In this document: positions 1 to 58,479 of the stretch, piece after piece | Layout of the letters: each line of letters starts with the position of its first letter | How positions within the stretch are numbered: position 1 is the first letter of the stretch | NCBI GenBank assembly: GCA_037147235.1 | Contig: JBAWVO010000001.1 | Span: forward strand, 1 to 58,479 | Source of the DNA: Planctomycetota bacterium | GTDB taxonomy: Bacteria; Planctomycetota; Planctomycetia; Pirellulales; Thermoguttaceae | Reading direction: 5' to 3' | Length of the DNA: 58,479 nt | The notes under the pieces: model-generated | What the model was told of the DNA's origin: nothing | Database searches by the model: none | What the model saw: the letters and a program-made list of their open reading frames with translations, nothing else | Translations under genes and position numbers: made by a program

Positions 1-1326
1 GGATGGGAAGAGGGAGGAGTGAGGCTGGGGAATATCCGAAACCAATTCAACGGACGAAGAACCAAGGCTCGAAACCGGTTCAGCAATTCCGATTTCCGAT
101 TCCGGATTTATTTCGGTTTTCGACATTCGGATTTCGGATTTCTCTTCGCTCTCTGCTCCCTGCTCTCTGCTTTTCCCCGGCTTGGGTCCAAGAAATTGAA
201 AATACGTACATTCAATCCGCCCGTTGTACAGTTTCCGCCGCCGCGTGGCCGATTGGCCGATGACCGCTTCAAAATCAGGCAGCGCGGTGAGGATATAGAA
301 CGACCACGTTTTCAAACTGCGGAAGATATCGGGCATGGCACGGTGCAGTGCCAGGGCCTCCGCCGATCGGCCCAGCCGCTCGCCGTAGGGCGGGTTGCAA
401 ATCACGCAGCCGTACGACCGCTTACTGGAAAGCTCGGTGAAGGTTTTCTGCTGAAAGTGGATGTCGTCGGCCACGCCGGCCTTTTCGGCATGAAAGCGAG
501 CTAAACTCAGAACACCTTCATCAACGTCGGTACCGATGATACGCGACGGAAGATCGGGCTTGGCCGCATCACGGGCCTGTTGCCGAGCGGCTTCCCACAA
601 CGACGACGGCAGGCGTGGCCAAGCCTCGGACGCATAGGTTCGGCCAAGCCCGGGTGCCATGTTGCGGCCGATCATCGCGGCCTCGATCGGGATCGTACCG
701 GAGCCGCAGAAGGGATCAATCAACGGCCGCTCGGGCCGCCAGACGCTCAAAAGGATCAACGCCGCAGCCAAGGTTTCCTTGAGCGGTGCTTTGCTTATCA
801 GCGGCCGGTAGCCCCGTTTGTGCAGTCCCGGGCCGCTGGTGTCGAGGGTCAGCATGGCCTGGTCGTTGAGCAGGGCCACTTCGATGGAATATTTTGGGCC
901 TGTCTCCACGAACCACTCGACCTGATAGGCTGCCTTGAGTCGCTCGACGATCGCCTTCTTCACGATTTTCTGACAGGCTGGCACGCTGGAAAGCTGTGAT
1001 TTGACCGACCGGCCCGACACGGGGAACTCGGCTTCGACGGCAAGCCAGTCTTCCCAAGGTAGTGCGCGGGTGCGATCGAAAAGCTGGCCGAAATCGCGGG
1101 CTTCAAAAGTGTCTAATCGCAACAGAATCCGGTCGGCAGTCCGCAGCCAGAGGTTTGTGCGGCAGATATCGGCCACATCGCCGGCAAAAAGCACCCGCCC
1201 AGGCTGGATGATTTTTGGTTCGTAGCCGAGCCACTGGAGTTCCCGCGCGACGACGGATTCCAGTCCGAATGTGCTGGTAGCGATCAGATCAAGTTTTGCG
1301 AGCGACGAGATTGGGGTCGTGGTCAT
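1..1326 (-). CDS. THUMP-domain class I SAM-dependent RNA methyltransferase (RlmL/YpsC-like); 3' end not defined within window
   Basis: Absent from the supplied ORF track because the frame stays open to nt 1. My translation from the ATG (revcomp of 1324-1326) gives MTTTPISSLAKLDLIATSTFGLESVVARELQWLGYEPK... SAM motif I is LIDPFCGSGTIPIEAA and motif IV is VICNPPYGERLG. The family-like sequence ends near YFQFLGPKP (about nt 200). The remaining codons run through simple repeats, so the true stop is uncertain. Confidence 0.8.
   Translation of the reverse strand, partial: MTTTPISSLAKLDLIATSTFGLESVVARELQWLGYEPKIIQPGRVLFAGDVADICRTNLWLRTADRILLRLDTFEARDFGQLFDRTRALPWEDWLAVEAEFPVSGRSVKSQLSSVPACQKIVKKAIVERLKAAYQVEWFVETGPKYSIEVALLNDQAMLTLDTSGPGLHKRGYRPLISKAPLKETLAAALILLSVWRPERPLIDPFCGSGTIPIEAAMIGRNMAPGLGRTYASEAWPRLPSSLWEAARQQARDAAKPDLPSRIIGTDVDEGVLSLARFHAEKAGVADDIHFQQKTFTELSSKRSYGCVICNPPYGERLGRSAEALALHRAMPDIFRSLKTWSFYILTALPDFEAVIGQSATRRRKLYNGRIECTYFQFLGPKPGKSREQGAESEEKSEIRMSKTEINPESEIGIAEPVSSLGSSSVELVSDIPQPHSSLFPS
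87..143. repeat. Simple TTCCGAT/TTCGGAT-type short repeats
   Basis: ttccgatttccgattccggatttatttcggttttcgacattcggatttcggatttc, seen directly. It lies in the open tail of the methyltransferase frame. Confidence 0.6.
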
Positions 1327-1452
1327 TCGTTCTATTGTAACCTCGTGCAAGAAAACGAAAACGGTTCCTCCGAGTCGGTTCCGTTCAGGATGGGCGAAAC
1401 CGACCCGGAAGAACCAAACCAAACCGGGTATTTCAATCAATCTCAGCGGCGA

Positions 1453-1686
1453 TCAATTCGCCGGGCCGGGCATTGCTCCCATCGGACCAATCGTCGGAGC
1501 ACACGAGGAACAGCCGCTTGAAGGCACACCACCGGTGGCGCAACCGGAATCGCAAGGCGGAGGACAGGTTGGACAGGGCTGGGGCTGCGCCCGCGCGCCG
1601 CGGAACAACCGCGGGAAACACGACGCACAGCCGACCGCCGACACCAACAGAACCAACATCGCCATCACTGTGAACAGCCTACGCAT
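1453..1686 (-). CDS. Small Cys/Pro-rich putative lipoprotein
   Basis: 77-aa ORF. MRRLFTVMAMLVLLVSAVGC looks like a signal peptide with a lipobox-like cysteine. The mature part is CPTCPPPCDSGC-rich. It is short and I recognise no homolog. Confidence 0.4.
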   Translation of the reverse strand: MRRLFTVMAMLVLLVSAVGCASCFPRLFRGARAQPQPCPTCPPPCDSGCATGGVPSSGCSSCAPTIGPMGAMPGPAN

Positions 1687-1971
1687 GATTTGCTCCCTTG
1701 AATACTGCCAGCGGTTAGAAACGATACGAACCTTTCCTGAAGGCTACGGTTGGCATCACTTCAACCCACGCAAACGATATAACGACTCGCCGCCTCTACG
1801 GCATATCTTCAGCATAACTCTACACCAAGATTGATGGTGTGCAACTTGGACGCAGTTGTTTTTTGGAAACATGGGGTATTGCATTTTTCCACCACGTGCC
1901 TAAATATAAGTTACACTTAGGTAAAGATTTCTTTCCAGGAAAAGAATGCCACTCGCATCAAAAGTGCCGCC

Positions 1972-2985
1972 ATGCCCCACCTTTCGTCTGCTATAGTTAA
2001 AACCCTCGTCTGGTCTTCTCTCCTTGCCAATGTTTCGGTTTTCGCGATTGCGGCGGAAATATCGCCCGCGACTGCTCCCGTCACCCAGGTCTGGCTGCTC
2101 AACACCCGCAGTACTCCCGGCTGTGGCGATTTGGAGGCAGGTCTGTCAAAGATCACCTACTCGCGACTCGACGAATCGTGCGGCGGCGGCCATTGGCAAC
2201 CGTCCGATGCGGCCGTGTTTCAAGCTTCCGCCCTCCCCAACGTGCCGACGATCGTTCTTATCCACGGCAACGGGTCCGACGAGGACTGGGCCGTGCGGCA
2301 TGGCAACGAGTTGTATGGTTTGATGAAGCAACGTGCCAGCGGCTGCCCTTTCCGCCTGATTGTCTGGTCGTGGCTCGCGGATCGCGAACTAAGGCGAATT
2401 CGCCTCGACGTGCAGATTAAGGTCCGTCGGAGCGACGTGGAGGCATATTATCTGGCCCGGGTACTCCCTAACCTGCCCAAAGGCACGCCGCTGAGCCTGG
2501 TTGGCTATAGCTTGGGATGCCGAACGGCCAGCGGGGCCTTGCATTTGTTGGCCGGAGGATCCGTGGCCGGCCGCAAACTCTCATCTGAAGTCTTGTCCGC
2601 TTGGAATCAGGGTGGACTTCGGCCCATTCGCGTGATGATGGTCGCCGCTGCCATGGACGCCAACTGGCTGGAACCGTGTGGTCCCCGTGGCTTGGCTCCC
2701 TTGGCCGTTGAGCGTATTTTGGTCGTGAAGAACGGCTCTGATCGTGTCATGAAGTTGTATACGCGCCTATATGGCCGCCATGGCCCGGAGGCCCTGGGTC
2801 ATGTCGGACCGACGGGTACGGCAGGGGGTAAGCTCGAAGTAGTCGATGTCTCCTGCGAGGTCGGCCGAAAGCACGATTTCGACCGCTATCAAGAGTCGTT
2901 GCCTGTCTATCAGCGTCTGGCCTGGTATACCTTTCTCCGCGACCCGCCCGCCACGGCCGAAAAATTGAGTTTGGCTGCCAAATAG
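1972..2985 (+). CDS. Alpha/beta hydrolase, DUF900-like esterase family
   Basis: 337 aa with an N-terminal hydrophobic signal-like segment. It has IVLIHGNGSDEDWA and the nucleophile-elbow motif VGYSLGCR (GxSxG), laid out as in DUF900 hydrolases. Confidence 0.7.
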   Translation: MPHLSSAIVKTLVWSSLLANVSVFAIAAEISPATAPVTQVWLLNTRSTPGCGDLEAGLSKITYSRLDESCGGGHWQPSDAAVFQASALPNVPTIVLIHGNGSDEDWAVRHGNELYGLMKQRASGCPFRLIVWSWLADRELRRIRLDVQIKVRRSDVEAYYLARVLPNLPKGTPLSLVGYSLGCRTASGALHLLAGGSVAGRKLSSEVLSAWNQGGLRPIRVMMVAAAMDANWLEPCGPRGLAPLAVERILVVKNGSDRVMKLYTRLYGRHGPEALGHVGPTGTAGGKLEVVDVSCEVGRKHDFDRYQESLPVYQRLAWYTFLRDPPATAEKLSLAAK

Positions 2986-3050
2986 TCGTCCGGTTCGCTA
3001 GCGATTATAATAGAGGGGGGGTAGTCCCACCAAAACGCTGCTGCCGGGAC

Positions 3051-3100
3051 TCGCTTAGTCTCGGTCCACCCTACTTCGCTTAGTCTCGGTCCACCCTACT
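3051..3100 (+). repeat. Perfect 25-bp tandem duplication in the 5' leader of the 3112 gene
   Basis: tcgcttagtctcggtccaccctact occurs at 3051-3075 and again at 3076-3100, ending 11 nt before the ATG at 3112. A TATAAT hexamer lies at 3006-3011. Confidence 0.85.
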
Positions 3101-3111
3101 GAAAGTAAACC

Positions 3112-4377
3112 ATGCTAACTCCCTTTCTTGTCATCAGTTGCCTGCTCGTCGGCGAACCGCCAAGCGATTCGGGCTTGAAAACCGAGGTTCTCAAGCTCGT
3201 GCGGAATCTCGATGCAGATACGCAGGACGAACGTAAGGCGGCAGAAAAACGCTTGCTCGAACTCGGGCCAACGGTACTCGACTATCTTCCGACGCCTGAG
3301 TCTCAGCCGAACGATAACCTTGCCAATGGCATCCGGCGGATCCGTCAGCAACTGCAAAAGACCGAGGCCACCGCGAGCGTCGAATCATCAACCGTAACGC
3401 TGCATGGACGGTTGAAAGTCTCCAAAGTGCTCGCCGAGATCCAAAAACAGACGGGCAACAGGATCGCCGACCTGTCGCGGCCTACTGAAGCCTTGATCCC
3501 CGATCCAGAAATCGCGGTCAATTTCGACAAGACGCCGTTCTGGACCGCGCTGGACTTGGTACTGGATCAGGCCCAGTTGTCGATCTATCCCTACGGCCAG
3601 CCAGGCGCGTTACAAATCGTGCCTTGCGGGCTGCACAATCTTCCGCGAACCGGTCGGGCCGCGATCCAAGGGCCAATGCGGATCGAGCCGGTTTCGGTGC
3701 TAGCCCATCGCGAATTGCGAAGTTCGTCGCCCCCGGCGTTGCAGCTCTTCCTCGAAGTGGCCTGGGAGCCGCGGCTGCAACCGATTGCCATCAAACAGCG
3801 AATGGCCGACCTCAAAATCCTGGATTCCAGCGGGGGCAGCGTGGTCGCCGATAATCCCGAGGCGGAAAAAGAGGCGTTCCCCCGGCTAGGCAGCTCAGCC
3901 GTGGAAATGGACATTGGCCTGGCCATGCCCGCGCAGCCACTGAAAGAAATTACCTCGCTGAAAGGCTCTTTCCGGGTGATGATGCTGGGCAAGGTTGAAA
4001 CTTTCCGATTCGCTAATCTGCTCAATGGCAAGCAGGAAAAACGGATCGCCGCGGCCACGGTCACGCTCGAGGAAGTCCGCAAAAACGGCAGTACCTGGGA
4101 GGTCTTCGTCCGGCTCCGTTTCGACGATGCCAACGACGCCCTGGAATCGCACCGCAATTGGGTCTTGCAGAACGAAGCCTATCTCGAAGACGCCAACGGC
4201 AAGCCGATCCAGCCCGACTCGATGGAAACCACCCGGCGGACCAAAAACGAGATCGGCGTCGGCTATGTCTTCGCCATGCCCGATTTGCCGAAAAATCTTG
4301 CCTTCGTTTACAAAACCCCGGGAATGGTGTTGGCCAAGGATTTTCCCTATGAGGTGCGGGGGGTGAAGCTTCCGTAG
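3112..4377 (+). CDS. Hypothetical secreted protein
   Basis: 421-aa ORF with a hydrophobic N-terminus (MLTPFLVISCLLVG) and normal amino-acid composition. The overlapping ORFs are all short and Arg/Ser-rich shadows. I recognise no family. Confidence 0.7.
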   Translation: MLTPFLVISCLLVGEPPSDSGLKTEVLKLVRNLDADTQDERKAAEKRLLELGPTVLDYLPTPESQPNDNLANGIRRIRQQLQKTEATASVESSTVTLHGRLKVSKVLAEIQKQTGNRIADLSRPTEALIPDPEIAVNFDKTPFWTALDLVLDQAQLSIYPYGQPGALQIVPCGLHNLPRTGRAAIQGPMRIEPVSVLAHRELRSSSPPALQLFLEVAWEPRLQPIAIKQRMADLKILDSSGGSVVADNPEAEKEAFPRLGSSAVEMDIGLAMPAQPLKEITSLKGSFRVMMLGKVETFRFANLLNGKQEKRIAAATVTLEEVRKNGSTWEVFVRLRFDDANDALESHRNWVLQNEAYLEDANGKPIQPDSMETTRRTKNEIGVGYVFAMPDLPKNLAFVYKTPGMVLAKDFPYEVRGVKLP

Positions 4378-4410
4378 GGGAAAATACGAAATACGAATGT
4401 CTTCCCGGTA

Positions 4411-4974
4411 TCAAGCCCCCTTTGCGTCGCCACAACCCATTGGAGGGCAACTCCCCAAAAAATATCTTCCGAGGTGGATTTTCGGATCGACGATCACTCC
4501 GCTACGCCGCTTGGCATCGAGCCAGGGATCGAGTTCGGCCAGCGGAATGGCATGGACCTCGATGTTCTCCTGGGCATCGCCGCCACCGGGGCCGGTCTGC
4601 TTCACGCCGCGCACAACGAAGAGCGAGTAAACTTCCGTGGTCAGCCCGGGTGACGCGGGACCACTCACGGCAAAATGCCAGTCGCTCCCCTCGTAGCCGG
4701 TCTCCTCGAACAGTTCGCGGCGTGCAGCGTCGATCAACGCCTCGCCGGCCGTACCGGGGTCGTCGCCAACCAACCCGGCGGGCAGGTCCAGTACGCGGCA
4801 CTGCATGGGAATACGGTATTGCTCGACGAGGACGAGACGCTCATCCGCAGTCACCGCGGCAATCACGGCGGCACCGGTGGCGTTCACGCGTTCGACCCAT
4901 TCCCAGCCGGATTGGGCCACAAGACGCAGGTGTTTTCCTTCCGCCAGCAGGCGGCGTTCATTGATTAGGCTCAT
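4411..4974 (-). CDS. NUDIX hydrolase (ADP-ribose pyrophosphatase-like)
   Basis: Nudix box GLVGDDPGTAGEALIDAARRELFEETGYEG (GX5EX7REUXEEXGU pattern); 187 aa. Confidence 0.85.
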   Translation of the reverse strand: MSLINERRLLAEGKHLRLVAQSGWEWVERVNATGAAVIAAVTADERLVLVEQYRIPMQCRVLDLPAGLVGDDPGTAGEALIDAARRELFEETGYEGSDWHFAVSGPASPGLTTEVYSLFVVRGVKQTGPGGGDAQENIEVHAIPLAELDPWLDAKRRSGVIVDPKIHLGRYFLGSCPPMGCGDAKGA

Positions 4975-5159
4975 GGTGTATTAGCTTAGGGTAAGTTGCC
5001 AAAATCGGCAAGCCGGAGTAGAGAAATTGTCTCTTCCGGGAGCAGATGATATAATGGGCAGTAATCGAAACAACCTTGCGCGATTCTGGGCGGTGCCCGA
5101 CAGCGCACAAGCCTTTGGCTTCCGGCGAACGGCACACGGGGTGTGCTGCTACTTTGACT

Positions 5160-5888
5160 ATGGACGACGAAAAGTTGGATGTGATCGCGGTCGGGGCCCA
5201 TCCCGACGACGTGGAAATCGCCTGCGGCGGCACGCTGGCCAAACTGGCCCGGCAGGGCTACCGCGTGGGAATTGTCGATCTTACCGACGGCGAGCCTACG
5301 CCGGCGTCGCCGGGCCCCGAAGTCCGCTTGGCCGAAGCTCGAGCGGCGGCCGAGGTGCTGGGCGTGAAGGTCCGCGTGACGCTCGATCTACCCAACCGCC
5401 GGCTGTTCGACACGTTTGAGGCCCGCGTGGCCCTGGCCAAGCAGTTCCGCAAATATCGGCCACGCCTCGTAATCGGTCTTGGGGCGCGGACGCCGCTGGC
5501 CTCACCCGACCATTGGCAAGCCAGGCAAATCACCGAAGCCGGCGTGTTTTACTCGAAACTGACCAAGTGGGATGAGTACTTCGACAACTACCCGGTCCAT
5601 GTCGTTCCTGCCTTCCTTTACTGTTATCTCTCCTTTCGATCACTGCAACCGACGACCGAGCCGGGTACCATCGTCTTTGATATCAGCGACGTACTGGACA
5701 AGAAGATGGCCGCGATCGCATGTTACAAGACGCAGTTCCCGCCGGGCAAGGCCGAGCACATCAAGCGTTTTCGTGCCTACGCCGAGCAGCAAGGGATGGC
5801 CGCCGGCTTTGAAGCAGGCGAGGTGCTGGCCAGTCCGGCCGCCATCGGCATCCGCGACCTGATGGGATTCTTGTTCGCAGTTGAATAG
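5160..5888 (+). CDS. PIG-L/LmbE family deacetylase (BshB1-like)
   Basis: [29 protein letters not shown] carries the PIG-L AHPDD motif. I prefer the ATG at 5160 over the track start at 5076 because family members begin just before this motif. Confidence 0.85.
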
Positions 5889-6240
5889 CCGCGATAATCG
5901 TGCGTCAGGCTTTCTGCCCCCCCCCGAAAGTGGTATCCTGTTAAGAAACCGTGCCTAAGTCTGGCACGCTGGTGCTGCTGGCGCGTTGCTGGCGGCTTTC
6001 GCCGCTTGGTGGCGGAGAACAAATCGAGACAAGCGGCAGCGGAAAAAGCCTAACGGTTGCGTGTTCACCGAATAAGACTTTGCAGTTCTCCTACTTGGAC
6101 GGCTTGCCAGCCGATTGTTTTGTGGTAGACTTGGAGATAATTACTTCGTGCAGCTATTTTGCTAAAATGGGTAGACATGGGTCATCGCCATTTTAAGGGA
6201 GCAGACTGCGTGGTGATAAGTCGTTACAAATAAACGACTT

Positions 6241-6314
<74 letters not shown>

Positions 6315-6322
6315 CTGATGTA

Positions 6323-6360
6323 AAGAGCCGTAGGTCAATGACTTACGGCTCTTGCTTTTT
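6323..6360 (+). terminator. Rho-independent terminator after tRNA-Asp
   Basis: A 10-bp perfect stem, aagagccgta (6323-6332) with tacggctctt (6344-6353), followed by gcttttt. Confidence 0.6.
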
Positions 6361-7370
6361 CTTGGTGAAGCATGAAACAGAGAGGTCTTGGGGATATTCT
6401 GGGGACAACACTGGGGACAATCGAGGGGTCGCATTGCAGTCGCATTGTGGGGTAGTTCGCGGTATGGCACCTGTTCACAGACGCATCCATGAAGACCATT
6501 GTTCCGGTACTCAACAACAAAACACGACGCCTACACCCTTCTTGTTCCGTGATACGATAGCCGCCCGACCACAGAATGCCGCTGATCGATCGCCTTCAGA
6601 AACGATTTTTCGGTGTGACCCGACAAAGCACCCGTTTCCCAGCGAGCCTTTCAGAATCGACGCCACTGCACCCCAGTGCCTTCGCCCCAAAGGCAGCCAC
6701 CCCTCCGTAGAGATGTAGCCACGGACCGATTTTCGATCCCTTCGGCCACGGCATCCACCCACCCCCGTATGCGAGTCAGGTTATCCCGCCCATCGCAGCA
6801 ACCCAGAGGCTTTTTCACTTGCAGGAAATTGGAAGCCCACCGTAGGCTCTGCCGACAAGGCATTTTGATAGGCCATTTCCGCCCGCAGTGCCATACTCTT
6901 CGGCACTACGCTGTCGCGTTCCACGACAAAGTATTTCGTCAGCCCCCTGTACAGTGTTCCTGGCAGGGCGGGCCCGAGTTCCTCCGATTCGCAGTCCTCG
7001 GGCAAGGCCAGGCCGACGATCAATCGCTTGCTGCTTTTCACCCAGAGCGAGAATCATACCATGAATCGTGGCGGCAATAAAGACCCAATTTGGGTAGGCA
7101 GTGCTAGCAGTGCTTGCAAAAGACAGAATCGGACTTCACGGCCAAGGGACTTTTGGGTATGGTCATCCGTGCTTGCGACAAGGAGAGTGTCAGTCTCAAC
7201 CGCGAGCAGTATACCGGTCGAGCGACAGCCCCCACGATCATGGGCATGCCGTTTACGAATCGCCCTGACCTGTAAGCTAGTCAAGGAAGAGATCCTTATT
7301 TGTGTTCCGCGCGTGGTCTGCAAGAGTCCTCGTCGGTATAATAAATAAGTCGTATGACGAAATTGTTTTT

Positions 7371-7400
7371 TATCAGTTATCAGTTCCTATCAGTATCAGT
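7371..7400 (+). promoter_or_regulatory. Four direct (T)ATCAGT repeats just upstream of the sufB start; candidate operator
   Basis: TATCAGT TATCAGT tcc TATCAGT ATCAGT spans 7371-7400 and ends 4 nt before the ATG at 7405. A TATAAT hexamer lies at 7337-7342. A regulatory role is inferred. Confidence 0.35.
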
Positions 7401-7404
7401 TGAC

Positions 7405-8853
7405 ATGACGACTGCTACCAGCACGATTCAAGAACTGGCCAATCGCGAATACAAGGACGGCTTCTATACCGACATTGAGGCCGACATGCTGCCGCGCGGC
7501 CTGAACGAAGAAATCGTTCGCGCCATCTCCGCCAAAAAAGACGAGCCGGACTTCCTGCTCGAATGGCGTTTGAAGGCCTATCGGCACTGGCTGACCATGA
7601 CCGAGCCGAAATGGCCCAACGTGCATTATCCGCCGATCAACTTCCAGGAGATCATTTACTACTCGGCGCCCAAGCCGAAGAAGAAGCTCGGCAGCATGGA
7701 GGAGGTCGATCCCGAGCTGCGGGCGACCTTCGAGAAACTGGGTATCTCGCTGGCCGAACAGCAGCGATTGAGCGGTGTCGCCGTGGACGCGGTCTTCGAC
7801 AGCGTCTCGGTGGCCACTACCTTCAAGGAGAAGCTGGGCGAGCTGGGCATTATCTTCTGCTCTTTCTCCGAGGCGGTGCAAAAACATCCCGAGCTGATCA
7901 AGAAGCACCTGGGTTCGGTCGTGCCCGCCAAAGATAACTTCTACGCAGCCCTGAACGCAGCGGTCTTCAGCGACGGGTCCTTCTGCTACATCCCCAAGGG
8001 GGTGCGCTGCCCCATGGAGCTGTCCACCTACTTCCGCATCAATTCCGCGGAGACCGGCCAGTTCGAGCGGACGCTGATCGTCGCCGAGGAAGGCGCCTAT
8101 GTCAGCTACCTCGAAGGTTGCACGGCCCCCATGCGCGACACCAATCAATTGCACGCCGCCGTCGTCGAGTTGGTCGCCGTCGGTGAAAACTCGCAGATCA
8201 AGTACTCGACGGTGCAGAACTGGTATCCTGGCGACAAGGAGGGCAAGGGCGGCATCTACAATTTCGTCACCAAACGCGGTGCTTGCCGGGGCTGGAACTC
8301 GAAGATCTCCTGGACCCAGGTCGAGACCGGTTCGGCCATCACCTGGAAGTATCCGAGCGTCATCCTCCAGGGCGACGATTCAGTCGGTGAGTTTTACTCA
8401 GTGGCTCTGACCAACCACTTCCAGCAAGCCGACACCGGCACCAAAATGATCCACATCGGCAAGAACACAAGCAGCACGATCGTGTCGAAGGGCATCTCGG
8501 CCGGCCACGGCCAGAACAGCTACCGCGGCCAGGTGAAGGTCATGAAGGGTGCGGAAAACGCCCGCAACTACTCGCAGTGCGACTCGCTCTTGCTCGGCGA
8601 CCGCTGCGGCGCGCACACCTTCCCCTACCTGGAAGTGCGCAACACCAGCGCCCAGGTCGAGCACGAAGCCTCGACCTCGAAGATCGGCGAGGACCAGATA
8701 TTCTACTGCAAGCAGCGCGGCATCTCGGCCGAAGACGCCGTCAACATGATCGTCAACGGCTTCTGCCGGGAAGTCTTCCGCGAGCTGCCCATGGAGTTCG
8801 CCGTCGAGGCCCAGAAGTTGCTGGGCGTGAGCCTGGAGGGAAGCGTGGGATGA
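7405..8853 (+). CDS. sufB: Fe-S cluster assembly protein SufB
   Basis: [25 protein letters not shown]..., plus the typical SufB core ([48 protein letters not shown]). The track start at 7354 would translate the repeat tract. Confidence 0.95.
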
Positions 8854-8931
8854 ATTTGAAGCATGATTGCCGGAGGCACGGGCGCGTACGGGTTTCAATG
8901 TCTGACAAGGAGCACGGGTAGAAAGAACGTC

Positions 8932-9690
8932 ATGCTGACTATTTTCAACTTGCACGCGCGAGTGGCCGACAAGGAGATATTGCGCGGCGTCAACCTGAAG
9001 GTGAAGGCCGGCGAGGTCCATGCCATCATGGGCAAGAACGGCTCGGGCAAGAGCACGTTGGCCGGCGTTCTGGCCGGTCGCGACGCCTTTGAAGTCACGG
9101 AAGGCGATGTGCTCTTCGAGGACAAGAATCTGCTCGACATGGACCCTGAGGAACGCGCCCGCGAAGGCCTGTTCATGGCCTTCCAGTACCCGGTCGAGAT
9201 CCCCGGCGTCAGCAATTCCTATTTCCTCAAGGCCGCCCTCAACGCCACCCGCAAGCATCGCGGCCTGCCGGAACTCGACGCCATGGAGTTCCTCACCCTC
9301 GTCAAGGAAAAGCTCAAGCTGATCCACATTGATGAGGACTTGCTCAAGCGCCCGGTCAATGAAGGTTTTTCCGGCGGAGAAAAGAAGCGCAACGAGATCT
9401 TCCAGATGGCGGTACTCGAACCGAAGCTCGCCATCCTCGACGAGACCGACTCCGGCCTCGACATCGACACCATCAAGACCGTCGCCGACGGCGTCAACGC
9501 CATGCGCAGCAAGGATCGGGCCATGGTGGTCATCACCCATTACCAGCGGCTATTGAACTTCATCGTGCCCGACAAGGTCCACGTGCTGCTCGACGGCCGC
9601 ATCGTCAAATCGGGCGGCAAGGAACTGGCCCTCGAGCTTGAAAACAAGGGCTACGAGTGGCTCGAAACGGAAGCCCAGGCGACGACGTGA
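8932..9690 (+). CDS. sufC: Fe-S cluster assembly ATPase SufC
   Basis: MLTIFNLHARV..., Walker A GKNGSGKST, signature FSGGEKKRNEI and Walker B LAILDETDSGLD. Confidence 0.95.
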   Translation: MLTIFNLHARVADKEILRGVNLKVKAGEVHAIMGKNGSGKSTLAGVLAGRDAFEVTEGDVLFEDKNLLDMDPEERAREGLFMAFQYPVEIPGVSNSYFLKAALNATRKHRGLPELDAMEFLTLVKEKLKLIHIDEDLLKRPVNEGFSGGEKKRNEIFQMAVLEPKLAILDETDSGLDIDTIKTVADGVNAMRSKDRAMVVITHYQRLLNFIVPDKVHVLLDGRIVKSGGKELALELENKGYEWLETEAQATT

Positions 9691-9727
9691 CATTTTCCAC
9701 GGACGAGGATCGAACGGAACTTTGAGG

Positions 9728-11068
9728 ATGAGTAGAGATATGGTCGCTATGCTGGAACAAGAAAACAACGCCTATCCGGGCGAGTTCTCGCGGATCGAGA
9801 AGGAATTGGCCAAGGTCGGCTCGCCGGCGCTGCTTCGCCAGCGCAAGGCCGCCATCGCCCGCTTTGGCGAAGTCGGCTTCCCGACCACGCACGACGAGGA
9901 ATGGCGTTTCACCGACGTCGCTCCGATCGCCAAGGCGCCTTTGGCACTGCCGGAGATCGAAGACGGCGTGCCGCCGCCGGAAGCGCGCTCGAGCCTCGCG
10001 GGCGATGGCTATCGCCTGTCGTTCGTGAACGGTTATCGCCCCGTGTTCGAACAGCAGGGGGCGAAGCTGCCCACGGGCGTTATCGTCGCCAGCCTTGCCG
10101 AGGCCCTAGTCAAGCACAAGGACCTAGTCGAGCCTCATCTCGCTCATCACGCCCGCGTTGATGGCTCGGCCTTCACCGCCCTCAACACTGCCTTCTTCCG
10201 CGACGGCGCTTTCGTTCACATTCCCAAGGGCGTCGTCGTCAGCGCGCCGATCCATCTGCAATTCCTGGCCACGACACGGCCGTTCGCCTGGCAGCGCCGC
10301 ACGCTCATCGTGGCGGGCGAAAATTCTCAAGCCACCATCGTTGAAGGCTACGACGGCGCGGACGGCAATGCCTACTTCACCAATGCCGTCACGGAAGTCG
10401 TTGCTCTGCCGGGTGCGGTGCTCGACCACTACAAGGTCCAGCGCGAGGGCAAGTCCGCTTTTCACGTTGGCACTATGCAGGTGACCATGCAGCGCGGCAG
10501 CACGTTCACGTCGCATGGCATCGCCTTGGGCGGCGGCCTCGTCCGCAACGACGCCAATGCCGTGCTGGATGCCGAGGGCTGCACCTGCACGCTCAACGGT
10601 CTTTATCTGGCCTCGGGCCAGCAGTTGATCGACAACCACACTCGCATCGACCATGCCAAGCCGAACTGTGTCAGCCACGAACTGTACAAGGGCATCCTCG
10701 ACGGCAAGGCCCGCGGCGTGTTCAACGGCAAGATTTACGTCCACCCCAACGCCCAGAAAACCGACGCCAAGCAAACCAACAAGACCCTGCTGCTGTCCGA
10801 CGACGCGGTCATTAACACCAAGCCGCAGCTCGAGATCTATGCCGACGACGTCAAGTGCATGCACGGGGCCACGATCGGCCCGCTCGACGCCGACTCGATC
10901 TTCTACTTGCGTTCGCGCGGCATCGGCCTCGCGGAAGCTCGCTGCCTGTTGACCTTCGCCTTCGCCAACGACATCATTCGCCGCATTCAGGTGGCGCCGA
11001 TTCGGGCCCAGCTCGAAGACGTACTGCTCGCGGCTCAGCATCTGCCCAGGGGCGAGGAGGCACCATGA
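9728..11068 (+). CDS. sufD: Fe-S cluster assembly protein SufD
   Basis: SufD-type C-terminal beta-helix sequence ([53 protein letters not shown]). The start is uncertain (ATG at 9728 or 9740). Confidence 0.9.
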
Positions 11069-12339
11069 GCATACCGACGTCCGCCAGCACCACGTTGCGA
11101 ACCGCCCGGCTGGCGCCACCGGCGCTCGACCCGCACCGCCTCCGCGAGGATTTCCCGATCTTGCGCGAGAAGGTGCATGGCAAACCCCTGGTCTACCTGG
11201 ACAATGCCGCCACCACGCAAAAGCCGCAAGCCGTTCTCGACGCCGTCGGCCGCTTCTTCACGCACGACAACTCGAATGTTCACCGCGGCGTACATACGCT
11301 GAGTGAGCGGGCCACGCGCAGCTTTGAAGAAGCCCGCGGCAAGGTGCAGCGTTTTCTGAACGCCGCCCAGGCGAGCGAAATCATCTTCACGCGCGGCACC
11401 ACCGAGTCGATCAATCTTGTGGCCCAATCCTACGGCCGCGAGCGTTTCACCGCGGGGGATGAGATCGTCCTCTCCCATATGGAGCATCACTCCAACATCG
11501 TCCCGTGGCAGATGGTGTGCCAGCAAACCGGCGCGGTCCTGCGCGTGATCCCGATCAACGACCGCGGCGAGCTGTTGCTCGACGAGTTCGAGAGACTGTT
11601 GACCCCCCGGACGAAGTTGGTGTCGATCGTGCATCTATCCAACTCGCTGGGCACGATCAACCCGGTGCGGGCTCTCATCGAGAGGGCCCACCAGGCCCAG
11701 GTGCCGGTGCTCCTGGACGGCGCCCAGGCCGTGCCGCACCTGCACGTCGACGTGCAATCGCTCGATTGCGACTTCTACGCCTTCTCGGGCCACAAGCTCT
11801 ACGGACCGACCGGCATCGGCGTGCTCTACGGCAAGCAGGCGCACCTCGAAGCCATGCCCCCGTACCAGGGCGGCGGTGACATGATTCGCTCGGTCAGTTT
11901 CGCCAAGACCGACTACAACGTCGTGCCGTACAAATTCGAGGCGGGGACGCCGCACATCGTCGGCGCCATCGGTCTGGGCGCTGCTATCGACTACGTGAGC
12001 CGTATCAGCATCGACGCCATCGCCGTGCATGAGAACGCCCTGCTGGCGTACGCAACCGATTCCCTGGCGGACCTGCCCGGACTGCGCCTGATCGGCACGG
12101 CCGCCGCCAAGGGCGGCGTGCTGTCGTTTGTGCTCGACGGCGTGCATCCGCACGACATCGGCACCATCCTTGATCAGGACGGCATCGCCATTCGCACGGG
12201 CCATCACTGCACGCAGCCGCTCATGGAACGATTCGGAGTGCCGGCCACGGCGCGGGCGTCGCTGGCACTTTACAATACCCGTGAGGAGATCGATGCCCTG
12301 GTCAAGGGCATCCACAAAGTGCAAGAGGTGTTCGGCTGA
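11065..12339 (+). CDS. sufS: Cysteine desulfurase SufS (class II aminotransferase V)
   Basis: The ATG at 11065 overlaps the sufD stop (ATGA). PLP-lysine context is [17 protein letters not shown] and the catalytic Cys loop is RTGHHCTQP. Confidence 0.95.
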
Positions 12340-12788
12340 TGTCCGACCTACGCGAGCTATACCAGGAAGTCATCCTGGACCACCACAAGAAACCTCGCAA
12401 CTTCCGCAAGCAAGCGGGCGTTGCCCAGGTCGAGGGCTACAACCCGTTCTGCGGCGACCGCCTGACCGTCTACCTGAAAATGGACGGCGAGGTGATCAAG
12501 GACGTCAGCTTCGAGGGTTCGGGCTGTGCCATCTCCACGGCGTCGGCGTCGATGATGACCGAGAGCCTCAAGGGCAAGACCCGCGAGGAAGCGGAAGTGA
12601 TCTTCAAAGCCTTTCACGATCTGCTCACCAACCCGGCGCCCGCGGCAAACAATGCCGCGCACCTTGGCAAGCTGGCCGTATTCTCCGGCGTCCGCGAGTT
12701 CCCGGTCCGCGTCAAGTGCGCCACGCTGGCCTGGCACGCTTTCCACGCTGCCCTGGACAACAAGAACAAGATCGTTTCGACCGAATAG
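12339..12788 (+). CDS. sufU: SufU/NifU-like Fe-S/sulfur transfer scaffold
   Basis: [21 protein letters not shown]..., NPFCGD, GSGCAIS and VKCATLAW provide the three conserved Cys. There is a 1-nt overlap with the sufS stop. Confidence 0.9.
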   Translation: MSDLRELYQEVILDHHKKPRNFRKQAGVAQVEGYNPFCGDRLTVYLKMDGEVIKDVSFEGSGCAISTASASMMTESLKGKTREEAEVIFKAFHDLLTNPAPAANNAAHLGKLAVFSGVREFPVRVKCATLAWHAFHAALDNKNKIVSTE

Positions 12789-12798
12789 GGGCACCGCG

Positions 12799-13185
12799 AT
12801 GGAAGTCCATGCCGATTCAACCGCTGCGAACCAAGAGACGCCAGCCGACCTGGAATCGCGCGTCTCCGAGGCGGCAAACCTGCAAGACCTGCTTGAGAAG
12901 GTGGTCGACGCCCTGCGCACGTGCTACGATCCCGAGATACCCGCCAATATCTACGAGCTGGGTCTGATCTACAATGTGGATGTATCGCCCGAGGGCGCAG
13001 TCGCCATCCGCATGACCCTCACTTCTCCCGCCTGCCCCGCCGCCGGCTCGCTACCGTCGGAAGTCCAGGCAAAGGTGAAGGCGGTTCCGGGCGTCACCGA
13101 TGCCAAAGTGGAAGTCGTCTGGGAGCCGACATGGACGCCGGACCTCATGTCCGACGTGGCCCGCGTGCTGTTGGACTATTATTGA
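12799..13185 (+). CDS. DUF59/MIP18-family Fe-S assembly protein (SufT-like)
   Basis: CYDPEIPANIYELGLIY...MTLTSPACP is the DUF59 hallmark. ATG at 12799. Confidence 0.85.
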   Translation: MEVHADSTAANQETPADLESRVSEAANLQDLLEKVVDALRTCYDPEIPANIYELGLIYNVDVSPEGAVAIRMTLTSPACPAAGSLPSEVQAKVKAVPGVTDAKVEVVWEPTWTPDLMSDVARVLLDYY

Positions 13186-13291
13186 ATCCGTGCAGAAGGA
13201 CGACCTCTCTCAGCGCGTCATCAAATCGGAACGCACTTTGTCGAGTAGATATTTTTCTGTCCCTCATTATTCTGTCGAATGAATTGATTAG

Positions 13292-13352
13292 GATTCACCG
13301 CGAGAGAGTACAAAGAGCGCAAGAGAAAGATTTTGTTCTTTCGCGGTGAATT
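13292..13352. repeat. Interspersed repeat family 'REP2', copy A (hairpin form)
   Basis: gattcaccgcgagagagtacaaagagcgcaagagaaagattttgttctttcgcggtgaatt. The 11-bp arms attcaccgcga and tcgcggtgaat are inverted repeats. It resembles 50968-51022. Confidence 0.6.
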
Positions 13353-13536
13353 ATTTTGAGGACGGGTGGGATTGACCGCAGAGGACGCAGAGGTGCGGGG
13401 AGAGGAGAGGGAACCACGAAAGCGACGAAAAACACGAAAAGGGAAGACAAAATTATTGAATTCCAGACACATGACTAAACGGATGAGACGATGAGCCTTG
13501 ACTGGGCAGCCAAGTGCCGGATAATGGCAATCGAAC

Positions 13537-15891
13537 TTGAACGCAACGACTCCCATTCGGGCGAGGCCGATTAGAGACTTGGCGAAGATTCAGGAATCCG
13601 CCCAGGATGGCTGTAGGATCCCCGTAAGATTCCCTTTAACTGAGAGAGGCTCTTCAGTGTCTGGAAAACTATCCCTGTGGCGATTCGTCTGGCTCGCAAT
13701 CGTCGTACTCATATTTCCATGGGGGTTGACGGCCAGCGCGCCAGGCGCCGAGAGGTTTCCCCGTCCGCCAGAAGTGAAAGCCAGCGAGCCGAGACCACTC
13801 GCGACGAAGGTTTCGGATGAGCTGGCCTTCGATTGGACCTTCGGTCACGACAACCACGTGATCAAATCGGAAGAGGAAGTGACGGCAGGCGATTCGTTCG
13901 TGATCGCATGTCAGCTTCTGACGTTTAGAGACAGACGATTTCGGCTCGACATCCCCAAGGGCGCCAAGCCCCCGTACCTGGTGCTCCAGTATGAGGAACA
14001 GCCTGCGGTGGCGCGACCTTTGGGTCGCTGCCGGGGGTTGCATAACATTGAATACTGTTCCTGCGCGTTCGCGGTGAACTCCTTCCTCTTCTTCGAGGTC
14101 GATCTTTGCAAATACTTCGGAAAACTCAATGCGGGGACTTATCATTTCTGGTTCGTCTGGTCGGCGGGCGATTTTCTCGTCGACGGGCCGCCCGAGGTGC
14201 AAGTCGAGGACGATCTGGTTTCCCCGTCCATCAAGATCACGGTCGTCGCCGCAAAGACGGGGATTAAGGAAGCAGTTGCGAAGCTCAATCGCAAGGGCGA
14301 GGTGTCGCTCGTCCGCGACGGGAAGCCGGCGTTGGTACCGCTTCAGAACGTGCCTACGGGGTCGCTGACGAACCACGGCAAGCAGTCGATTTCGATTAGA
14401 GTCCGGCCCGACCGCGACAAAGACGGACGTACCACGTTCTCCTTTCCTCTGAAAGAGGTGTGTTCGTCGCGGAAATGGTCTTCCGACGGGGAGTGGATCG
14501 ACTCAGATGGCGATATGTGGCCCAAATTCGATAACAACCGCCTAAATCCCCTTCCGAGCGACGAGTGGAGCCAGTGCTGGGAGGAGGACTATTATGTCAA
14601 GCCCGGCGCATCGGTTCATGTGATGTTGCCCGATTGGTGGCTCTTGAACGGGGTCTATTGCTACGAGGTCCTGTACAGCACAAAGGATGGCTCGGGAACC
14701 GCGACGTCCGAGGCGTTCGTGGTCGATCGGACCGCTGCGGCGGAGAAGATAAACGGCGGCCTGACGGCGGGATCCGAGCCCCGGGCGATGCGCCGAGCCG
14801 GCTCGGCTCCGCCGCGGCCGATCGCTGACCTCGGGCCAGCGACACCCCCGTGGGTGCCGCCGCACCCCGAGCGCTTCAAGGATTTTGCTCCGCCTGCAAT
14901 TGATGCTCCCGAGTACTACGAACTGCCGCTCAACCCTTGGTTCTTGTCTTCGATGGAGATCGCGAATGATGGGACGACCGAGGATTCGTTCCCGTTCAAG
15001 TTCTACTTCCACAGCAAGGCTCGCTGGACGTTTCGCTTCGACATTCCCGAGGGCGCCGAGCCGCCGCGCGCGGAGCTTCAACGAGAGAACGAACCGCCCG
15101 TCGTGCATCCCCTCAAGTGGTCCGAAGTCCAGAATGTCTTGTGGGTCTACGAGCCCGAGCCGGGGGGATTCGCGTTCGGTATGCGGGGGCAGGTCGCGGC
15201 ACACTTCGGCAAGCTCACGCCGGGGATCTATCGCTTCCGGATCGTTTTTCCGCAGGACTCCCACGTGGTCGAGGGAATTCCGGGGTACAATGGAGGCGAC
15301 TTGAAGACGCCTTTGGTGAAAATCAACGTCCGCGCAACATCCCTTGACGAAGCGAAGGGGAAGCTCACGAAGGACAAGGGAGTGGAACTCGTCCGCGATG
15401 GGAAGCCGGTCCTCGATCCGGCCGGCCCACTCCCGACCGGGATCTTGACAAACCGTTTGCAGGAGCCGATCTACATCGTGGCGGATTACGTCGAGGAAAC
15501 CACGACGGGATCAGTGATATGGTCCCGGCCCCAAGAGATCCGTTGGCACCCTGAACCGGGTTGGCGAATCAAGCTTGCCGATCTCGTGGCCTCGCCTTGC
15601 TACCAGGTCGCGCCCGGCAAGTCCGTGAAAGTCGTCATGCCGGATTGGCGATTGGACTCAGACGGGATCTACGTGTACGCGATCCCTTGCTTCCTGGGCG
15701 AGGCCAAGGCCGCCGAGCGCGGCCTGTACACGCTCGTCAACGTGAAAACCGCAAAGGTCGTAACTGCGATCACCGACCCCTTCACAGTGGCCTCGGTTTG
15801 GCGATTTCGCTGCTCGCGGAACGCCGATCCGCCAAGTTTCCTGCCGCTGGGGAAGAGTAGCGAGAAAGCATCGGAACAATCCACCGATTGA
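13537..15891 (+). CDS. Secreted hypothetical protein made of two tandem ~350-aa internal repeats
   Basis: The signal-like segment is LSLWRFVWLAIVVLIFPWGLTASAPG. The likely true start is the GTG at 13657, preceded by gagagagg. Internal duplication shows in RFRLDIPKGAKPPYLVLQYEEQPAVARPL vs TFRFDIPEGAEPPRAELQRENEPPVVHPL. It also shows in FGKLNAGTYHFWFVW...LVRDGKPALVPL...PTGSLTN vs FGKLTPGIYRFRIVF...LVRDGKPVLDPA...PTGILTN. Confidence 0.75.
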   Translation: MNATTPIRARPIRDLAKIQESAQDGCRIPVRFPLTERGSSVSGKLSLWRFVWLAIVVLIFPWGLTASAPGAERFPRPPEVKASEPRPLATKVSDELAFDWTFGHDNHVIKSEEEVTAGDSFVIACQLLTFRDRRFRLDIPKGAKPPYLVLQYEEQPAVARPLGRCRGLHNIEYCSCAFAVNSFLFFEVDLCKYFGKLNAGTYHFWFVWSAGDFLVDGPPEVQVEDDLVSPSIKITVVAAKTGIKEAVAKLNRKGEVSLVRDGKPALVPLQNVPTGSLTNHGKQSISIRVRPDRDKDGRTTFSFPLKEVCSSRKWSSDGEWIDSDGDMWPKFDNNRLNPLPSDEWSQCWEEDYYVKPGASVHVMLPDWWLLNGVYCYEVLYSTKDGSGTATSEAFVVDRTAAAEKINGGLTAGSEPRAMRRAGSAPPRPIADLGPATPPWVPPHPERFKDFAPPAIDAPEYYELPLNPWFLSSMEIANDGTTEDSFPFKFYFHSKARWTFRFDIPEGAEPPRAELQRENEPPVVHPLKWSEVQNVLWVYEPEPGGFAFGMRGQVAAHFGKLTPGIYRFRIVFPQDSHVVEGIPGYNGGDLKTPLVKINVRATSLDEAKGKLTKDKGVELVRDGKPVLDPAGPLPTGILTNRLQEPIYIVADYVEETTTGSVIWSRPQEIRWHPEPGWRIKLADLVASPCYQVAPGKSVKVVMPDWRLDSDGIYVYAIPCFLGEAKAAERGLYTLVNVKTAKVVTAITDPFTVASVWRFRCSRNADPPSFLPLGKSSEKASEQSTD

Positions 15892-16032
15892 CGCTCGTTT
15901 CATCGACGCGAGCGGAATTTCAGACACATGACTCAACTATTGGCAAGTTATACCCAGGCAGTTGGCCTGGGCTGGCATGGGGCGCACCGTTGGTGCTGGG
16001 AATGTGACGATACCGTGTTCGTTGGGTCAGGT

Positions 16033-17400
16033 TTATCGCACGATGCAGCGGAAGCGGAAGACGCCGCCCTTGCCGGGCGACAGCGGCTCGCTGAGTACGC
16101 AACGCACGATCAGCGACTCGCCCTCGTTGGGCTGCGTGGAGAACTGGGCCTTCAGGCTGCACTGAGCACTGTCGGGCACATACTCCAGCCGCGTCGTCAG
16201 GCTGTCGACAATCTGCACACTGCCGATAGGCTGATTGCCCACGTTGTCGAAGCGGATCGTGAACGAGACCTCGTCGCCCGGCTCGGCGACCGGCGTGGAT
16301 GCGACCTTGACGACCCGCAGCTTCGGATTGGGCGCCGAGCCAATCCCGAAGGTCTCTTGCGGTTTCTGACTGACCACCGTGGCACCGGCAGTCTGATGAT
16401 CCAGATAAATCTGCACGGCCTGCTTGTGGCTCCAAGCAACGGCCGCCTGCGTACCCTTGGCCAGGATCGGTTCCTCGTGGCCGACATAAACACCGGTGCG
16501 GATAACTGCCAGGTTCTCGTAGACGCGATAGAAGTTGTCGAATGCCTTGGGCCGCAGCTCGGCCAAGAGCGTGGCGTGTGATTTGCGACTGCGGAGCTGT
16601 AGGGCCGGGTTGGTGCCGATGTCGCGGACAGCCTGTAGGTTCTGCCTGTTCAGCCCCACCGGTTCGCTCGTGCGGGGGCCGAGGGGCTTGACCGGCTCGA
16701 CCACGCCCGTAGCGCGATTCCGCTGCTGGTTGATCTCCACGTCAACGATCTGCCGCACGGCGTGGAATCGCGGGCTGTAGAGGCTTACCTTGTTGCTTGG
16801 TTCGACCACGGTGCGGCCGTCAAGCGTGCTATAACGGGCGACGGTGTCTTCCATTTCAAGGCCCAACAGCTCGCCCTTGGGGCCAACGCGGATCGGCGGA
16901 CCGGCATTGCCGCCATCGTGAAGGTATTCGTCAGCCGGCCAGGGCGGAATGATTCCCGGCGGCGTCCAGGGACCGGCGGCCGTGTAGGCCAGGGGAACGC
17001 CGAGTTCCATACCCGGAGGACCGATGGGACATGGTGCCCCCGGCGGCAAGGCGGCATATCCACCTTGCGCGGTTTTGGGGACGGACTTGGAAGTCCATCC
17101 TACGGGTGTGGTTTTGTCGACGGACTCGGAGGTCCATCCTACGGGTGTGGCCGTACTTTGCGGCAAGGCTTGGTTGGGTGAATGCGAAGCCGGGCTGCGG
17201 CATGAGCAGAGAATCAGCGTGCCCAGCACAATGATCGCAAGCCGCCAGGCGCGAATCGATCCTTGGTTGCTTAGGATCGGCGAATCAATAACTGCCGTAT
17301 TTTGCGCACTCGCTGAGCGGGGGGAGGACGGCACACGGAGTGTGCCTGCTACTTTTCTTGCGACACTTATTGATTCGCCGTTGCTTGTCGTTTGATTCAT
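16033..17400 (-). CDS. DUF11 (conserved repeat domain) surface protein with a repeat-derived N-terminus
   Basis: The C-terminus, PGDEVSFTIRFDNVGNQPIGSVQIVDSLTTRLEYVPDS, is DUF11-like. A signal/lipobox-like segment (WRLAIIVLGTLILCSC) follows about 50 element-derived residues. The start ATG overlaps the upstream stop (ATGA at 17397-17400). Confidence 0.8.
   Translation of the reverse strand: MNQTTSNGESISVARKVAGTLRVPSSPRSASAQNTAVIDSPILSNQGSIRAWRLAIIVLGTLILCSCRSPASHSPNQALPQSTATPVGWTSESVDKTTPVGWTSKSVPKTAQGGYAALPPGAPCPIGPPGMELGVPLAYTAAGPWTPPGIIPPWPADEYLHDGGNAGPPIRVGPKGELLGLEMEDTVARYSTLDGRTVVEPSNKVSLYSPRFHAVRQIVDVEINQQRNRATGVVEPVKPLGPRTSEPVGLNRQNLQAVRDIGTNPALQLRSRKSHATLLAELRPKAFDNFYRVYENLAVIRTGVYVGHEEPILAKGTQAAVAWSHKQAVQIYLDHQTAGATVVSQKPQETFGIGSAPNPKLRVVKVASTPVAEPGDEVSFTIRFDNVGNQPIGSVQIVDSLTTRLEYVPDSAQCSLKAQFSTQPNEGESLIVRCVLSEPLSPGKGGVFRFRCIVR
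17072..17149. repeat. 2 x 39-bp tandem repeat with a palindromic core, inside the DUF11 gene
   Basis: gttttggggacggacttggaagtccatcctacgggtgtg is followed by gttttgtcgacggactcggaggtccatcctacgggtgtg. These encode TPVGWTSKSVPKT and TPVGWTSESVDKT. The core GGACGGACTTGGAAGTCCATCC is a palindrome. Confidence 0.85.
17269..17380. mobile_element. MITE/RPE-like palindromic element, copy 1 (inside DUF11 gene codons ~8-45)
   Basis: Terminal inverted repeats are ggcgaatcaataa (17279-17291) and ttattgattcgcc (17367-17379). The central hairpin is GGCACACGGAGTGTGCC. It aligns with 30719-30807 and, inverted, with 48591-48699. Confidence 0.7.
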
Positions 17401-18203
17401 GGCTGCGGCTTCTTTTCCGCGGGTGGGGCCGGTCGGGCCTGTGCGGTCTCACGGATCGGTTTGGCTTGTGCTGCCGTGCGCGGTGGATAGGCCACCCAGG
17501 GCGGCGAGCCAAAGTAGAAGTTAGTATCCTGTCCCTGGTCCGGTACACGGCCGCCCATGCGAACAATCGCCACGGGCCGGCCCAGTTCGTCGGCCACCGC
17601 CAAGGGGTCGCGGCCCGTTGCGACTTCAAACCACGACTGGCCGTTCTCGCCGCGAGTCGGCAAGACGTTGTGGGGATCTTCCAGGTAAATCACCCGCGTC
17701 ACAAACTTGCCTTGCATGGCCAACTCGATGTCTTCCTGAGCAAGCTCTATGGGAATCGCGAAACGAACCTGCTGATCCGTGGGGGCATAGGTCCGATCGA
17801 TAATCTCGATCGTGGGAAAGATTTCCATCCCTTGGGCCTGCGGAAGAGGAATATTCGTCACGCGAAGCCGATAGACCGAGCCGATCAGCAGCCCAACGCG
17901 GCGAGGTGCCTCTTGCGGTGCGCCAAATTGATTTTCCACAGCCAGCGAGATCGAGACCCCGGTGGGAGCCTTGATCTCGACTGGCTGGAAAAAACCCGCC
18001 AAGGGTCCGCCCCGCTGGAGCTGCCGGCTTCCAATCGCTCCCGGTGGCATCACGCCCTGATGCCAGTAGTGAATCGCCGGCTCCTGGGCCAAGCCGTGGA
18101 CGGCCAGGCAGAGGAACACAAGCAATACACCACCCAGTTTGCCGGCAACTCGGCTTCCCTGATTTCGCATTCGAGTTATCAAGTAGCGGAGCTTAGGGAC
18201 CAT
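17397..18203 (-). CDS. Secreted hypothetical protein, paralog of the 18291-19310 product
   Basis: 268 aa with signal-like GGVLLVFLCLAVHGLAQ. The shared block is YRLRVTNIP...MEIFPTIEI...IPIELAQEDIELAMQGKFVTRVIYLEDP. In the paralog it reads YRLKLANIP...LELFPTLEV...[28 protein letters not shown]. Confidence 0.75.
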   Translation of the reverse strand: MVPKLRYLITRMRNQGSRVAGKLGGVLLVFLCLAVHGLAQEPAIHYWHQGVMPPGAIGSRQLQRGGPLAGFFQPVEIKAPTGVSISLAVENQFGAPQEAPRRVGLLIGSVYRLRVTNIPLPQAQGMEIFPTIEIIDRTYAPTDQQVRFAIPIELAQEDIELAMQGKFVTRVIYLEDPHNVLPTRGENGQSWFEVATGRDPLAVADELGRPVAIVRMGGRVPDQGQDTNFYFGSPPWVAYPPRTAAQAKPIRETAQARPAPPAEKKPQP

Positions 18204-18290
18204 TGTCGCGAGTTTGAAAAGGGTTCAAGTTAAGGGTACGTAGAACGGAATTCATTCCGTTCAACGGATTAAAATCTGTGTTACAAAGGA

Positions 18291-19310
18291 TCAGTTCGCC
18301 GGTGCCGCCTCGGTCGGGCAAGGTGCCGTTCCTTCAGCCGGGCAAGGAGCAGGACCGCGGCCTGCCGAAGTTCGTTCCACGATGCGGACATGGTTGGCTG
18401 GCACGGGATAGCTGATTCCCGGCTGCCGCACGTCGATCCGTTCACGCGTGACAGGCTGCGGCAGCGATACTCGCGTATGGTTGACCATGACATGCTTCTG
18501 CAAGCCGGCGGGCACTCCCAAGGGAATATGTGGAGGCCCGGCCAGTCCAATCGGCGTACCGCTGATCGGCATGCCGTACTGCGGCGAGGTCATACCGGCC
18601 ACAAAGCCTGGCGGGTAGGGGCCTTGCATTCCCGTTGTTGGACCGCCCGGCATCTGCTCGCCCGCAGCCGAGGCAATGGCCAGATCTTTGTTGCCCAAAC
18701 GGACGATCGCCATAATGGCGCCTCGGCGGTCGGCTTCGACGATTGGATCGACGCCCGGATCAAGTCGCGTGCTGACCAAGGTGCCGACGCCGGCCAGGGC
18801 CATCTCTTGAAACTCGGGATCGGGCAGGTAGATCACTTTGGTCACAAAGTTCCCCGTCGTCACCTGGTCGAAGTCCTCGTCGGTGAATTCGACGGGGATG
18901 GCATTGTGCGCCAAGAATGCCTCGGAACGCGGTGTGGCCGGGCCAACTTCCAGCGTCGGAAAGAGTTCCAACCCTGGGCGACCTGGGATGTTGGCCAGCT
19001 TCAGCCGGTACAAGGCACCCTGCGGAAAGTTGTAGCGAGCGGGCGCGACGAGCTGTTGGGAATCGAATTGACCCGGAGCGGTCACGTCCCACTGCATCGT
19101 GAGCCCGTCCGGACCCACAAAATAAATTTGCGATGCGGCCCCCACGACAGGAACGGCCGGCTGGCACGAAAGCACGCCGGGGCCAGGGCCGTCAACGCCT
19201 GGTCCGGGATGCGCCAACATCTCCGATGGCGGCAGGTTGTTCCTGACCGGTTTATGGCAGCCAACCGCAGCCATAACCATGACGAGTAAACACACACCTG
19301 TAATTTTCAT
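18291..19310 (-). CDS. Putative lipoprotein, first gene of a three-gene operon
   Basis: MKITGVCLLVMVMAAVGC is a lipoprotein signal. It is paralogous to the next gene. Confidence 0.75.
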   Translation of the reverse strand: MKITGVCLLVMVMAAVGCHKPVRNNLPPSEMLAHPGPGVDGPGPGVLSCQPAVPVVGAASQIYFVGPDGLTMQWDVTAPGQFDSQQLVAPARYNFPQGALYRLKLANIPGRPGLELFPTLEVGPATPRSEAFLAHNAIPVEFTDEDFDQVTTGNFVTKVIYLPDPEFQEMALAGVGTLVSTRLDPGVDPIVEADRRGAIMAIVRLGNKDLAIASAAGEQMPGGPTTGMQGPYPPGFVAGMTSPQYGMPISGTPIGLAGPPHIPLGVPAGLQKHVMVNHTRVSLPQPVTRERIDVRQPGISYPVPANHVRIVERTSAGRGPAPCPAEGTAPCPTEAAPAN

Positions 19311-19512
19311 GGTTTCTCCCCCTCAATTGACCTAGACCCTAGTGCAAGGCCGTCTTACAATACGGACCCCATTTCCTGCGCCGGTTCCGTGAGGAGATCA
19401 ATCTCCCCTGGAAAAGCTGCGGCACACGGCTCGATAAGTTATCTAGGTCTATTGTTCGTCCTGTTGCAACGCGAATCTTTGGAAAATCCGGCATATCCTG
19501 CAAATTAGCGTT

Positions 19513-20619
19513 ATGACAAACAAGTTGCCTATTCTACTTGCCTTAGTTCTCATGGTCGCCGCCGCAATGCCGTGGCTGCGATCGTTGGAGCCGCAGCGAT
19601 GGATTTTGTCCGGCGATAGTACGACGGTGCCACCCCCCGAGCGAGTCGCCACGCAGTCAATTTCATCCGGCAGTACGCAAAGCGTTGAAAAAGCTAGAGA
19701 TACGTCGTTTTTGCAACCGTTGATTCCGTCGGCGGTAGCTCCGATTCCGCAGGCCACGCAGGGTCAAATAAGTTCCAAGATTTCAGCGACGGATAGCGGA
19801 GTGCCTCGGGCTGTCGATATATCCCAATCTACCCTGCCTAAACCTCAGGCACTGTTGGAAAGTGCAGTTCAGGCCGTGGAAACCAGACGTTTTATTTCCG
19901 CGCGCATCAAGCAGCAAGGCGAATTGTTCGGTCAGCAGATTACCGGAGAGGGCCGCTACTACGAGCTTCGCCAGGGACCGATTCCACGGATCCATCTCGA
20001 ATTGACGGTGGAAGTTGGGTCGGTTTCTACCAGTCTCGTGCAGGTTTGCAATGGCACGACCTTTTGGACCTATCGGAAGCTGCCCAACGCGGAATCGTTG
20101 TCCAAGCTCGACGCAGTGCGTGCGATTACCGCACTGGAGCAGGCTGCAAGCAAGCTGCCGCGAGAAGCGATCGCCTCCTCGCCTGGATTAGGAGGTCTGG
20201 TGCGATTGATCCGCGGGCTAAACGCCCAGTTCGAGTTCACCTCGGTCGTCGCCGATCAACTAGGCGGCCTGCCGGTCTGGAAACTCAGCGGCGGATGGAA
20301 GCCGGCGCAACTGGTCCGACTTCTGCCGAACCAGAAGGAGGCGATCGAAAAGAGCCGTCCGCTAGACTTGACTCGTCTGCCGGGCCACTTGCCTGACGGC
20401 GTGTCGCTGTTCCTTGGGCAGGAAGACTGCTTTCCTTACCGCATTGATTACCTCCGTAGCGCGCCAAAGTCGTCGCCGCGGCGTTTGGTGGGGCTGGAAT
20501 TCTTTGAGCTGAACTTCAACGGGCCGATTGACTCCGGCCAATTCCTCTTCACGCCGGGCAGCCTGGAGATCATCGACCGCACCGAAGAGTTTGTCCGCTC
20601 GCTCGGCGTGGGGGGGTGA
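19513..20619 (+). CDS. Secreted hypothetical protein (possibly LolA-like fold)
   Basis: 368 aa with signal MTNKLPILLALVLMVAAAMPW. The fold suggestion rests only on the general sequence pattern and is weak. Confidence 0.65.
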   Translation: MTNKLPILLALVLMVAAAMPWLRSLEPQRWILSGDSTTVPPPERVATQSISSGSTQSVEKARDTSFLQPLIPSAVAPIPQATQGQISSKISATDSGVPRAVDISQSTLPKPQALLESAVQAVETRRFISARIKQQGELFGQQITGEGRYYELRQGPIPRIHLELTVEVGSVSTSLVQVCNGTTFWTYRKLPNAESLSKLDAVRAITALEQAASKLPREAIASSPGLGGLVRLIRGLNAQFEFTSVVADQLGGLPVWKLSGGWKPAQLVRLLPNQKEAIEKSRPLDLTRLPGHLPDGVSLFLGQEDCFPYRIDYLRSAPKSSPRRLVGLEFFELNFNGPIDSGQFLFTPGSLEIIDRTEEFVRSLGVGG

Positions 20620-20729
20620 CTTCCGGGTACTGCCCGCAAACTTTGCCGGGCTTGCCATTCTCTGATTAAGCCTCAATTACGGCCCTTTTCTTGGCCGATG
20701 ACTAGGCATGTTATAAACCGGTGCATTCT

Positions 20730-22208
20730 ATGCTTATAATACTCAGCGACTTACATTTGAACGACGGCACGACGGGCGAGACGCTTTCATCGGAGGCCTT
20801 TGCCCTGTTCACCGATCGGCTCAAAGAATTGGCGATTACCGCCTCTTGGCGGAGCGACGGTGCTTACAGGCCGATCGAACGAATCGACTTGGTGTTGTTG
20901 GGCGATGTACTGGATCCGTTGCACTCCAACCGCTGGCATACCGCGGGCGACGTTCGTCCCTGGGACGATCCGCAGTCGCCTGGCCTGATCGATCAAATCA
21001 CCAGGATCACGGGCGATATCCTCTCCCAGAACCAGGAGTCGCTCTCCGCGCTCCGCGCTCTGGCCCGTGAAGGCGAGATTGCCATTCCGCCGATGCTTCG
21101 CGCGGCTCGACCTGCCTCGGATGTTGACGATCAGCCGGTGCTGGTCCGAACGCATTACATGGTCGGCAACCATGACTGGTTCTACCATCTGCCCGGCGAG
21201 GCTTACGACGCCCTGCGGCAGAAGCTGGTTGACCAACTGGGCTTGGCCAACCGCTCGGATCGCCCCTTCCCGCATGATATAACGGAGAGCGACGAGTTAT
21301 TGCAGACGATGCGCCGCCACAAGGTGACGGCCCGGCATGGCGATGCCTTCGACTCGCTGAGTTTTGAAGGCGACCGCGATTTTTCCGGCCTGACCGACGC
21401 CGTGACGTTGGATCTCGTCGTCCGTTTTATGCTCGAAGTCGAGCAGAACCTGGGCCACGAGCTGCCCGATGCGGCGATCCTTGCCCTGCGCGAGATTGAT
21501 AACTTCCGTCCGCTGCTTTTGATTCCCGTTTGGATCGAAGGCCTGTTGGAACGGACTTGCCCACACCCAGCCGTACGGAAGCGCGTGAAGCAGCTTTGGG
21601 ACCGGCTGGCCGAAGAGTTGCTTTCCAGCCGCCTGGTCCGTGAACGTGATGCGTTGAGTTCGGCAAAACTCGTCGACGGACTCTCCCATGCCCTGCGGTT
21701 CAGCAAACGACGTTCGACCGGTTGGGCGGAAATCACGGCTGAATGGTTGCGGGCGATTCGCGGGGCCGACAGCGATTCCTTTGTCGCGCATGCCTTGACC
21801 GAGCCTGACTTCCGTAATCGCCGCGCCAAGCATGTGGTTTACGGTCACACGCACGCGGCGGAGATCGTGCCGCTGGACGCCAGCCACGCGGAAGGTTATG
21901 TGTTGGATCAGGTCTATTTCAACGCCGGCACGTGGCGGCGGATTTATCGCCCGGCCAGTTTCGCGCCCGCCGGCCATGAGTTCATCGCCGCCGACGTCTT
22001 CAGCTATCTAGCCTTCTTTCAGGGCGACGAGCGCAAGGGGCGCACCTTTGAGACCTGGACCGGCACGCTCGGACACATGCCTGCCACACGGAGCATTCAT
22101 CGCATCGACGCCGATCGTGGTCTGCTCGCCGCCCACGTGGCTCCACGGGCCCCGCACTTCGCGTCGCTGCTGGGCAACACGGCCGGCTCGGCCACGCGGC
22201 GGCGGTAG
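20730..22208 (+). CDS. Calcineurin-like metallophosphoesterase with a long C-terminal extension
   Basis: Motifs MLIILSDLHLNDG, LLGDVLD, VGNHDW and YGHTH. I prefer the ATG at 20730 over the GTG at 20721. Confidence 0.85.
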   Translation: MLIILSDLHLNDGTTGETLSSEAFALFTDRLKELAITASWRSDGAYRPIERIDLVLLGDVLDPLHSNRWHTAGDVRPWDDPQSPGLIDQITRITGDILSQNQESLSALRALAREGEIAIPPMLRAARPASDVDDQPVLVRTHYMVGNHDWFYHLPGEAYDALRQKLVDQLGLANRSDRPFPHDITESDELLQTMRRHKVTARHGDAFDSLSFEGDRDFSGLTDAVTLDLVVRFMLEVEQNLGHELPDAAILALREIDNFRPLLLIPVWIEGLLERTCPHPAVRKRVKQLWDRLAEELLSSRLVRERDALSSAKLVDGLSHALRFSKRRSTGWAEITAEWLRAIRGADSDSFVAHALTEPDFRNRRAKHVVYGHTHAAEIVPLDASHAEGYVLDQVYFNAGTWRRIYRPASFAPAGHEFIAADVFSYLAFFQGDERKGRTFETWTGTLGHMPATRSIHRIDADRGLLAAHVAPRAPHFASLLGNTAGSATRRR

Positions 22209-22261
22209 TAACCGATCCTTCCCCGCCCGGATTATTCACAAACCGTGGGGCGCGTGAAGCT

Positions 22262-22552
22262 ATTCTACCTTTTTGGGGCCGGTCACCCACTTCCGCTCTT
22301 GAAAGAGGCTCTTCCGGTTCTGTGTGCCTGCCGACGGAGTTCCAGCCCCCGCCGCGATCCACGCGGAGCGCGCCCGTTGTAGGACCACTAGGATCGTCCA
22401 CTGGTGAGTTCGCATGGTAACTCTCGTCATACCAATCCGCGCACCACTGCCAGCCCTTTCGGCGGCTCTTTCGTCTCGCTGAAAGCAGACCCCGCCATTG
22501 CAAAAAGCACTACGCAACCAATCACGACGTTTCTCATAACGTGTCTTTCCAT
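22262..22552 (-). pseudogene. Remnant of an FGE/SUMF1-domain gene (signal peptide plus frameshifted C-terminal fragment)
   Basis: The ATG at 22552 gives MERHVMRNVVIGCVVLFAMAGSAFSETKEPPKGLAVVRGLV then a stop. A +1 frame reads GWQWCADWYDESYHANSPVDDPSGPTTGALRVDRGGGWNS, typical of the FGE-domain C-terminus. Most of the domain is missing. Confidence 0.45.
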
Positions 22553-22559
22553 AAGAGAT

Positions 22560-25295
22560 TTAATTTGCAAAATGTTTGCTGACTTCCGCGTGGAGCAGGG
22601 CAGGATCCAGTAGCAACATCGGCTCGAGCCAATCGACGTGGTTGCCAATATCCAGTCCATCGCCTCCACCAGAAACCTCGCTGGAGTTTTCCGTGACGAG
22701 TACGAGTTGCCGGGCGGTGCCCGCCGCAGGTGGCAGGGCGATTTCGCCCGTCGAGACCGGCATCCTCGAACCGACCAGCGGCTGACTCTGATACAGCGGT
22801 GTACCGTTTGCCTGATTGATATAGACCTTGGCGATTGCACAGCCCGCATTGCCGACGACCGCATCGATGCCCACACTGGCGCGGAACGCCCTCACGCAGT
22901 CCGGCAATGCGAAAACCATTTCATTCGGGGCGTGAACGCCGAACCCCCATAGGTAATCCATGCCCTCACTGCGCAAAATGCCGCCGGCCACGTTACGGTC
23001 GGTCTGCCACTTCCAACTCGGTCCTAGCGATCCACGCTGAGTGACCTGTTGCGGAGCAAATCGCGACAGCGGTATCCTGTGCGCGGGTGCCTGCCAAAGA
23101 AGGCGAAGACGAGCCCATGGCACAGGAATTGGATCATGGCTCCAGACCGGCTGCATCCATCGCAGCGACGCTTCGAGTACGCGATCACGTCGCAGTTTCG
23201 CTGGATCAGCCCCTCGCTCATGAGGCCGATGCAGCAACGATGAGGCCCCGGAAGACGATCGGTTCGTGGAAGCCGTGATCACCATCCCCTCGGCGGTTTC
23301 CACTCGCACGATTTCCGCACTACCCTCGGGATCGAGGATCGACAGCTCGCGAAAGTAGGTGTCCCAAGCATCCATTGGTGACAATTGTAGGTCGGCTATT
23401 TCAATCAGGGGGATGCGCTCAAGGCTTTCCTCCGTAAGCACGCTCACGGAATCCGCTCCCCAGCGAACCGCCCGGAAAGCGTAACGGCGGCCGTTGCGAC
23501 AGGTCAGCGTCTTTGGCAGGCAGGGCCGGTCTCGCAAGGACGGGTCAAAGATAATCCGGCGCAACCAATCCGTGTCCACGGAGACCGTTTGCTTTGGATC
23601 TTGAAGAAAACCGATGGGTGGCCGAACGATCAATTGCGAGGATACCGCTTGGTTTTCCTTAGTCGAGGCTGGCACATAGCCGCAGATCGTTCCCACCATC
23701 CGGTCGCCGTTCTGAAATTCCAGCATCGCTTCGGCAGGGGCCATGGGCTGGCGATCGGACTCGGCGCAGCGGCGGTCGAACTGGACGCAAACCCGTGTGG
23801 GCATTGCGGCCGGATCGGGACGCGACACCTTCCCGGAAGGCCCTATCCACCGCCAACCTGTCAACAAGCTACCGTCGAGCCGCAAACCGTTTTCATAGAC
23901 GGCCGTAAGGCGCGACTCGCCACCCATGCGGCGGATGCGCTGAGCCAGGGCGCAGATGTTCTCGACGGCTTCCGGTGTGGTGGCGGTCGGGCTGACGAGC
24001 ATGGCATCGCAATCCTTGCCACCAGGCCCTTCCCCACGGATCACGATCTCGGCAGGCCCTGACTTGAGTTCGATCTGGCCGGCCTCACGCCACACGACGA
24101 CGGCATCAGGCCCGCGGGCATGGGTCACTCGCAACTCTTTACCCTGGACGGATGTTTTCAACGCAGAATTGCCAGGCCCGCGAACCTTTACGCTGTTTTC
24201 CAAGGCTCGCACCCAAACATGATACGTGCCGTTGCGGGGCACATTGATTGTGGTCCTGATCCCTTCGTCGGCGGGTTCACCCTCGGCCGTGACGTGCCGG
24301 TCTCCGAGGTATCGCCCCGCCTCGGCAGGGATATGGGCCGGCAAGCATCGCCAGTTTCCCTCGAAGTTTTCGGCCTGAAGAATGAAAGTACCCGTGGGAA
24401 GAATGGCATCGGTCATATCGAATTCGTAGCGGTGGCGAAGGTAAGCCAGCATGTCACGTCGTTCGGCAAACGAAAGGCTGCGGTTATAGACGATCATCTC
24501 GGCAATTTGGCCGCAAAACAATTCTCCTTCATGGCCCCCAAGCTCCAAGGTGCGGCCACATCGGTCGCTTTCCGGCTTCAACAGGCCAAGCAACGCCACC
24601 GCGCGATCTCCTCCCACCAGGTTGCTTAAACCGTCATGGAATTCCACCGTATGGCGATCGACCTCGCCGTTGGAAATGATCGCGGCAAAGCGTCCTTCGC
24701 CGCGACCATCGCTGGGCAATGTCAAGTCAAGGCTGTAGGCCCGTTCGCCGCGATTGGTGAGATAGCAGACATGCACCCTCGCGAATCCGTCGCCGCGACT
24801 GTGGAGGGCCAATGTTTCTCGCTTGTTCTGGCCGGTGCCCACGGAATACGGGTGGTTGCTCGATGGGCCGTTCCCCATCTGCGACTGAACGACGAGCACC
24901 ACCGTCGAGGTGGCGCGGTCATTCAACATGGCGTTGGATCGCGACAGAGCTTGCTCGCCGTTGAAGGCAACCGTGGGCCGATTGCCCGCCGCAGGCTGTC
25001 GAGCGACAAACAGCGGTGCTCGCTGGGGCACTGCCGCGAGATTAAATTTATTGGACGAGCGATCGTTCCACGCGGCCACCATGCCGTTGAAGTCCGGATC
25101 GGCGGGGCTGCGGCCCTGAGTATCCTTGATGCCGCTGTCGGCCCGCAGCCAAAGCCGCAGATTTTCGCCATTTGGGTCCGGTTCGCCGCTGGAAAGCATG
25201 ACCGTCGCCGCTGTGACGTGTTGAGAGAACACTACCGCAACCAACGTGGCAGCAAGGAATGTCAGGTGAATTGGAAATTGTTTGAGTACGGTCAT
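22560..25295 (-). CDS. Secreted LamG-like / central jelly-roll-like / C-terminal NPCBM-like protein (paralog B)
   Basis: 911 aa. The N-terminus has [13 protein letters not shown]...VAAWNDRS...[10 protein letters not shown]...[30 protein letters not shown] (LamG_3 style). The C-terminus has [29 protein letters not shown]...LVLVTE...GNHVDWLEP (NPCBM pattern). The start overlaps the upstream stop (ATGA at 25292-25295). Confidence 0.85.
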
Positions 25296-27937
25296 GGTAG
25301 GTCGCCCTCGAGAGCCGGACCAGTGGACTGCATCGTCGAAATACGCGTATTGTTGCCAGCCTGTTTCGCTCCTATCTTATTGCCGCTACCTTGGCAGCAC
25401 AATACCTGTTCGCCGCTGACGAGGATCGGCCCCAACGTCACCGCCGAGGCCGGGTTTGTGGAGGGGAATAAACTATGAGCCTTGGTTTTTCCCGAGGCTG
25501 CGTCGATCCAGAGCAGCGCGAGCCGCGATTTGTCCCCTTGCATGACCTGGCAGGCACAAAGAATTTGGCCGGCTGCGTTCCGGGCTAGGGCGGCGTCCAT
25601 GCCTGGCAATTCACGCCGCCAAAGTACCTGCCCCGTCGCAGCATGCAAAGCCGTAAGCCCATAGGTGCTTTGAACCAGGAGCCGATCGTCGTGGAGGTCG
25701 AGGATCTGTTGTAGGCCGATGACGCCCCGCCGCCAAACGAGTTGCCCCGTTCGCGCCGCGAGACATTCGACGGCGCAACTGCCTGGTTGCTGCAAGTAGA
25801 GGAGGCCGCCGGCCTCGCGAGGCAACTGGCAGGGCTGAGAATGGGAAACCGGGTCGATCTCCGCGGGGATCGCGATGCTATTTCGCATCCACTGCACCTT
25901 TCCCTGGAGATCGAGACAGAACACGGCCCCGGAGAACAACACGACCAGTCGATTGCCGACGCAGATCGATTGATACTCGGGCGGCCTGTCCAATGCCGCC
26001 AACCGGTTCGGGGTACGAGATACTTCCGCGAAACCACGCCGGGAAAGCACTTCGCCGCTTTCCGCATCCAATTCCACCAGATACAAGGGAGAGGAAAACT
26101 TTCGGCCCGAATCCGTCGGCGCACCGAGCGTCAAGACAACCAGTCGGCCCTGAATCAACTGAGGATCGCCCGCCACATTGTCACCGCAATCGCGTCGCCA
26201 TAGCCCGCGCCCGGTCTTCTTGTCGAGGCAAACGATTCCATATCTGCCCGAGACGGTTGTCGTTCGGAGGAAGATCCGCGGACCTTGCACCAGCGGGCGT
26301 ATTGGGCTGGACAACACCGACTTGCCTAGCTCCCAACTCCACCGCCTCTTGCCGCTGGCGGACTCGATCGCAATGGCCTGCTTGCGATTACTCACGATCA
26401 GAAGGTCGTCGTGGGCGACCACCGCGATGTTGCCCGACAACGCATCGCAAGAACCGCTCTCGTCGGGTTGCCCCAACGTCGCGAAACAAAACTGCACGGG
26501 CTGCGGAGCGGGAAGGATCGGAAAGGTATCCACAAGCGAGGCCGTCTCCGTCTTCGCCTGCCGGGCAACCGCATCGCGGACCCGTCGCTCAAATTGCTCT
26601 GGAGAGAGGCGGGTTTCGCCAAAGGAAACGGGCTGCTTGGGAGGCTCGCCTCGCAAGTTGCCGAGCATGGCCGAGGCCAGACGGACGCGGGCCGCGAGGT
26701 CGGGCTGCCGATCAGGTGAGGCCGTCGGACGGCCTTCTTCGTACCAGGAAAGGGCTTGGGTAAAGTCGGCTCCCGCCAGCGCGCGGTCGCCCAACCATTG
26801 ACATGCCGAGGCGTGAGCCGGAGTGCCATAGTATTGGACGGTCAACGCCTCGACCGCCATCGGATCACCTTGCGACAGCGTCTGCAGGATGCCGAGCAGT
26901 GCGGCACCGTCGAGTTGGCCGCTCATCACCTCGGCAAGCTCGCGCCGATGAAGCAATATCAGTTGCATGCTGCGGTAGGACACAAAAAGCTGCTCGTCTC
27001 CCGGCGTTGCCATCAAGCCTTCAGCGCGCAAGGCGTAGCTGTTCGTCAGCAGCCGCGCTGCCTCCCGGTACTGCTTATCTTCCAAGGCCGCCCGCAAGTT
27101 CTGGAACAGGCCCGATGCTCCCCGGCTCACGGGCACAATCAGCGGCTGGCGAAGGTCGGCCGTAGGGACGGAGTTCTTGGCCGACCGACCCAAAGTCCGA
27201 TCATACATCCAAGCAAACAACTGCGGGTTGTCCACCGAGCGACGGGCCGGCGGTTGATTGGGTTGCTTCTTGAGTTGCTTCTTGGACTGCTTCGGCTTCG
27301 CATTGACCGGCACTTGACGGGTCGATGGTTGTTTCAGTTGCTTCTCGAAACGCTGCATTTCCTCCCATCGCTGTTCCGCGTACAGCAATCGTAGTACCTC
27401 ATTGACCAAAGACGGCGACAACGGACCGCCGTCGGTCAAAGTCTCCATGCGGGCCTTCTGATACTCCTGGAACTCGGCCTCGGTACCCGTTTCGAGTACG
27501 GCACGGCCAAGCTGTTCCCATGCCTCGATCGAATCGTTGGGATCGAACTGAACATCCGCGACAGCCGCCTTGCGACGTAACTCGGCCGACACGGTGTTGA
27601 CCGTGCCATTCAATTTATCCGCCGGTTTTTCCGCCGGTTTTTCGATTGGCTTTTCGATTGGTTTCTCCGCTGGTTTCTCCGCTGGCTTCTCGATTGGTTT
27701 CTCGGCTGGTTTGTTAGCCATCTTCTCGGTTGGTTTCTCGGCTGGCATTTCGTTAGGTTTCTCGCCAGAATCCTCGACCTGTATCTCGGCAGAACTTTCG
27801 GTCGATGTTTCAGCAACCGTTTCGGCAGGCTTCTCACCAACGCGGGACGTCATGGTTATGGCCAGTAACATCGAAAGGCCAAGGCCGACCAGCACCAAAC
27901 CGGCCCAAATAATCCATCTTCGAGGGAGTTTTATCAT
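25292..27937 (-). CDS. Membrane-anchored PQQ-like (BamB-type) beta-propeller repeat protein with a (KPxE)n spacer
   Basis: I prefer the start [24 protein letters not shown] (ATG at 27937, overlapping the upstream stop as ATGA). It has 12 x 12-bp repeats encoding [10 protein letters not shown]... The C-terminal half carries repeated motifs: ...[13 protein letters not shown], ...[12 protein letters not shown], ...[12 protein letters not shown], ...[12 protein letters not shown] and ...[12 protein letters not shown]. Confidence 0.8.
27618..27761. repeat. 12 x 12-bp imperfect tandem repeat (coding, KP[AI]E periodicity)
   Basis: Units include tccgccggtttt, tccgccggtttt, tcgattggcttt, tcgattggtttc, tccgctggtttc and tccgctggcttc. 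Read directly from the sequence. Confidence 0.85.
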
Positions 27938-30573
27938 TTCGATCCTTTGATAACTTTCGCGTGAAGCAGGACAGGATCCAGTAACAATGTCGGCTCGAGC
28001 CAATCGACGTGGTTGCCAATATCGAGTTCATCCCCTTTGCCGGAAGCCTCGTGGGCGTTTTCCGTAACGAGGATGAGCTGCCGGGCAGCACCTGTCCCGG
28101 GTGGCAAGGCGATTTCACCTGTCGAGACCGTCATGGCCGAGCCGACCAGCGGTTTGCTCTGATAGAGCGGCACGCCGCTCACCTGATCGGCATGGATCTT
28201 GGCGATCGCGCAGCCTGCGTTGCGGACCACCGCATCAATGCCCACGCTGGTACGGAAGGCCCGCACGCAGTCCGGCAGCGTGAAAACCATTTCGTTGGGG
28301 GCGTGAACGCCGAACCCCCATAGGAATTCCATGCCATCGCTGCGCAGGATGCCGCCCGCCACGTTGCGATCGACCTGCCACTTCCAACTGCTGCCCAGCA
28401 CTCCGCGCTGGGTGACCCGCTGCGGAGCGAATCGCGATAGTGGCACGACGTAAGACGGTGCCCGCCAAAGGAGACGCGTGCTGATCCAGGAGACGGGGAT
28501 CGGCGCGCGGCTCCAGGCTGGCTGTAACAGGTGGGCCAGCGCCACGGGATCATTGGGAGCAGCCAAGTGCGACGACCGGATCGTGGAGGCCGTCAGTACC
28601 ATTCCTTCGTTGGCCTCCACGCGAATAATTCCTGCCTTCCCCTCGGGATCGAGGATCGCCAGTTCGCGATAGTACCCATCCCAGGCGTCGTCGGTCGCCA
28701 TTCGCACTTCCGCCACTTCGCTCAGGGGGATCTGTTCGAGGCTTTCTTCGGTCAGCACACTCACCGATTCCGCGCACCAACGGATCGCGCGGAAAGAGTA
28801 GGCGCGACCATTGCGGTGGATCAGTGTCTTCGGCGGGCAAGGCCGGTCGCGCGGCGATGGCTCAAAGACGATTCGCCGCAGCCAATCGATTTCCACGGGA
28901 ATCGCAGATTGGGGAAACCCGGCCGGCATCCGGACAAGCAACTGCGCGGACACCGACGGGCCTGGCTGGGAGGTCGCGGGCACGTAGCCACAGATCGTAC
29001 CCCGCAGCCGGTCGCCGTTCTGGAATTCCAGCATGGCTTCGGCAGCGGCCGTCGACGGACGCTCGGGCACGGCTTGGCGGCGGTCGAACTGGAGGCATAC
29101 CAGCGGAGGCAATGTGGCTGGATCGGGACGCGATACCTGCCCGGAAGGCCCCGTCCATCGCCAACCCGTCAACAGGCTGCCGTCAAGTCGCAAACCGTTT
29201 TCAAAGACGGCCGTAAGGCGCGACTCGCCTCCCATTCCGCGGAGACGTTTGGCCAACGCGCAGAGTTCCTCGACCGCGTCCAATGTTGCGGCCGTCGGGC
29301 TGATAAGCACACTATCGCAATCCTTGCCGCCAGGTCCTTCGCCACGGATTACAATCTCGGCGGGCCCCGCCTTCAACTCGACCTCTCCGGCCTCGCGCCA
29401 GGTCAGGGTGGTCGCAGGACCGCGAACATGAGTGACCCGCAATTCCTTACCTTGAACAATCGTTTTCAACGCTGAACTGTTAGACACCGGGGATCGGAAG
29501 TCGTTTTCCAAGGCTCGCACCCAGATGTGATACAGGCCATTACGGGGTACGTTGATCGTGGTCTTGATTCCTTCGTCGGTCGTCTTGACGTCCGCCGTAA
29601 GGTGCTGGTCACGCAAATAGCGTCCAGGTTGTGTACGGGACCAGGTCCAGTTCCCCTCAAAGCTGTCGGCCGGCAATAGGAACGTGCCCGCGGGAAACAG
29701 CCCGTCGGTCATGTCGAGTTCATAGCGGTGGCGGAGGTAATTCAGCATTTCGCGGCGTTCGGCGGATGAGAGGCCACGATTGAAGACGATCATCTCGGCG
29801 ACTTGGCCGCAGAAGAAATCGGCTTCGCCACCCCCGAGAAAAAAGTCGCGGCTGCACTTGTCGCTTGCCAGCGGCCCGACAAATTGGTTGCGCTCCCCGC
29901 CCATCAGGTAGCTCGTACCGTCGTGGAACTCCAGCGTGCGGCGATCGCTCTCACCGTTGGAGAGGATAATGGCAAAGCGGCCTCCGGCACGACCATCGCT
30001 GGGCAATGCCAAATTGAGGTCGTACCCCCGTTCGCCGGCACTGGTCATATAAACCCCTCCCAACCCCGCCCATCCAGCATCGGGATAGTTCAGGTTCAAG
30101 GTTTCTCGCGTGTGCTGGTTCCTTCCCGTGGAGAAGAGGTGGCTGTTCCGCGGCTGCCCCTGAACGACGAGAATCATGGTCGAAGTAGGACGGTCATGCA
30201 ACACGGAACTGGAACGCGTCAGGATTTGCTCGCCACTAAAGGCCACCGTGGGCCGATTGCCTGCCGCAGGCTGCTGCTGAACGAAGAGTGGTGCCCGCCC
30301 GGGCGCAGCCGCCAGGTTGAACTTCTGCGGCGAGCGATCGTTCCACGCGGCGACCATGCCGTTAAAGCCTGGATCGGCCGGACTGCGTCCCTCCGTGTCC
30401 TTGATGCCACTATCGGCCCGCACCCAAAGCCGCAACTCCGGACAATTCGGGTCCGGTTCGCCGCTGGGAAGCATCGGGGGTGCCGCAGGGGCGAACCGAG
30501 CCGGCACCGTTGCAAACAGTAGGGCCGCAAGGATTACTAATCTTTGAGTTGGAAATGGTTTGGTCACGATCAT
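27934..30573 (-). CDS. Secreted LamG-like / central jelly-roll-like / C-terminal NPCBM-like protein (paralog A)
   Basis: 879 aa, collinear with 22560-25295 and sharing long identical runs (e.g. [49 protein letters not shown]). The C-terminus is NPCBM-like: [29 protein letters not shown]...GNHVDWLEP. Confidence 0.85.
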
Positions 30574-30610
30574 TGGCAGGTGGTCCTAACTACACTCAAA
30601 TACGGCAACG

Positions 30611-30640
30611 TGGCTCGGTCGGAGACCGGCCACAACAAGG
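30611..30640. repeat. Interspersed repeat family 'REP3', copy X
   Basis: tggctcggtcggagaccggccacaacaagg resembles tggctcggtcgggagacctgtcacaacaatgg at 51053-51085. Confidence 0.5.
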
Positions 30641-30718
30641 TCGGCCATAACTCCGTCAAGCAAACACACTAACCACCAACAGGTGGCGTTCAATTCACGC
30701 ACACTAAGGACTGGAGCA

Positions 30719-30807
30719 CCAATAACTGTCGTGTTTTGCATTCGCCGAGCGGGGGCAGACGGCACACGGAGTTTCTTGCGACACTTATTGATGCGCCGAT
30801 TCTAAGC
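30719..30807. mobile_element. MITE/RPE-like element, copy 2 (13-nt deletion of one hairpin arm), overlapping the giant-gene stop codon
   Basis: aataactgtcgtgttttgcattcgccgagcgggggcagacggcacacggag[13 nt missing]tttcttgcgacacttattgatgcgccgattctaagc aligns with copy 1. The TAG stop (30802-30804, minus strand) lies within the terminal repeat gcttagaatcgg. Confidence 0.65.
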
Positions 30808-33800
30808 TACCATCCGCCGCCTCCAGAGGTGTGCAACCAGCAAGCCAATGCCGGTCAACATGGCGATCAGCCCGACAACCGGCAGCATGCCGCCGCAAAG
30901 TGCTATCAATCCAGCGATGGCCAGCAGCGCGGCCCCTGCGGGACGGCGGAACCAAGCCAGGGCACCGCGGCGGATCAGCCAGGAGGCGGCCCAAATCAGC
31001 AGGCATGCCGCCGCGATGCCGGCAAGCAATCCCAGCTTGGCGAGCATGTGGTTACTGATGGTGCGGGCAGTTAGCTCGGCCTCGCCGCGCGGGGTTGTAA
31101 AGCGGTGGAGTTCATAAAGACTCTTGTCCGTGGGCAATTCAAAATCGAGGCTTGCTAGGCCTGCGGGAGCCGTGGGCGCGGCAGGTGCCGCCGTCGCATG
31201 GCCGGGATTGACCGCCCACTCCTGCTTCCGCGATTCCTCCGTCATGGTACTTCCAGAAGGGTAACCGGAGGGTGGGACAACGGGAGCTGACGCTGGGCTT
31301 GTGGACATGCCCATGCCCATGCCCATGACCGCGCCGCCTGAAGGCTGATTCGCCCTGTCGACGCTTTGTGCTTGGGGCTGATTGAGATTGTTGGCCACCG
31401 ACAACTTTTGCTGATACTCCCCCAATTCACGCTTCTGATCGTCGCGAGTACCGGAACGGCGACCGTATAGCTGTTGTCCAGGGGACTGCGCATTGGGCAT
31501 CTGCGGTTGTGCCTGCTCTTGCATCTTGCCTGCCTGTGCGCCTCCGCCACTGGCACCACCACCGCCAAAGCCGCCACGGGAGTTTGAAAAGGGATTCGCG
31601 TTGCCAAAGTTTCCCTGCCCGCCAAATTGCTCCGCGGTGTTGAGATTGATCCGACCGTTCGCCAAATTCGGATTGGCGGTTTGTAGTACCCCGCCGTTGA
31701 AGACCGTCTGGCCGCTGTACGTGTTGGCTCTGGAAAGTGTGAGGTTGCCGGCACCTTGCTTGACTAAACCGGTTTGCATGCCCGGCGGGAAATACTGCGC
31801 GTCGTCCTGTTGCGAGTACGGGCTTGTTGGTTTGCCGCCCGTGGGAGGTTCATTGGCTTGACTGGGTTGCTGAGCCACCGCCACATCGTTATTTAGGTTG
31901 TTTCGCGTAATCCAGTTTCCATTGAAGTCCGTGGAATTCTGCACGGCAAGTGCGCCTGCGTTAAGCGCGCCTGCGTTGATGGTCGTTCCGCCGCTGTAGG
32001 AATTGTTACCCGCGAGATTCAGCGAACCTTTGGCGTTGACGACATCCTGCTTTTGGTAGAGATCGTTGAGCCGCTCGCGGTTGTCGACCGTGGTTTCGTC
32101 TCCTTGCTGCTCGCCGCCGGGCGATGACTTGAGGAGATCTTTGGCCTGCTGGGCCGTGCTGGAGTTTGCGCTGAGCTGGCTTTGCAGGGCTTGGTTGCCA
32201 ACGCGGCCGGTCACATCCTGGCTCTTTTCGGCCTCGGTGACCCAGTTTTTCAGGTTCTCGGCGGCGCGGACGCGGGTGAATGGATCCTTGTCGTGAGTTG
32301 CCTCGATGAGCCGCTGTCCCTGCTTATTGAAGGCGGCCAACCGGCCAGCCTTCAGATCGGCTTCGTCGGCGGTCGGATGCATGGTTCCGTCGAAGGCGAA
32401 CCATTGGTGCGACTTGGGAACGTAAATCTCCAGTTGGCTCTGCTCGATGCCGATATTGCCCTGCCGCCCCAACTCGGACGTACGCCCCGATTTCACATTG
32501 CGAACCAGGGGGAACTGCATGCTGGACATGACCGAAAGCGGTGGCATCTTGCCGCCATACTTCAGCACGACGAGGTAGTTTAGATCCCCTTTGGCCGTCT
32601 TTCGCACCGGCAACAGCACATGGCGGGCATCCTTGGCACCCGGCACCTGGCCCGGCTTGACCGGTTCACCGGCGACATGCACGGTCCAGAGCGTCGCGCC
32701 TTCAGGGAGTTCGACATCAAGGAACTGTTCGGATGAATTATCGAGACTCAGTTCCACCTTTGCGCGATAGGCGCCGTTGGCATCGACCACGATCGTGGTC
32801 TGGGCCAGATCGATCCGTGCCCCAGACGTTTCCACTTCTTCGTGCCTTTGCAGATGGAAGCTCAACCGCGGCTGCACGGCACCGGGCTGAAGAAGATAGG
32901 CTTGGTACAAGCGTTTGGTGCCCAGCAGTTCGCTCAAAGTCTGCCACTGCTGCTGCTGCCGGCTGAGAACTTCCAACCCGTTGAGCGGCTCGACGACCAA
33001 CTCATCGCGGTTGGTGGTTTGCAACACGGCGTATTGATGCCGCACGAAGCCGGTCGTTCCGCCGGCAGCCGCTTGAAAACTAGGCAGCGGAGCCAAGTGC
33101 GAGCCGGGCGTCAGCAGCCGGTCGTTCTCGACCAGCACCCGCAGATCGTTCATTGCGTCGCCTTGCAGTTCGATCTGTACGCGCAAGGGACTGTCCGCGG
33201 CCTTGGGATCGACAGGCGCGACCGTCTTTCGCCGCAGCATGGGCGTGGAGATCCGCGCGTCGGCCATCGAGGCCGGCAACAGGAAGGAAAGCTCGTGAAT
33301 ACCTGCGTTGCGAATGTTGTAGTTGAGAAAAATCGTTTCTTCGATCGCACGATCGGTGATGCGAATGTTTGTGATCGTATCGCAGACCACCTCCGGCGTG
33401 CGCGGCACCAATCGCAGCTTGCCGGCATATCCGCCGCTTGCGTAGTGCAAGGCTAGGCGAGTGGCGGCCCGCAACTGCGGATCGAGCCAGGCGGCTACCC
33501 GCTGCAACTCGGTTTCCTGGCAGTCGCGCAGGTCGCGGGCCTGGACATTGAAGGCTGGGTCGGCCTGCACGGCAATGTAGCCCTCCTGCCGCTTGACCCC
33601 CAGCACCTCCAGTCGCGGTAATGAAATCTCTTGCTGGGCGTCCAATGCTTGGTGCGGCGGGCTAAAGCCCGCCCTACGGGCGAGCTTGCCACGCAAGATC
33701 ACCGCTGAATCGCCCAGGGCACCCTGCTGCAATTGAATTTTCAGGATGCTTCGCCCCTCACTCAAAGGAAGTGAAGGAACGCCTTTTTGCGGCTCCTGTT

Positions 33801-36800
33801 TTTCGATCGACCATATTCCGGGCGACGGAAGCGTTACTTCCGGCAGGCGGAGATCGTTGGGCAAGGCCACCTCGAAGCGATAAATTCTTCGCTGGCCGAC
33901 GTGGAAGGTAATCTTGCTCTCCAGGCTCGGCTCGGTCGGATCGAGTTTAACACTCGTCTGGGCCTCGGCAGTTACCTCGGCGACGGTGGGCGCAACACTC
34001 AGCCGGAGAACAAAGGGCGTCGTTGGAAAGTGATAAGCCTCGTAAGGCCGAATCGCCAACACGCTTTCCTCGGTCGCGGGGCCGCCGCTCAAATCGGGTA
34101 GCACCCCGAGATCGACGCGAGTCACCCCGGATCGCTCCGTGGTACGGACATCCAAGAGCGAGCTGCGACGAATCGTGAGCTGCCCGCTAGAAAGTGCAGC
34201 GTCGCGGACCGTAACCATGGGCACGGCGAACGTGTCCAGCGGTGCATGACCCACCTTGCCGCTTCGCGAAAGGAAAAGGTTGAACTGCTCGGTATCCTTG
34301 GCCGTTTTAAGCAGGCTGACTTCGATGGTTTGTTCGTTGGCCACCCGCCGAACCTCCCAGCCGCGGACGTTGCTTCCAACCACTTTCTCCACAAGGTAGT
34401 CGGCAGGCAGCGACAGCGTAAAGGCATCGCGCTGTCCGCGGCGGAATTCCAGCTTAATGTGCAAGGCCATGCGGAGGCCGTCTTCCTGGACATCCAGCAG
34501 GCTGGCAGTCTGCACGGTCAGGCCGCGATCGACCTGGGCTTCCGCCACCTTCGGACGCCACTGCAATTGCAGCGCCCCGCCAGGCCCGAGTGCCGTCTCC
34601 AGGTTTTCGTCGGGCCGCTGCGTATCATGGATGCGGCGATCGATGGCCTGGCCCAAGCGAACCTCGGTCTGAGGTTGGGGCACTCGGAAAGTGACCATCG
34701 CGGCTGGGGCCGTGGGGAGCGATCCGCTGGTGCCACGCCATCCGCCGACATGCCCCAGCTTGAGGCGGACTTCCAGCTCTAGTTTGTGGGTTCCCTTGCC
34801 GGAAACTTGCAGCACCAGAAGCGTTGCATCCATCGCCGCAGCCTTGCCTCCCTTACTCGGTTTGGCAGACTCAGAGGCGGCAGCGACGACCTTCAGTCGG
34901 GCCGGCTTGCCGTCCAGATCGGCTCGGGCCAACACGCCGCCGCGCAGACCGAGGGGAATGGAGATGTAGCCCTCGGCCAGTACGTTGATTTGCATCTGCC
35001 CGGTAAGGTTCAGCGTTTCCTCGCCTTCGAGCACCGCGCTGTAGGCCACGCCCGACAGGGTGTAGGGCAGAGGAGCCGGATGGGCATCGATCTTCTTGTC
35101 GGGATAGGCCTGGTTCCAAAGCTCGACGTAGCGATCGTAGGGAACCATGAGATGATCCGCGTCTTGGAGGCCCGTCTTCGATTTCACGTCGTAGGGCACG
35201 ATGATCGCATCGCTGGGCACGGCAACCGGCGGCTCCAGGGCCGCGGGTTGCGGCTGGGCCTGAGCGGTTGCCGAGAGCAACAGGGTCAGGGCCAGAACGA
35301 GTGCCGTTGTGACCGCAGTCGGGCTACCGATCCGGCCCGCGAGGCCACGGAGACCTTGGAGGAACCAGCGAACAAGACCCGCAGCCAAGTAATACGGCAC
35401 CAGCAGGCTAGCGGCGTAGAAGACCCCGTTGCAGAGATTCGCCATGCTCACGGTGTCCCAAGCTAACGGTATCAGCGCGGCGGCCAGCGCAAGGCCGAGC
35501 ACCAACGCCGCCTTCTGCCGCACGGGTCGCCTGGTCAGGGCCACGCCCAGCACGAACACGGCCAAGGCCACACCCCAGACCAGGGCCTCGGTACGAGTGC
35601 GGCGGGCCAGCGTAATACCGATTTGCGGATTGGCCCCCAGGCTGCTAAAACTGAGGAGTTGCTCGTCCATCCCGGATTGTTCCACGTCGATCTTCAGACT
35701 GCGAACGCCGAGAAACTTGTCTTGTTTGTAGGTCGGTTTGGAAATCGAGTAGCTGGACTCGCCCCAGCCGCCCTGGGGCACTTTGCCTGACTCGGGCTTC
35801 GCATCGGGTGGCGGAATAATGCTGACCACGTCAGGAGTTGCGGGATACGCCGCAGGCGCGGGTATGAAAGCGTCGTTCCCGAAAGGATCGTCCCTGTCGG
35901 CAGCAGGTCCGCGAGGCGCCGCGGGTGCAGGAGACGCTTCAGTTGCGGGCGGCGGCGGTGCGGATATGTCCGCTTTAGGGGCCTCGTCAAGAGTCGGTGC
36001 TTGAGGCAGATGTAATACCTTTTCCTTGTCAACATTTGGCGGAGGAATGTCCCGGACCGCGTCTTTCTTTTCCTCTCCGTCGCGTCCTTCGGGTTTACCG
36101 CCTTCGCCATTCTGGGCAGCCGCCTTTTCCTCATCTGCCTCCCCTCGATAGAACCCTGGCTTGCGGTGTGACACGTCAGGCTTGGGAGTCGCGACTGTAG
36201 TCGATGCCATTCCGAACTGGCGGAGCTCATTCTTACAACTCGCCGACTTCGCTTCCCCTCCCATCATCACGAATGAGGACGAATGAACCCCACCACCCAG
36301 CACATAGAGCGCACCCGCCACCGCCATCGGAGCGGGCATAGGCCGCTTGATCTGCTTGGCCTCCAAAGTACCGTCGGTGGCCACGACATCGTAGCCGTCA
36401 GGCACCGTGACCGTCCACTCGATATTTACCAGGGGAATCTCGGTCGATTGCTTCGCTGCCTGGCTGGTGCGGTAGAGCAACCGCGGTGCGGTGAGGTTCA
36501 ACCGCCCGCCGTTGGTCACGGCTTGCACAGGCACTTCATAGACGAGTTGCAAACTCCGCGCCGCGCCGGTCGAGCCGGGCGGAAGGCCGATCAGACGAAT
36601 CCCGCCTCGCTTCTGCGGCTTCAGCGGCGCACCGTCCAGTACGGCCGACCAGAGCGACGCCTTTTCCGGCAATTCGACTTCCAGATAGGGGGCCTTGGTG
36701 CGAAGTTGGAATGTGGCCTGGGTCTGGCTCGTGCCATCCGCCGAGAGCAGGGTCGTGAGCTTGGCTTGCTGGACAATCGCCGGCGTTAGCGCGTAACTTG

Positions 36801-39315
36801 GATTGCGGTAGACATCGACCTCGACTTTGGGCGTCTCGCCTACGAAGTCATACGTGCCCAAGAGCCGCATCGGCGGTTGCTTCACACCCCGATTTCCCGG
36901 CTGTTGTTGATTTGGATCAAGACTGACCGGGGTATATTTGGCGATAGCCAACTGTCCGACGTCGGCACGTCGCGCATCGGTCTTCACGTCCACGCCAAGT
37001 TCCAGATCGCCTTCAATCGCCACCAGGCCCGACTGGTAGATCACCGCATCGGCCTTCATGAGCGGCAGGCCAAAATCCTTTAACTCGATGACCTTGCCCT
37101 CACCCCCTGTCTCTTTCCCAGAGGGAGAGGGGAGTAAGTTGCCGACCGTCTGGGGACGCATCTCGAAATCGACCTCCAGGCGGACCTCGCCACGACGGGC
37201 TTCGTCCAAGAGCACGTTCCATCGCCGCATCGGTCCCGCCGGCTCGTGCGTGAATTCCTTGACCGTCACGCCGTCCATGCCGCGGATGGTAAGGGCCTCG
37301 GGGGTTGAAGCTGGAAGCAGAAGGGCCAATCGCCGCGTCTTCGCATCCTCGATCGTATAGAGAACGACATAATGGGCCTTGAGCACTTCCGGAACGATCT
37401 GGAAGAAGGCGAATGTCCGCGCGGTCGCGCGCGACTTCGTGCGATTGACGGCAATCGTCGCCTTGCCTCCGGCTGCTTCGTAGCGATAGGCCAGGTTCAT
37501 CGCCCCGCTGGCCATGCCGAAGCGAGCCATCTCCGCGGCAGTGATTGGCACGAGGCCTTTCACTTTGTCGGGCCGGACTTCCATATCTTCATCGGCCATC
37601 ACGGCCACGGCACCCTCGTCGCGCTGAGCATCGGCAACACGAAACATGGGAAACTCCAGCGATTGGCTCTTCCATGAGCTGAGCCAGCCCGGCGGCGTGT
37701 ACTCGGCGCGGAAACCGGCCACATAGATCTGCCCCGGGGCAATTCCTTGAGGCAGCTTGACATGCACGCGGCCCAGCCGTAGGTCAGGCTGGAAAGCCTG
37801 ACCTACCTTGTCGCTCGTATAACGATCGATGGTTAGCGGCGACTTGTCCTGGCCAGTGACCTCGATCACCTTCCATCCGGCGGGCACACTGAAGTCGAAG
37901 CCAAAACGCTTCTCGGCGGTGGGCAACAAGGCAAAACCACCCTGGACTTCGCACCCCTTGTCCTGAATGTTCAGCAGCAAATTCGTGGTCACGGCAAGTG
38001 TCGCGGGAACACGGCTGAAATCGGCCTTCAATTCATAGCCGCCTTGCGGGGCATAGTATGCGGCGATATAGCGCAGCGGGACCGCGCTGGGATCCGACCG
38101 CACAAGCGTTGCCGGCAACGCCGTAACGAGGACTGCCGTATCGACCGGGATCAGGTCGTTGGTGTTGAGTGATTCGGCCTTGAGTTCGTTCTGAACCAAG
38201 AGACCCAGGACCGTGACCTGGCCGACCACGTCCAGCAGTTCCAACCGCGGCATGTGCCACAGCTTCAACTGGCTGGGCGTCTTGATGGCGGCTATGGAAA
38301 GCACGACCGTGTCGGTCGTCTGCTCGCGGAGCCGCACATTCACGATCTTGTGGCCGCCCTCCGTCTCGATGTCCCAGCGGGCCAAGAGCGGCGAGTTGAT
38401 CTCGGTAACCTCAAACCCCTCGGGCACAACAAAGCGGAAGCGATCGACCGCTCGATGGAGAATCCAGAGTGTCACCGTGGCGTGGAGCTTCTCGTAGGCC
38501 TCGGTCACCTCATCAAACAACACGCACCGCGAGGCCACGGCCTGCTCGCGGCGTTGCAGGTGGCTGTTCAACGACATGAGGATGGTGCAGTCGCCGCTAC
38601 GGGGCAGCAGTTCAAAGCGAGTGACTTTGGCGGCCGCGTCCACCGCGCGAGAAACCACATCCGCCCCGCCTTTGATCTCGACATCGCCCGGCACCGTGAG
38701 CCGCCACCGGCCGACTGCGGCGTTGGTCAAGCGGAAACTCAGATACTGTTGGGCGGAGTTCATTTCGAGCGGAGCGACCATGTCAAGCACCAGCCGATGC
38801 CTGCCTTGGCCGGAGACCAAGAGATTTAGCCGTCCGTCGGCAGCATAACCCAAGGGCGCGGCCTGGTCGTCGAGCTTCGCCGCCAGAAGCCCCACACCGC
38901 TAAAATCGAGCGGAACCGCGTGCAGGCCGTCTTCAAGCACGTCAATGGCGATCACCCCTTGCAACTTCGCACGGCCGTCGTTGACCGTGATGTCGTAGTC
39001 GGAAGAGACGGTCACGGCCGGATGCGGAACGTGCGTTTCCGGGGCCTTCTTGGCTTTCTTGACCAGTTGGTCATATTCCTGCCGCGTCAAGAGTACGCGA
39101 TGCGGCCCACTCTCCAGCAGAACCTTCAGGTCGGAGATTGGAACGTAGATCTCGCGAGTTTTTTGCGGTTCGCTGGCAGGGGATCCAGCCTGTGCGGCGG
39201 CGGTTGCCCACCAAGCGAGTACAGTCATAAGTGCCAGCACCCGAGGAAAATACCACAATCGGTCGGATTGGTCGGATCGGTCCGATTGTGTCGTAATGCT
39301 ATACTGCTTACTCAT
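30802..39315 (-). CDS. Giant (about 2837 aa) membrane-anchored envelope protein made of two fused modules; function unknown
   Basis: I prefer the start MSKQYS at 39315, with GGAGG 8 nt upstream and an 8-nt overlap with the upstream gene. Module 1 has signal-like VLALMTVLAWWATAAAQA, motif EIYVPISDLKVLL...VLLTRQEYDQLVKKAK, a beta-rich body and a TM cluster. Module 2 has AVTTALVLALTLLLSATAQAQP, motif IIVPYDVKS...LMVPYDRYVELWNQAY and two autotransporter-associated beta-strand (PATR)-like repeats. It ends in a G/Q-rich tract and a C-terminal TM cluster. Confidence 0.85.
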   Translation of the reverse strand: MSKQYSITTQSDRSDQSDRLWYFPRVLALMTVLAWWATAAAQAGSPASEPQKTREIYVPISDLKVLLESGPHRVLLTRQEYDQLVKKAKKAPETHVPHPAVTVSSDYDITVNDGRAKLQGVIAIDVLEDGLHAVPLDFSGVGLLAAKLDDQAAPLGYAADGRLNLLVSGQGRHRLVLDMVAPLEMNSAQQYLSFRLTNAAVGRWRLTVPGDVEIKGGADVVSRAVDAAAKVTRFELLPRSGDCTILMSLNSHLQRREQAVASRCVLFDEVTEAYEKLHATVTLWILHRAVDRFRFVVPEGFEVTEINSPLLARWDIETEGGHKIVNVRLREQTTDTVVLSIAAIKTPSQLKLWHMPRLELLDVVGQVTVLGLLVQNELKAESLNTNDLIPVDTAVLVTALPATLVRSDPSAVPLRYIAAYYAPQGGYELKADFSRVPATLAVTTNLLLNIQDKGCEVQGGFALLPTAEKRFGFDFSVPAGWKVIEVTGQDKSPLTIDRYTSDKVGQAFQPDLRLGRVHVKLPQGIAPGQIYVAGFRAEYTPPGWLSSWKSQSLEFPMFRVADAQRDEGAVAVMADEDMEVRPDKVKGLVPITAAEMARFGMASGAMNLAYRYEAAGGKATIAVNRTKSRATARTFAFFQIVPEVLKAHYVVLYTIEDAKTRRLALLLPASTPEALTIRGMDGVTVKEFTHEPAGPMRRWNVLLDEARRGEVRLEVDFEMRPQTVGNLLPSPSGKETGGEGKVIELKDFGLPLMKADAVIYQSGLVAIEGDLELGVDVKTDARRADVGQLAIAKYTPVSLDPNQQQPGNRGVKQPPMRLLGTYDFVGETPKVEVDVYRNPSYALTPAIVQQAKLTTLLSADGTSQTQATFQLRTKAPYLEVELPEKASLWSAVLDGAPLKPQKRGGIRLIGLPPGSTGAARSLQLVYEVPVQAVTNGGRLNLTAPRLLYRTSQAAKQSTEIPLVNIEWTVTVPDGYDVVATDGTLEAKQIKRPMPAPMAVAGALYVLGGGVHSSSFVMMGGEAKSASCKNELRQFGMASTTVATPKPDVSHRKPGFYRGEADEEKAAAQNGEGGKPEGRDGEEKKDAVRDIPPPNVDKEKVLHLPQAPTLDEAPKADISAPPPPATEASPAPAAPRGPAADRDDPFGNDAFIPAPAAYPATPDVVSIIPPPDAKPESGKVPQGGWGESSYSISKPTYKQDKFLGVRSLKIDVEQSGMDEQLLSFSSLGANPQIGITLARRTRTEALVWGVALAVFVLGVALTRRPVRQKAALVLGLALAAALIPLAWDTVSMANLCNGVFYAASLLVPYYLAAGLVRWFLQGLRGLAGRIGSPTAVTTALVLALTLLLSATAQAQPQPAALEPPVAVPSDAIIVPYDVKSKTGLQDADHLMVPYDRYVELWNQAYPDKKIDAHPAPLPYTLSGVAYSAVLEGEETLNLTGQMQINVLAEGYISIPLGLRGGVLARADLDGKPARLKVVAAASESAKPSKGGKAAAMDATLLVLQVSGKGTHKLELEVRLKLGHVGGWRGTSGSLPTAPAAMVTFRVPQPQTEVRLGQAIDRRIHDTQRPDENLETALGPGGALQLQWRPKVAEAQVDRGLTVQTASLLDVQEDGLRMALHIKLEFRRGQRDAFTLSLPADYLVEKVVGSNVRGWEVRRVANEQTIEVSLLKTAKDTEQFNLFLSRSGKVGHAPLDTFAVPMVTVRDAALSSGQLTIRRSSLLDVRTTERSGVTRVDLGVLPDLSGGPATEESVLAIRPYEAYHFPTTPFVLRLSVAPTVAEVTAEAQTSVKLDPTEPSLESKITFHVGQRRIYRFEVALPNDLRLPEVTLPSPGIWSIEKQEPQKGVPSLPLSEGRSILKIQLQQGALGDSAVILRGKLARRAGFSPPHQALDAQQEISLPRLEVLGVKRQEGYIAVQADPAFNVQARDLRDCQETELQRVAAWLDPQLRAATRLALHYASGGYAGKLRLVPRTPEVVCDTITNIRITDRAIEETIFLNYNIRNAGIHELSFLLPASMADARISTPMLRRKTVAPVDPKAADSPLRVQIELQGDAMNDLRVLVENDRLLTPGSHLAPLPSFQAAAGGTTGFVRHQYAVLQTTNRDELVVEPLNGLEVLSRQQQQWQTLSELLGTKRLYQAYLLQPGAVQPRLSFHLQRHEEVETSGARIDLAQTTIVVDANGAYRAKVELSLDNSSEQFLDVELPEGATLWTVHVAGEPVKPGQVPGAKDARHVLLPVRKTAKGDLNYLVVLKYGGKMPPLSVMSSMQFPLVRNVKSGRTSELGRQGNIGIEQSQLEIYVPKSHQWFAFDGTMHPTADEADLKAGRLAAFNKQGQRLIEATHDKDPFTRVRAAENLKNWVTEAEKSQDVTGRVGNQALQSQLSANSSTAQQAKDLLKSSPGGEQQGDETTVDNRERLNDLYQKQDVVNAKGSLNLAGNNSYSGGTTINAGALNAGALAVQNSTDFNGNWITRNNLNNDVAVAQQPSQANEPPTGGKPTSPYSQQDDAQYFPPGMQTGLVKQGAGNLTLSRANTYSGQTVFNGGVLQTANPNLANGRINLNTAEQFGGQGNFGNANPFSNSRGGFGGGGASGGGAQAGKMQEQAQPQMPNAQSPGQQLYGRRSGTRDDQKRELGEYQQKLSVANNLNQPQAQSVDRANQPSGGAVMGMGMGMSTSPASAPVVPPSGYPSGSTMTEESRKQEWAVNPGHATAAPAAPTAPAGLASLDFELPTDKSLYELHRFTTPRGEAELTARTISNHMLAKLGLLAGIAAACLLIWAASWLIRRGALAWFRRPAGAALLAIAGLIALCGGMLPVVGLIAMLTGIGLLVAHLWRRRMVA
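37096..37134. repeat. REP-like GC hairpin element translated in frame inside the giant gene
   Basis: The coding strand ctcccctctccctctgggaaagagacagggggtgagggc encodes LPSPSGKETGGEG. It resembles ctcccctctcccttcgggagaggggcagggggggagagc at 57167-57205. Confidence 0.5.
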
Positions 39316-42300
39316 GGCTCGCACCTCCATTTTTCGCCGCAGGGGGTGAAGCTATCTCTTTTCGGCTTGCGACCCATGCAGACCCCGTTGTACCAAACGC
39401 CGTAACCAGAGCCATCAGCGGCCGATAGAGCCGGAACATTCCCACGATCGACCAGAGCAGTAGCACGATGGCCACGGCCGCGAACAACGGCCCGCCTAGA
39501 ACGTGCAGTGAGAACTTCGGCCAGAAGACACCCAGCAGCACCAAGGCGACGACAAACACGCCCACGGCGATTACGCGACGCGCCAAGCTCGTTCGCACCA
39601 GTACGACACCACCAAGCACCACCACGCCGAAAATCCAGGCGTTGAGCGTCTGATGGTCGAGCGTCCATAGCCTGACGTTACTCTGGGCATCCGGTCGCAG
39701 CGTGGAGAAGATCAGCGGTACGCCGTCGAAATGGAAGGTTTTAGCGGCACCCAAAGCACCGCTATTCCCTTCGCAAACCCACTCCACCTTCTTTTCATGC
39801 GTTTCTGAGTTGAAGGGCATCCAGCGGTCTTGATATCCATAGCGCCACTGAAAATCCTCGGCCCACGATCCGGCAGTACCCACGACATCTTGCGTGGGAG
39901 GCACGAAAGCGCACAGGTAAACCTTTTGCACCGCCGTATCTTCCGAAAACGTCGGCAGCAAGAGAGTTCGCCCACTCTTGACCGTATAGCGGATCTCCAG
40001 CACAAATGGCTCGTCGGCGTTTGCGCTCAACAGGGGCACGACGAGCGCGTCGCCCTCGCCTTTCCGCAAGGTTACCAGTTGGCCGTTGATCCGCACCGGG
40101 TCGCTGTCAGGGGCGGCATCCGTCGGCAATTGCACGGCCAGCCAGGGGCGAACGCTGCGAATACGGTAGACAGCCTGTACGGCGGTCTCGCCTGCCGGCG
40201 TGAGCACCATGCGGCAGACGGCCCGATCGATGCTGGTCCGCTTCACCTCTTCCAGTTCGTAGCGAGTTACCTTGACCGGCAGCGTCCATTCGTCGTAGAA
40301 CTCGAAGGCTCGCGCGGCTCCGCCCACGGGAGTCGTCAGATCGCGCTGCGGGTCGATGGGCCGCAGGCCCTTGATATCTTCGGCCTCCTGGAAATCGAGC
40401 GTTTCCGCCTTGGTTAACACGATCTGGCCAAAGGCCCGATCAACGTCGCGGGGAACAAGCCTCGGCACGGCCACTTCCAGCGACTTGCCCACCTCGAGCT
40501 TGTCGAGCTTCTTCTCCCACACCAAATCGATCTGCCCTTCACCCAGCAGTTCACCTTCACCCGTCAGACTCCATGCGACCATGTTCTTGTCTAGGTCGGC
40601 GGGAGGCGGGTCGAGGGTCTTCTCGTGAATGCCGGCGGTGGTGTTGCGGAGCAGTGGGGCCACGTCGGCCGGAACGTCGATACGGAGCGATTTCACGCCG
40701 CTGAAATGGATCGAGTAATAAAAGGTTGCCTGGTACTTGATGACCCCCTCGTCAATTCGCGCCACGAGCAACTGGCGGATCGTAACTTGCGGCTTGCGCC
40801 GCTCGGCCGTCAGGCGGAGTACAACCGGCTCCTGAGTAAACGTAAAGGCCAGCACGGGACGAATCGCAGAAACGCTGGCTGGCGACCGCTCCACGGCAAT
40901 GCCTTCCGTCGCCTCTTGGTACGACACGGGCCGCAAACCATCGGCCTTGGCTGGGCTAACCCGTAGACTCTCGGGGGCATGTACGATCAGCCTTCCGGAC
41001 GCGTGCTCGACCGTTGTCTTGGTTGGTTGCGGCAGCGGCAAGTCGATCTCGGCCGACTTACCCGTGGGCGTCAGCAAGTTGGCCTCGTGCAGATCGCGCT
41101 GCAACTGCACCCGCAAACCGACGCGTCCCAGGGCCTTGCGAGCCAAATTCACGATAAGATGGTTCTTTTTTTCGCCCTCGACATGAAACGAATCGATCTC
41201 GGCTGCCGAGGAGGAGGCCGCGGGCGTTGTCCCGGGCACCGCGGGCACAGCCACCGGCTTGCCAATGACGCTGCGAACTTCAAAACCCTCCGGCACGTCG
41301 AGCTCCAGCTTGAAGATGCCAGCCCGCTCGATGGTATAAACGGCCGTCAGATTGAGCGTGAGCTTTTCCGGCTCCAACTGGACATCGACCAGCGAATCGA
41401 CGGTGATCCGCGGCGCGACTTCCTCAACGGCCAGTTCCAACTCGAACGGCACCGAGGCATAGCGATAGGCGAAGGTCCAAACGGCCGAACGGAGCGTCGG
41501 CGGAAGCTCGTTGGCATCGACCTGCAACAGGCCGCTGGTCTTGGTCGCCTCAGCACGCAGGCCCGAGCCGACCTGGGCCACAACGAAACCTTGCTGGCGG
41601 CCGACATTGAGGGCCTTGACCACGGGCAGCTTGAGCGACTCAACCCGTTTCTGGCCGGCAATTTTCTCCAACTCGACGACCACCGACTGCGCGGTCTTGG
41701 CCGGCTCGAACAACTGCGCCGTAATCTTCTGTACGGTTGAGCCAGCGGCTGGCGGTTCGACCGACCACTGCCGCACGTTGGGATCAAAGACATTGACCAC
41801 CTTGAAATCGGCCGGGACTTCCAGGGCGATCTGGTTCAATTCCGCGCGGCTGATCGTGTAAGCCAAGGTCGTGCGAGTCCGCGCGATCCCTTCCTGGATC
41901 CATACCTGCTGCTCCGACTGCACGTTGGCCAATGCCGTAAGCCCCGTGGCGCCTTCGGACTTGGGCGTCCAGTCGATCCGCACTTCGGGTGCAGCACCGA
42001 CAAAGGCTAGGATGACCGTCTCGTCCACCTTCTTCTCATTCGGGAGCGTAGGCGTCCCGCCTGCGTCCAGTTTCTTACTCGTAGCAACCGGCGGCACTTC
42101 CGTTGCGGCAATCAACGGATGCAGATTGACCTTCACACCCGCCTGCGGGATACGAACCTTCCAACGGCTCACCGCGGCCTGCGGGGCCTGGAACGATACG
42201 CAGTTTTGGCCCGGCGAGCGCGTGATCGCCCGGGCATATTCCAGAACCAATTCGATCTGCTCCGGCTGCTTTCCCTTCTTTTCGATCAACAAGCGATGGT

Positions 42301-42805
42301 CTTCATGGGTGTCCCCCAGTATCCGTGCCGGTTCGTTCTTGATCGTCGCACGGACGATGGCCGCATCGGCCAGCCGCAACGGCACCTCATGCCATCCTTC
42401 GGCGAGCAGATCGATCTTCAGATGGGCGGTGACTTGCACAACGTCCTTGGCCACCACGGCCTCGTTTTCGATTTCGGTAATCATCGCGCCCATTGGCGGG
42501 CGAGGTTCGGCTGCCGGACGGGTTTTGTCCTGGGCCGCTTTCCAAAGCTCATCGAACTTCTCGTAGGGCAGGAATACGCCGCGGCCATGCTTCTCGAAAA
42601 CGCCGCGAAGCTTTTCGTAGGGGATGTAGATCTCCTGCTCGCGAAGCGAGCGGTCGGCCTTGGCGTCAGCATCGGCCGCCGTAACAGGGGCCGGTTTTGC
42701 CGCCTCGCCTTTGCCGTCCGCGGCCACGGCCGGAGATAAGGCAGGGAAAGAAGCAAACGCCACAATGGCGAATGCACAAACCAACGAACGAAAAATGAGC
42801 GCCAT
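39308..42805 (-). CDS. 1165-aa membrane-anchored envelope protein, paralogous to each module of the downstream giant gene
   Basis: I prefer the start MALIFRSLVCAFAIVAFASFPALSPAVAA (ATG at 42805, with GAGGA 7 nt upstream). It has motif EIYIPYEKLRGVF...VFLPYEKFDELWKAAQ. Recurrent blocks have the form ...ELDVPEGFEVRSV... and ...LRIDVPADVAPLL... The C-terminus carries 3-4 TM helices (AWIFGVVVLGGVVLV, VIAVGVFVVALVLLGVFW, LFAAVAIVLLLWSIVGMF). Confidence 0.85.
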   Translation of the reverse strand: MALIFRSLVCAFAIVAFASFPALSPAVAADGKGEAAKPAPVTAADADAKADRSLREQEIYIPYEKLRGVFEKHGRGVFLPYEKFDELWKAAQDKTRPAAEPRPPMGAMITEIENEAVVAKDVVQVTAHLKIDLLAEGWHEVPLRLADAAIVRATIKNEPARILGDTHEDHRLLIEKKGKQPEQIELVLEYARAITRSPGQNCVSFQAPQAAVSRWKVRIPQAGVKVNLHPLIAATEVPPVATSKKLDAGGTPTLPNEKKVDETVILAFVGAAPEVRIDWTPKSEGATGLTALANVQSEQQVWIQEGIARTRTTLAYTISRAELNQIALEVPADFKVVNVFDPNVRQWSVEPPAAGSTVQKITAQLFEPAKTAQSVVVELEKIAGQKRVESLKLPVVKALNVGRQQGFVVAQVGSGLRAEATKTSGLLQVDANELPPTLRSAVWTFAYRYASVPFELELAVEEVAPRITVDSLVDVQLEPEKLTLNLTAVYTIERAGIFKLELDVPEGFEVRSVIGKPVAVPAVPGTTPAASSSAAEIDSFHVEGEKKNHLIVNLARKALGRVGLRVQLQRDLHEANLLTPTGKSAEIDLPLPQPTKTTVEHASGRLIVHAPESLRVSPAKADGLRPVSYQEATEGIAVERSPASVSAIRPVLAFTFTQEPVVLRLTAERRKPQVTIRQLLVARIDEGVIKYQATFYYSIHFSGVKSLRIDVPADVAPLLRNTTAGIHEKTLDPPPADLDKNMVAWSLTGEGELLGEGQIDLVWEKKLDKLEVGKSLEVAVPRLVPRDVDRAFGQIVLTKAETLDFQEAEDIKGLRPIDPQRDLTTPVGGAARAFEFYDEWTLPVKVTRYELEEVKRTSIDRAVCRMVLTPAGETAVQAVYRIRSVRPWLAVQLPTDAAPDSDPVRINGQLVTLRKGEGDALVVPLLSANADEPFVLEIRYTVKSGRTLLLPTFSEDTAVQKVYLCAFVPPTQDVVGTAGSWAEDFQWRYGYQDRWMPFNSETHEKKVEWVCEGNSGALGAAKTFHFDGVPLIFSTLRPDAQSNVRLWTLDHQTLNAWIFGVVVLGGVVLVRTSLARRVIAVGVFVVALVLLGVFWPKFSLHVLGGPLFAAVAIVLLLWSIVGMFRLYRPLMALVTAFGTTGSAWVASRKEIASPPAAKNGGASHE

Positions 42806-43042
42806 AATAGTTCCTCGCAATGCGAAAAGATGGATGTTCCAGTCGATTTCCAGGGCCGACATACCGCTGCGGAGGTAAGAACCCACACCGCAGCAGAGTA
42901 AGGTTTGGGGTCGTGCCACAAACTTATACTATACTACCTTACGGGTTCGACGTATGGGAGGTGGGAGAAGTTCCGGGAAAATCGGAGAGTGGTGGAGGAA
43001 TGTGGCATCCACCGAATTCGGGGCATATTCACAGCATAGGAA

Positions 43043-43396
43043 CTAACCTCGGCATCCCGAAGTTGCCAAGACCTTGACGGTTCCACGGTGCCCGCCGCGC
43101 GTGCTTCCCGGACGGAGAACAATATCCACATCCACCGCCAAGGCATTGAGGAGTTCCAGCAACCGCTCCACGGAAAAACCCGAAAACCGGCCGTTCATAA
43201 GCTTGGACACGTCAGGCTGCTTTAGTCTAAGTGCTTTCGCTGCCTTGATCTGCGACAGTCCGAGGACTTTTATCCGCTGATAGAGCTGGCGAGTAAGTTC
43301 CGCCTTCGTTTGCAGATCATCTGCATTCGGAAGGTCGAGATCGGCAAAAACATTGTCGCTGCCCTCCACGACCAGAATCTTATTGATCAGTTTCAT
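43043..43396 (-). CDS. XRE-family HTH antitoxin (HigA-like)
   Basis: MKLINKILVVEGSDNVFADLDLPNADDLQTKAELTRQLYQRIKVLGLSQIKAAKALRLKQPDVSKLMNGRFSGFSVERLLELLNAL matches the HigA/XRE pattern. ATG at 43396. Confidence 0.75.
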   Translation of the reverse strand: MKLINKILVVEGSDNVFADLDLPNADDLQTKAELTRQLYQRIKVLGLSQIKAAKALRLKQPDVSKLMNGRFSGFSVERLLELLNALAVDVDIVLRPGSTRGGHRGTVKVLATSGCRG

Positions 43397-43495
43397 TCGA
43401 CACTTCCTCGCTCTATCTCTACGCGCCCCGGCAGGGAAACATCGCAAGTCGTCTCTGGCAGTTCCCACCCAACGGACGGGCTTGATATCGGACAC
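43397..43495 (-). pseudogene. N-terminal remnant of a HigB/Gp49-like (RelE/ParE superfamily) toxin, fused in frame to the antitoxin
   Basis: The GTG at 43495 gives VSDIKPVRWVGTARDDLRCFPAGARRD, the typical toxin N-terminus (KP..W.G....DL..FP...R). It then reads RARKCR and runs straight into the antitoxin ATG. About 70-80 toxin codons are absent. Confidence 0.45.
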
Positions 43496-43510
43496 GATCA
43501 CCCCCCAAAC

Positions 43511-43546
43511 TATAGTAAATCTACTATATCCGAGGCCCCTCGTCAA
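43511..43546 (-). promoter_or_regulatory. Sigma70-like promoter TTGACG-17-TAGATT overlapped by palindrome TATAGTA-N4-TACTATA (candidate TA operator)
   Basis: On the minus strand, TTGACG is at 43546-43541 and TAGATT at 43523-43518. The perfect 7-bp inverted repeat spans 43511-43528, upstream of the GTG at 43495. Confidence 0.45.
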
Positions 43547-43690
43547 TGCGAAACAATCATAGGACTGTGCTTTTCAATTGGACTCCATTGTACATTGTGG
43601 TCGTCGGGCCTGATTACATCCAAGGAAAAAACTCTTCCATGTCAGCAGATTGCGCAACAATCCAGACGCGGCGGGGATGCCCCTCCCTCC

Positions 43691-44824
43691 TCACTCACTC
43701 CCCTTCAGCTTTACCTGCGGCAATTCCTTCCAACGGATCGACTCATAATGCTCGATGCGCCCCTTGGGTGCTCGCGTGACCATGGCGGCCATGCCCGGTA
43801 TTTCATCGATAAGCTTCAAACCCATTTTTGGACCTAACACGCCGACGGCCTTGCTGATGGCATCGGCGGCCATGCCGGTGGGGGCGACGACCATCACGCG
43901 GCAATGGTCGGTTAGTGCCATGCCGGTCCGCGAATCGATGATGTGGGAATAACGCTTGCCGGCAATCTCGACGTATTGAACTACGTCGCCCGACGTAGAA
44001 ACCGCCACGCGGGAAAGTTCGAGATAGCTCAGCGGTTCGCCCTGCGGATTCCCCAGCGGCGGGATGCCGACCCGCCAACCGGTACGGCCCGGCGGTGGAT
44101 CGCCCAACCGCACGTCGCCACCCGCTTCCACCAAGGCTTGGGGGATGCCGTGCCGCTGGAGTACGGCCAATGCCTCGTCCATGACATAGCCCTTGGCAAT
44201 TCCGCCCAAGTCGATCCGCATCCCTTTCTTGAGCAGTTCGACCGTCTGGTGCTTGGCATCCAGCTTGATCAACTTGTAACCCACCAGTTCTTGCGCTTGC
44301 CGCAGGGCCTGGGGCGAGGGAAGTTCCTTCTGCCGCCGCGCCCGCCGCCAGAGTCGCACCACCGGGCCAACGGTCACATCGAACGCCCCTCCACTCTGCC
44401 GGGAAACCTGCTGGGCATGTTCTAAAACTTTCCACAATTCGGGGCTGACTCGCACGGGCTTCCCCTCCCCAGCGGTATCGCAGAGCCGCCGCAACTCACT
44501 TTCCGGGTCATAATCGCTGAGGATGCCGTTGAGGGCGTGGACCCGGGAAAAAGCATCTTTGGCCGCCGCAGTTGCGGCATCTGCGTCGGGAGAATATAAT
44601 ACAATCTTGACCGTAACGGCCATTTCGATCTGAGTGAACTCCAAACGGCGGAGTGCCGGTTGGCCCGTCGCCGGTTCGCCCATGGCCGCAGCCGACATTT
44701 CCACCCCCACCAGCAACACCATTCCAACGACTCGACCCAGCAGCGTTTTTTCCCACCCAATCGTTTGGGCCGAGCGTCCTCTGATTTCGACTTTTTCCAT
44801 AGCAGCAGCCCTTGAGGTTTCCAT
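43691..44824 (-). CDS. apbE: FAD:protein FMN transferase (ApbE family)
   Basis: ApbE-like blocks are SDYDPESELRRLC, GGAFDVTVGPV, IDLGGIAKGY and STSGD. The start is uncertain (44824 or the downstream MEKVE). Confidence 0.8.
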   Translation of the reverse strand: METSRAAAMEKVEIRGRSAQTIGWEKTLLGRVVGMVLLVGVEMSAAAMGEPATGQPALRRLEFTQIEMAVTVKIVLYSPDADAATAAAKDAFSRVHALNGILSDYDPESELRRLCDTAGEGKPVRVSPELWKVLEHAQQVSRQSGGAFDVTVGPVVRLWRRARRQKELPSPQALRQAQELVGYKLIKLDAKHQTVELLKKGMRIDLGGIAKGYVMDEALAVLQRHGIPQALVEAGGDVRLGDPPPGRTGWRVGIPPLGNPQGEPLSYLELSRVAVSTSGDVVQYVEIAGKRYSHIIDSRTGMALTDHCRVMVVAPTGMAADAISKAVGVLGPKMGLKLIDEIPGMAAMVTRAPKGRIEHYESIRWKELPQVKLKGSE

Positions 44825-46136
44825 GATTCGATTATTATCTATCCGCAGTCTGTGTCAAAGTGTTTTTCGGATTTTCGCGGTTGTCGCCTTGGTCGGCCTT
44901 GTGGCCGACATGCGCGGCACGATTGCGACCGCGGCCGACAAGCCGGCGGTAACAACTTCACCGAGTGTAAGAGGTATTGATCCTGCGATTCGTCTTCCGA
45001 ATATCATCGGCAAGCCGGTGGTGAAATCGCCGGGCGCGATGGACGGACTGCCCAGCAGTGCTGAATTGGAGCAGATTGCCGAGGCCAAGGCAAAACTTCT
45101 CGCCCGGCCGACACCCGAGTGGATGCCGAAACCAGTACTCGAAATTCCCGAGGCTATGGCCACCGATTCGGCCGGCATGAAGGCATACAACGAGCAAGTG
45201 CCTGGCACCGACTCGAAGTTCAAGATGGTTCCCATTCCCGGCGGCTCGTTCATGATGGGCAGCCCAGCGAAAGAAAATGGGCATCAGCCGGACGAAGCCC
45301 CGCAGCACGAAGTTTCGGTCGAGCCTTTCTGGATGGAAGAGCATGAGGTCACCTGGGCCGAATATGAGTTGTGGGCATTGAACCTCGACAAGCAGCGGCG
45401 GAAGTTCAACAAAATTGAGGTCACTGATCGGGACAAGGTGATCGACACGGTTGCCGTGCCGACGAGTCCTTATCAGGAAATGTCGTTCGGCATGGGCAAG
45501 GAAGGCACGCCGGCGATATGCATGACGCAGTTCGCCGCGAAAGTCTACTGCCGCTGGCTCTCGGCCAAGACGGGCCGTTATTACCGCCTGCCGACCGAGG
45601 CCGAATGGGAATACGCCTGCCGCGCCGGAAAATCGACTGCCTATAGTTTTGGCAACGACCCCGCCAAACTCGGCGAGTATGCTTGGTATACCGAAAACAG
45701 CGACGACAAATACCATCGCGTCGCCACGAAGAAGCCCAACCCCTGGGGCTTGTACGACATGCACGGCAACGTCTCGGAATGGGTCATCGACCAGTATGCG
45801 ATCGACTTCTACGGGAAGACCGCTGGGAAGACCGCCGACAACCCGTTGGCCGCCTGTACCAAGGAGTTTGGACGCGTGGTCCGCGGCGGTTCCTGGGACG
45901 ACGACCCCGAAAAGTGCCGCTCGTCAACGCGGCGGGCCTCGGAAAAGGACTGGAAGAAGCAAGACCCGCAAATTCCCAAGAGCATCTGGTATCTGACGGA
46001 CGCCACGTTTGTCGGCTTTCGCGTCATCCGTCCGCTGCGGGCACCGACGGCCGCCGAGGCGATAAAATATGAAATCGACGAAGACCAATTAACCGCCTAC
46101 AAAGATTATGTGATGGCGCAAGCCAATAAACAGTAA
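44823..46136 (+). CDS. Formylglycine-generating-enzyme (SUMF1) domain protein, secreted
   Basis: I prefer the start MIRLLSIRSLCQSVFRIFAVVALVG. FGE blocks are FMMGSP, YRLPTEAEWEYACRAG, NPWGLYDMHGNVSEWV, RVVRGGSW and FVGFRV. Confidence 0.85.
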   Translation: MIRLLSIRSLCQSVFRIFAVVALVGLVADMRGTIATAADKPAVTTSPSVRGIDPAIRLPNIIGKPVVKSPGAMDGLPSSAELEQIAEAKAKLLARPTPEWMPKPVLEIPEAMATDSAGMKAYNEQVPGTDSKFKMVPIPGGSFMMGSPAKENGHQPDEAPQHEVSVEPFWMEEHEVTWAEYELWALNLDKQRRKFNKIEVTDRDKVIDTVAVPTSPYQEMSFGMGKEGTPAICMTQFAAKVYCRWLSAKTGRYYRLPTEAEWEYACRAGKSTAYSFGNDPAKLGEYAWYTENSDDKYHRVATKKPNPWGLYDMHGNVSEWVIDQYAIDFYGKTAGKTADNPLAACTKEFGRVVRGGSWDDDPEKCRSSTRRASEKDWKKQDPQIPKSIWYLTDATFVGFRVIRPLRAPTAAEAIKYEIDEDQLTAYKDYVMAQANKQ

Positions 46137-46210
46137 AAAATATCGGACACGGTGTCCTGCAAAAGCTACCCCAATTACCTCGTTTTTCCTCACCCCATTA
46201 GGAGCTTTCC

Positions 46211-47524
46211 ATGAGTGACACGAAACATGCCTCGCGGCGTACTTTTCTGAAAGGCACGACGGCCGTGGCCGCCGGGTTGACGCTTTCCAGCTTCGCTCGC
46301 TCGGCCCATGCGGCCGGCAGCGACAAGATCAAGGTGGCCCTCATCGGCTGCGGCGGTCGCGGCAACGGGGCCATCGACAACTGTCTCGATGCCGACCCGG
46401 CTATCCATGTGGTGGCCGTGGCCGATGCCTTCGAGGCACCGGCTACCAACGCGGCAAAGAACCTCAAGCGGCATCGGCCCGATCGCGTCGATATTTCCGC
46501 CGATCGCATCTTCATCGGGCTGGATGCCTATCAAAAGGCGATCGATTGCGGCATCGACATGGTCGTCACGGCCACTCCGCCGGGCTTCCGTCCCTTCATT
46601 TACAATGCGGCGATCAAGGCCGGCAAGCACGTCTTCATGGAGAAGCCCTGCTGCGTCGATGCTCCGGGCTTCAATCTGCTCATGGAAACCAACAAGCTGG
46701 CCGAAGAGAAGGGCCTCAAGGTTGGCGTCGGTTTCCAACGCCGCCATACGCCCCAGTTCATCGAGACCATCGAAAAAATCCATGACGGTGCGCTCGGCAA
46801 GCTCATTCTCCTTCAGGCCTACTGGAACGGCGACGGCATTTGGAATCGGCCGCGTCGCGAAGGCATGACCGAGTTGCAGTACCAGGTCAACAACTGGTAT
46901 CACTTCTGCTGGCTCTGCGGCGACAATATCTGCGAGCAGCACATCCATAATCTCGACGTCTGCAACTGGGCCATGGACGATCATCCCGTCGAGGCCAACG
47001 GCATGGGCGGATGCAGCCGCCGCTACAACGGCGACAAGAAGGGCACGGGCCAGATATTCGACCACCACTTCATTGAGTTCACCTACAAGAGTGGTGCCAA
47101 GCTCTACAGCCAGTGCCGCCACATTCCCAATACCTGGGGCCGCGAAGGGCAGCAGGTTTTCGGGACGGAAGGCAATTCCAGCGTGCCCGGCGGCATCAAC
47201 AAGGCCGGCAAGAGCAAGGAAAATCGCAAAGCCCGCAAGAGCCTCTTCGGCGACTCGATGGTCCAGGAACACCATGACCTGATCAGCGCCATTAAGAACA
47301 ACGAAAAGTACGTCGAAGGCTGGCATGGCGCCACCAGCAGCATGACGGCCGTGCTGGGTCGCATGGCAACCTACTCGGGCCAAGTCGTCCGCTGGGATGA
47401 CGCCGTGGCCAAGGGTACGTCGGAGTTCCCCAAGCAACTCGCCTGGGACGCTCCCGCCCCCGTAAAGAAAGACGCCGACGGCAACTACCCGATCCCAATG
47501 CCTGGCATTTATAGGGCATACTAA
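46211..47524 (+). CDS. Gfo/Idh/MocA family oxidoreductase with a twin-arginine signal
   Basis: The Tat motif is SRRTFLKGTTAVAAGLTLSSFARSAHA. The Rossmann block is KVALIGCGGRGNGA, and EKP is present (HVFMEKPC). Confidence 0.9.
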   Translation: MSDTKHASRRTFLKGTTAVAAGLTLSSFARSAHAAGSDKIKVALIGCGGRGNGAIDNCLDADPAIHVVAVADAFEAPATNAAKNLKRHRPDRVDISADRIFIGLDAYQKAIDCGIDMVVTATPPGFRPFIYNAAIKAGKHVFMEKPCCVDAPGFNLLMETNKLAEEKGLKVGVGFQRRHTPQFIETIEKIHDGALGKLILLQAYWNGDGIWNRPRREGMTELQYQVNNWYHFCWLCGDNICEQHIHNLDVCNWAMDDHPVEANGMGGCSRRYNGDKKGTGQIFDHHFIEFTYKSGAKLYSQCRHIPNTWGREGQQVFGTEGNSSVPGGINKAGKSKENRKARKSLFGDSMVQEHHDLISAIKNNEKYVEGWHGATSSMTAVLGRMATYSGQVVRWDDAVAKGTSEFPKQLAWDAPAPVKKDADGNYPIPMPGIYRAY

Positions 47525-47601
47525 CAAACACCCGCCAAGATGCTAGAACTCTTGCACACCAGGCTTTCCAGCCTGACCGTGCTAGCATATTAACGCAAAC
47601 C

Positions 47602-49080
47602 ATGCACCTCTTGGACGAAACCATCGTCGCGATCGCCTCTCCGCCAGGCGGCGCGGCGATGGGGATCGTGCGGCTAAGCGGTCCGGATCTGAGAAGCTGC
47701 CTCGAAGGCTGCTTCCGGCCGGACCCCTTCGTTCATCTACCCTCGCTCACGCAACCAACAGCCGTGCCCGGCTGTCTTTGGCTTGCCGGTTTTGCATCTC
47801 CGCTGCCATGCACACTCTACCTCTGGCCCGGCAAACGAAGCTACACGGGCCAACCGGTGGCCGAGGTTCACACCTTCGGTTCGCCACCGTTGCTGGAAGC
47901 CGTCGTGCGGGCTGCCTGCTCCGGCGGCGCGCGGCCTGCCGAACCGGGTGAGTTTACGCTCCGCGCATTCCTCGCCGGACGTATCGACCTGACTCAGGCC
48001 GAGGCGGTGTTGGGAGTGATCGATGCCACCGGTTCCGCGGAACTCGACGCCGCGCTCAAGCAGCTTGCCGGCGGGCTGGCCGGTCCGTTGAGGCTGCTGC
48101 GCGACGATCTGTTGGAACTGCTGGCCCACCTGGAGGCCGGATTTGACTTTGCCGACGAGGATCTGCCGTTCATCACCTCCGAGGAACTTCTGCGGCAACT
48201 TGACGCAGCCACCGCCCAGGTCGATCAACTCGTTAAGAGGCTTGCCCTCCGAAGTGAAGCCGCCGTGCGGGTCCGCGTGGCGTTGGTCGGGCGACCGAAT
48301 ACCGGCAAGAGCAGTCTCTTCAACGCGATGGCCGGTCATACCGGGGCCATGGTCTCCGATCAGCCCGGCACAACCCGCGATTATCTCACGGCCGATCTGG
48401 ACCTTGATGGCCTGAAATGCCAGTTGATCGACACGGCCGGCATTGAGGACCGCCTGCTGGAAAGCGATGCCGCGACGGTCGAGGGTGCCGCGCAGGATAT
48501 GTCGCACGAGCAACTCCGTACGGCCCACATCCGGGTGCTGTGTCTCGAAGCCGGAAGGGAACTCGACGCATGGGAGCGGGAGACGATCCAGGATAGAATA
48601 AGTGTCGCAAGAAAAGTAGCAGGCACACTCCGTGTGCCGTCCGACCCCCGCTCGGCGAGTGGGCAAAACACGACAGTTGTTGATGCGACGATCCCTAGCG
48701 AGCCAAACCTGATCGTCGTGCTCACCAAGTGCGACCGGGGGGAATTTTCTCCCAACCACGCCGGGTCAATCTTGGAAACCAGCGCCGTCACCGGCCTTGG
48801 GATTCATAAACTCAAGGAGGCGATTCGTTCGGCCGCGGTTCGTGCGGGCGGTCCTCAGACCGACGTAGTCGTCGGCACGGCCGTACGCTGTAGCGAATCA
48901 TTGCGATTGTCCGCCGCTTCGCTCGATCATGCCCGTGAAGCTGTGCGCGGGGGTCTCGGCGAGGAACTGATCGCCATCGAGGTCCGCGTCGCCTTGAGCC
49001 AGCTTGGCAAGGTAGCCGGCGCAGTCTACACCGAAGACGTGCTGGACCGAATCTTCAGTCGCTTCTGCATCGGAAAATAG
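47602..49080 (+). CDS. mnmE: tRNA modification GTPase MnmE (with a ~36-aa in-frame repeat-derived insertion)
   Basis: The N-terminus is ETIVAIASPPGGAAMGIVRLSG. G1 is GRPNTGKSSLFN, G3 is DTAG and G4 is TKCD. The C-terminus is FCIGK. Confidence 0.9.
   Translation: MHLLDETIVAIASPPGGAAMGIVRLSGPDLRSCLEGCFRPDPFVHLPSLTQPTAVPGCLWLAGFASPLPCTLYLWPGKRSYTGQPVAEVHTFGSPPLLEAVVRAACSGGARPAEPGEFTLRAFLAGRIDLTQAEAVLGVIDATGSAELDAALKQLAGGLAGPLRLLRDDLLELLAHLEAGFDFADEDLPFITSEELLRQLDAATAQVDQLVKRLALRSEAAVRVRVALVGRPNTGKSSLFNAMAGHTGAMVSDQPGTTRDYLTADLDLDGLKCQLIDTAGIEDRLLESDAATVEGAAQDMSHEQLRTAHIRVLCLEAGRELDAWERETIQDRISVARKVAGTLRVPSDPRSASGQNTTVVDATIPSEPNLIVVLTKCDRGEFSPNHAGSILETSAVTGLGIHKLKEAIRSAAVRAGGPQTDVVVGTAVRCSESLRLSAASLDHAREAVRGGLGEELIAIEVRVALSQLGKVAGAVYTEDVLDRIFSRFCIGK
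48591..48699. mobile_element. MITE/RPE-like element, copy 3 (inverted relative to copies 1 and 2), inside mnmE
   Basis: gaataagtgtcgcaagaaaagtagcaggcacactccgtgtgccgtccgacccccgctcggcgagtgggcaaaacacgacagttgttgatgcgacgatccctagc aligns along its length with the reverse complement of 17269-17380. Confidence 0.7.
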
Positions 49081-49083
49081 CAC

Positions 49084-50031
49084 CTATTTCGCGTTGCTCC
49101 ACTTTTCATAAAGCGACTCGATCTGCTCGGCGGGAGTTTCGCCGTCCCAGGCAGCAATCGCGTAACTCAACTTCAATTTTGCACCGGCCTTCAACACCAG
49201 CGGCTCTTTCCAGAGATTGAGCGTCGCCGAAAGATAGGCAAACGGAGAACTCATCGTGAACATCTTGTTCGGATAGCGAGGATTCGAGGGGTGGTCGAAG
49301 ATCGCCACCGTCACCGGCTTGCCGTCAGCCTTCGCGGTATATGCGCACCACTTGGCCGCAACGAGCCGCTCACTGCCGCGGACAACCTCACCGGGCCGTT
49401 TTGCCGAATTGAAAAAACGCCCGCCGGTATCCATCGACTTCAAAAAACGCATTCCGAGGCCGTAGTAGTGATGTCCGTCGAGTTTCACGGCATCAATGCC
49501 TTCGGCGGTGGAAAGTTCCGTGTTCCACACGACCAACGTAACGGGCGTGGGCATCTTTGGCGAGACGACTCCGACTTCGCGCCGTTCGACAAGGAGCTTC
49601 TTGCCATGCGCATCAATCCAGTCGAGAGTCTGGATAAGCTTGGTGCAGGAAGCGTCAAGGAACGAACCCGTCATGTTAAGAGACGAACGAGGCTTTTGGG
49701 TTCCGGTACCTGCCTCCTCGCCCCAGAAATCAACGCCGTTCACCCCGAGGGCGAACATCAACCCATGATGATGCTTGTGGTCGGCCGGTGAATCGCGGAG
49801 AATCTGCACGCCGCTGGGCGTACTCAGTTCCCGGACATAGGGCTTCATGGGCGAGGCCGTCGTGCGATATTCCAAAACCGTGCGAGTGCCGTCACGGATC
49901 GTGAAGCTGCTCGGTTTTGTGGCGACCTGGAGTGAGGTTGGCCCCGTTGAGGCAATCTCGCCGGACCGCGCTGTCGGGCCGGCGATCAAGGCCAAGACGA
50001 TCATCGAAAACGCGCTAGATAGCATTCGCAT
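49084..50031 (-). CDS. PmoA-family (DUF6807-like) secreted protein
   Basis: The pattern MKPYVRELSTPSGVQILRDSPADHKHHHGLMFALGVNGVDFWGE matches my memory of the family. I prefer the start MRMLSSAFSMIVLALIAG. Confidence 0.6.
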   Translation of the reverse strand: MRMLSSAFSMIVLALIAGPTARSGEIASTGPTSLQVATKPSSFTIRDGTRTVLEYRTTASPMKPYVRELSTPSGVQILRDSPADHKHHHGLMFALGVNGVDFWGEEAGTGTQKPRSSLNMTGSFLDASCTKLIQTLDWIDAHGKKLLVERREVGVVSPKMPTPVTLVVWNTELSTAEGIDAVKLDGHHYYGLGMRFLKSMDTGGRFFNSAKRPGEVVRGSERLVAAKWCAYTAKADGKPVTVAIFDHPSNPRYPNKMFTMSSPFAYLSATLNLWKEPLVLKAGAKLKLSYAIAAWDGETPAEQIESLYEKWSNAK

Positions 50032-50045
50032 GGTGTTGCCTTTTT

Positions 50046-50864
50046 CTACTTGATTTGCGCCTGGATGATTGGCCATTGCTTCAAGAATGCCTCGGCCATA
50101 AGAGCGTGGCCAAGGCCGTTGGGATGGATTGGATCGCGGCCGTGGGCCTCCCGGACCTTGGGGAGCATTGCCCCACGCAGGTCAACGACCCAGACATCCT
50201 TGCGACCATTGAGCGTCAGCAGCCACTTGGCGTAGCGGGCCATGACATAATCGTAATACGGATACGGTGTCTTATAGCCGAATTTGTTCGGATCCTTCGC
50301 TGCTTCCGCTTCCGCCACGGCATCCGCCTTGGCCACGATCGCTTCCTTAGCCGCCTCGTCGCTCCCCGCGGGAAACGGGCCTGAGAAGGCATAGGGCGGT
50401 GCCGTGAGTAGAATCACGCGGGCACCGGAGGCATGCACCTTCTTGATGAATGTCTCGATGCCTGCCTGATAGGCTGCAAACCGCTTTTCACTGAAAGGAT
50501 GATAGATTCCGCAATTGATGCCATAACAGGCCACAACCCAACAAGGTTTGTTTTGCTTAAGCTCCTCGTCAAGCCGCGCAAGCACACAGGGCCGCCGCCC
50601 CGGGTGGTAGGCCTCGCTGAGGTCGGAGACCGTTTCGCTGTTGCGTCCGTGATTCACCACGCGCCATGAATTCGGCGGGGCCTGCTTTGCCAGTTCGGCC
50701 TCGATCATTCGCACATAGCCACCCGCCCGGGTGATGCTGTCGCCCAGGAAAAGGATCGTTTTGGGAGCGGCTTGCTCCACTTTCGGCTCTTCGGCTCTCG
50801 CCGACCCAATCCATCCGAAACCGATCAAAACGATCCCGACGATAATGCCCAGTCTTGCTCGCAT
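50046..50864 (-). CDS. SGNH/GDSL hydrolase family protein, secreted
   Basis: Block I is ILFLGDSITRAGG and block V is DPIHPNGLGHALMA. There is an N-terminal signal. Confidence 0.85.
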   Translation of the reverse strand: MRARLGIIVGIVLIGFGWIGSARAEEPKVEQAAPKTILFLGDSITRAGGYVRMIEAELAKQAPPNSWRVVNHGRNSETVSDLSEAYHPGRRPCVLARLDEELKQNKPCWVVACYGINCGIYHPFSEKRFAAYQAGIETFIKKVHASGARVILLTAPPYAFSGPFPAGSDEAAKEAIVAKADAVAEAEAAKDPNKFGYKTPYPYYDYVMARYAKWLLTLNGRKDVWVVDLRGAMLPKVREAHGRDPIHPNGLGHALMAEAFLKQWPIIQAQIK

Positions 50865-50887
50865 GTCTGAATACTTTCTTTTTGTGA

Positions 50888-50929
50888 AGTTAGGAGTTAG
50901 GAGTTAGGAGTTGGAAGTTAGAGGTTAAG
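50888..50929. repeat. 6 x 7-bp tandem repeat (AGTTAGG consensus) in the SGNH-gene upstream region
   Basis: agttagg agttagg agttagg agttgga agttaga ggttaag, lying 24-65 nt upstream of the minus-strand ATG at 50864. Confidence 0.85.
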
Positions 50930-50967
50930 TTTACCGTGATCGTCTCACGATTGCAAACCCCGAGCAG

Positions 50968-51022
50968 GAATTCACCGCGAAAGACCGCAAAGTGCGCAAT
51001 AGAAAGAAGGTTTGTTTCTTTG
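50968..51022. repeat. Repeat family 'REP2', copy B
   Basis: gaattcaccgcgaaagaccgcaaagtgcgcaatagaaagaaggtttgtttctttg aligns with 13292-13345, sharing ATTCACCGCGA.AGA...CAAAG.GCGCAA.AGAAAGA..TTGTT.CTTT. Confidence 0.55.
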
Positions 51023-51052
51023 TGTTCCAGCGTTCTTTTGCGGATAATCCCT

Positions 51053-51085
51053 GTGGCTCGGTCGGGAGACCTGTCACAACAATGG
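51053..51085. repeat. Repeat family 'REP3', copy Y
   Basis: tgtggctcggtcgggagacctgtcacaacaatggg resembles 30611-30640. Confidence 0.5.
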
Positions 51086-51199
51086 GCGAATCTTTTTCCT
51101 TCTGCGCGATTTGCACCACTTGCGGGAGTGTGTCCGTCCGCCTATGCTGACAGAAGAGTCGAATAGGCTAGCCCTCACATTCCCACGGAGATTCACAAA

Positions 51200-52531
51200 A
51201 TGATGAAAATTTCACCGACCTTGCTGCTCGTCCTCTTGGCTACCTCTGTTGCGCTGGCTAAAGAGCCGCAGAACACGCCGGCGAATGGCCCCAAGGGGTT
51301 CACCTGGCAATCCCCGCTTCCGGAGGATTGCCCCTTCCAGAAATCAACCAGCCTGACGGGCGTTTATTTTACCGGTCGCCACAGCAATTACCACTGCGGT
51401 GACACCTGGTATCCCTGCTGGGACAGCAATGGCAACCTTTACTCGCCTTGGACCGACGGCAGGACGGACGGAGTTGACTGTTCTTCAGACGGCGGTGCGG
51501 GTGCCAGGACCGCTCACGCCGTGATGGTCGGTGACGACCCGCTGAAACTTACGATCCACAACACCTCCCCACCAAAACAGGCAACGGCTTTGCCTTATAA
51601 GGGCCGCTATCCGGCCGGATCGCTGATCCACAACGGCATCTGGTACTATGGCACCTATTGCCTCGGGCCTGACGGCGGGTACAAGCACAACGGGGTTACC
51701 TGGAACTGGCCCAATCTCGGGCCAATGCCGGGTTTCCAGATCTCCCGTGATTATGGCAAGACTTGGGAGCCGTCTCCCCTCACGCCCGCAAAGCCGTTGT
51801 TTCCCGAGCCGCGGAAGTTTCTCGGTCCGGTCAAAATGGGCGCGCCCCATTTTGTCGATTTCGGCAAGAACATGACACAGTCCCCCGACGGCAATGCCTA
51901 CTTGCTGGGCATGGGCGCGGAAGAAAATGATCCCAAGCCGCGGCCCTGTCTCAAGCCTGGAAAGCCGGGCCAGTTGTTCGAGGTGGTCGAGGGTTGCACC
52001 AGCGACTTTGCCCATGCCAACTTGAGCTGGATCACGGCCGATCAAGTCTATATGGCGCGCGTCAAACCCTCGCCGGAGACGATCAACGACCTCAAGGCTT
52101 ATGAGTTTTTCGCCGGCCATACCCCGGACGGCAAACCGATCTGGACAAATAGCTTTGAGAAAATCAAGCCGCTGATCGAATGGAACAACCACATGGGCTG
52201 TGTCACCGCTACCTATATACCCGGTTTGAAGAAGTATCTCATGTGCGTTACTGACGGTTGGCCGACTGCCGCCAAAATGACCTCCTATATTCTTGAGGCC
52301 GATGCCATCACCGGCCCCTGGCGCATGGTGTCCTACATGAAGGACTTCGGGGAGCAAGGTTACTTCCTCAATTTTCCGAGCAAGTTCATCAGTCCCGACG
52401 GGCGGTCCCTCTGGCTCTGTTATTCCGCGAATTTCAGCCCCGGCTGGAATGGCGTGAAGCTAGGCGTCAATCCTCCCGGAGGGCGATACGGCCTATGCTT
52501 GCACGAGATCAAACTAATGACACCGGAATAG
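51200..52531 (+). CDS. Secreted BNR/Asp-box-containing beta-propeller-like protein (sialidase-superfamily-like; function unknown)
   Basis: Signal is MMKISPTLLLVLLATSVALA. SRDYGKTW is a canonical Asp-box (SxDxGxTW). GDTWYPCWDSNGNLYSPWTDG is also present. Confidence 0.65.
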   Translation: MMKISPTLLLVLLATSVALAKEPQNTPANGPKGFTWQSPLPEDCPFQKSTSLTGVYFTGRHSNYHCGDTWYPCWDSNGNLYSPWTDGRTDGVDCSSDGGAGARTAHAVMVGDDPLKLTIHNTSPPKQATALPYKGRYPAGSLIHNGIWYYGTYCLGPDGGYKHNGVTWNWPNLGPMPGFQISRDYGKTWEPSPLTPAKPLFPEPRKFLGPVKMGAPHFVDFGKNMTQSPDGNAYLLGMGAEENDPKPRPCLKPGKPGQLFEVVEGCTSDFAHANLSWITADQVYMARVKPSPETINDLKAYEFFAGHTPDGKPIWTNSFEKIKPLIEWNNHMGCVTATYIPGLKKYLMCVTDGWPTAAKMTSYILEADAITGPWRMVSYMKDFGEQGYFLNFPSKFISPDGRSLWLCYSANFSPGWNGVKLGVNPPGGRYGLCLHEIKLMTPE

Positions 52532-52544
52532 CCATAATTTCGTT

Positions 52545-54551
52545 TCACGCAACCCGCCGCACGTCCTCGAACTGAATCTGATGCAAGCGGCGATAGAGTG
52601 TGCAGCGGTCGAGCATCTCCTGATGCGTGCCGACGTCGATGATCTGTCCGGCTTGCATGGCAACGATGCGATGGGCCAGCGAGAGGATCGCCATGCGATG
52701 CGTGATGAGGATCGTCGTCCGCCCGCGGGTGAATTCCTCCAGCACTTCCTGGATCGCCTGCTCGCTTTCCAGATCAATCTGGCTGGTCGCTTCGTCGAGG
52801 ATCAGAATCGCCGGGTCGCGAAGGATCGCGCGGGCCAGGGCGATGCGCTGCCGCTGGCCGCCGGATAGCCGGCCGCCAAGCGTGCCGACCACGGTCTCGT
52901 AGCCGTCGGTCAACTCGGATTCAATAAAACGGTGGGCATGTGCTCGCTGGGCCGCTTCGATCACCTCGTCGCGGCTTGCCCGAGGACGGCTGTAACGGAT
53001 ATTATTGAACACGGTGTCGTCAAACAACAGCGGCTCTTGCGTCACCAGACCGATCTGCCCGCGAAGCTCGCGCAACCGGAGATCGGTCAAGGGTATTCCA
53101 TCCAGGCAGATTTTGCCTTCGATCGGGTCGGCAAAACGCGGGATCAAATTGGCCAGCGTCGACTTGCCGCAGCCGTTGGGACCAACGATCGCGACCGTCT
53201 CGCCGAAGGGAATTCGCAACGTCACGCCCTCCAGCACCCGCGTGCCGGAATGATATTCAAACGATACGCCCTCAAAGGATAGCTCGCACCCATGCCGCGG
53301 ACAAGAGACAGGATTTCTCGGGCTGCGGATGAGCGGCTCGCGGTCAAGGCGGGTGAAGATCCGGTCGCTGGCCGCCGCGCCGCATTGCAGCCGGCTGAAG
53401 ATGTCCGAGAACTTTCGCACCGGGTCGGCCGTGCCGAAGAGAAAACCATAGAAGAGCAAGAGCGAACTGAGGTCCAGTGGCCGCGAGGTCAAGGGGATGC
53501 CCAGCAACTGGGTTTCGCCCTTGAGTACCATCCACACCCCGGCCAACAGCGCAAGGCAAACGGTGAGGATGCCCATGAATTCGGTAATCGGGTGCGAAAG
53601 GGAATCGTAGCGGGCGATCTTCATCGACTTGCGGTAATAGTCCTTGCTGCGGAGGTGGAACCGTCTGCGCTCGTAAGGCTCGCCGGTAAAAGCCTTGACG
53701 ATCTTGATGCCGCGGAAGGTCTCTTCCAATACGCTGAAAATCTGCACCATCTGCTCCATTGCCCGGCGATTGGCCCGCTTGAGCATCTTGCTCAGCCAGC
53801 GGATGGCCAGCGCGGCCAGCGGGACGACGATCAGCGAAAGCAGCAAGAGCCGCCAGCAGACGAATGCCGCTCCTACCAGGCAGGCGATCATCTTCAGCGG
53901 CTCACGGATCAGTTTTCCAAAAACCGTTTCTAGTCCCCCACTCACGTTGGACATGTCGCCCGTGAAGCGGCTCATCAGATCCGATGAGCCTTCCTCATTG
54001 AACGTGGCCAGGTCCAAACGCAAGGTGCGGCGGTAGAAGAGCTTTCGCAGATCGAAAGTGGCCAGGTTCGATAACCGAGCCACCAGCACATTGTTGGCAA
54101 TCAGCAGGCCGCTTTTTAGGACGGTGCCGACAAGAAGGACGCCCATGAGTATAACGAGCGTCTGAAACGGGTCGTTAGGCAGGTAACGATCGAGATAGGG
54201 CATGGCCCAGACGTAAGACTCATTTGCCCGCGATTCAATTTCGCAACGTGTCCGCAGGTGGCGGAGTGCCGCTTCGAGTTTTGGCTGCTGCGGAGGCTCT
54301 GCTGCGGCAATTTGGGCCTGGATCTTTTCGATCTGCTCGCCCAGATCGCTGACCGCCTGACTGCTGCGATCGACTTCATCGGCAACCCAGTTCTGGATCG
54401 ACTTCCCTTCCAGAATAACCTTGACGAACGGATAGACCGCTCCGATATTGCCACCCCAGAGCACGGCCACGCCCAGCGCGCTGAGAACCGCACCCAGCAG
54501 GGTCAGGCGATAGCAACAGGCCATTAGGAGAACACGGCGGAAGTTTTTCAT
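52545..54551 (-). CDS. ABC exporter, fused permease/ATPase (MsbA-like)
   Basis: Walker A is GPNGCGKST, the signature is LSGGQRQRIALARA and Walker B is ILILDEATS. The N-terminal half has 6 TM helices, with a ~100-aa insertion after TM1. I prefer the ATG at 54551 (MKNFRRVLL). Confidence 0.9.
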   Translation of the reverse strand: MKNFRRVLLMACCYRLTLLGAVLSALGVAVLWGGNIGAVYPFVKVILEGKSIQNWVADEVDRSSQAVSDLGEQIEKIQAQIAAAEPPQQPKLEAALRHLRTRCEIESRANESYVWAMPYLDRYLPNDPFQTLVILMGVLLVGTVLKSGLLIANNVLVARLSNLATFDLRKLFYRRTLRLDLATFNEEGSSDLMSRFTGDMSNVSGGLETVFGKLIREPLKMIACLVGAAFVCWRLLLLSLIVVPLAALAIRWLSKMLKRANRRAMEQMVQIFSVLEETFRGIKIVKAFTGEPYERRRFHLRSKDYYRKSMKIARYDSLSHPITEFMGILTVCLALLAGVWMVLKGETQLLGIPLTSRPLDLSSLLLFYGFLFGTADPVRKFSDIFSRLQCGAAASDRIFTRLDREPLIRSPRNPVSCPRHGCELSFEGVSFEYHSGTRVLEGVTLRIPFGETVAIVGPNGCGKSTLANLIPRFADPIEGKICLDGIPLTDLRLRELRGQIGLVTQEPLLFDDTVFNNIRYSRPRASRDEVIEAAQRAHAHRFIESELTDGYETVVGTLGGRLSGGQRQRIALARAILRDPAILILDEATSQIDLESEQAIQEVLEEFTRGRTTILITHRMAILSLAHRIVAMQAGQIIDVGTHQEMLDRCTLYRRLHQIQFEDVRRVA

Positions 54552-54689
54552 AGCGGACAATCTGAGTTGGAAAGACAATCTAGCCCAGGCACTTGTGCCT
54601 GGATCTGGATGCCAAGGAATCTGTATTTCCTAGGCTTCCACAAATCACAAGTAGCTTCTTATCAAAATTAGCCCCCTGAGCCAATACCG

Positions 54690-54802
54690 ACTCGCACTAC
54701 GCCGAAACTTATGCAACAATAACGACAAAGAGTAGAGAGTAGGATGGACTTCCAAGTCCGTCCTAAACTCGCACTACGCCGAAACTTATGCAACAATAAC
54801 GA
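54690..54802. repeat. 36-bp perfect direct repeat flanking a 41-bp insert that carries a palindromic hairpin
   Basis: actcgcactacgccgaaacttatgcaacaataacga occurs at 54690-54725 and at 54767-54802. The insert contains AGGATGGACTTCCAAGTCCGTCCT (54741-54764), the same palindrome family as 17080-17100. Confidence 0.85.
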
Positions 54803-54803
54803 G

Positions 54804-56048
54804 ATGGAAGACTGGGAAGTGATCGTCATTGGAGGGGGTGCTGCCGGTTTGATGGCGGCCAGCCGAGCGGCCGAACAGGGACGGCGGACCCTGCTTCTGG
54901 AGAAGAAAAGGCGTCCTGGCTCAAAAATCCTTATATCCGGCGGGTCTCGCTGCAATCTCACGCATGCCCTGGATGTACGCGGTTTCGTCGAGGCTTTTGG
55001 AACCCAAGGGCCGTTTCTCCATTCGGCCTTGGCTGCCCTGGGGCCTGAGCAGCTTGTCGATCTGTTCGAGGCCGAGGGGGTTGTCACAAAGGTCGAATCG
55101 GACGGAAAAATCTTTCCCGTCAGTGATCGGGCTGAGGATATCCTGGCAGCACTGCTAGCACAACTCCGTCGAAGTGGTTGCGTCTTGGCCGTCGATGAAC
55201 CCGTGCAGTCGATCGCGCCCTGTCCGGCCGGCCTGGGGGTGGTCACGTCCAAGCGGACGCTACGGGCGGAGTCTGTCATCCTCACGACCGGAGGGCAATC
55301 GTATCCCGGCAGCGGTTCGACGGGCGACGGTTACCGTTGGGCGGCCGAGCTGGGGCATGCGATCGTCCCGTTGCGGCCCGCCTTGGTGCCGATCACTTCC
55401 CACGCCCCGTGGGTCTTGGGGCTGCAAGGCATCACGATGCCGGATGTCTGCGTGCAGGTACTCGAACCGAGCGACGACGCAGCTCGGCCGATCTGTCTGG
55501 CTCAGCAACGAGGCTCACTGCTGTTTGCCCACTTTGGCGTGACGGGACCAGCCGTCTTGGATGTCAGCCGTGCGGTCAGCGGCCACGCGAAGCCGCGAGG
55601 GCTCGTATTGCGATGCGATCTGCTGCCCGATCGCAAGGCAGATGCGTTGAAGGCCGAGTTCCAGGAAGAATGTGGCGGGGCAGGCCGGCGATTGGCCCTG
55701 GGAATTGTCGCCCGCTACGTACCGCTACGTCTTGCCGAGACGGTTGCCGCTCAGGCGGGCCTCGATCCCGGGCGTCGCGCGGCCGAGGTCTCGCGGAACG
55801 AGCGGCAGCAACTGGTCACTTGGCTCAAGCAGTTTGATATCCCGATCAGTGGCACCATGGGATTCAACAAAGCGGAAATCACCGCCGGCGGCGTCGCTTT
55901 AGATGAGATCGATTCGCATAGGATGGAAAGTCGGCTCGTGCCCGGGCTGTTTTTTGCCGGCGAGATCCTGGACGTGGACGGTCCGATCGGCGGTTACAAT
56001 TTTCAGGCCGCCTTTAGTACCGGATGGCTGGCTGGCGAGAGTGCATGA
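54804..56048 (+). CDS. HI0933/YhiN-like (BaiN family) NAD(P)/FAD-dependent oxidoreductase
   Basis: MEDWEVIVIGGGAAGLMAASRAAEQGRRTLLLEKKRRPGSKILISGGSRCNLTH, with the C-terminus FFAGEILDVDGPIGGYNFQAAFSTGW. Confidence 0.85.
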   Translation: MEDWEVIVIGGGAAGLMAASRAAEQGRRTLLLEKKRRPGSKILISGGSRCNLTHALDVRGFVEAFGTQGPFLHSALAALGPEQLVDLFEAEGVVTKVESDGKIFPVSDRAEDILAALLAQLRRSGCVLAVDEPVQSIAPCPAGLGVVTSKRTLRAESVILTTGGQSYPGSGSTGDGYRWAAELGHAIVPLRPALVPITSHAPWVLGLQGITMPDVCVQVLEPSDDAARPICLAQQRGSLLFAHFGVTGPAVLDVSRAVSGHAKPRGLVLRCDLLPDRKADALKAEFQEECGGAGRRLALGIVARYVPLRLAETVAAQAGLDPGRRAAEVSRNERQQLVTWLKQFDIPISGTMGFNKAEITAGGVALDEIDSHRMESRLVPGLFFAGEILDVDGPIGGYNFQAAFSTGWLAGESA

Positions 56049-56256
56049 GGACTCGTGAGAGGCAACCCAGGGATGAACTGCTGGGCCTTCGGCACAAACC
56101 CTACGCCCACGGCTGCAGGTTCGGCCCGGGTCTCCCGACCCCGCCGCCAACCATTCATTTCCCTACGCCAACGGCGTTATATCCCCTGGCCCAGGGAAGG
56201 GTTGCCGCGCGGTTCGCTGGGCAGGAACCTTTTAGCGTGAACCAAGTGGACGCCGA

Positions 56257-56451
56257 CTATATGCACCCGGTGTGTCCCATGACAAGCAGGGAACCTTGAA
56301 TTGCCCGATGGATTTCCTTCCGGTGGATCGGGACTTCGCCCGGGGCGACGAAACCAAGTTTCACTCGGTCCCCTCGCATTTCCAGCACGGTAACTCGGAT
56401 GCCGTCGCCAATGACGACTTCTTCTCCCAGCTTGCGGCTAAGAACCAACAT
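56257..56451 (-). CDS. csrA: Carbon storage regulator CsrA
   Basis: MLVLSRKLGEEVVIGDGIRVTVLEMRGDRVKLGFVAPGEVPIHRKEI. The ATG at 56451 is preceded by AAGGAG. Confidence 0.9.
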   Translation of the reverse strand: MLVLSRKLGEEVVIGDGIRVTVLEMRGDRVKLGFVAPGEVPIHRKEIHRAIQGSLLVMGHTGCI

Positions 56452-56779
56452 ATCAATTTTCTCCTTGCAACAGAATTCTTCGATTCGCCGGGCGCGGGAT
56501 TGCGCCACGGTCTTGGACAAGAGTAGGCAAAACCAGGTGTGCCAAAAAACGGTTTACTGTCCGTCTTTTCCGCCACATCCGACTACAACCAAGCTTATAG
56601 GGCGAAAACGAGCCAGAATTGTCACGGCACGATTCCATCGATTAGTCCGCCCTTACCTCGACCTTATTCCTCGGCACAGCCTGGGAAATTTTCATCCCGT
56701 CCGTCAAAAATGTCGATCTTTAACGGTTAGCGATACTGCGTCGAGGGCAATGAGCAGTTAGTCAAGGAGAAAATTGACC

Positions 56780-57151
56780 ATGCTGAAAAAAGCTTTGATT
56801 GTCGGCGTTATTCTGGGAGCCATCGTGCTTTCGAGTTCCCCGGCTCAAGCCGGAGGGCCCCATATCGGAATTGGGATTGGGATCGGCGTACCCGTCTATC
56901 GTCCTTATCCGCACTATTACGGATACCCATACCCTTACTATCCGCGCCCGGTGTATGTCGTCCAGCAGCCGGTTTATGTGACGCCGCAGGGGGTGCCCGT
57001 TTACCAGCAATCGGCTCCGGTCCCACAGCAGTACTACTATGCGCCGTCGTATCCGGCAGGTTCGGCACCGACCTATGCGGCACCAGGTTCGCCCCCGCCG
57101 CTGCCGGTGCCACCTCCCCCTGCTCCTGCCCCGGCAGGAACGGAATTCTAA
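56780..57151 (+). CDS. Secreted Pro/Tyr-rich low-complexity protein
   Basis: AAGGAGA lies 8-9 nt upstream of the ATG at 56780. The signal is MLKKALIVGVILGAIVLSSSPAQA, followed by GIGIGIG and YPYPYYPRP-type low complexity. Confidence 0.6.
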   Translation: MLKKALIVGVILGAIVLSSSPAQAGGPHIGIGIGIGVPVYRPYPHYYGYPYPYYPRPVYVVQQPVYVTPQGVPVYQQSAPVPQQYYYAPSYPAGSAPTYAAPGSPPPLPVPPPPAPAPAGTEF

Positions 57152-57166
57152 GAGGCTATCCGAAAA

Positions 57167-57192
57167 CTCCCCTCTCCCTTCGGGAGAGGGGC
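57167..57192 (+). terminator. GC-rich hairpin (REP-like), possible terminator
   Basis: cccctctcc - cttcg - ggagagggg. There is no clear T-tract, so it may be a REP element rather than an intrinsic terminator. Confidence 0.4.
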
Positions 57193-57257
57193 AGGGGGGG
57201 AGAGCTTTTCGCTGAGTAACGTGGCGAACTGCTGTCTTGCCGGTTCGCCCAGGACGA

Positions 57258-57710
57258 TTAAGCCGTTTTCAGCCAGTTGAGAACACGAAGCCCCGCAACA
57301 CGGCGGAAGTGGGCGTCGTTGTTCGTTACAAGGGTGGCATCCAGTGCCAGCACATGCGCAGCGATCAGAAGGTCCATCGATCCAATTGTTCGCCCCTGAC
57401 TTTCTAACGTATGTCGGATTCGACCGTAATGTTCCGGACTTACGATGGCATCGTAAGCGAAAACCTCGAACGGAGCCAACACTTTTCGGACGGCCGCAAT
57501 TTCAGTCTCGTACATTCCACTGTTTTGCGAGCCAAACTCGAGTTCCGAAACCGTCACCGCGGACAGTCCCACCGAATTACCCGCGGCCTGGGCCTTCTGA
57601 CAATGCGCCATGAGGATTGCGGCTTGCTGCCGGCTTTTTGCCCTGCTTGCCGTTGTCTTCAAGCCGCGGATCAAAAAAATGAGCAAGTCGGTATCGAGTA
57701 AATAGATCAT
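57258..57710 (-). CDS. vapC: PIN-domain toxin VapC
   Basis: MIYLLDTDLLIFLIRG..., SAVTVSELEFG and DLLIAAHVLALDATLVTNNDAHFRRV. The ATG overlaps the vapB stop (ATGA at 57707-57710). Confidence 0.85.
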   Translation of the reverse strand: MIYLLDTDLLIFLIRGLKTTASRAKSRQQAAILMAHCQKAQAAGNSVGLSAVTVSELEFGSQNSGMYETEIAAVRKVLAPFEVFAYDAIVSPEHYGRIRHTLESQGRTIGSMDLLIAAHVLALDATLVTNNDAHFRRVAGLRVLNWLKTA

Positions 57711-57937
57711 TCCCGCCAATTCCGTTTCTGTGCCTCGGGCTGCTGCCGGCCCTTGGACATGAAATCCTCCGATAGCTCCTGAACACCTTCGAGAAACAGC
57801 TCCCAGGGATCGCGGGAAATGACAAGAAAGCCTTCCGGGGTCTTCTTCAAATAGACCTCATCGCAGTCCACGCGGAATTCCTTCGGAAGGCGAATGGCTT
57901 GGCTGCGTCCGTTCTTGAAAACCTTAGCCGTCTGCAT
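57707..57937 (-). CDS. vapB: AbrB/SpoVT-family antitoxin VapB
   Basis: MQTAKVFKNGRSQAIRLPKEFRVDCDEVYLKK is the canonical SpoVT/AbrB antitoxin N-terminus. Confidence 0.85.
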   Translation of the reverse strand: MQTAKVFKNGRSQAIRLPKEFRVDCDEVYLKKTPEGFLVISRDPWELFLEGVQELSEDFMSKGRQQPEAQKRNWRE

Positions 57938-57978
57938 GATGTGGATTCCCTTCGCATGGATGGGCTGATATATACCAA

Positions 57979-58007
57979 ATGATAGATCACAACGGGCCGG
58001 TTGTCAA
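57979..58007 (-). promoter_or_regulatory. Sigma70-like promoter TTGACA-17-TATCAT for vapBC
   Basis: On the minus strand, TTGACA is at 58007-58002 and TATCAT at 57984-57979, with a 17-nt spacer. It lies about 40 nt upstream of the vapB ATG. Confidence 0.5.
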
Positions 58008-58155
58008 GACGGTTTAAGGGAAGAAAGGGAGAAGGGTGCAGGAACGTACTCCGGCAAGCTGAAGTGGTTTGGGAACTCGGGTTGCGGATTTGACAGGTGG
58101 AGGTTAGATTTGGGGCGTACTTGGGCAAGTTGGAACCTTTGGAAAGAAATCTACG

Positions 58156-58479
58156 ATGAGCAAGGACGCTCGAAACGGCGATTTGGAACTGACGGCAGAG
58201 GAAAAAGCGAAGTTCAGCGAACTGGTGGCATTGCTGGCAGAGCGTGGCTTCGGGGCGGCTGGACCGCCGCGGGAAACCAGCTTTGCACAGATGGAACGGT
58301 TTGGGCATCAAGCTGGACAGATGGTGGCCCGGGCGATCGATGCCCGACTGGCTGAGCAGCATGCGGCGCACTTCGCGGGCGAGGAGCCCTGTCATGCCTG
58401 CGGTGAGAAATATCTGCCGAAAGAGAACCTGCACGATTTGGGGTTACAGACAGAGGACGGCGAAGTCAAACTTCGCGAG
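58156..58479 (+). CDS. Partial ORF running off the right edge; possibly the N-terminus of an ISKra4-like transposase
   Basis: Not in the ORF track because there is no stop in the window. My translation is MSKDARNGDLELTAEEKAKFSELVALLAERGFGAAGPPRETSFAQMERFGHQAGQMVARAIDARLAEQHAAHFAGEEPCHACGEKYLPKENLHDLGLQTEDGEVKLRE. The composition is protein-like. The family guess rests on remembered N-terminal architecture (a Cys pair followed by a G.V.L.E segment). Confidence 0.5.
   Translation, partial: MSKDARNGDLELTAEEKAKFSELVALLAERGFGAAGPPRETSFAQMERFGHQAGQMVARAIDARLAEQHAAHFAGEEPCHACGEKYLPKENLHDLGLQTEDGEVKLRE

Follow-up and report, generated by a model that had tools for sequence, protein, structure and literature searches.

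A palindromic repeat of Planctomycetota as a probable MITE with ISAzo13-type ends and two copies inside reading frames

Rickettsia palindromic elements (RPEs) are palindromes of about 100-150 bp that lie in frame in unrelated genes, at surface-permissive positions and with a stop-free frame. We know of no recognised cognate transposase, terminal repeats or target-site duplication (TSD) system for RPEs. The REPs and REPINs are another group of repeats, reportedly treated by Bertels and Rainey in 2011. A REP class has been described in Planctomycetes, and intragenic REP dimers encoding 20-30 aa have been documented (PMC3733652, Di Nocera et al. 2013). In Anabaena, GTAG-15 dimers are embedded in a long palindrome that begins with TATAGGA... 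(PMC3733652). Bacterial MITEs that share their ends with an insertion sequence (IS) include Nezha/ISNpu3 of Anabaena/Nostoc, Correia of Neisseria and RUP of pneumococcus (PMC3184786).

We analysed a stretch of 58,479 nucleotides from a Planctomycetota contig (JBAWVO010000001.1), called the window here, in which a first-pass annotation had proposed a MITE/RPE-like mobile palindrome inserted in frame in two genes. Mobility and in-frame insertion are supported by our results, and the likeness to RPEs is functional only. We consider it very probable that the element is a non-autonomous DNA transposon (MITE) mobilised via ISAzo13-type ends. It is small (<~300 bp) and non-coding, it has terminal repeats, a TSD of fixed length and ends shared with an IS, and both filled and empty sites exist. 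It resembles the bacterial MITEs named above in being non-coding and about 100 bp long, in IS-identical terminal repeats, a short TSD and a stable hairpin, in filled versus empty sites among relatives and in occasional fusion with a host ORF (PMC3184786). It differs from them in its hosts, which are Planctomycetota (Thermoguttaceae-like MAGs), in its partner, an ISAzo13-family IS, and in its interior, a REP-like hairpin that varies among lineages with common terminal repeats. With RPEs it shares in-frame insertion in unrelated genes and absence from orthologues; unlike them, it has a matching transposase-encoding IS, terminal repeats and TSDs, and homology is not expected because the hosts are Planctomycetes. 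The element is a previously undescribed member of a known MITE class and does not overturn current understanding. The first-pass annotation knew of no formal description for this lineage; likewise, no description of this Planctomycete MITE was found in the searchable literature, and a literature search for the exact core sequence found no mention of it.

Copies in the window and the repeat family

The window contains three copies (c1-c3) of a palindromic element of about 95-111 bp. All three had been noticed in the first-pass annotation, and their coordinates are refined here. The features are as follows.

5124-5155, plus strand: solo REP-like module GGCGAACGGCACACGGGGTGTGCTGCTAC (family D20), without the MITE terminal repeats
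16033-17400, minus strand: host gene 1, DUF11/CLIPPER-like predicted lipoprotein, 455 aa
17271-17273 and 17385-17387: flanks of c1, TTA (left) and TTG (right), not identical
17274-17384, plus strand: copy c1, 111 bp, in the DUF11-like gene at its 5' end
17274-17297 and 17361-17384: terminal-repeat arms of c1 by pattern match, with 1 and 3 mismatches, respectively
17305-17317: weaker second internal hairpin of c1 from folding (plus strand, GCACTC-G-CTGAGC region; minus strand, GCUCA-GCG-AGUGC)
17330-17352, minus strand: GTAG-tagged REP-like hairpin of c1, GTAG-CA-GGCACAC-TCC-GTGTGCC
30705-30707 and 30803-30805: flanks of c2, TAA and TAA, a direct repeat
30708-30802, plus strand: copy c2, 95 bp, intergenic, both terminal repeats present
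30802-30804, minus strand: stop codon TAG of a 2842-aa gene (30802-39330)
47602-49080, plus strand: host gene 2, mnmE, tRNA-modification GTPase, 492 aa
48597-48695, minus strand: copy c3, 99 bp, within mnmE, flanked by TAG on either side
48616-48638, plus strand: GTAG-tagged REP-like hairpin of c3

The solo module stops 6 nt before an ATG at 5161.

Copies c1 and c3 show 89% complementarity over 103 aligned nucleotides, and in 100 shuffles the core GGCACACGGAGTGTGCC was never matched. The perfect inverted repeat of 13 bp previously noted in c1 is present, but the canonical terminal inverted repeat is longer (24-28 bp, GGAYCGGCGAATCAATAASTGTCG) and was found at both ends of 77 copies. Terminal-repeat arms number only five in the window, two each in c1 and c2 and one full arm in c3, whose REP-side repeat is short by about 13 nt and whose other arm is intact at 48671-48694. 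The central hairpin GGCACAC-N3-GTGTGCC that had been pointed out in c1 proved to be a GTAG-tagged REP-like module; in c2 the REP hairpin is destroyed by internal deletions of 13 bp and 2 bp. Folding gave a mixed picture: c1 folds well (z = -5.8 and -3.6), and on some strands c2 and c3 are not more stably folded than shuffled sequences. Copy c2 is untranslated and sits just downstream of the stop codon of the 2842-aa gene; this TAG consists of two bases of the c2 TSD and the terminal G of the element.

The family extends well beyond the window. Related copies occur at at least 11 loci in at least eight Planctomycete MAGs, and the terminal-repeat pattern occurs in at least 120 metagenome contigs. 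Copies are 87-187 bp long, most commonly 98, 110 and 119-120 bp. Canonical copies of the window's subfamily are 110 bp (L071, L135); relative to these, c1 has one additional G, and c3 has two additional nucleotides and the terminal deletion. Among the 77 complete repeat pairs, the 3-bp flanks are identical direct repeats in 51, inverted in 3 and other in 23, and on each side about 59 of the 77 flanking trinucleotides are TTA or TAA. Most of these copies carry a 3-bp TSD, and the 23 without a clean TSD stand against the standard model. Across MITE lineages, near-identical terminal repeats enclose at least six unrelated REP-like interiors. In 839 kb there are 118 perfect hairpins with a GTA[GCT] tag, among which xGCACAC-TCC and xTCACGC-TCC stems dominate.

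In contrast to RPEs, most copies are intergenic: about 65 of the 72 other copies are not spanned by a long ORF. Of the seven ORFs that do span a copy, most proved on inspection to be spurious Arg/Pro/Gly-rich frames in DNA of high G+C content; true genic copies are thus rare. An exhaustive HMMER search with the element-coded peptide found 15 proteins, most of which contain KVAGTLRVPSA units of the REP core in tandem; two of them (P0128, P0134) have longer MITE-coded termini. Neither a blastn search of PLSDB plasmids with a full-length copy nor a search of IMG/VR viral contigs with the terminal-repeat pattern gave a match.

Insertion sequences with matching ends

Four elements of 1351-1352 bp (L026, L061, L046, L084) are bounded by the terminal repeats of the MITE and carry the cognate transposase gene for which the first-pass annotation had proposed a search. 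The L026 transposase gene has an A8 frameshift. They encode a DDE transposase of the ISAzo13 family (Pfam PF07592, 4e-95; NCBIfam NF033519, 4e-105), and the c1 terminal repeat matches the ISAzo13-family IS at 22 of 24 nucleotides. PF07592 is the 'Rhodopirellula transposase DDE domain', and the ISAzo13 family is related to eukaryotic Zator. The ISAzo13 family has been reported to make 3-bp TSDs, and the 3-bp TSD of the MITE agrees with the length reported for ISAzo13 and Zator (PMC10045372). Unlike these ISs, the element in the window has no transposase gene, and its interior is unrelated to that of the IS beyond the 10-15 nt or so adjoining the terminal repeats. No transposase gene was called in the approximately 52 kb of the window covered by gene calls. 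The matching IS is seen in other metagenome contigs and not in the window, so the element is only putatively mobile in this organism at present. An IS5-family parent, suggested at first by a TWA duplication and GGA...GCGAA ends, was superseded by the ISAzo13 transposase match.

We infer mobilisation by the ISAzo13-family transposase from these matching ends. The terminal repeats (24-28 bp) would be binding and cleavage sites of the transposase, and would enclose a short non-coding interior with one or two GTAG-tagged REP-like hairpins. A full-length 1.35-kb IS would supply the transposase in trans and excise or copy the MITE, which would then enter a short target rich in A/T (TTA or TAA in most cases) and duplicate it as a 3-bp direct repeat. 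Most copies lie between genes, as c2 does; c1 is in the n-region of a signal peptide and c3 in a surface loop in the G domain of MnmE.

Copies read within a DUF11-like gene and mnmE

Copy c1 lies between codon 7 of host gene 1 and the hydrophobic core of the signal peptide, and is read on the minus strand as GESISVARKVAGTLRVPSSPRSASAQNTAVIDSPI. Copy c3 lies in the variable loop of MnmE between G3 (DTAG) and G4 (TKCD), and is read on the plus strand as (R)ISVARKVAGTLRVPSDPRSASGQNTTVVDATIP. Both peptides agree with those quoted in the first-pass annotation, as do the element orientation and frame common to the two genes. Stop-free frames are few (two of six in c1, four of six in c3), so it is not surprising that the frame is shared. 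The junction peptides of the inserts read …ETIQDRISVARK…, …VVDATIPSEPNLIVVLTK… and MNQTTSNGESISVARK….

Empty sites were found for both genic copies. At the c1 site, a 96-97% identical MAG (GCA_025356915.1) and a Logan contig (L019, L020) lack exactly 114 bp, and the 38 aa of the insert are absent from all orthologues of the DUF11-like protein. At the c3 site, exactly 102 bp (48594-48695) are missing from mnmE of the closest relative (L015, 87% nt identity), and the encoded segment is absent from MnmE orthologues. The segment is therefore not a conserved protein domain. The insert region of MnmE differs in length by tens of residues among orthologues, and in the predicted structure residues 343-366 have a pLDDT below 50 between well-modelled G-domain elements, suggesting that the insert lies in a hypervariable loop and is disordered. 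Motifs G1, G3 and G4 and the C-terminal CIGK of MnmE are intact.

The left flank of c1 is ambiguous as a TSD. The 114-bp insert also stands between direct repeats of 7 bp (plus strand, GTTGCTT), and the c1 end is atypical: one terminal repeat has two substitutions within its final 5 nt, which create this 7-bp direct repeat with the target. A 7-bp TSD (AAGCAAC) is less likely than a standard insertion of 111 + 3 bp followed by the two substitutions, since the latter agrees with the total length and 3 bp is the TSD length of the family. With this atypical end of c1 and the loss of about 13 nt in c3, both genic copies require secondary changes or an aberrant insertion.

The inserts total 114 bp in c1 (111 + 3) and 102 bp in c3 (99 + 3). 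Both are multiples of three, which they owe solely to small differences in length from the canonical copy of 110 bp. Frame would have been restored in c1 by one nucleotide gained in a G run and in c3 by the loss of about 13 nt from one of the terminal repeats, probably as changes that followed insertion. That the total length of each insert came to be divisible by three may be why both copies persisted. The stop-free frame would then allow the element to be translated as an insert of 34-38 aa, which is probably disordered. Going by open reading frames and gene calls, both inserts are likely to be translated, and both host proteins presumably retain their function.

Competing explanations and significance

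It is unlikely that the element is a REPIN/REP doublet moved by a RAYT (HUH/Y1), with the long inverted repeats as extended arms of the doublet. The conserved, sharp-edged unit ends at the terminal repeats and not at the GTAG tags, although the interior is a textbook GTAG-tagged hairpin with a 7-bp stem and a 3-nt loop. The 3-bp direct duplications flank this unit, and to our knowledge HUH/Y1 transposition (IS200/IS605, RAYT) makes no such duplications. The same terminal repeats also bound the IS with a DDE transposase, and near-identical repeats around unrelated interiors indicate that the repeats, not the REP, define the family. On the other side, head-to-head hairpin doublets occur in sister lineages (L004, L024, L072), and the hairpin is also found without terminal repeats (5124-5155 of the window, L006, L012). 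In the 840 kb analysed there are only two Y1_Tnp (RAYT-like) genes, and MITE copies are found 47 and about 70 bp away from them (L027, L134); on the far side of the RAYT gene no REP was seen in L134, and the contig of L027 ends there. The planctomycete R. baltica has been shown to have GTAG REPs and numerous RAYT genes (PMC3733652). The hairpins studied here are like the described GTAG REPs in the GTAG tag, the G+C-rich stem of 6-9 bp, the 3-nt loop and the occurrence as singletons and head-to-head dimers, and the Anabaena GTAG-15 dimers have the same nested architecture as this MITE; the REP peptides of R. baltica (e.g., SRIRQEF, RSVVLHR) differ from AGTLRVPS here (PMC3733652). The mobile unit differs from REPs/REPINs in being bounded by DDE-type terminal repeats and TSDs, not by REPs. 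It is conceivable, if doubtful, that an ISAzo13-type MITE shell systematically carries the GTAG-REP hairpins of the host genome as exchangeable cargo and is physically linked to RAYT-like genes, because there are at least six interiors, both RAYT-like genes lie beside MITEs, and Anabaena offers a nested precedent, left unexplained in PMC3733652.

That the repeat is a host-selected functional module which was duplicated (a structured RNA, terminator, promoter/operator or protein motif) is highly improbable. It is absent from the orthologues of both host proteins, its presence differs between near-identical genomes, and it occurs in unrelated contexts in both orientations. The strong folding of c1 would suit such a module, whereas c2 and c3 resemble shuffles on some strands. 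Rfam gave only a tRNA for the whole window at the gathering threshold and no family for 17200-17450 even at E ≤ 1. Copy c2 lies just past a stop codon, the solo REP at 5124-5155 is next to a start codon, and the hairpin followed by TGCTACTTTT is, by eye, loosely terminator-like or extended -10-like; the spread of the element is accounted for by its TSDs and the cognate IS. Individual copies may affect regulation secondarily; extended -10 promoter activity of TGCTACTTT, or termination at the hairpin, may be a side effect. A sigma-54 promoter reading of GGCAC...GTGC was rejected, since by eye the GG-to-GC spacing is 14, not 12. Chance similarity or an assembly artefact can practically be dismissed. 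The window is a metagenome contig, but the region including the insert was assembled independently from three samples; chance is opposed by the shuffles of the core motif and by the hundreds of related copies in MAGs and metagenome contigs.

The ISAzo13-family MITE with a 3-bp TSD offers a named mechanism for a repeat that litters Thermoguttaceae/Pirellulales-like genomes and yields many spurious small ORFs and odd peptides (KVAGTLRVPSA, TAHGVCLLL, RHTECACY) in metagenome protein catalogues. In-frame genic insertion is a known type of event, found here in a poorly studied bacterial group. The two genic copies are clean, dated cases of a transposon remnant joining a protein, one of them in the conserved GTPase MnmE, and frame-restoring length changes are visible in both. 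The analysis also points to a possible connection of DDE-type MITEs with REP/RAYT systems. If this connection is real, a DDE-transposon remnant would be coupled to the HUH/RAYT-REP system, and either REPs would prefer to invade MITE centres or MITEs would disperse REPs.

Element copies in the window and insertion into two genes

The first-pass annotation described three copies of a palindromic, MITE- or RPE-like element of about 110 bp, and inspection of the sequence recovered all three.

Element copies and their host genes in the window
17274-17384, plus strand: copy 1
16033-17400, minus strand: host gene of copy 1, encoding a 455-aa DUF11/CLIPPER-like predicted lipoprotein; copy 1 lies in its first 130 nt
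30708-30802, plus strand: copy 2
48597-48695, minus strand: copy 3
47602-49080, plus strand: mnmE (492 aa), host gene of copy 3

Pairwise repeat comparison within the window revealed 89% complementarity between copies 1 and 3 across 103 nt, and copy 2 is the same element lacking an internal 13 bp and 2 bp. The window holds five end-arms. The 17-nt core GGCACACGGAGTGTGCC had 0 matches in 100 dinucleotide-preserving shuffles. When folded, copy 1 forms an outer stem from its paired ends and two inner hairpins (z-scores of -5.8 on the minus and -3.6 on the plus strand), and the folds of copies 2 and 3 are less distinctive. Rfam gave no match to the element at the gathering threshold over the whole window, or at E <=1 for 17200-17450. 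Gene calls cover ~52 kb of the window and include no transposase, and thus the window copies are non-autonomous.

It had been proposed that copies 1 and 3 are read in a common orientation and frame, and translation agrees with this. Since stop-free frames are few (two of six in copy 1, four of six in copy 3), the common frame is a survivorship expectation. The start of the copy 1 host gene is the one used in the source assemblies' gene calls. Copy 2 is intergenic, adjoining the TAG stop of a 2842-aa gene (30802-39330). It starts right after the first two bases of this TAG, so that the stop codon consists of flanking-repeat bases and the terminal G of the element. The paralogous stretches 22575-25165 and 27946-30440 (~2.6 kb, 72-80% identical, 5.3 kb apart) look like a tandem pair of genes, of which one, the 879-aa ORF 27934-30573, neighbours copy 2.

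If the shared segment were a conserved protein domain, as the first-pass annotation had considered, orthologues would carry it; it is absent from those of both mnmE and the DUF11-like gene. The closest MnmE orthologue, P0002 (458 aa), lacks the copy 3 segment, and its gene, 87% identical as DNA, is missing exactly 102 bp, corresponding to window 48594-48695, with TAG bordering the insert on both sides. In an alignment of 17 orthologues, the position falls in a loop of hypervariable length between G3 (DTAG) and G4 (TKCD), and the window MnmE keeps G1, G3, G4 and the C-terminal CIGK motif intact. In its AlphaFold2 model, the element-coded residues 343-366 have pLDDT <50 and are flanked by confidently modelled G-domain elements. 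The 38 aa coded by copy 1 are absent from all DUF11-like orthologues compared. The empty site, ATGAATCAAACGAC joined directly to AAGCAACCAAGG, was found in a 96-97% identical gene of MAG GCA_025356915.1 and in a Logan contig, and the window has 114 bp extra relative to these alleles. Judging from these comparisons, the element is an insertion and not an old protein domain.

Other Planctomycete MnmE proteins (P0015, P0017, P0035, P0037, P0043 and P0085 in the MnmE alignment A2) have their own long low-complexity inserts in several loops, including the G3-G4 loop that holds copy 3. In general, MnmE seems to accommodate insertions well, and repeats may be the source of some of these inserts too.

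In this subfamily, canonical elements measure 110 bp (L071, flanks TTG/TTG; L135, flanks TAA/TAA). With a 3-bp target-site duplication (TSD) this makes 113 bp, and therefore a canonical insertion is expected to cause a frameshift. A G run in copy 1 is longer by one G (111 + 3 = 114), and copy 3 has two additional nt and has lost ~13 nt of one end (99 + 3 = 102). Frame-restoring changes would have been selected after insertion, or the survivors would be aberrant in-frame events only. In copy 1, moreover, the terminal 5 nt of one end differ by two substitutions (GTTGC in place of GATCC), which restore the native N-terminal residues (MNQTTSN) and yield a direct repeat of 7 bp shared with the target; this end may have been altered by selection, by a short conversion tract or through an unusual mode of insertion.

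The wider family and its ISAzo13-family partner

The core-pattern scan of one-genome-per-species contigs gave at least 11 loci in at least 8 MAGs, assigned to Planctomycetia, Planctomycetaceae or Pirellulaceae. Comparison of these loci confirmed the terminal inverted repeats, but showed conservation at the ends to extend beyond the 13 bp first reported. The end pattern GGAYCGGCGAANCAATAASTGTCG was found in at least 120 JGI metagenome contigs. Matches listed there, together with the earlier loci, provided 77 complete end pairs with adequate flanks, 72 of which enclose 87-187 bp (modes 98, 110 and 119-120 bp). Across all 77 pairs, the outer 3 bp are identical direct repeats in 51/77, reverse-complementary in 3/77 and otherwise different in 23/77, and the flank is TTA or TAA in ~59/77 per side. 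This is the signature of a DDE transposase, cut-and-paste or copy-in, making a 3-bp staggered cut in an A/T-rich target. The in-frame genic setting emphasized at first is the exception in the family: a long ORF spans 7/72 other copies among the matches listed, and most of these ORFs look spurious on inspection.

A transposase between matching ends, for which a search had been suggested, was found on four contigs, with ends 1351-1352 bp apart.

Insertion sequence (IS) copies with the same ends and a transposase
L026, 27-1378
L061, 362-1713
L046, 242-1592
L084, 14-1364

The four copies form two lineages, 87% identical to each other, and tblastn revealed one more full-length copy, the fifth, along with two fragments. 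The transposase belongs to the ISAzo13 family (Pfam PF07592, E = 4e-95; NCBIfam NF033519, E = 4e-105), for which 3-bp TSDs are reported (PMC10045372), and the left end of copy 1 matches the IS end at 22/24 positions. The N-terminal 98-aa ORF aligns to model positions 3-72. The transposase frame switches at a conserved A8 run on the coding strand, at about position 362 of the IS. Its retention in lineages only 87% identical points away from decay and towards transcriptional slippage or a programmed frameshift.

REP-like interior and the RAYT alternative

The central hairpin with its flank, GTAG-CA-GGCACAC-TCC-GTGTGCC, combines a GTAG tag with a 7-bp stem capped by a 3-nt loop, the same architecture as GTAG-tagged REPs (PMC3733652). 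It also occurs without the MITE ends, for example at window 5124-5155 and in L006 and L012. MITE lineages have near-identical ends and quite different interiors, nearly all of which are GTAG-/GTAC-tagged perfect hairpins or head-to-head doublets, for example ATCACGC-TCC-GCGTGAT; CCTCACGC-TCC-GCGTGAGG; CGCACAC-TCC-GTGTGCG; GGTGACTTTAGTCGCCC; and GACGGATT...AATCCGTCC. The core translations KVAGTLRVPSA, TAHGVCLLL and RHTECACY form tandem units in small metagenome proteins, which are probably spurious; two proteins have longer MITE-coded termini. In R. baltica, Di Nocera et al. described families of GTAG REPs as well as numerous genes for tyrosine transposases; they also described intragenic REP dimers coding 20-30 aa in several phyla, and Anabaena GTAG-15 dimers inside a longer palindrome that starts TATAGGA (PMC3733652).

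Other repeats were also observed in the window. The solo hairpin at 5124-5155 is followed by TGCTACTTTGACT, 6 nt upstream of the ATG at 5161; by eye, TGCTACTTT there resembles an extended -10, and a transcript starting from it would, speculatively, be leaderless. Another family of GTAG-tagged REPs, GTAG-GATGGACTT-CC-AAGTCCGTC, lies at 17058-17135 and 54739-54763. The former comprises two tandem 39-bp units, which the DUF11-like gene reads as TPVGWTSESVDK and TPVGWTSKSVPK and which most orthologues lack, so that this gene holds REP-derived coding inserts besides copy 1. The latter is bracketed by direct repeats of 36 bp without mismatch (54690-54725 and 54767-54802). At ~57150-57205, two samples' assemblies of the same contig (L001 vs L002, locus positions 19550-19660) differ by a 75-bp indel adjoining a GAGGGGAG/CTCCCCTC-type inverted repeat, which recurs at 37096-37135 and may be a further mobile or unstable repeat. 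The 38-bp repeat ATTCACCGCGAGAGAGTACAAAGAGCGCAAGAGAAAGA has two copies, 13293-13330 and 50970-51007 (84% identity).

The internal GTAG-tagged module would also fit a REPIN mobilised by a REP-associated tyrosine transposase (RAYT), as would the two RAYT-like Y1_Tnp genes lying 47 and ~70 bp from MITE copies, the only such genes found among ~840 kb of retrieved sequence.

IS200-like, RAYT-like Y1_Tnp genes and adjacent MITEs, each with a GTAC-tagged REP doublet as cargo
L027: MITE 569-679, gene 726-1394
L134: MITE 8306-8424, gene 7417-8238

We consider this very improbable, because the conserved, sharply bounded, TSD-flanked unit is the one delimited by DDE-type ends. On these sequence features, the element is classed as an ISAzo13-type MITE whose cargo is REP-like. 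Each of its traits, namely a cognate IS, TSDs, sites found both filled and empty, and genic copies read in frame, is already well known from bacterial MITEs, REPs and RPEs of other kinds (PMC3184786, PMC3733652). In the literature searched, where absence is not proof, we found no paper on this element or on any ISAzo13-derived MITE in Planctomycetes. There may be a link between ISAzo13-type MITEs and the REP/RAYT system.

Follow-up and report, generated by a model that had tools for sequence, protein, structure and literature searches.

A 20-kb planctomycete gene block probably sets two independent envelope gene modules side by side

A 20-kb block of five genes in a 58,479-nt stretch of planctomycete DNA (hereafter the window) probably brings together, in this lineage specifically, two envelope gene modules that are independent of each other. 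The first, formed by two giant genes that we call G1 and G2, would provide a non-enzymatic scaffold; the second, formed by two lectin-like genes (LecA and LecB) and a gene for a PQQ propeller protein, would provide glycan binding. G1 followed by G2 is an independent, widely conserved pair across Pirellulales/Thermoguttaceae-type planctomycetes, and the propeller gene followed by a Lec gene is a separate pair. The block appears to consist of two unrelated gene sets that lie side by side only in this genome among those compared.

Five ORFs fill the minus strand from 22560 to 42805 (Table 1), as the initial annotation had described. Reading the junctions directly confirmed the overlapping gene ends that it reported: G1 and G2 overlap by 8 nt, with a GGAGG upstream, and ATGA overlaps join LecA to the PQQ protein (27934-27937) and the PQQ protein to LecB (25292-25295). 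A GTG at 42919 is an alternative G1 start that would give 1203 aa; the database copy and homologues begin at the ATG. Every product contains a signal or TM segment, again as claimed earlier (by hydropathy, and by eye for the N-terminal hydrophobic segment of G2), which supports an envelope destination for all five. Flanking the block, the window encodes HTH, ApbE and hypothetical proteins as well as SUF genes.

Table 1. Positions of genes, protein features and junctions of the block within the window
Feature	Position	Strand	Details
G1	39308-42805	-	1165 aa from ATG; ORF reading
G1 N-terminal motif	42521-42640	-	aa 56-95, EIYIPYEKLR..GRGVFLPYEKF..LW; nearly invariant; common to both G2 modules
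Three tandem homologous G1 repeat units, ~180 aa	40241-41932	-	aa 292-465, 466-672, 673-855; hhalign
G1 C-terminal membrane anchor	39362-39655	-	predicted 3 TM helices + cytoplasmic helix; hydropathy, AF2
G1/G2 coupling junction	39308-39328	-	GGAGG 39324-39328, 8 nt, G2 ATG 39313-39315, G1 stop TAA 39308-39310; read directly
G2	30802-39315	-	2837 aa; 2842 aa if ATG at 39330 used
G2 module A ectodomain	36331-39168	-	about aa 55-1000 of 2842-aa ORF
G2 central block, 4 predicted TM helices	35275-35592	-	hydropathy + sequence
G2 module B ectodomain	32341-35205	-	about aa 1376-2330
Two PATR (autotransporter-associated beta-strand) repeats, G2	31591-31773	-	aa 2520-2580; PF12951, TIGR02601
G2 C-terminal TM helices, 2-3 predicted	30817-31029	-	hydropathy + sequence
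Intergenic gap	30574-30801	-	228 nt; between G2 and LecA; sole gap of block
LecA	27934-30573	-	879 aa
PQQ protein	25292-27937	-	881 aa
LecB	22560-25295	-	911 aa

The predicted layout of G1 runs from a signal peptide and a conserved N-terminal motif through a beta-sandwich array to three C-terminal TM helices. The motif is the best conserved stretch of the protein, with 22 invariant columns within aa 56-88 among 39 homologues (down to 52% identity); AF2 confidence over it is low. The recurring blocks (h.h.VP.GF.V) reported in the initial annotation proved to belong to three units of ~180 aa that match each other profile-to-profile in hhalign of G1 sub-alignments (U1/U2, E 1e-9; U2/U3, E 4e-11; U1/U3, E 8e-6). 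Hydropathy peaks at residues 1052-1070, 1078-1096 and 1106-1124. The AF2 model (pLDDT 75.7) is all-beta over residues 107-1050 and has helices over 1051-1148; its pTM is 0.41, and the domain arrangement is therefore not fixed by the model.

Sequence comparison shows that G2 joins two G1-like modules in frame, one after the other. BLASTP of G1 against G2 gave matches at aa 1376-2048 (E 3e-30) and aa 57-~760 (E 7e-22), with 22-23% identity between G1 and each G2 half. An HMM built on the G1 motif matches G2 orthologues at the N-terminus and at about aa 1270-1630, and in most of 49 G2 proteins (48 orthologues and the window's own) the motif recurs weakly at both module starts, as expected from the earlier claim that the giant proteins have an N-terminal motif in common. 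By hydropathy, the TM helices of the three modules are laid out as 3 + 4 + 2-3, and the fourth central helix of G2 (..LTLLLSATAQA/QPQP) looks like a retained signal peptide of module B. Between them, G1 and G2 carry one module three times over; the triplication is old, since identity is 45-93% among orthologues but ~22% between the paralogous modules.

The best Foldseek match of the G1 model is an integrin alpha leg (3fcs_A; E 1.4e-9, rmsd 28 Å), a shape analogy rather than evidence of membership. Like G1, this leg (thigh, calf-1, calf-2) is an extended beta-sandwich string ending in a membrane anchor, but G1 and G2 have neither the FG-GAP propeller head nor Pfam integrin domains, and the heteromeric assembly of paralogous chains seen in integrins is one that we only infer for G1/G2. 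Other matches include the APN/LTA4H N-domain, DUF11-type arrays, Gram-positive adhesin domains and mastigoneme proteins; with Foldseek TM-scores of 0.1-0.3, the fold matches of the G1 model are generic. Matches to adhesin domains, integrin legs and mastigoneme proteins would also suit G1/G2 as adhesins on the cell surface, or as part of a fibre or outer layer, exported past the outer membrane, with the C-terminal helices as only a temporary or sorting anchor. The PATR repeats of G2, typical of autotransporter passengers (PF12951, 57.1 bits against a cut-off of 27; TIGR02601, 55.5 bits), and its long low-complexity linkers point in the same direction. Several observations make such a location unlikely, however. 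Pfam and NCBIfam searches returned no autotransporter beta-barrel, sortase, PEP-CTERM or T1SS/T9SS signal; G2 differs from type V autotransporters in having hydrophobic alpha-helical TM segments at its C-terminus, where no beta-barrel HMM matched. Furthermore, all modules have kept the 3-TM anchor, and no secretion genes are conserved nearby.

We favor instead a scaffold held in the cytoplasmic membrane. Each building block would consist of a signal peptide, the N-terminal motif, a ~950-aa beta-sandwich string including the three ~180-aa repeats, and a 3-helix anchor. In the translationally coupled pair (module 1), the second signal peptide of G2 may have been kept as the fourth TM helix, returning module B to the periplasm. 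Fusion, combined with the 8-nt overlap behind a Shine-Dalgarno site, would fix the amounts of the three ectodomains at 1:1:1, and these could form a hetero-oligomer without enzymatic activity, a stalk or scaffold that is anchored in the cytoplasmic membrane and projects into the periplasm. The N-terminal motifs, placed at the membrane-distal tips, would then offer a surface for contact among themselves or with an envelope partner that they share. Both the hetero-oligomeric state and the periplasmic location are read from topology only.

The planctomycete envelope is unusual in its enlarged periplasm, its crateriform structures and its FtsZ-less budding; to our knowledge, few of its protein parts have been identified. 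The threefold module design of G1-G2 suggests a defined hetero-oligomeric, membrane-anchored structure, and the pair is a specific candidate, open to genetic tests, for a structural part of the Pirellulales envelope. It would be a long shot to see in G1-G2 the core of a new Pirellulales-wide envelope structure, in which three paralogous stalks of ~7 beta-sandwich domains, anchored in the cytoplasmic membrane, would bind with their invariant N-terminal tips to the outer membrane, to peptidoglycan or to an apparatus of crateriform or fibre type and so set or maintain the enlarged periplasm.

Comparison with related loci separates this pair from the genes that follow it in the window. G2 comes after G1 in all 70 informative loci of other species (those with downstream DNA), and at nearly all loci a single ORF of 2500-2900 aa lies directly after G1. 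Of 72 orthologous loci, 56 have the identical 8-nt overlap and 57 have an SD-like (GGAGG-like) site; because this junction is conserved, the C-terminal Gly-Gly of G1 is invariant. Within the 10 kb of flank examined per locus, by contrast, Lec or PQQ homologues occur at none of 80 related G1-G2 loci, and no flanking gene family is common to more than eight of the 80. In the closest genomes (G1 identity 89% and 77%), synteny reaches no further than the G2 stop codon, beyond which lie other genes; in loci L090, L091 and L092, it ends at window position 30811-30856. The gap between G2 and LecA is a synteny breakpoint between the two modules. It contains, as noticed earlier, a small interspersed repeat (~30720-30798), with further copies at 17286-17380 and, inverted, at 48597-48678.

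These comparisons bear directly on the initial annotation's proposal of one five-gene system, in which the genes would be co-transcribed and, for example, lectin/propeller glycan-binding heads would sit on a giant membrane scaffold. The shared strand, the 8-nt and 4-nt overlaps and the envelope-directed products all agree with that proposal, as does the state of the gap, where we found no promoter-like site and no convincing terminator: its weak terminator-like hairpin (30672-30687) is of a kind no more frequent than in shuffled sequence, and its folding z-score is -1.78. Given the common direction of the genes and this state of the gap, they may be transcribed together in this lineage, co-transcription of all five being possible in this one genome, and they may also be linked in function. 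However, the five-gene arrangement appears in no other genome examined, only the G1-G2 order being kept, and Lec genes and PQQ-Lec pairs have other neighbours elsewhere (MoxR/DUF58, FGE-sulfatase, DUF5703). The initial annotation had itself named a gene order not conserved in relatives as grounds against a single system, and the single-system reading, which we consider quite improbable, fails because that is what we find. This disposes of a misleading connection: the lectin and propeller genes do not belong to the G1-G2 module, and the two modules should therefore be studied separately.

The G1/G2 family is large. An identical 1165-aa G1 is present in the database together with at least 964 homologues, every one named hypothetical and without Pfam domains; clustering at 50% identity gives 5044 clusters at E≤1e-3 and 1296 at E≤1e-30. 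Save for the PATR repeats in G2, G1 and G2 have no Pfam, NCBIfam, PADLOC or PDB-sequence match, leaving a strictly paired, translationally coupled family of more than 5000 clusters without annotation from Pfam, NCBIfam or PDB. The earlier view that the giants fall outside named families stands, as profile searches for BatD, DUF4139/MuiA and alpha-2-macroglobulin were all negative. The BatD HMM (PF13584) found nothing at E≤10 in G1 or either G2 half and nothing at E≤1 in 39 G1-family members; DUF4139/DUF4140 (MuiA, TIGR02231) gave no Pfam or TIGRFAM match in the window proteins or the 39 family members. For alpha-2-macroglobulin, neither Pfam MG/A2M domains nor the thioester motif C[GLS]EQ were found in G1 or G2, and the top 50 Foldseek matches of G1 include no A2M entry. 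Catalytic domains were not detected in any of the five products by Pfam, NCBIfam and further profile and sequence searches, in keeping with the absence of catalytic motifs claimed initially.

Two known proteins nevertheless resemble G1 in layout. BatD is an envelope protein with the same order of signal peptide, beta-rich ectodomain and C-terminal TM helices, though G1/G2 have neither its HMM match nor MoxR/DUF58/VWA neighbours. Ribophorin I/Ost1, a non-catalytic subunit of the eukaryotic oligosaccharyltransferase, matches G1 in Foldseek over ~460-500 columns (E 6e-9 to 2e-7; E 6e-9 to 1e-4 when the N-terminal beta-sandwich domain of M1 aminopeptidase/LTA4H is included), with a TM-score of only 0.22-0.33 on the target and an rmsd of 17-22 Å. 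Ribophorin I and G1 are both type-I-like and non-catalytic, with tandem ~200-aa beta-sandwich ectodomains and a C-terminal TM anchor; G1 differs in being bacterial, in having about seven domains and three TM helices, and in having no OST catalytic partner nearby. That G1/G2 are remote BatD, DUF4139/MuiA or ribophorin-I/Ost1-type accessory proteins for a machine (MoxR-VWA or glycosyltransferase) encoded elsewhere is very unlikely, since this shared layout of beta-sandwich ectodomain and C-terminal TM helices comes with low TM-scores, with no Ribophorin_I (PF04597), BatD or DUF4139/4140 HMM match (E≤10 for window proteins, E≤1 for the 39 family members), and with no MoxR, DUF58, VWA (BatA/BatB) or STT3-like genes conserved beside G1-G2 (80 loci and the window flanks).

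The second module, LecA plus the PQQ-LecB pair, is a rare unit; the Lec family numbers 15 clusters in 5.8 billion proteins. LecA and LecB are 65% identical, and both exceed the NPCBM/CBM51 (PF08305) cut-off of 23.9 (45.5 and 47.6 bits, respectively), the LecA domain being C-terminal. The initial annotation of the two as LamG/NPCBM paralogs thus holds for NPCBM and for paralogy; its LamG part is suggested at fold level only, as LamG HMMs gave no match at E≤0.01 for the full Lec proteins or at E≤10 for LecA aa 1-725. Foldseek searches with the poor LecA model (pLDDT 63) found ConA/LamG-like, CBM35 and CBM51 folds, the ConA-like matches being the PilC lectin module, the trypanosomal sialidase lectin domain, laminin LG4-5 and neurexin LNS. 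Together with the NPCBM scores, these matches bear out the earlier lectin-like reading, and the Lec proteins look like secreted, non-catalytic carbohydrate-binding proteins. They share NPCBM with CBM51-containing multi-CBM proteins (such as Clostridium perfringens CBM51, 2vmg) and resemble ConA/LamG-like lectin modules (such as the Streptococcus sanguinis PilC module, 7oa8) at fold level, but differ in having no glycoside hydrolase or other catalytic domain and in being paired with a membrane-anchored propeller.

That partner is, as first described, a TM-anchored PQQ propeller (Pfam PQQ_2, 89.6 bits against a cut-off of 27.6), in which an N-terminal TM anchor leads into an E/K/P/A-rich spacer, then a ~350-aa helical region and finally the propeller. 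The spacer resembles the (EP)n(KP)n rod of TonB, although the protein has no TonB C-terminal domain. A PQQ-dependent dehydrogenase was rejected on score (PF01011, 24.1 against 26.7; TIGR03075, 15.5 against 480). BamB was likewise rejected (TIGR03300, 40.8 against 285; PRK11138, 31 against 423); the TM anchor, spacer and helical region replace the lipobox, and only the generic PQQ_2 propeller is shared with BamB-like proteins. This block is probably a separate periplasmic glycan-binding module, in which a BamB-like propeller, tethered to the cytoplasmic membrane through a TonB-like E/K/P spacer, would act with secreted ConA-like/CBM/NPCBM proteins to bind glycans in the periplasm or at the surface. 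Elsewhere, PQQ-Lec pairs with 4-nt overlaps occur without G1 or G2, with PQQ homologues immediately 5′ of Lec in loci L081, L085/86 and L087. One of these copies (L085) adjoins MoxR and DUF58 genes.

Five ORFs, all on the minus strand, fill the span 22560-42805 (table below), which the initial annotation had read as one coupled envelope operon. Direct reading of the junctions bore out this layout. The genes for the giant membrane-anchored proteins G1 and G2 overlap by 8 nt, with a GGAGG at 39324-39328, an 8-nt spacing, the G2 ATG at 39313-39315 and the G1 stop codon TAA at 39308-39310. ATGA overlaps join the gene for the PQQ-type propeller protein (the PQQ protein) to those for the two NPCBM-bearing paralogs, LecA (27934-27937) and LecB (25292-25295). 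As had been claimed, each product carries a putative signal or transmembrane (TM) segment, visible in sequence and hydropathy as an N-terminal hydrophobic stretch. The single intergenic gap (30574-30801, 228 nt) separates G2 from LecA. Upstream of G1, Rfam and tRNA scans found no regulatory RNA, riboswitches included.

Coordinates of the five ORFs
Gene	Position	Strand	Product
G1	39308-42805	-	1165 aa
G2	30802-39315	-	2837 aa; 2842 aa if started at upstream ATG 39330
LecA	27934-30573	-	879 aa
PQQ-type propeller protein	25292-27937	-	881 aa
LecB	22560-25295	-	911 aa

The proposal that these five genes form one system did not survive comparison with other genomes. A scan of species-representative genomes yielded 273 stretches encoding G1 relatives, and among the best 80 of these none contained a LecA, LecB or PQQ homologue. 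A related genome whose G1 is 89% identical (L090/L091) shares the window's upstream gene order (GFO_IDH_MocA, FGE-sulfatase, ApbE), and its nucleotide similarity stops at window position 30811, the G2 stop codon, with small unrelated ORFs beyond. Synteny ends likewise in a second genome (L092, 77% identity), where a Y1 transposase follows G2. Together, the absence of Lec and PQQ genes from G1-G2 loci, the end of synteny at the G2 stop and the presence of Lec genes in other contexts argue from sequence that the 228-nt gap marks a break in synteny, with an independent module on either side. The locus as a whole is very probably a composite of the two.

The gap had been described as filled by an interspersed repeat, and this repeat is real. 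It is ~50-80 nt long and has three copies in the window with 86-100% identity: at 30720-30798 in the gap, where ~80 nt of the gap sequence recurs; at 17286-17380, at the start of the ORF 17340-18233; and, inverted, at 48597-48678, inside an mnmE/trmE-like ORF (47602-49080). Similarity of this last ORF to the L092 mnmE is broken for ~270 nt (48505-48772), exactly at the repeat. This segment could be an in-frame repeat insertion into an essential tRNA-modification GTPase gene or, equally, a divergent linker. Scans of the gap for terminators and promoters returned the same site counts as shuffled sequences, and alongside these the RNA folding z-score (-1.78) is uninformative. At the other end of the G1-G2 pair, an ORF between ApbE and G1 (43043-43546, minus strand) encodes an antitoxin-like HTH_37/HTH_3 domain preceded by an N-terminal stretch like a truncated toxin. 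A sister genome carries other small genes at this position (HTH_31, DUF3368, UPF0175), and the site looks like a variable toxin-antitoxin islet.

G1-G2 forms a family that spans the order, lacks annotation and shows a distinctive 1+2 arrangement of modules. G1 has more than 964 word-indexed relatives, each named hypothetical and without a Pfam domain. A G1 profile search recovered 5044 clusters at 50% identity with E ≤ 1e-3, and 1296 with E ≤ 1e-30; for ten distant representatives, cluster members are only "hypothetical protein", all from MAGs. The best 80 of the 273 loci come from MAGs labelled Thermoguttaceae, Pirellulales, Pirellulaceae, Planctomycetia and similar; a few carry Phycisphaerae or Anaerolineales labels, possibly through binning or labelling error. 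Orthologues with ~45-48% identity bear the labels Blastopirellula, Rhodopirellula and Aureliella. G1 is directly followed by a G2 orthologue, usually a single ORF of 2500-2900 aa, wherever the sequence extends 800 nt or more past G1 (70 of 70 loci). The overlap is exactly 8 nt in 56 of 72 loci, and a Shine-Dalgarno-like site lies upstream in 57 of 72; this conserved junction accounts for an invariant Gly-Gly near the G1 C-terminus. Among the best 80 loci the pair has no conserved neighbours, with no flanking family in more than eight. Two G1 loci (L008 and L024) lie on different contigs of one Thermoguttaceae MAG (JBKQVT01), so that some genomes may hold two G1-G2 copies. We found no description of these proteins in the literature; uncharacterised conserved proteins are common in planctomycetes.

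The 1+2 design is apparent from the proteins themselves. The two halves of G2 each align with G1, at 22-23% identity (G2 aa 57-~760, E 7e-22; aa 1376-2048, E 3e-30). By hydropathy, G1 has a signal peptide and a C-terminal set of three TM helices, and G2 has four central TM helices (aa 1247-1352) plus two or three C-terminal ones. AQA/QP (about aa 1354-1356) closes the fourth of the central helices, and module B, the second G1-like half, follows immediately; we infer that two G1-like genes fused in frame would leave such a layout. With 39 homologues as input, AlphaFold2 modelled G1 (mean pLDDT 75.7, pTM 0.41) as an all-β ectodomain (aa 107-1050) with a disordered loop (aa 232-291), followed by helices (aa 1051-1148). 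Profile-profile comparison of sub-alignments resolved three tandem homologous units of ~180 aa (aa 292-465, 466-672 and 673-855; E 1e-9, 4e-11 and 8e-6), which explain the recurring ELDVPEGFEV blocks noticed earlier. The family's most conserved stretch is the N-terminal motif (EIYIPYEKLR..GRGVFLPYEKF..LW, G1 aa 56-95), with 22 invariant columns across 39 sequences down to 52% identity, in a region modelled with low confidence. Its HMM matches G2 orthologues at two consistent sites, one at the N-terminus and one where module B begins.

Membrane-anchored β-sandwich envelope proteins are a familiar general kind, and, as anticipated, the giant modules fall outside named families. Searches of Pfam, NCBIfam and PADLOC at relaxed E-values, covering the five proteins, the G2 halves and 39 G1 homologues, returned for the giant modules only two PATR repeats in G2; G1 and the rest of G2 had no Pfam or NCBIfam match. 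Weak EF-hand_EFHB_C matches on the N-terminal motif (best E 0.02) were taken as noise. Neither G1 nor its profile has sequence relatives in the PDB. Foldseek against the PDB matched G1 to integrin alpha legs (3fcs_A, E 1.4e-9), ribophorin I/Ost1 of oligosaccharyltransferase (6s7o_E, 6e-9; 6ezn_A, 2e-8) and the N-terminal β-sandwich of M1 aminopeptidases and LTA4H, all with TM-scores of 0.1-0.3; against BFVD viral models it matched DUF11-type arrays. These matches represent generic β-sandwich strings, none with an enzyme fold. G1 and G2 resemble integrins and ribophorin I in overall shape only, and sequence-family tests of membership in either group were negative. Membership tests likewise excluded BatD, DUF4139/MuiA and alpha-2-macroglobulin, whose thioester motif is absent; autotransporters were rejected for want of a barrel, and a phage or defence origin after both structure searches gave generic arrays only.

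We tentatively suggest that G1 and G2 act as a scaffold, a model that, judged by itself, we consider somewhat less likely than not. Through fusion and translational coupling, three paralogous stalks, the ectodomains, would be made in a fixed ratio, anchored in the cytoplasmic membrane through their 3-TM bundles and facing the periplasm. Functional contacts would be made by the invariant N-terminal motifs, which would lie farthest from the anchors.

The second module recurs in other settings. NPCBM scores above cut-off in both LecA and LecB, which are 65% identical, and PQQ_2 does so in the propeller protein, in agreement with the initial annotation; the LamG assignment of the Lec proteins had no HMM match and persists as a fold hint only. 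The Lec family comprises 15 clusters among 5.8 billion proteins. Fold matches of the Lec model, a mediocre one (pLDDT 63), are to ConA/LamG-like lectin modules, CBM35 and CBM51, in keeping with a non-catalytic multi-CBM protein. Curated cut-offs ruled out BamB and PQQ dehydrogenase for the propeller protein, and PDB sequence searches with LecA and the PQQ protein found generic propellers only. Most simply, the block would bind glycans in the periplasm or at the surface, with the propeller protein as its tether; that protein has a TM anchor at its N-terminus and a spacer rich in E/K/P/A.

Elsewhere, a PQQ homologue precedes Lec with a 4-nt overlap (L081), or is followed by two FGE-sulfatase and two Lec genes (L087); in L088 two FGE-sulfatase genes precede Lec. 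The window itself holds a degenerate FGE-sulfatase-type remnant immediately downstream of LecB (22000-22503, minus strand; Pfam E 9e-4, below cut-off). This remnant and the intact pairs beside Lec suggest that the FGE-sulfatase association moves along with the Lec module. The order MoxR, DUF58/VWA, PQQ homologue, Lec and a 375-aa protein in L085 hints at a possible link between the module and a MoxR-type chaperone system; in this stretch (3933-13800 of ENA ERZ27245846 k141_1354727) MoxR is AAA_3 and the 375-aa protein is weakly squalene-cyclase-like/DUF6288. PQQ homologues of 1320-1372 aa (L086 3-240, L087 3-221) have a greatly expanded spacer, to judge from the multiple, mutually offset matches that tblastn gives to aa 34-122; such variability in length is reminiscent of a periplasm-spanning ruler.

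Follow-up and report, generated by a model that had tools for sequence, protein, structure and literature searches.

A truncated MITE copy nested in frame in the mnmE gene of a planctomycete

Can a mobile repeat become part of a conserved GTPase and leave it working? This question is raised by the mnmE ORF in the window, that is, the whole stretch of 58,479 nucleotides of planctomycete DNA analysed here. A first-pass annotation, made from the letters alone, had proposed an in-frame repeat insertion in the G domain of MnmE. This was borne out: a genome-wide repeat occupies 48597-48694, and the reading frame is open. The explanation that I favour, with good confidence, is that a truncated MITE came to lie in mnmE after the lineage split, is translated in frame, and is a tolerated passenger in a working MnmE. 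In outline, a 110-bp MITE copy would have inserted into mnmE after divergence from the closest sequenced relative. The MITE family is one in which ISAzo13-type inverted repeats surround a GTAG REP-like hairpin, with TWA as the usual target and a 3-bp duplication. The outer 13 nt of the left inverted repeat are missing from the mnmE copy, and the copy would persist as a 102-nt in-frame, translated insertion. Its 34 residues are placed at the end of alpha3, right before beta5, in a length-variable loop. The features are as follows.

47602-49080, + strand: mnmE ORF, 492 aa with the insert, the sole copy in the genome (ORF list and Pfam)
48594-48596, + strand: left-junction TAG, found again at 48696-48698 (the most economical parse of the breakpoints; alignment with locus L061)
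48598-48699, + strand: in-frame insert of 34 codons (I333-S366), 102 nt (protein alignments; comparison of the DNA with L061, where the site is empty)
48597-48694, + strand: stretch homologous to MITE consensus positions 14-110; 98 nt, of which the base at 48644 is extra, 94.9% identity
48597-48607, + strand: remnant of the left terminal inverted repeat (consensus positions 14-24), the first 13 nt being unrecognisable
48616-48638, + strand: GTAG-tagged REP-like hairpin at the centre of the element, with a 7-bp stem and a 3-nt loop
48647-48663, + strand: second small hairpin of the MITE (RNA folds)
48671-48694, + strand: complete right terminal inverted repeat, followed by CTA and then by GC as in canonical junctions
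17274-17384, - strand: second genic copy, full length, in a lipoprotein-like gene; 111 nt plus a 3-nt duplication make 38 codons

The mnmE gene, its insert and the empty site

It was found that TrmE_N (PF10396, residues 7-127), MnmE_helical (PF12631, residues 130-489), and MMR_HSR1 (PF01926, from residue 225) each score over the Pfam cut-off in the 492-aa ORF, which thus has the three-domain architecture of MnmE. The G1 (GRPNTGKS), G3 (DTAG), and G4 (TKCD) motifs and the C-terminal FCIGK are all present in the translation and are conserved across the alignments. The placement of the insert between DTAG and TKCD with FCIGK intact, already noted at first sight, was confirmed by the translation and the alignments. 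The MnmE (TrmE) proteins of T. maritima, Nostoc, C. tepidum, and E. coli (1xzp, 3geh, 3gee, and 9hip) share the three domains, the G motifs, and the FC(I/V/L)GK ending with the window protein, which differs in having 34 more residues between alpha3 and beta5 and TKCD as its G4. The genome to which the window belongs (G000) is a draft of 6.99 Mb in 622 contigs, and a search of it found no second mnmE. The remaining matches to mnmE in this genome are either sequences with 32-35% identity to a portion of the G domain or further copies of the MITE. In the low-contig assemblies G001, G005, and G011 (loci L037, L032, and L040), mnmE is broken across two frames, which may be an indel error of long-read assembly rather than a genuine frameshift.

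Where does the insert begin and end? The nearest homologue in the protein database, P0002, has 458 aa, exactly 34 fewer than 492, in agreement with the remark in the first-pass annotation that the ORF is longer than the MnmE norm. The DNA of P0002 (locus L061) is 87% identical to the window across mnmE. The P0002 sequence runs ...ELDAWEREKVQDR-DLNPIVVLTKCD, and its window counterpart runs ...ELDAWERETIQDR-(34 aa)-EPNLIVVLTKCD. D331 and R332 belong to the ancestral protein, since QDR is also what the closest relative has; thus, by protein alignment, the insert is I333-S366, encoded by 48598-48699. The bounds of 48591-48699 given earlier were therefore right at the end and 7 nt early at the start, where they took in the two ancestral residues. 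The segment is absent from the 15 relatives aligned and from the 14 close homologues aligned separately, so that the comparison with orthologues upheld the insertion.

As shown by the DNA alignment, the empty site in L061 reads CAGGA-TCGC-GAC, and the window reads CAGGA-TAG-(insert)-TAG-C-GAG. The insert is flanked by TAG on both sides or, alternatively, by CTA on the right side only. The simplest parse of the breakpoints is a truncated element of 99 nt with a TAG duplication. The breakpoints are explained equally well by a canonical insertion of 114 nt and a later in-frame deletion of 15 nt, and a one-base replacement is a third parse compatible with them. The left junction is unlike a canonical transposition product. 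Only a single sense phase through the mnmE copy is free of stop codons, and it is the phase in use.

The MITE family and its partner

Is the inserted segment a member of a mobile family? The window contains three copies of a 17-nt palindromic core where 0.02 would be expected, which excludes chance. In the genome of the window, the segment itself had 42 scored matches at 87-97% identity and, in a separate blastn search, 285 matches, 166 of which begin exactly at 48597; the consensus had 289. The consensus was derived from 111 near-full copies aligned with their flanks, and on the left the family extends past the mnmE copy by 13 nt. End-to-end copies number 92 of the 289, and 78 of these 92 are exactly 110 bp long. 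The canonical MITE has a 110-bp consensus with terminal inverted repeats of about 24 bp and a central GTAG-tagged hairpin, and the folding energy of an intact copy is -59.4 kcal/mol (z -8.69). Identical trinucleotides flank 71 of the 92 end-to-end copies (TAA in 37, TTA in 32), that is, a 3-bp TWA target duplication. These 92 copies show a weak GC-TWA-GC target preference; downstream, the flank reads T/W/A, then G (49/92) and then C (39/92). The MITE assignment follows from the length classes, the inverted repeats, and the target duplications. At the family level, the repeat is short, non-coding, and multicopy, with terminal inverted repeats, a target duplication, and ends shared with an IS, and its copies are mostly intergenic. 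Of the mobile palindrome first described, the mobility thus stands, while the mere palindrome gives way to a MITE with 24-bp inverted repeats, TWA duplications, and ISAzo13-like ends.

The mnmE copy is a truncated member of this family. At the left repeat, the window sequence CGATCCAGGATAG matches the consensus GGATCGGCGCATC at only 5 of 13 positions, and these 13 nt are gone, while the right repeat is complete. It departs from the consensus at about 5% of its positions, with private differences. Its fold is no better than those of shuffled sequences (z -0.93), the long stem being lost, and it is probably no longer able to excise. As a side observation, a scan for terminator-like structures picked up the core hairpin (48622-48638, - strand), which is followed by a T-rich tail, on the antisense strand only. 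Both genic copies are oriented with the terminator-like reading antisense to their gene.

Which element could have moved the family? In G008, the closest species, there is an IS of 1,348 bp whose ends are 1 and 2 mismatches away from the MITE ends and which has TTA/TAA flanks. Its ORF matches the ISAzo13 transposase family NF033519 at 327.7 bits against a cut-off of 200 bits. Only the terminal 24-29 nt are common to the MITE and this IS; the interior of the MITE, a GTAG-tagged 7-bp hairpin and the second small hairpin, is not derived from the IS. A search for PF07592 found none in the G000 draft; this domain is present in 7 of the 11 other genomes of the genus. PF13359 was likewise not found in G000. 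As for an autonomous partner within G000, the family ends are never more than about 110 bp apart, save for two pairs that come from separate copies. The DDE_Tnp_1 loci of this genome were also considered, and none of the 11 carries the MITE ends.

The second genic copy lies 31 kb away from mnmE. It was found in the n-region of the signal peptide of a lipoprotein-like (DUF11-type) gene, where the frame used through the element is the same as in mnmE. The orthologue of this gene in G008 is 96.6% identical in amino acids and has an empty site, reading MNQTTSNQGSIRAW (MNQTTSNQGS...) without the segment. The first five bases of the left repeat of the 17274-17384 copy, GCAAC, are the same as the bases after the right duplication. 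The canonical length plus the duplication makes 113 nt, which breaks the frame. A length variant with one more nucleotide accounts for 9 of the 111 near-full copies, and both verified genic copies belong to this class (the mnmE copy by its extra base at 48644). That both fall into the rare frame-preserving class has a probability of roughly 0.005 by chance, and frame-preserving genic copies are what purifying selection on genic insertions predicts. In total, 18 candidates with an open frame were screened, and these two hold up. The other 16 open frames through copies are spurious-looking frames of high G+C content or cases with the element upstream of the likely start, such as bioB on contig C61.

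The altered loop and the fate of MnmE

Does MnmE tolerate 34 additional residues at this position? An AlphaFold2 model built with 92 homologues (mean pLDDT 80.3) has a helix at residues 323-342, made of alpha3 and the first ten insert residues. It is followed by a coil at 343-369, whose stretch 352-365 has a pLDDT under 50, and then by strand beta5 (370-375), in which the confidence is back to about 92. In this model, the insert occupies the alpha3-beta5 connection as a helix extension and a low-confidence coil, so the loop placement expected for the insert was recovered by structure prediction. A Foldseek search gave solved MnmE structures as the best structural matches of the model (E about 1e-26), and the alignment with T. 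maritima TrmE runs to the end of its alpha3 and picks up again past the insert. The length of the alpha3-beta5 loop varies among orthologues. In the Ras-like topology, this connection is on the opposite side from the nucleotide pocket and the switch regions. The contacts between MnmE and MnmG involve the helical domain (PMC12397908). With moderate confidence, the window MnmE is predicted to be functional from its intact motifs, its dN/dS of 0.19, and the presence of an intact mnmG, and it most likely still works with MnmG. Translation probably runs through the insert, which I regard, again with moderate confidence, as a tolerated passenger and not a new functional module.

The alternative that survives best, although I consider it improbable, is that the insertion inactivated MnmE and that mnmE is a young pseudogene whose frame is open by chance. 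The gene is dispensable in some bacteria, which lends this view some room; the description of MnmE as an essential GTPase in the first-pass annotation overstates what is known. Several frames of the element are free of stop codons (two of the six frames of the MITE consensus contain stops), and an in-frame, stop-free insertion should arise by chance in roughly one in several cases. Therefore, the intact ORF alone is no proof of function. The MnmE equivalogs are the top NCBIfam matches of the 492-aa ORF and span residues 5-492, yet they stay under the strict cut-offs (276.5 bits against 380 for NF003661, and 224.4 against 252.6 for TIGR00450). Against a pseudogene, the 492 codons contain no frameshift and no stop, and every position that is invariant across the 92 homologues is retained. 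The dN/dS of mnmE against L061 is 0.19 for the whole gene and 0.28 for the G domain, a value that integrates all the time since the split from L061 and not just the period after the insertion. The mnmG gene of the genome is an intact open frame of 614 aa that matches the MnmG family and the Pfam family GIDA. In addition, the divergence of the copy from the consensus suggests that time has elapsed without decay, and the insert sits in a loop whose length is variable among orthologues.

A slightly less probable alternative is that the insert has been co-opted, so that the longer alpha3 and the new loop form a new interaction or regulatory surface on MnmE. The mnmE genes of two relatives hold different repeat-derived inserts in other loops of the G domain. 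In G009 (L041:1390-1494, - strand), an extra segment of 105 nt lies in frame between G3 and alpha2 and has 46 matches in its own genome, one of which spans almost the whole segment at 88%. In G020 (L036:1810-1908, - strand), an in-frame extra segment of 99 nt lies after G4 and has 49 matches in its own genome, mostly 27-nt units that are often inverted pairs. Thus, such inserts persist repeatedly, and in G000, G009, and G020, three different repeat families have entered three different loops of the MnmE G domain. The immobilised state of the mnmE copy, which is probably unable to excise, would also suit co-option. However, the insert was found in the genome of the window only, its peptide is a low-confidence coil without motifs, and the same peptide is present in an unrelated signal peptide. 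Moreover, neutrality in a tolerant loop also predicts persistence.

It is very unlikely that a metagenome assembler threaded the repeat into mnmE as an artefact. Such an error is conceivable in a draft of 622 contigs in which 64 of the 289 repeat matches lie at contig ends. Nevertheless, in the Logan run that holds this locus best, one contig covers 48000-48626 and another covers 48652-49080 with no differences, so each junction is crossed from unique sequence into the element by a separate contig. This run may be the data of the assembly itself, and contigs hide rare alleles. No empty-site join was found among the Logan contigs, where the low-depth pieces of the same species in run X2 stop short of the junctions. 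Furthermore, the flanks are adjacent codons in the orthologue, the length is exactly 34 codons, and the copy has private differences from the consensus. An RNA run, X8, covers 48761-48949 only and comes from a relative; it gives no evidence of mnmE expression here. That the segment is cut out of the transcript or the protein, in the manner of an intron or an intein, is scarcely credible, being favoured by the discrete boundaries alone and opposed by the lack of an Rfam family in 48400-48900 (E up to 1), by the absence of Pfam intein or homing domains from the ORF, and by the membership of the segment in a mostly intergenic MITE family.

Known elements, loop growth and the GTAG core

The tolerated, truncated MITE in mnmE has counterparts in other bacteria, since in-frame intragenic copies of MITEs and REPs are already well documented (Rickettsia palindromic elements, or RPEs, ERIC, QMITE, and REP). 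The RPEs are short palindromic mobile elements that lie in frame in conserved housekeeping genes and are read through into a peptide that appears to suit the fold (PMC10969869, PMC3733652). They carry a terminal CGTC tag (PMC3733652), and about half of them are within ORFs (PMC10969869, PMC3733652). The mnmE insert resembles them as an in-frame, read-through copy of a short palindromic mobile element in a housekeeping gene. In contrast, its family is rarely genic (2 of about 174 copies with a length of 60 nt or more, or about 1%), has a GTAG core instead of CGTC, ISAzo13-type inverted repeats, and a TWA duplication, and has a canonical length (113 nt with the duplication) that breaks the frame. 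The mnmE insert thus behaves like an RPE without being one.

Among IS-derived MITEs, the QMITEs of Coxiella (PMC5896051) are similar in that they are non-coding, of about 110 bp, with inverted repeats, duplications, many copies, and ends that match an IS, and in that in-frame intragenic copies are found occasionally (PMC5896051). The mnmE family differs from them in that its partner IS belongs to the ISAzo13 family and was found in a sister species but not in the G000 draft, and in that its interior is a REP-like hairpin; the mnmE copy also lacks 13 nt of one end. REPs located within coding sequences have been described, as have GTAG repeats of the PVC superphylum (PMC3733652). The family shares with the GTAG REPs of that study the GTAG tag, the 7-bp stem with a 3-nt loop, and the high repetition, with solo units and inverted pairs in relatives, but here the REP-like unit is carried inside a DDE-type MITE.

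No repeat insertion in MnmE was found among the matches listed in the literature, which was searched by title and abstract. Such cases are little described in the phylum. The mnmE insert opens no new mechanism. It is a clean and datable case, from a phylum that has received little study, of selfish DNA that became part of a conserved enzyme, with a known empty site, a known partner IS, and a second in-frame copy nearby. It also pinpoints a loop of the MnmE G domain that tolerates 34 extra residues, and for annotators it is a warning that an unusual peptide in a planctomycete protein can stem from a repeat.

Is this common in the MnmE proteins of the planctomycete family? The homologues P0007 and P0013 have in common a peptide in the alpha3-beta5 loop (type NRTNGTYET.MSHGS.ESY), which looks like another repeat-derived segment whose source genome is outside the 200 family genomes searched. 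I tentatively suggest, as a possibility that is rather less likely than its negation, that the three length-variable loops of the MnmE G domain in this family (G3-alpha2, alpha3-beta5, and post-G4) have been built largely by repeated, independent in-frame captures of REPs or MITEs. The three repeat families of G000, G009, and G020 agree with this idea. If it is true, the growth of loops in housekeeping proteins of planctomycetes would have a general source in repeat insertion filtered for 3n lengths.

The GTAG core itself is found in 266 copies in G000, as GTAG followed by CA and then by the 7-bp stem with its 3-nt loop. The central module of the MITE thus has what defines a GTAG-tagged REP, namely the tag beside a short, G+C-rich stem-loop and a high copy number, and it fits with the GTAG REP superfamily of PMC3733652. 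The 30-39-nt core (48616-48638 and 5131-5147 in the window) keeps 97-100% identity between genera and between families of the order. The relatives G005, G006, G010, G015, and G029 have it alone and, often, as inverted pairs 40-80 nt apart, which is a REPIN-like arrangement.

In G000, seven matches to Y1_Tnp were found, four of them strong; a comparison with the positions of the core linked none of the strong ones to it. At positions 35100-35900 of contig C21, two other GTAG-tagged palindromes, of the GTAGCCGTGGG...CCCACGG and TCGCGTAGCGAC types, flank an IS200-like or RAYT-like Y1 transposase gene, and the GGCACAC core has one copy at a distance of 188 nt. This locus is a possible REPtron.
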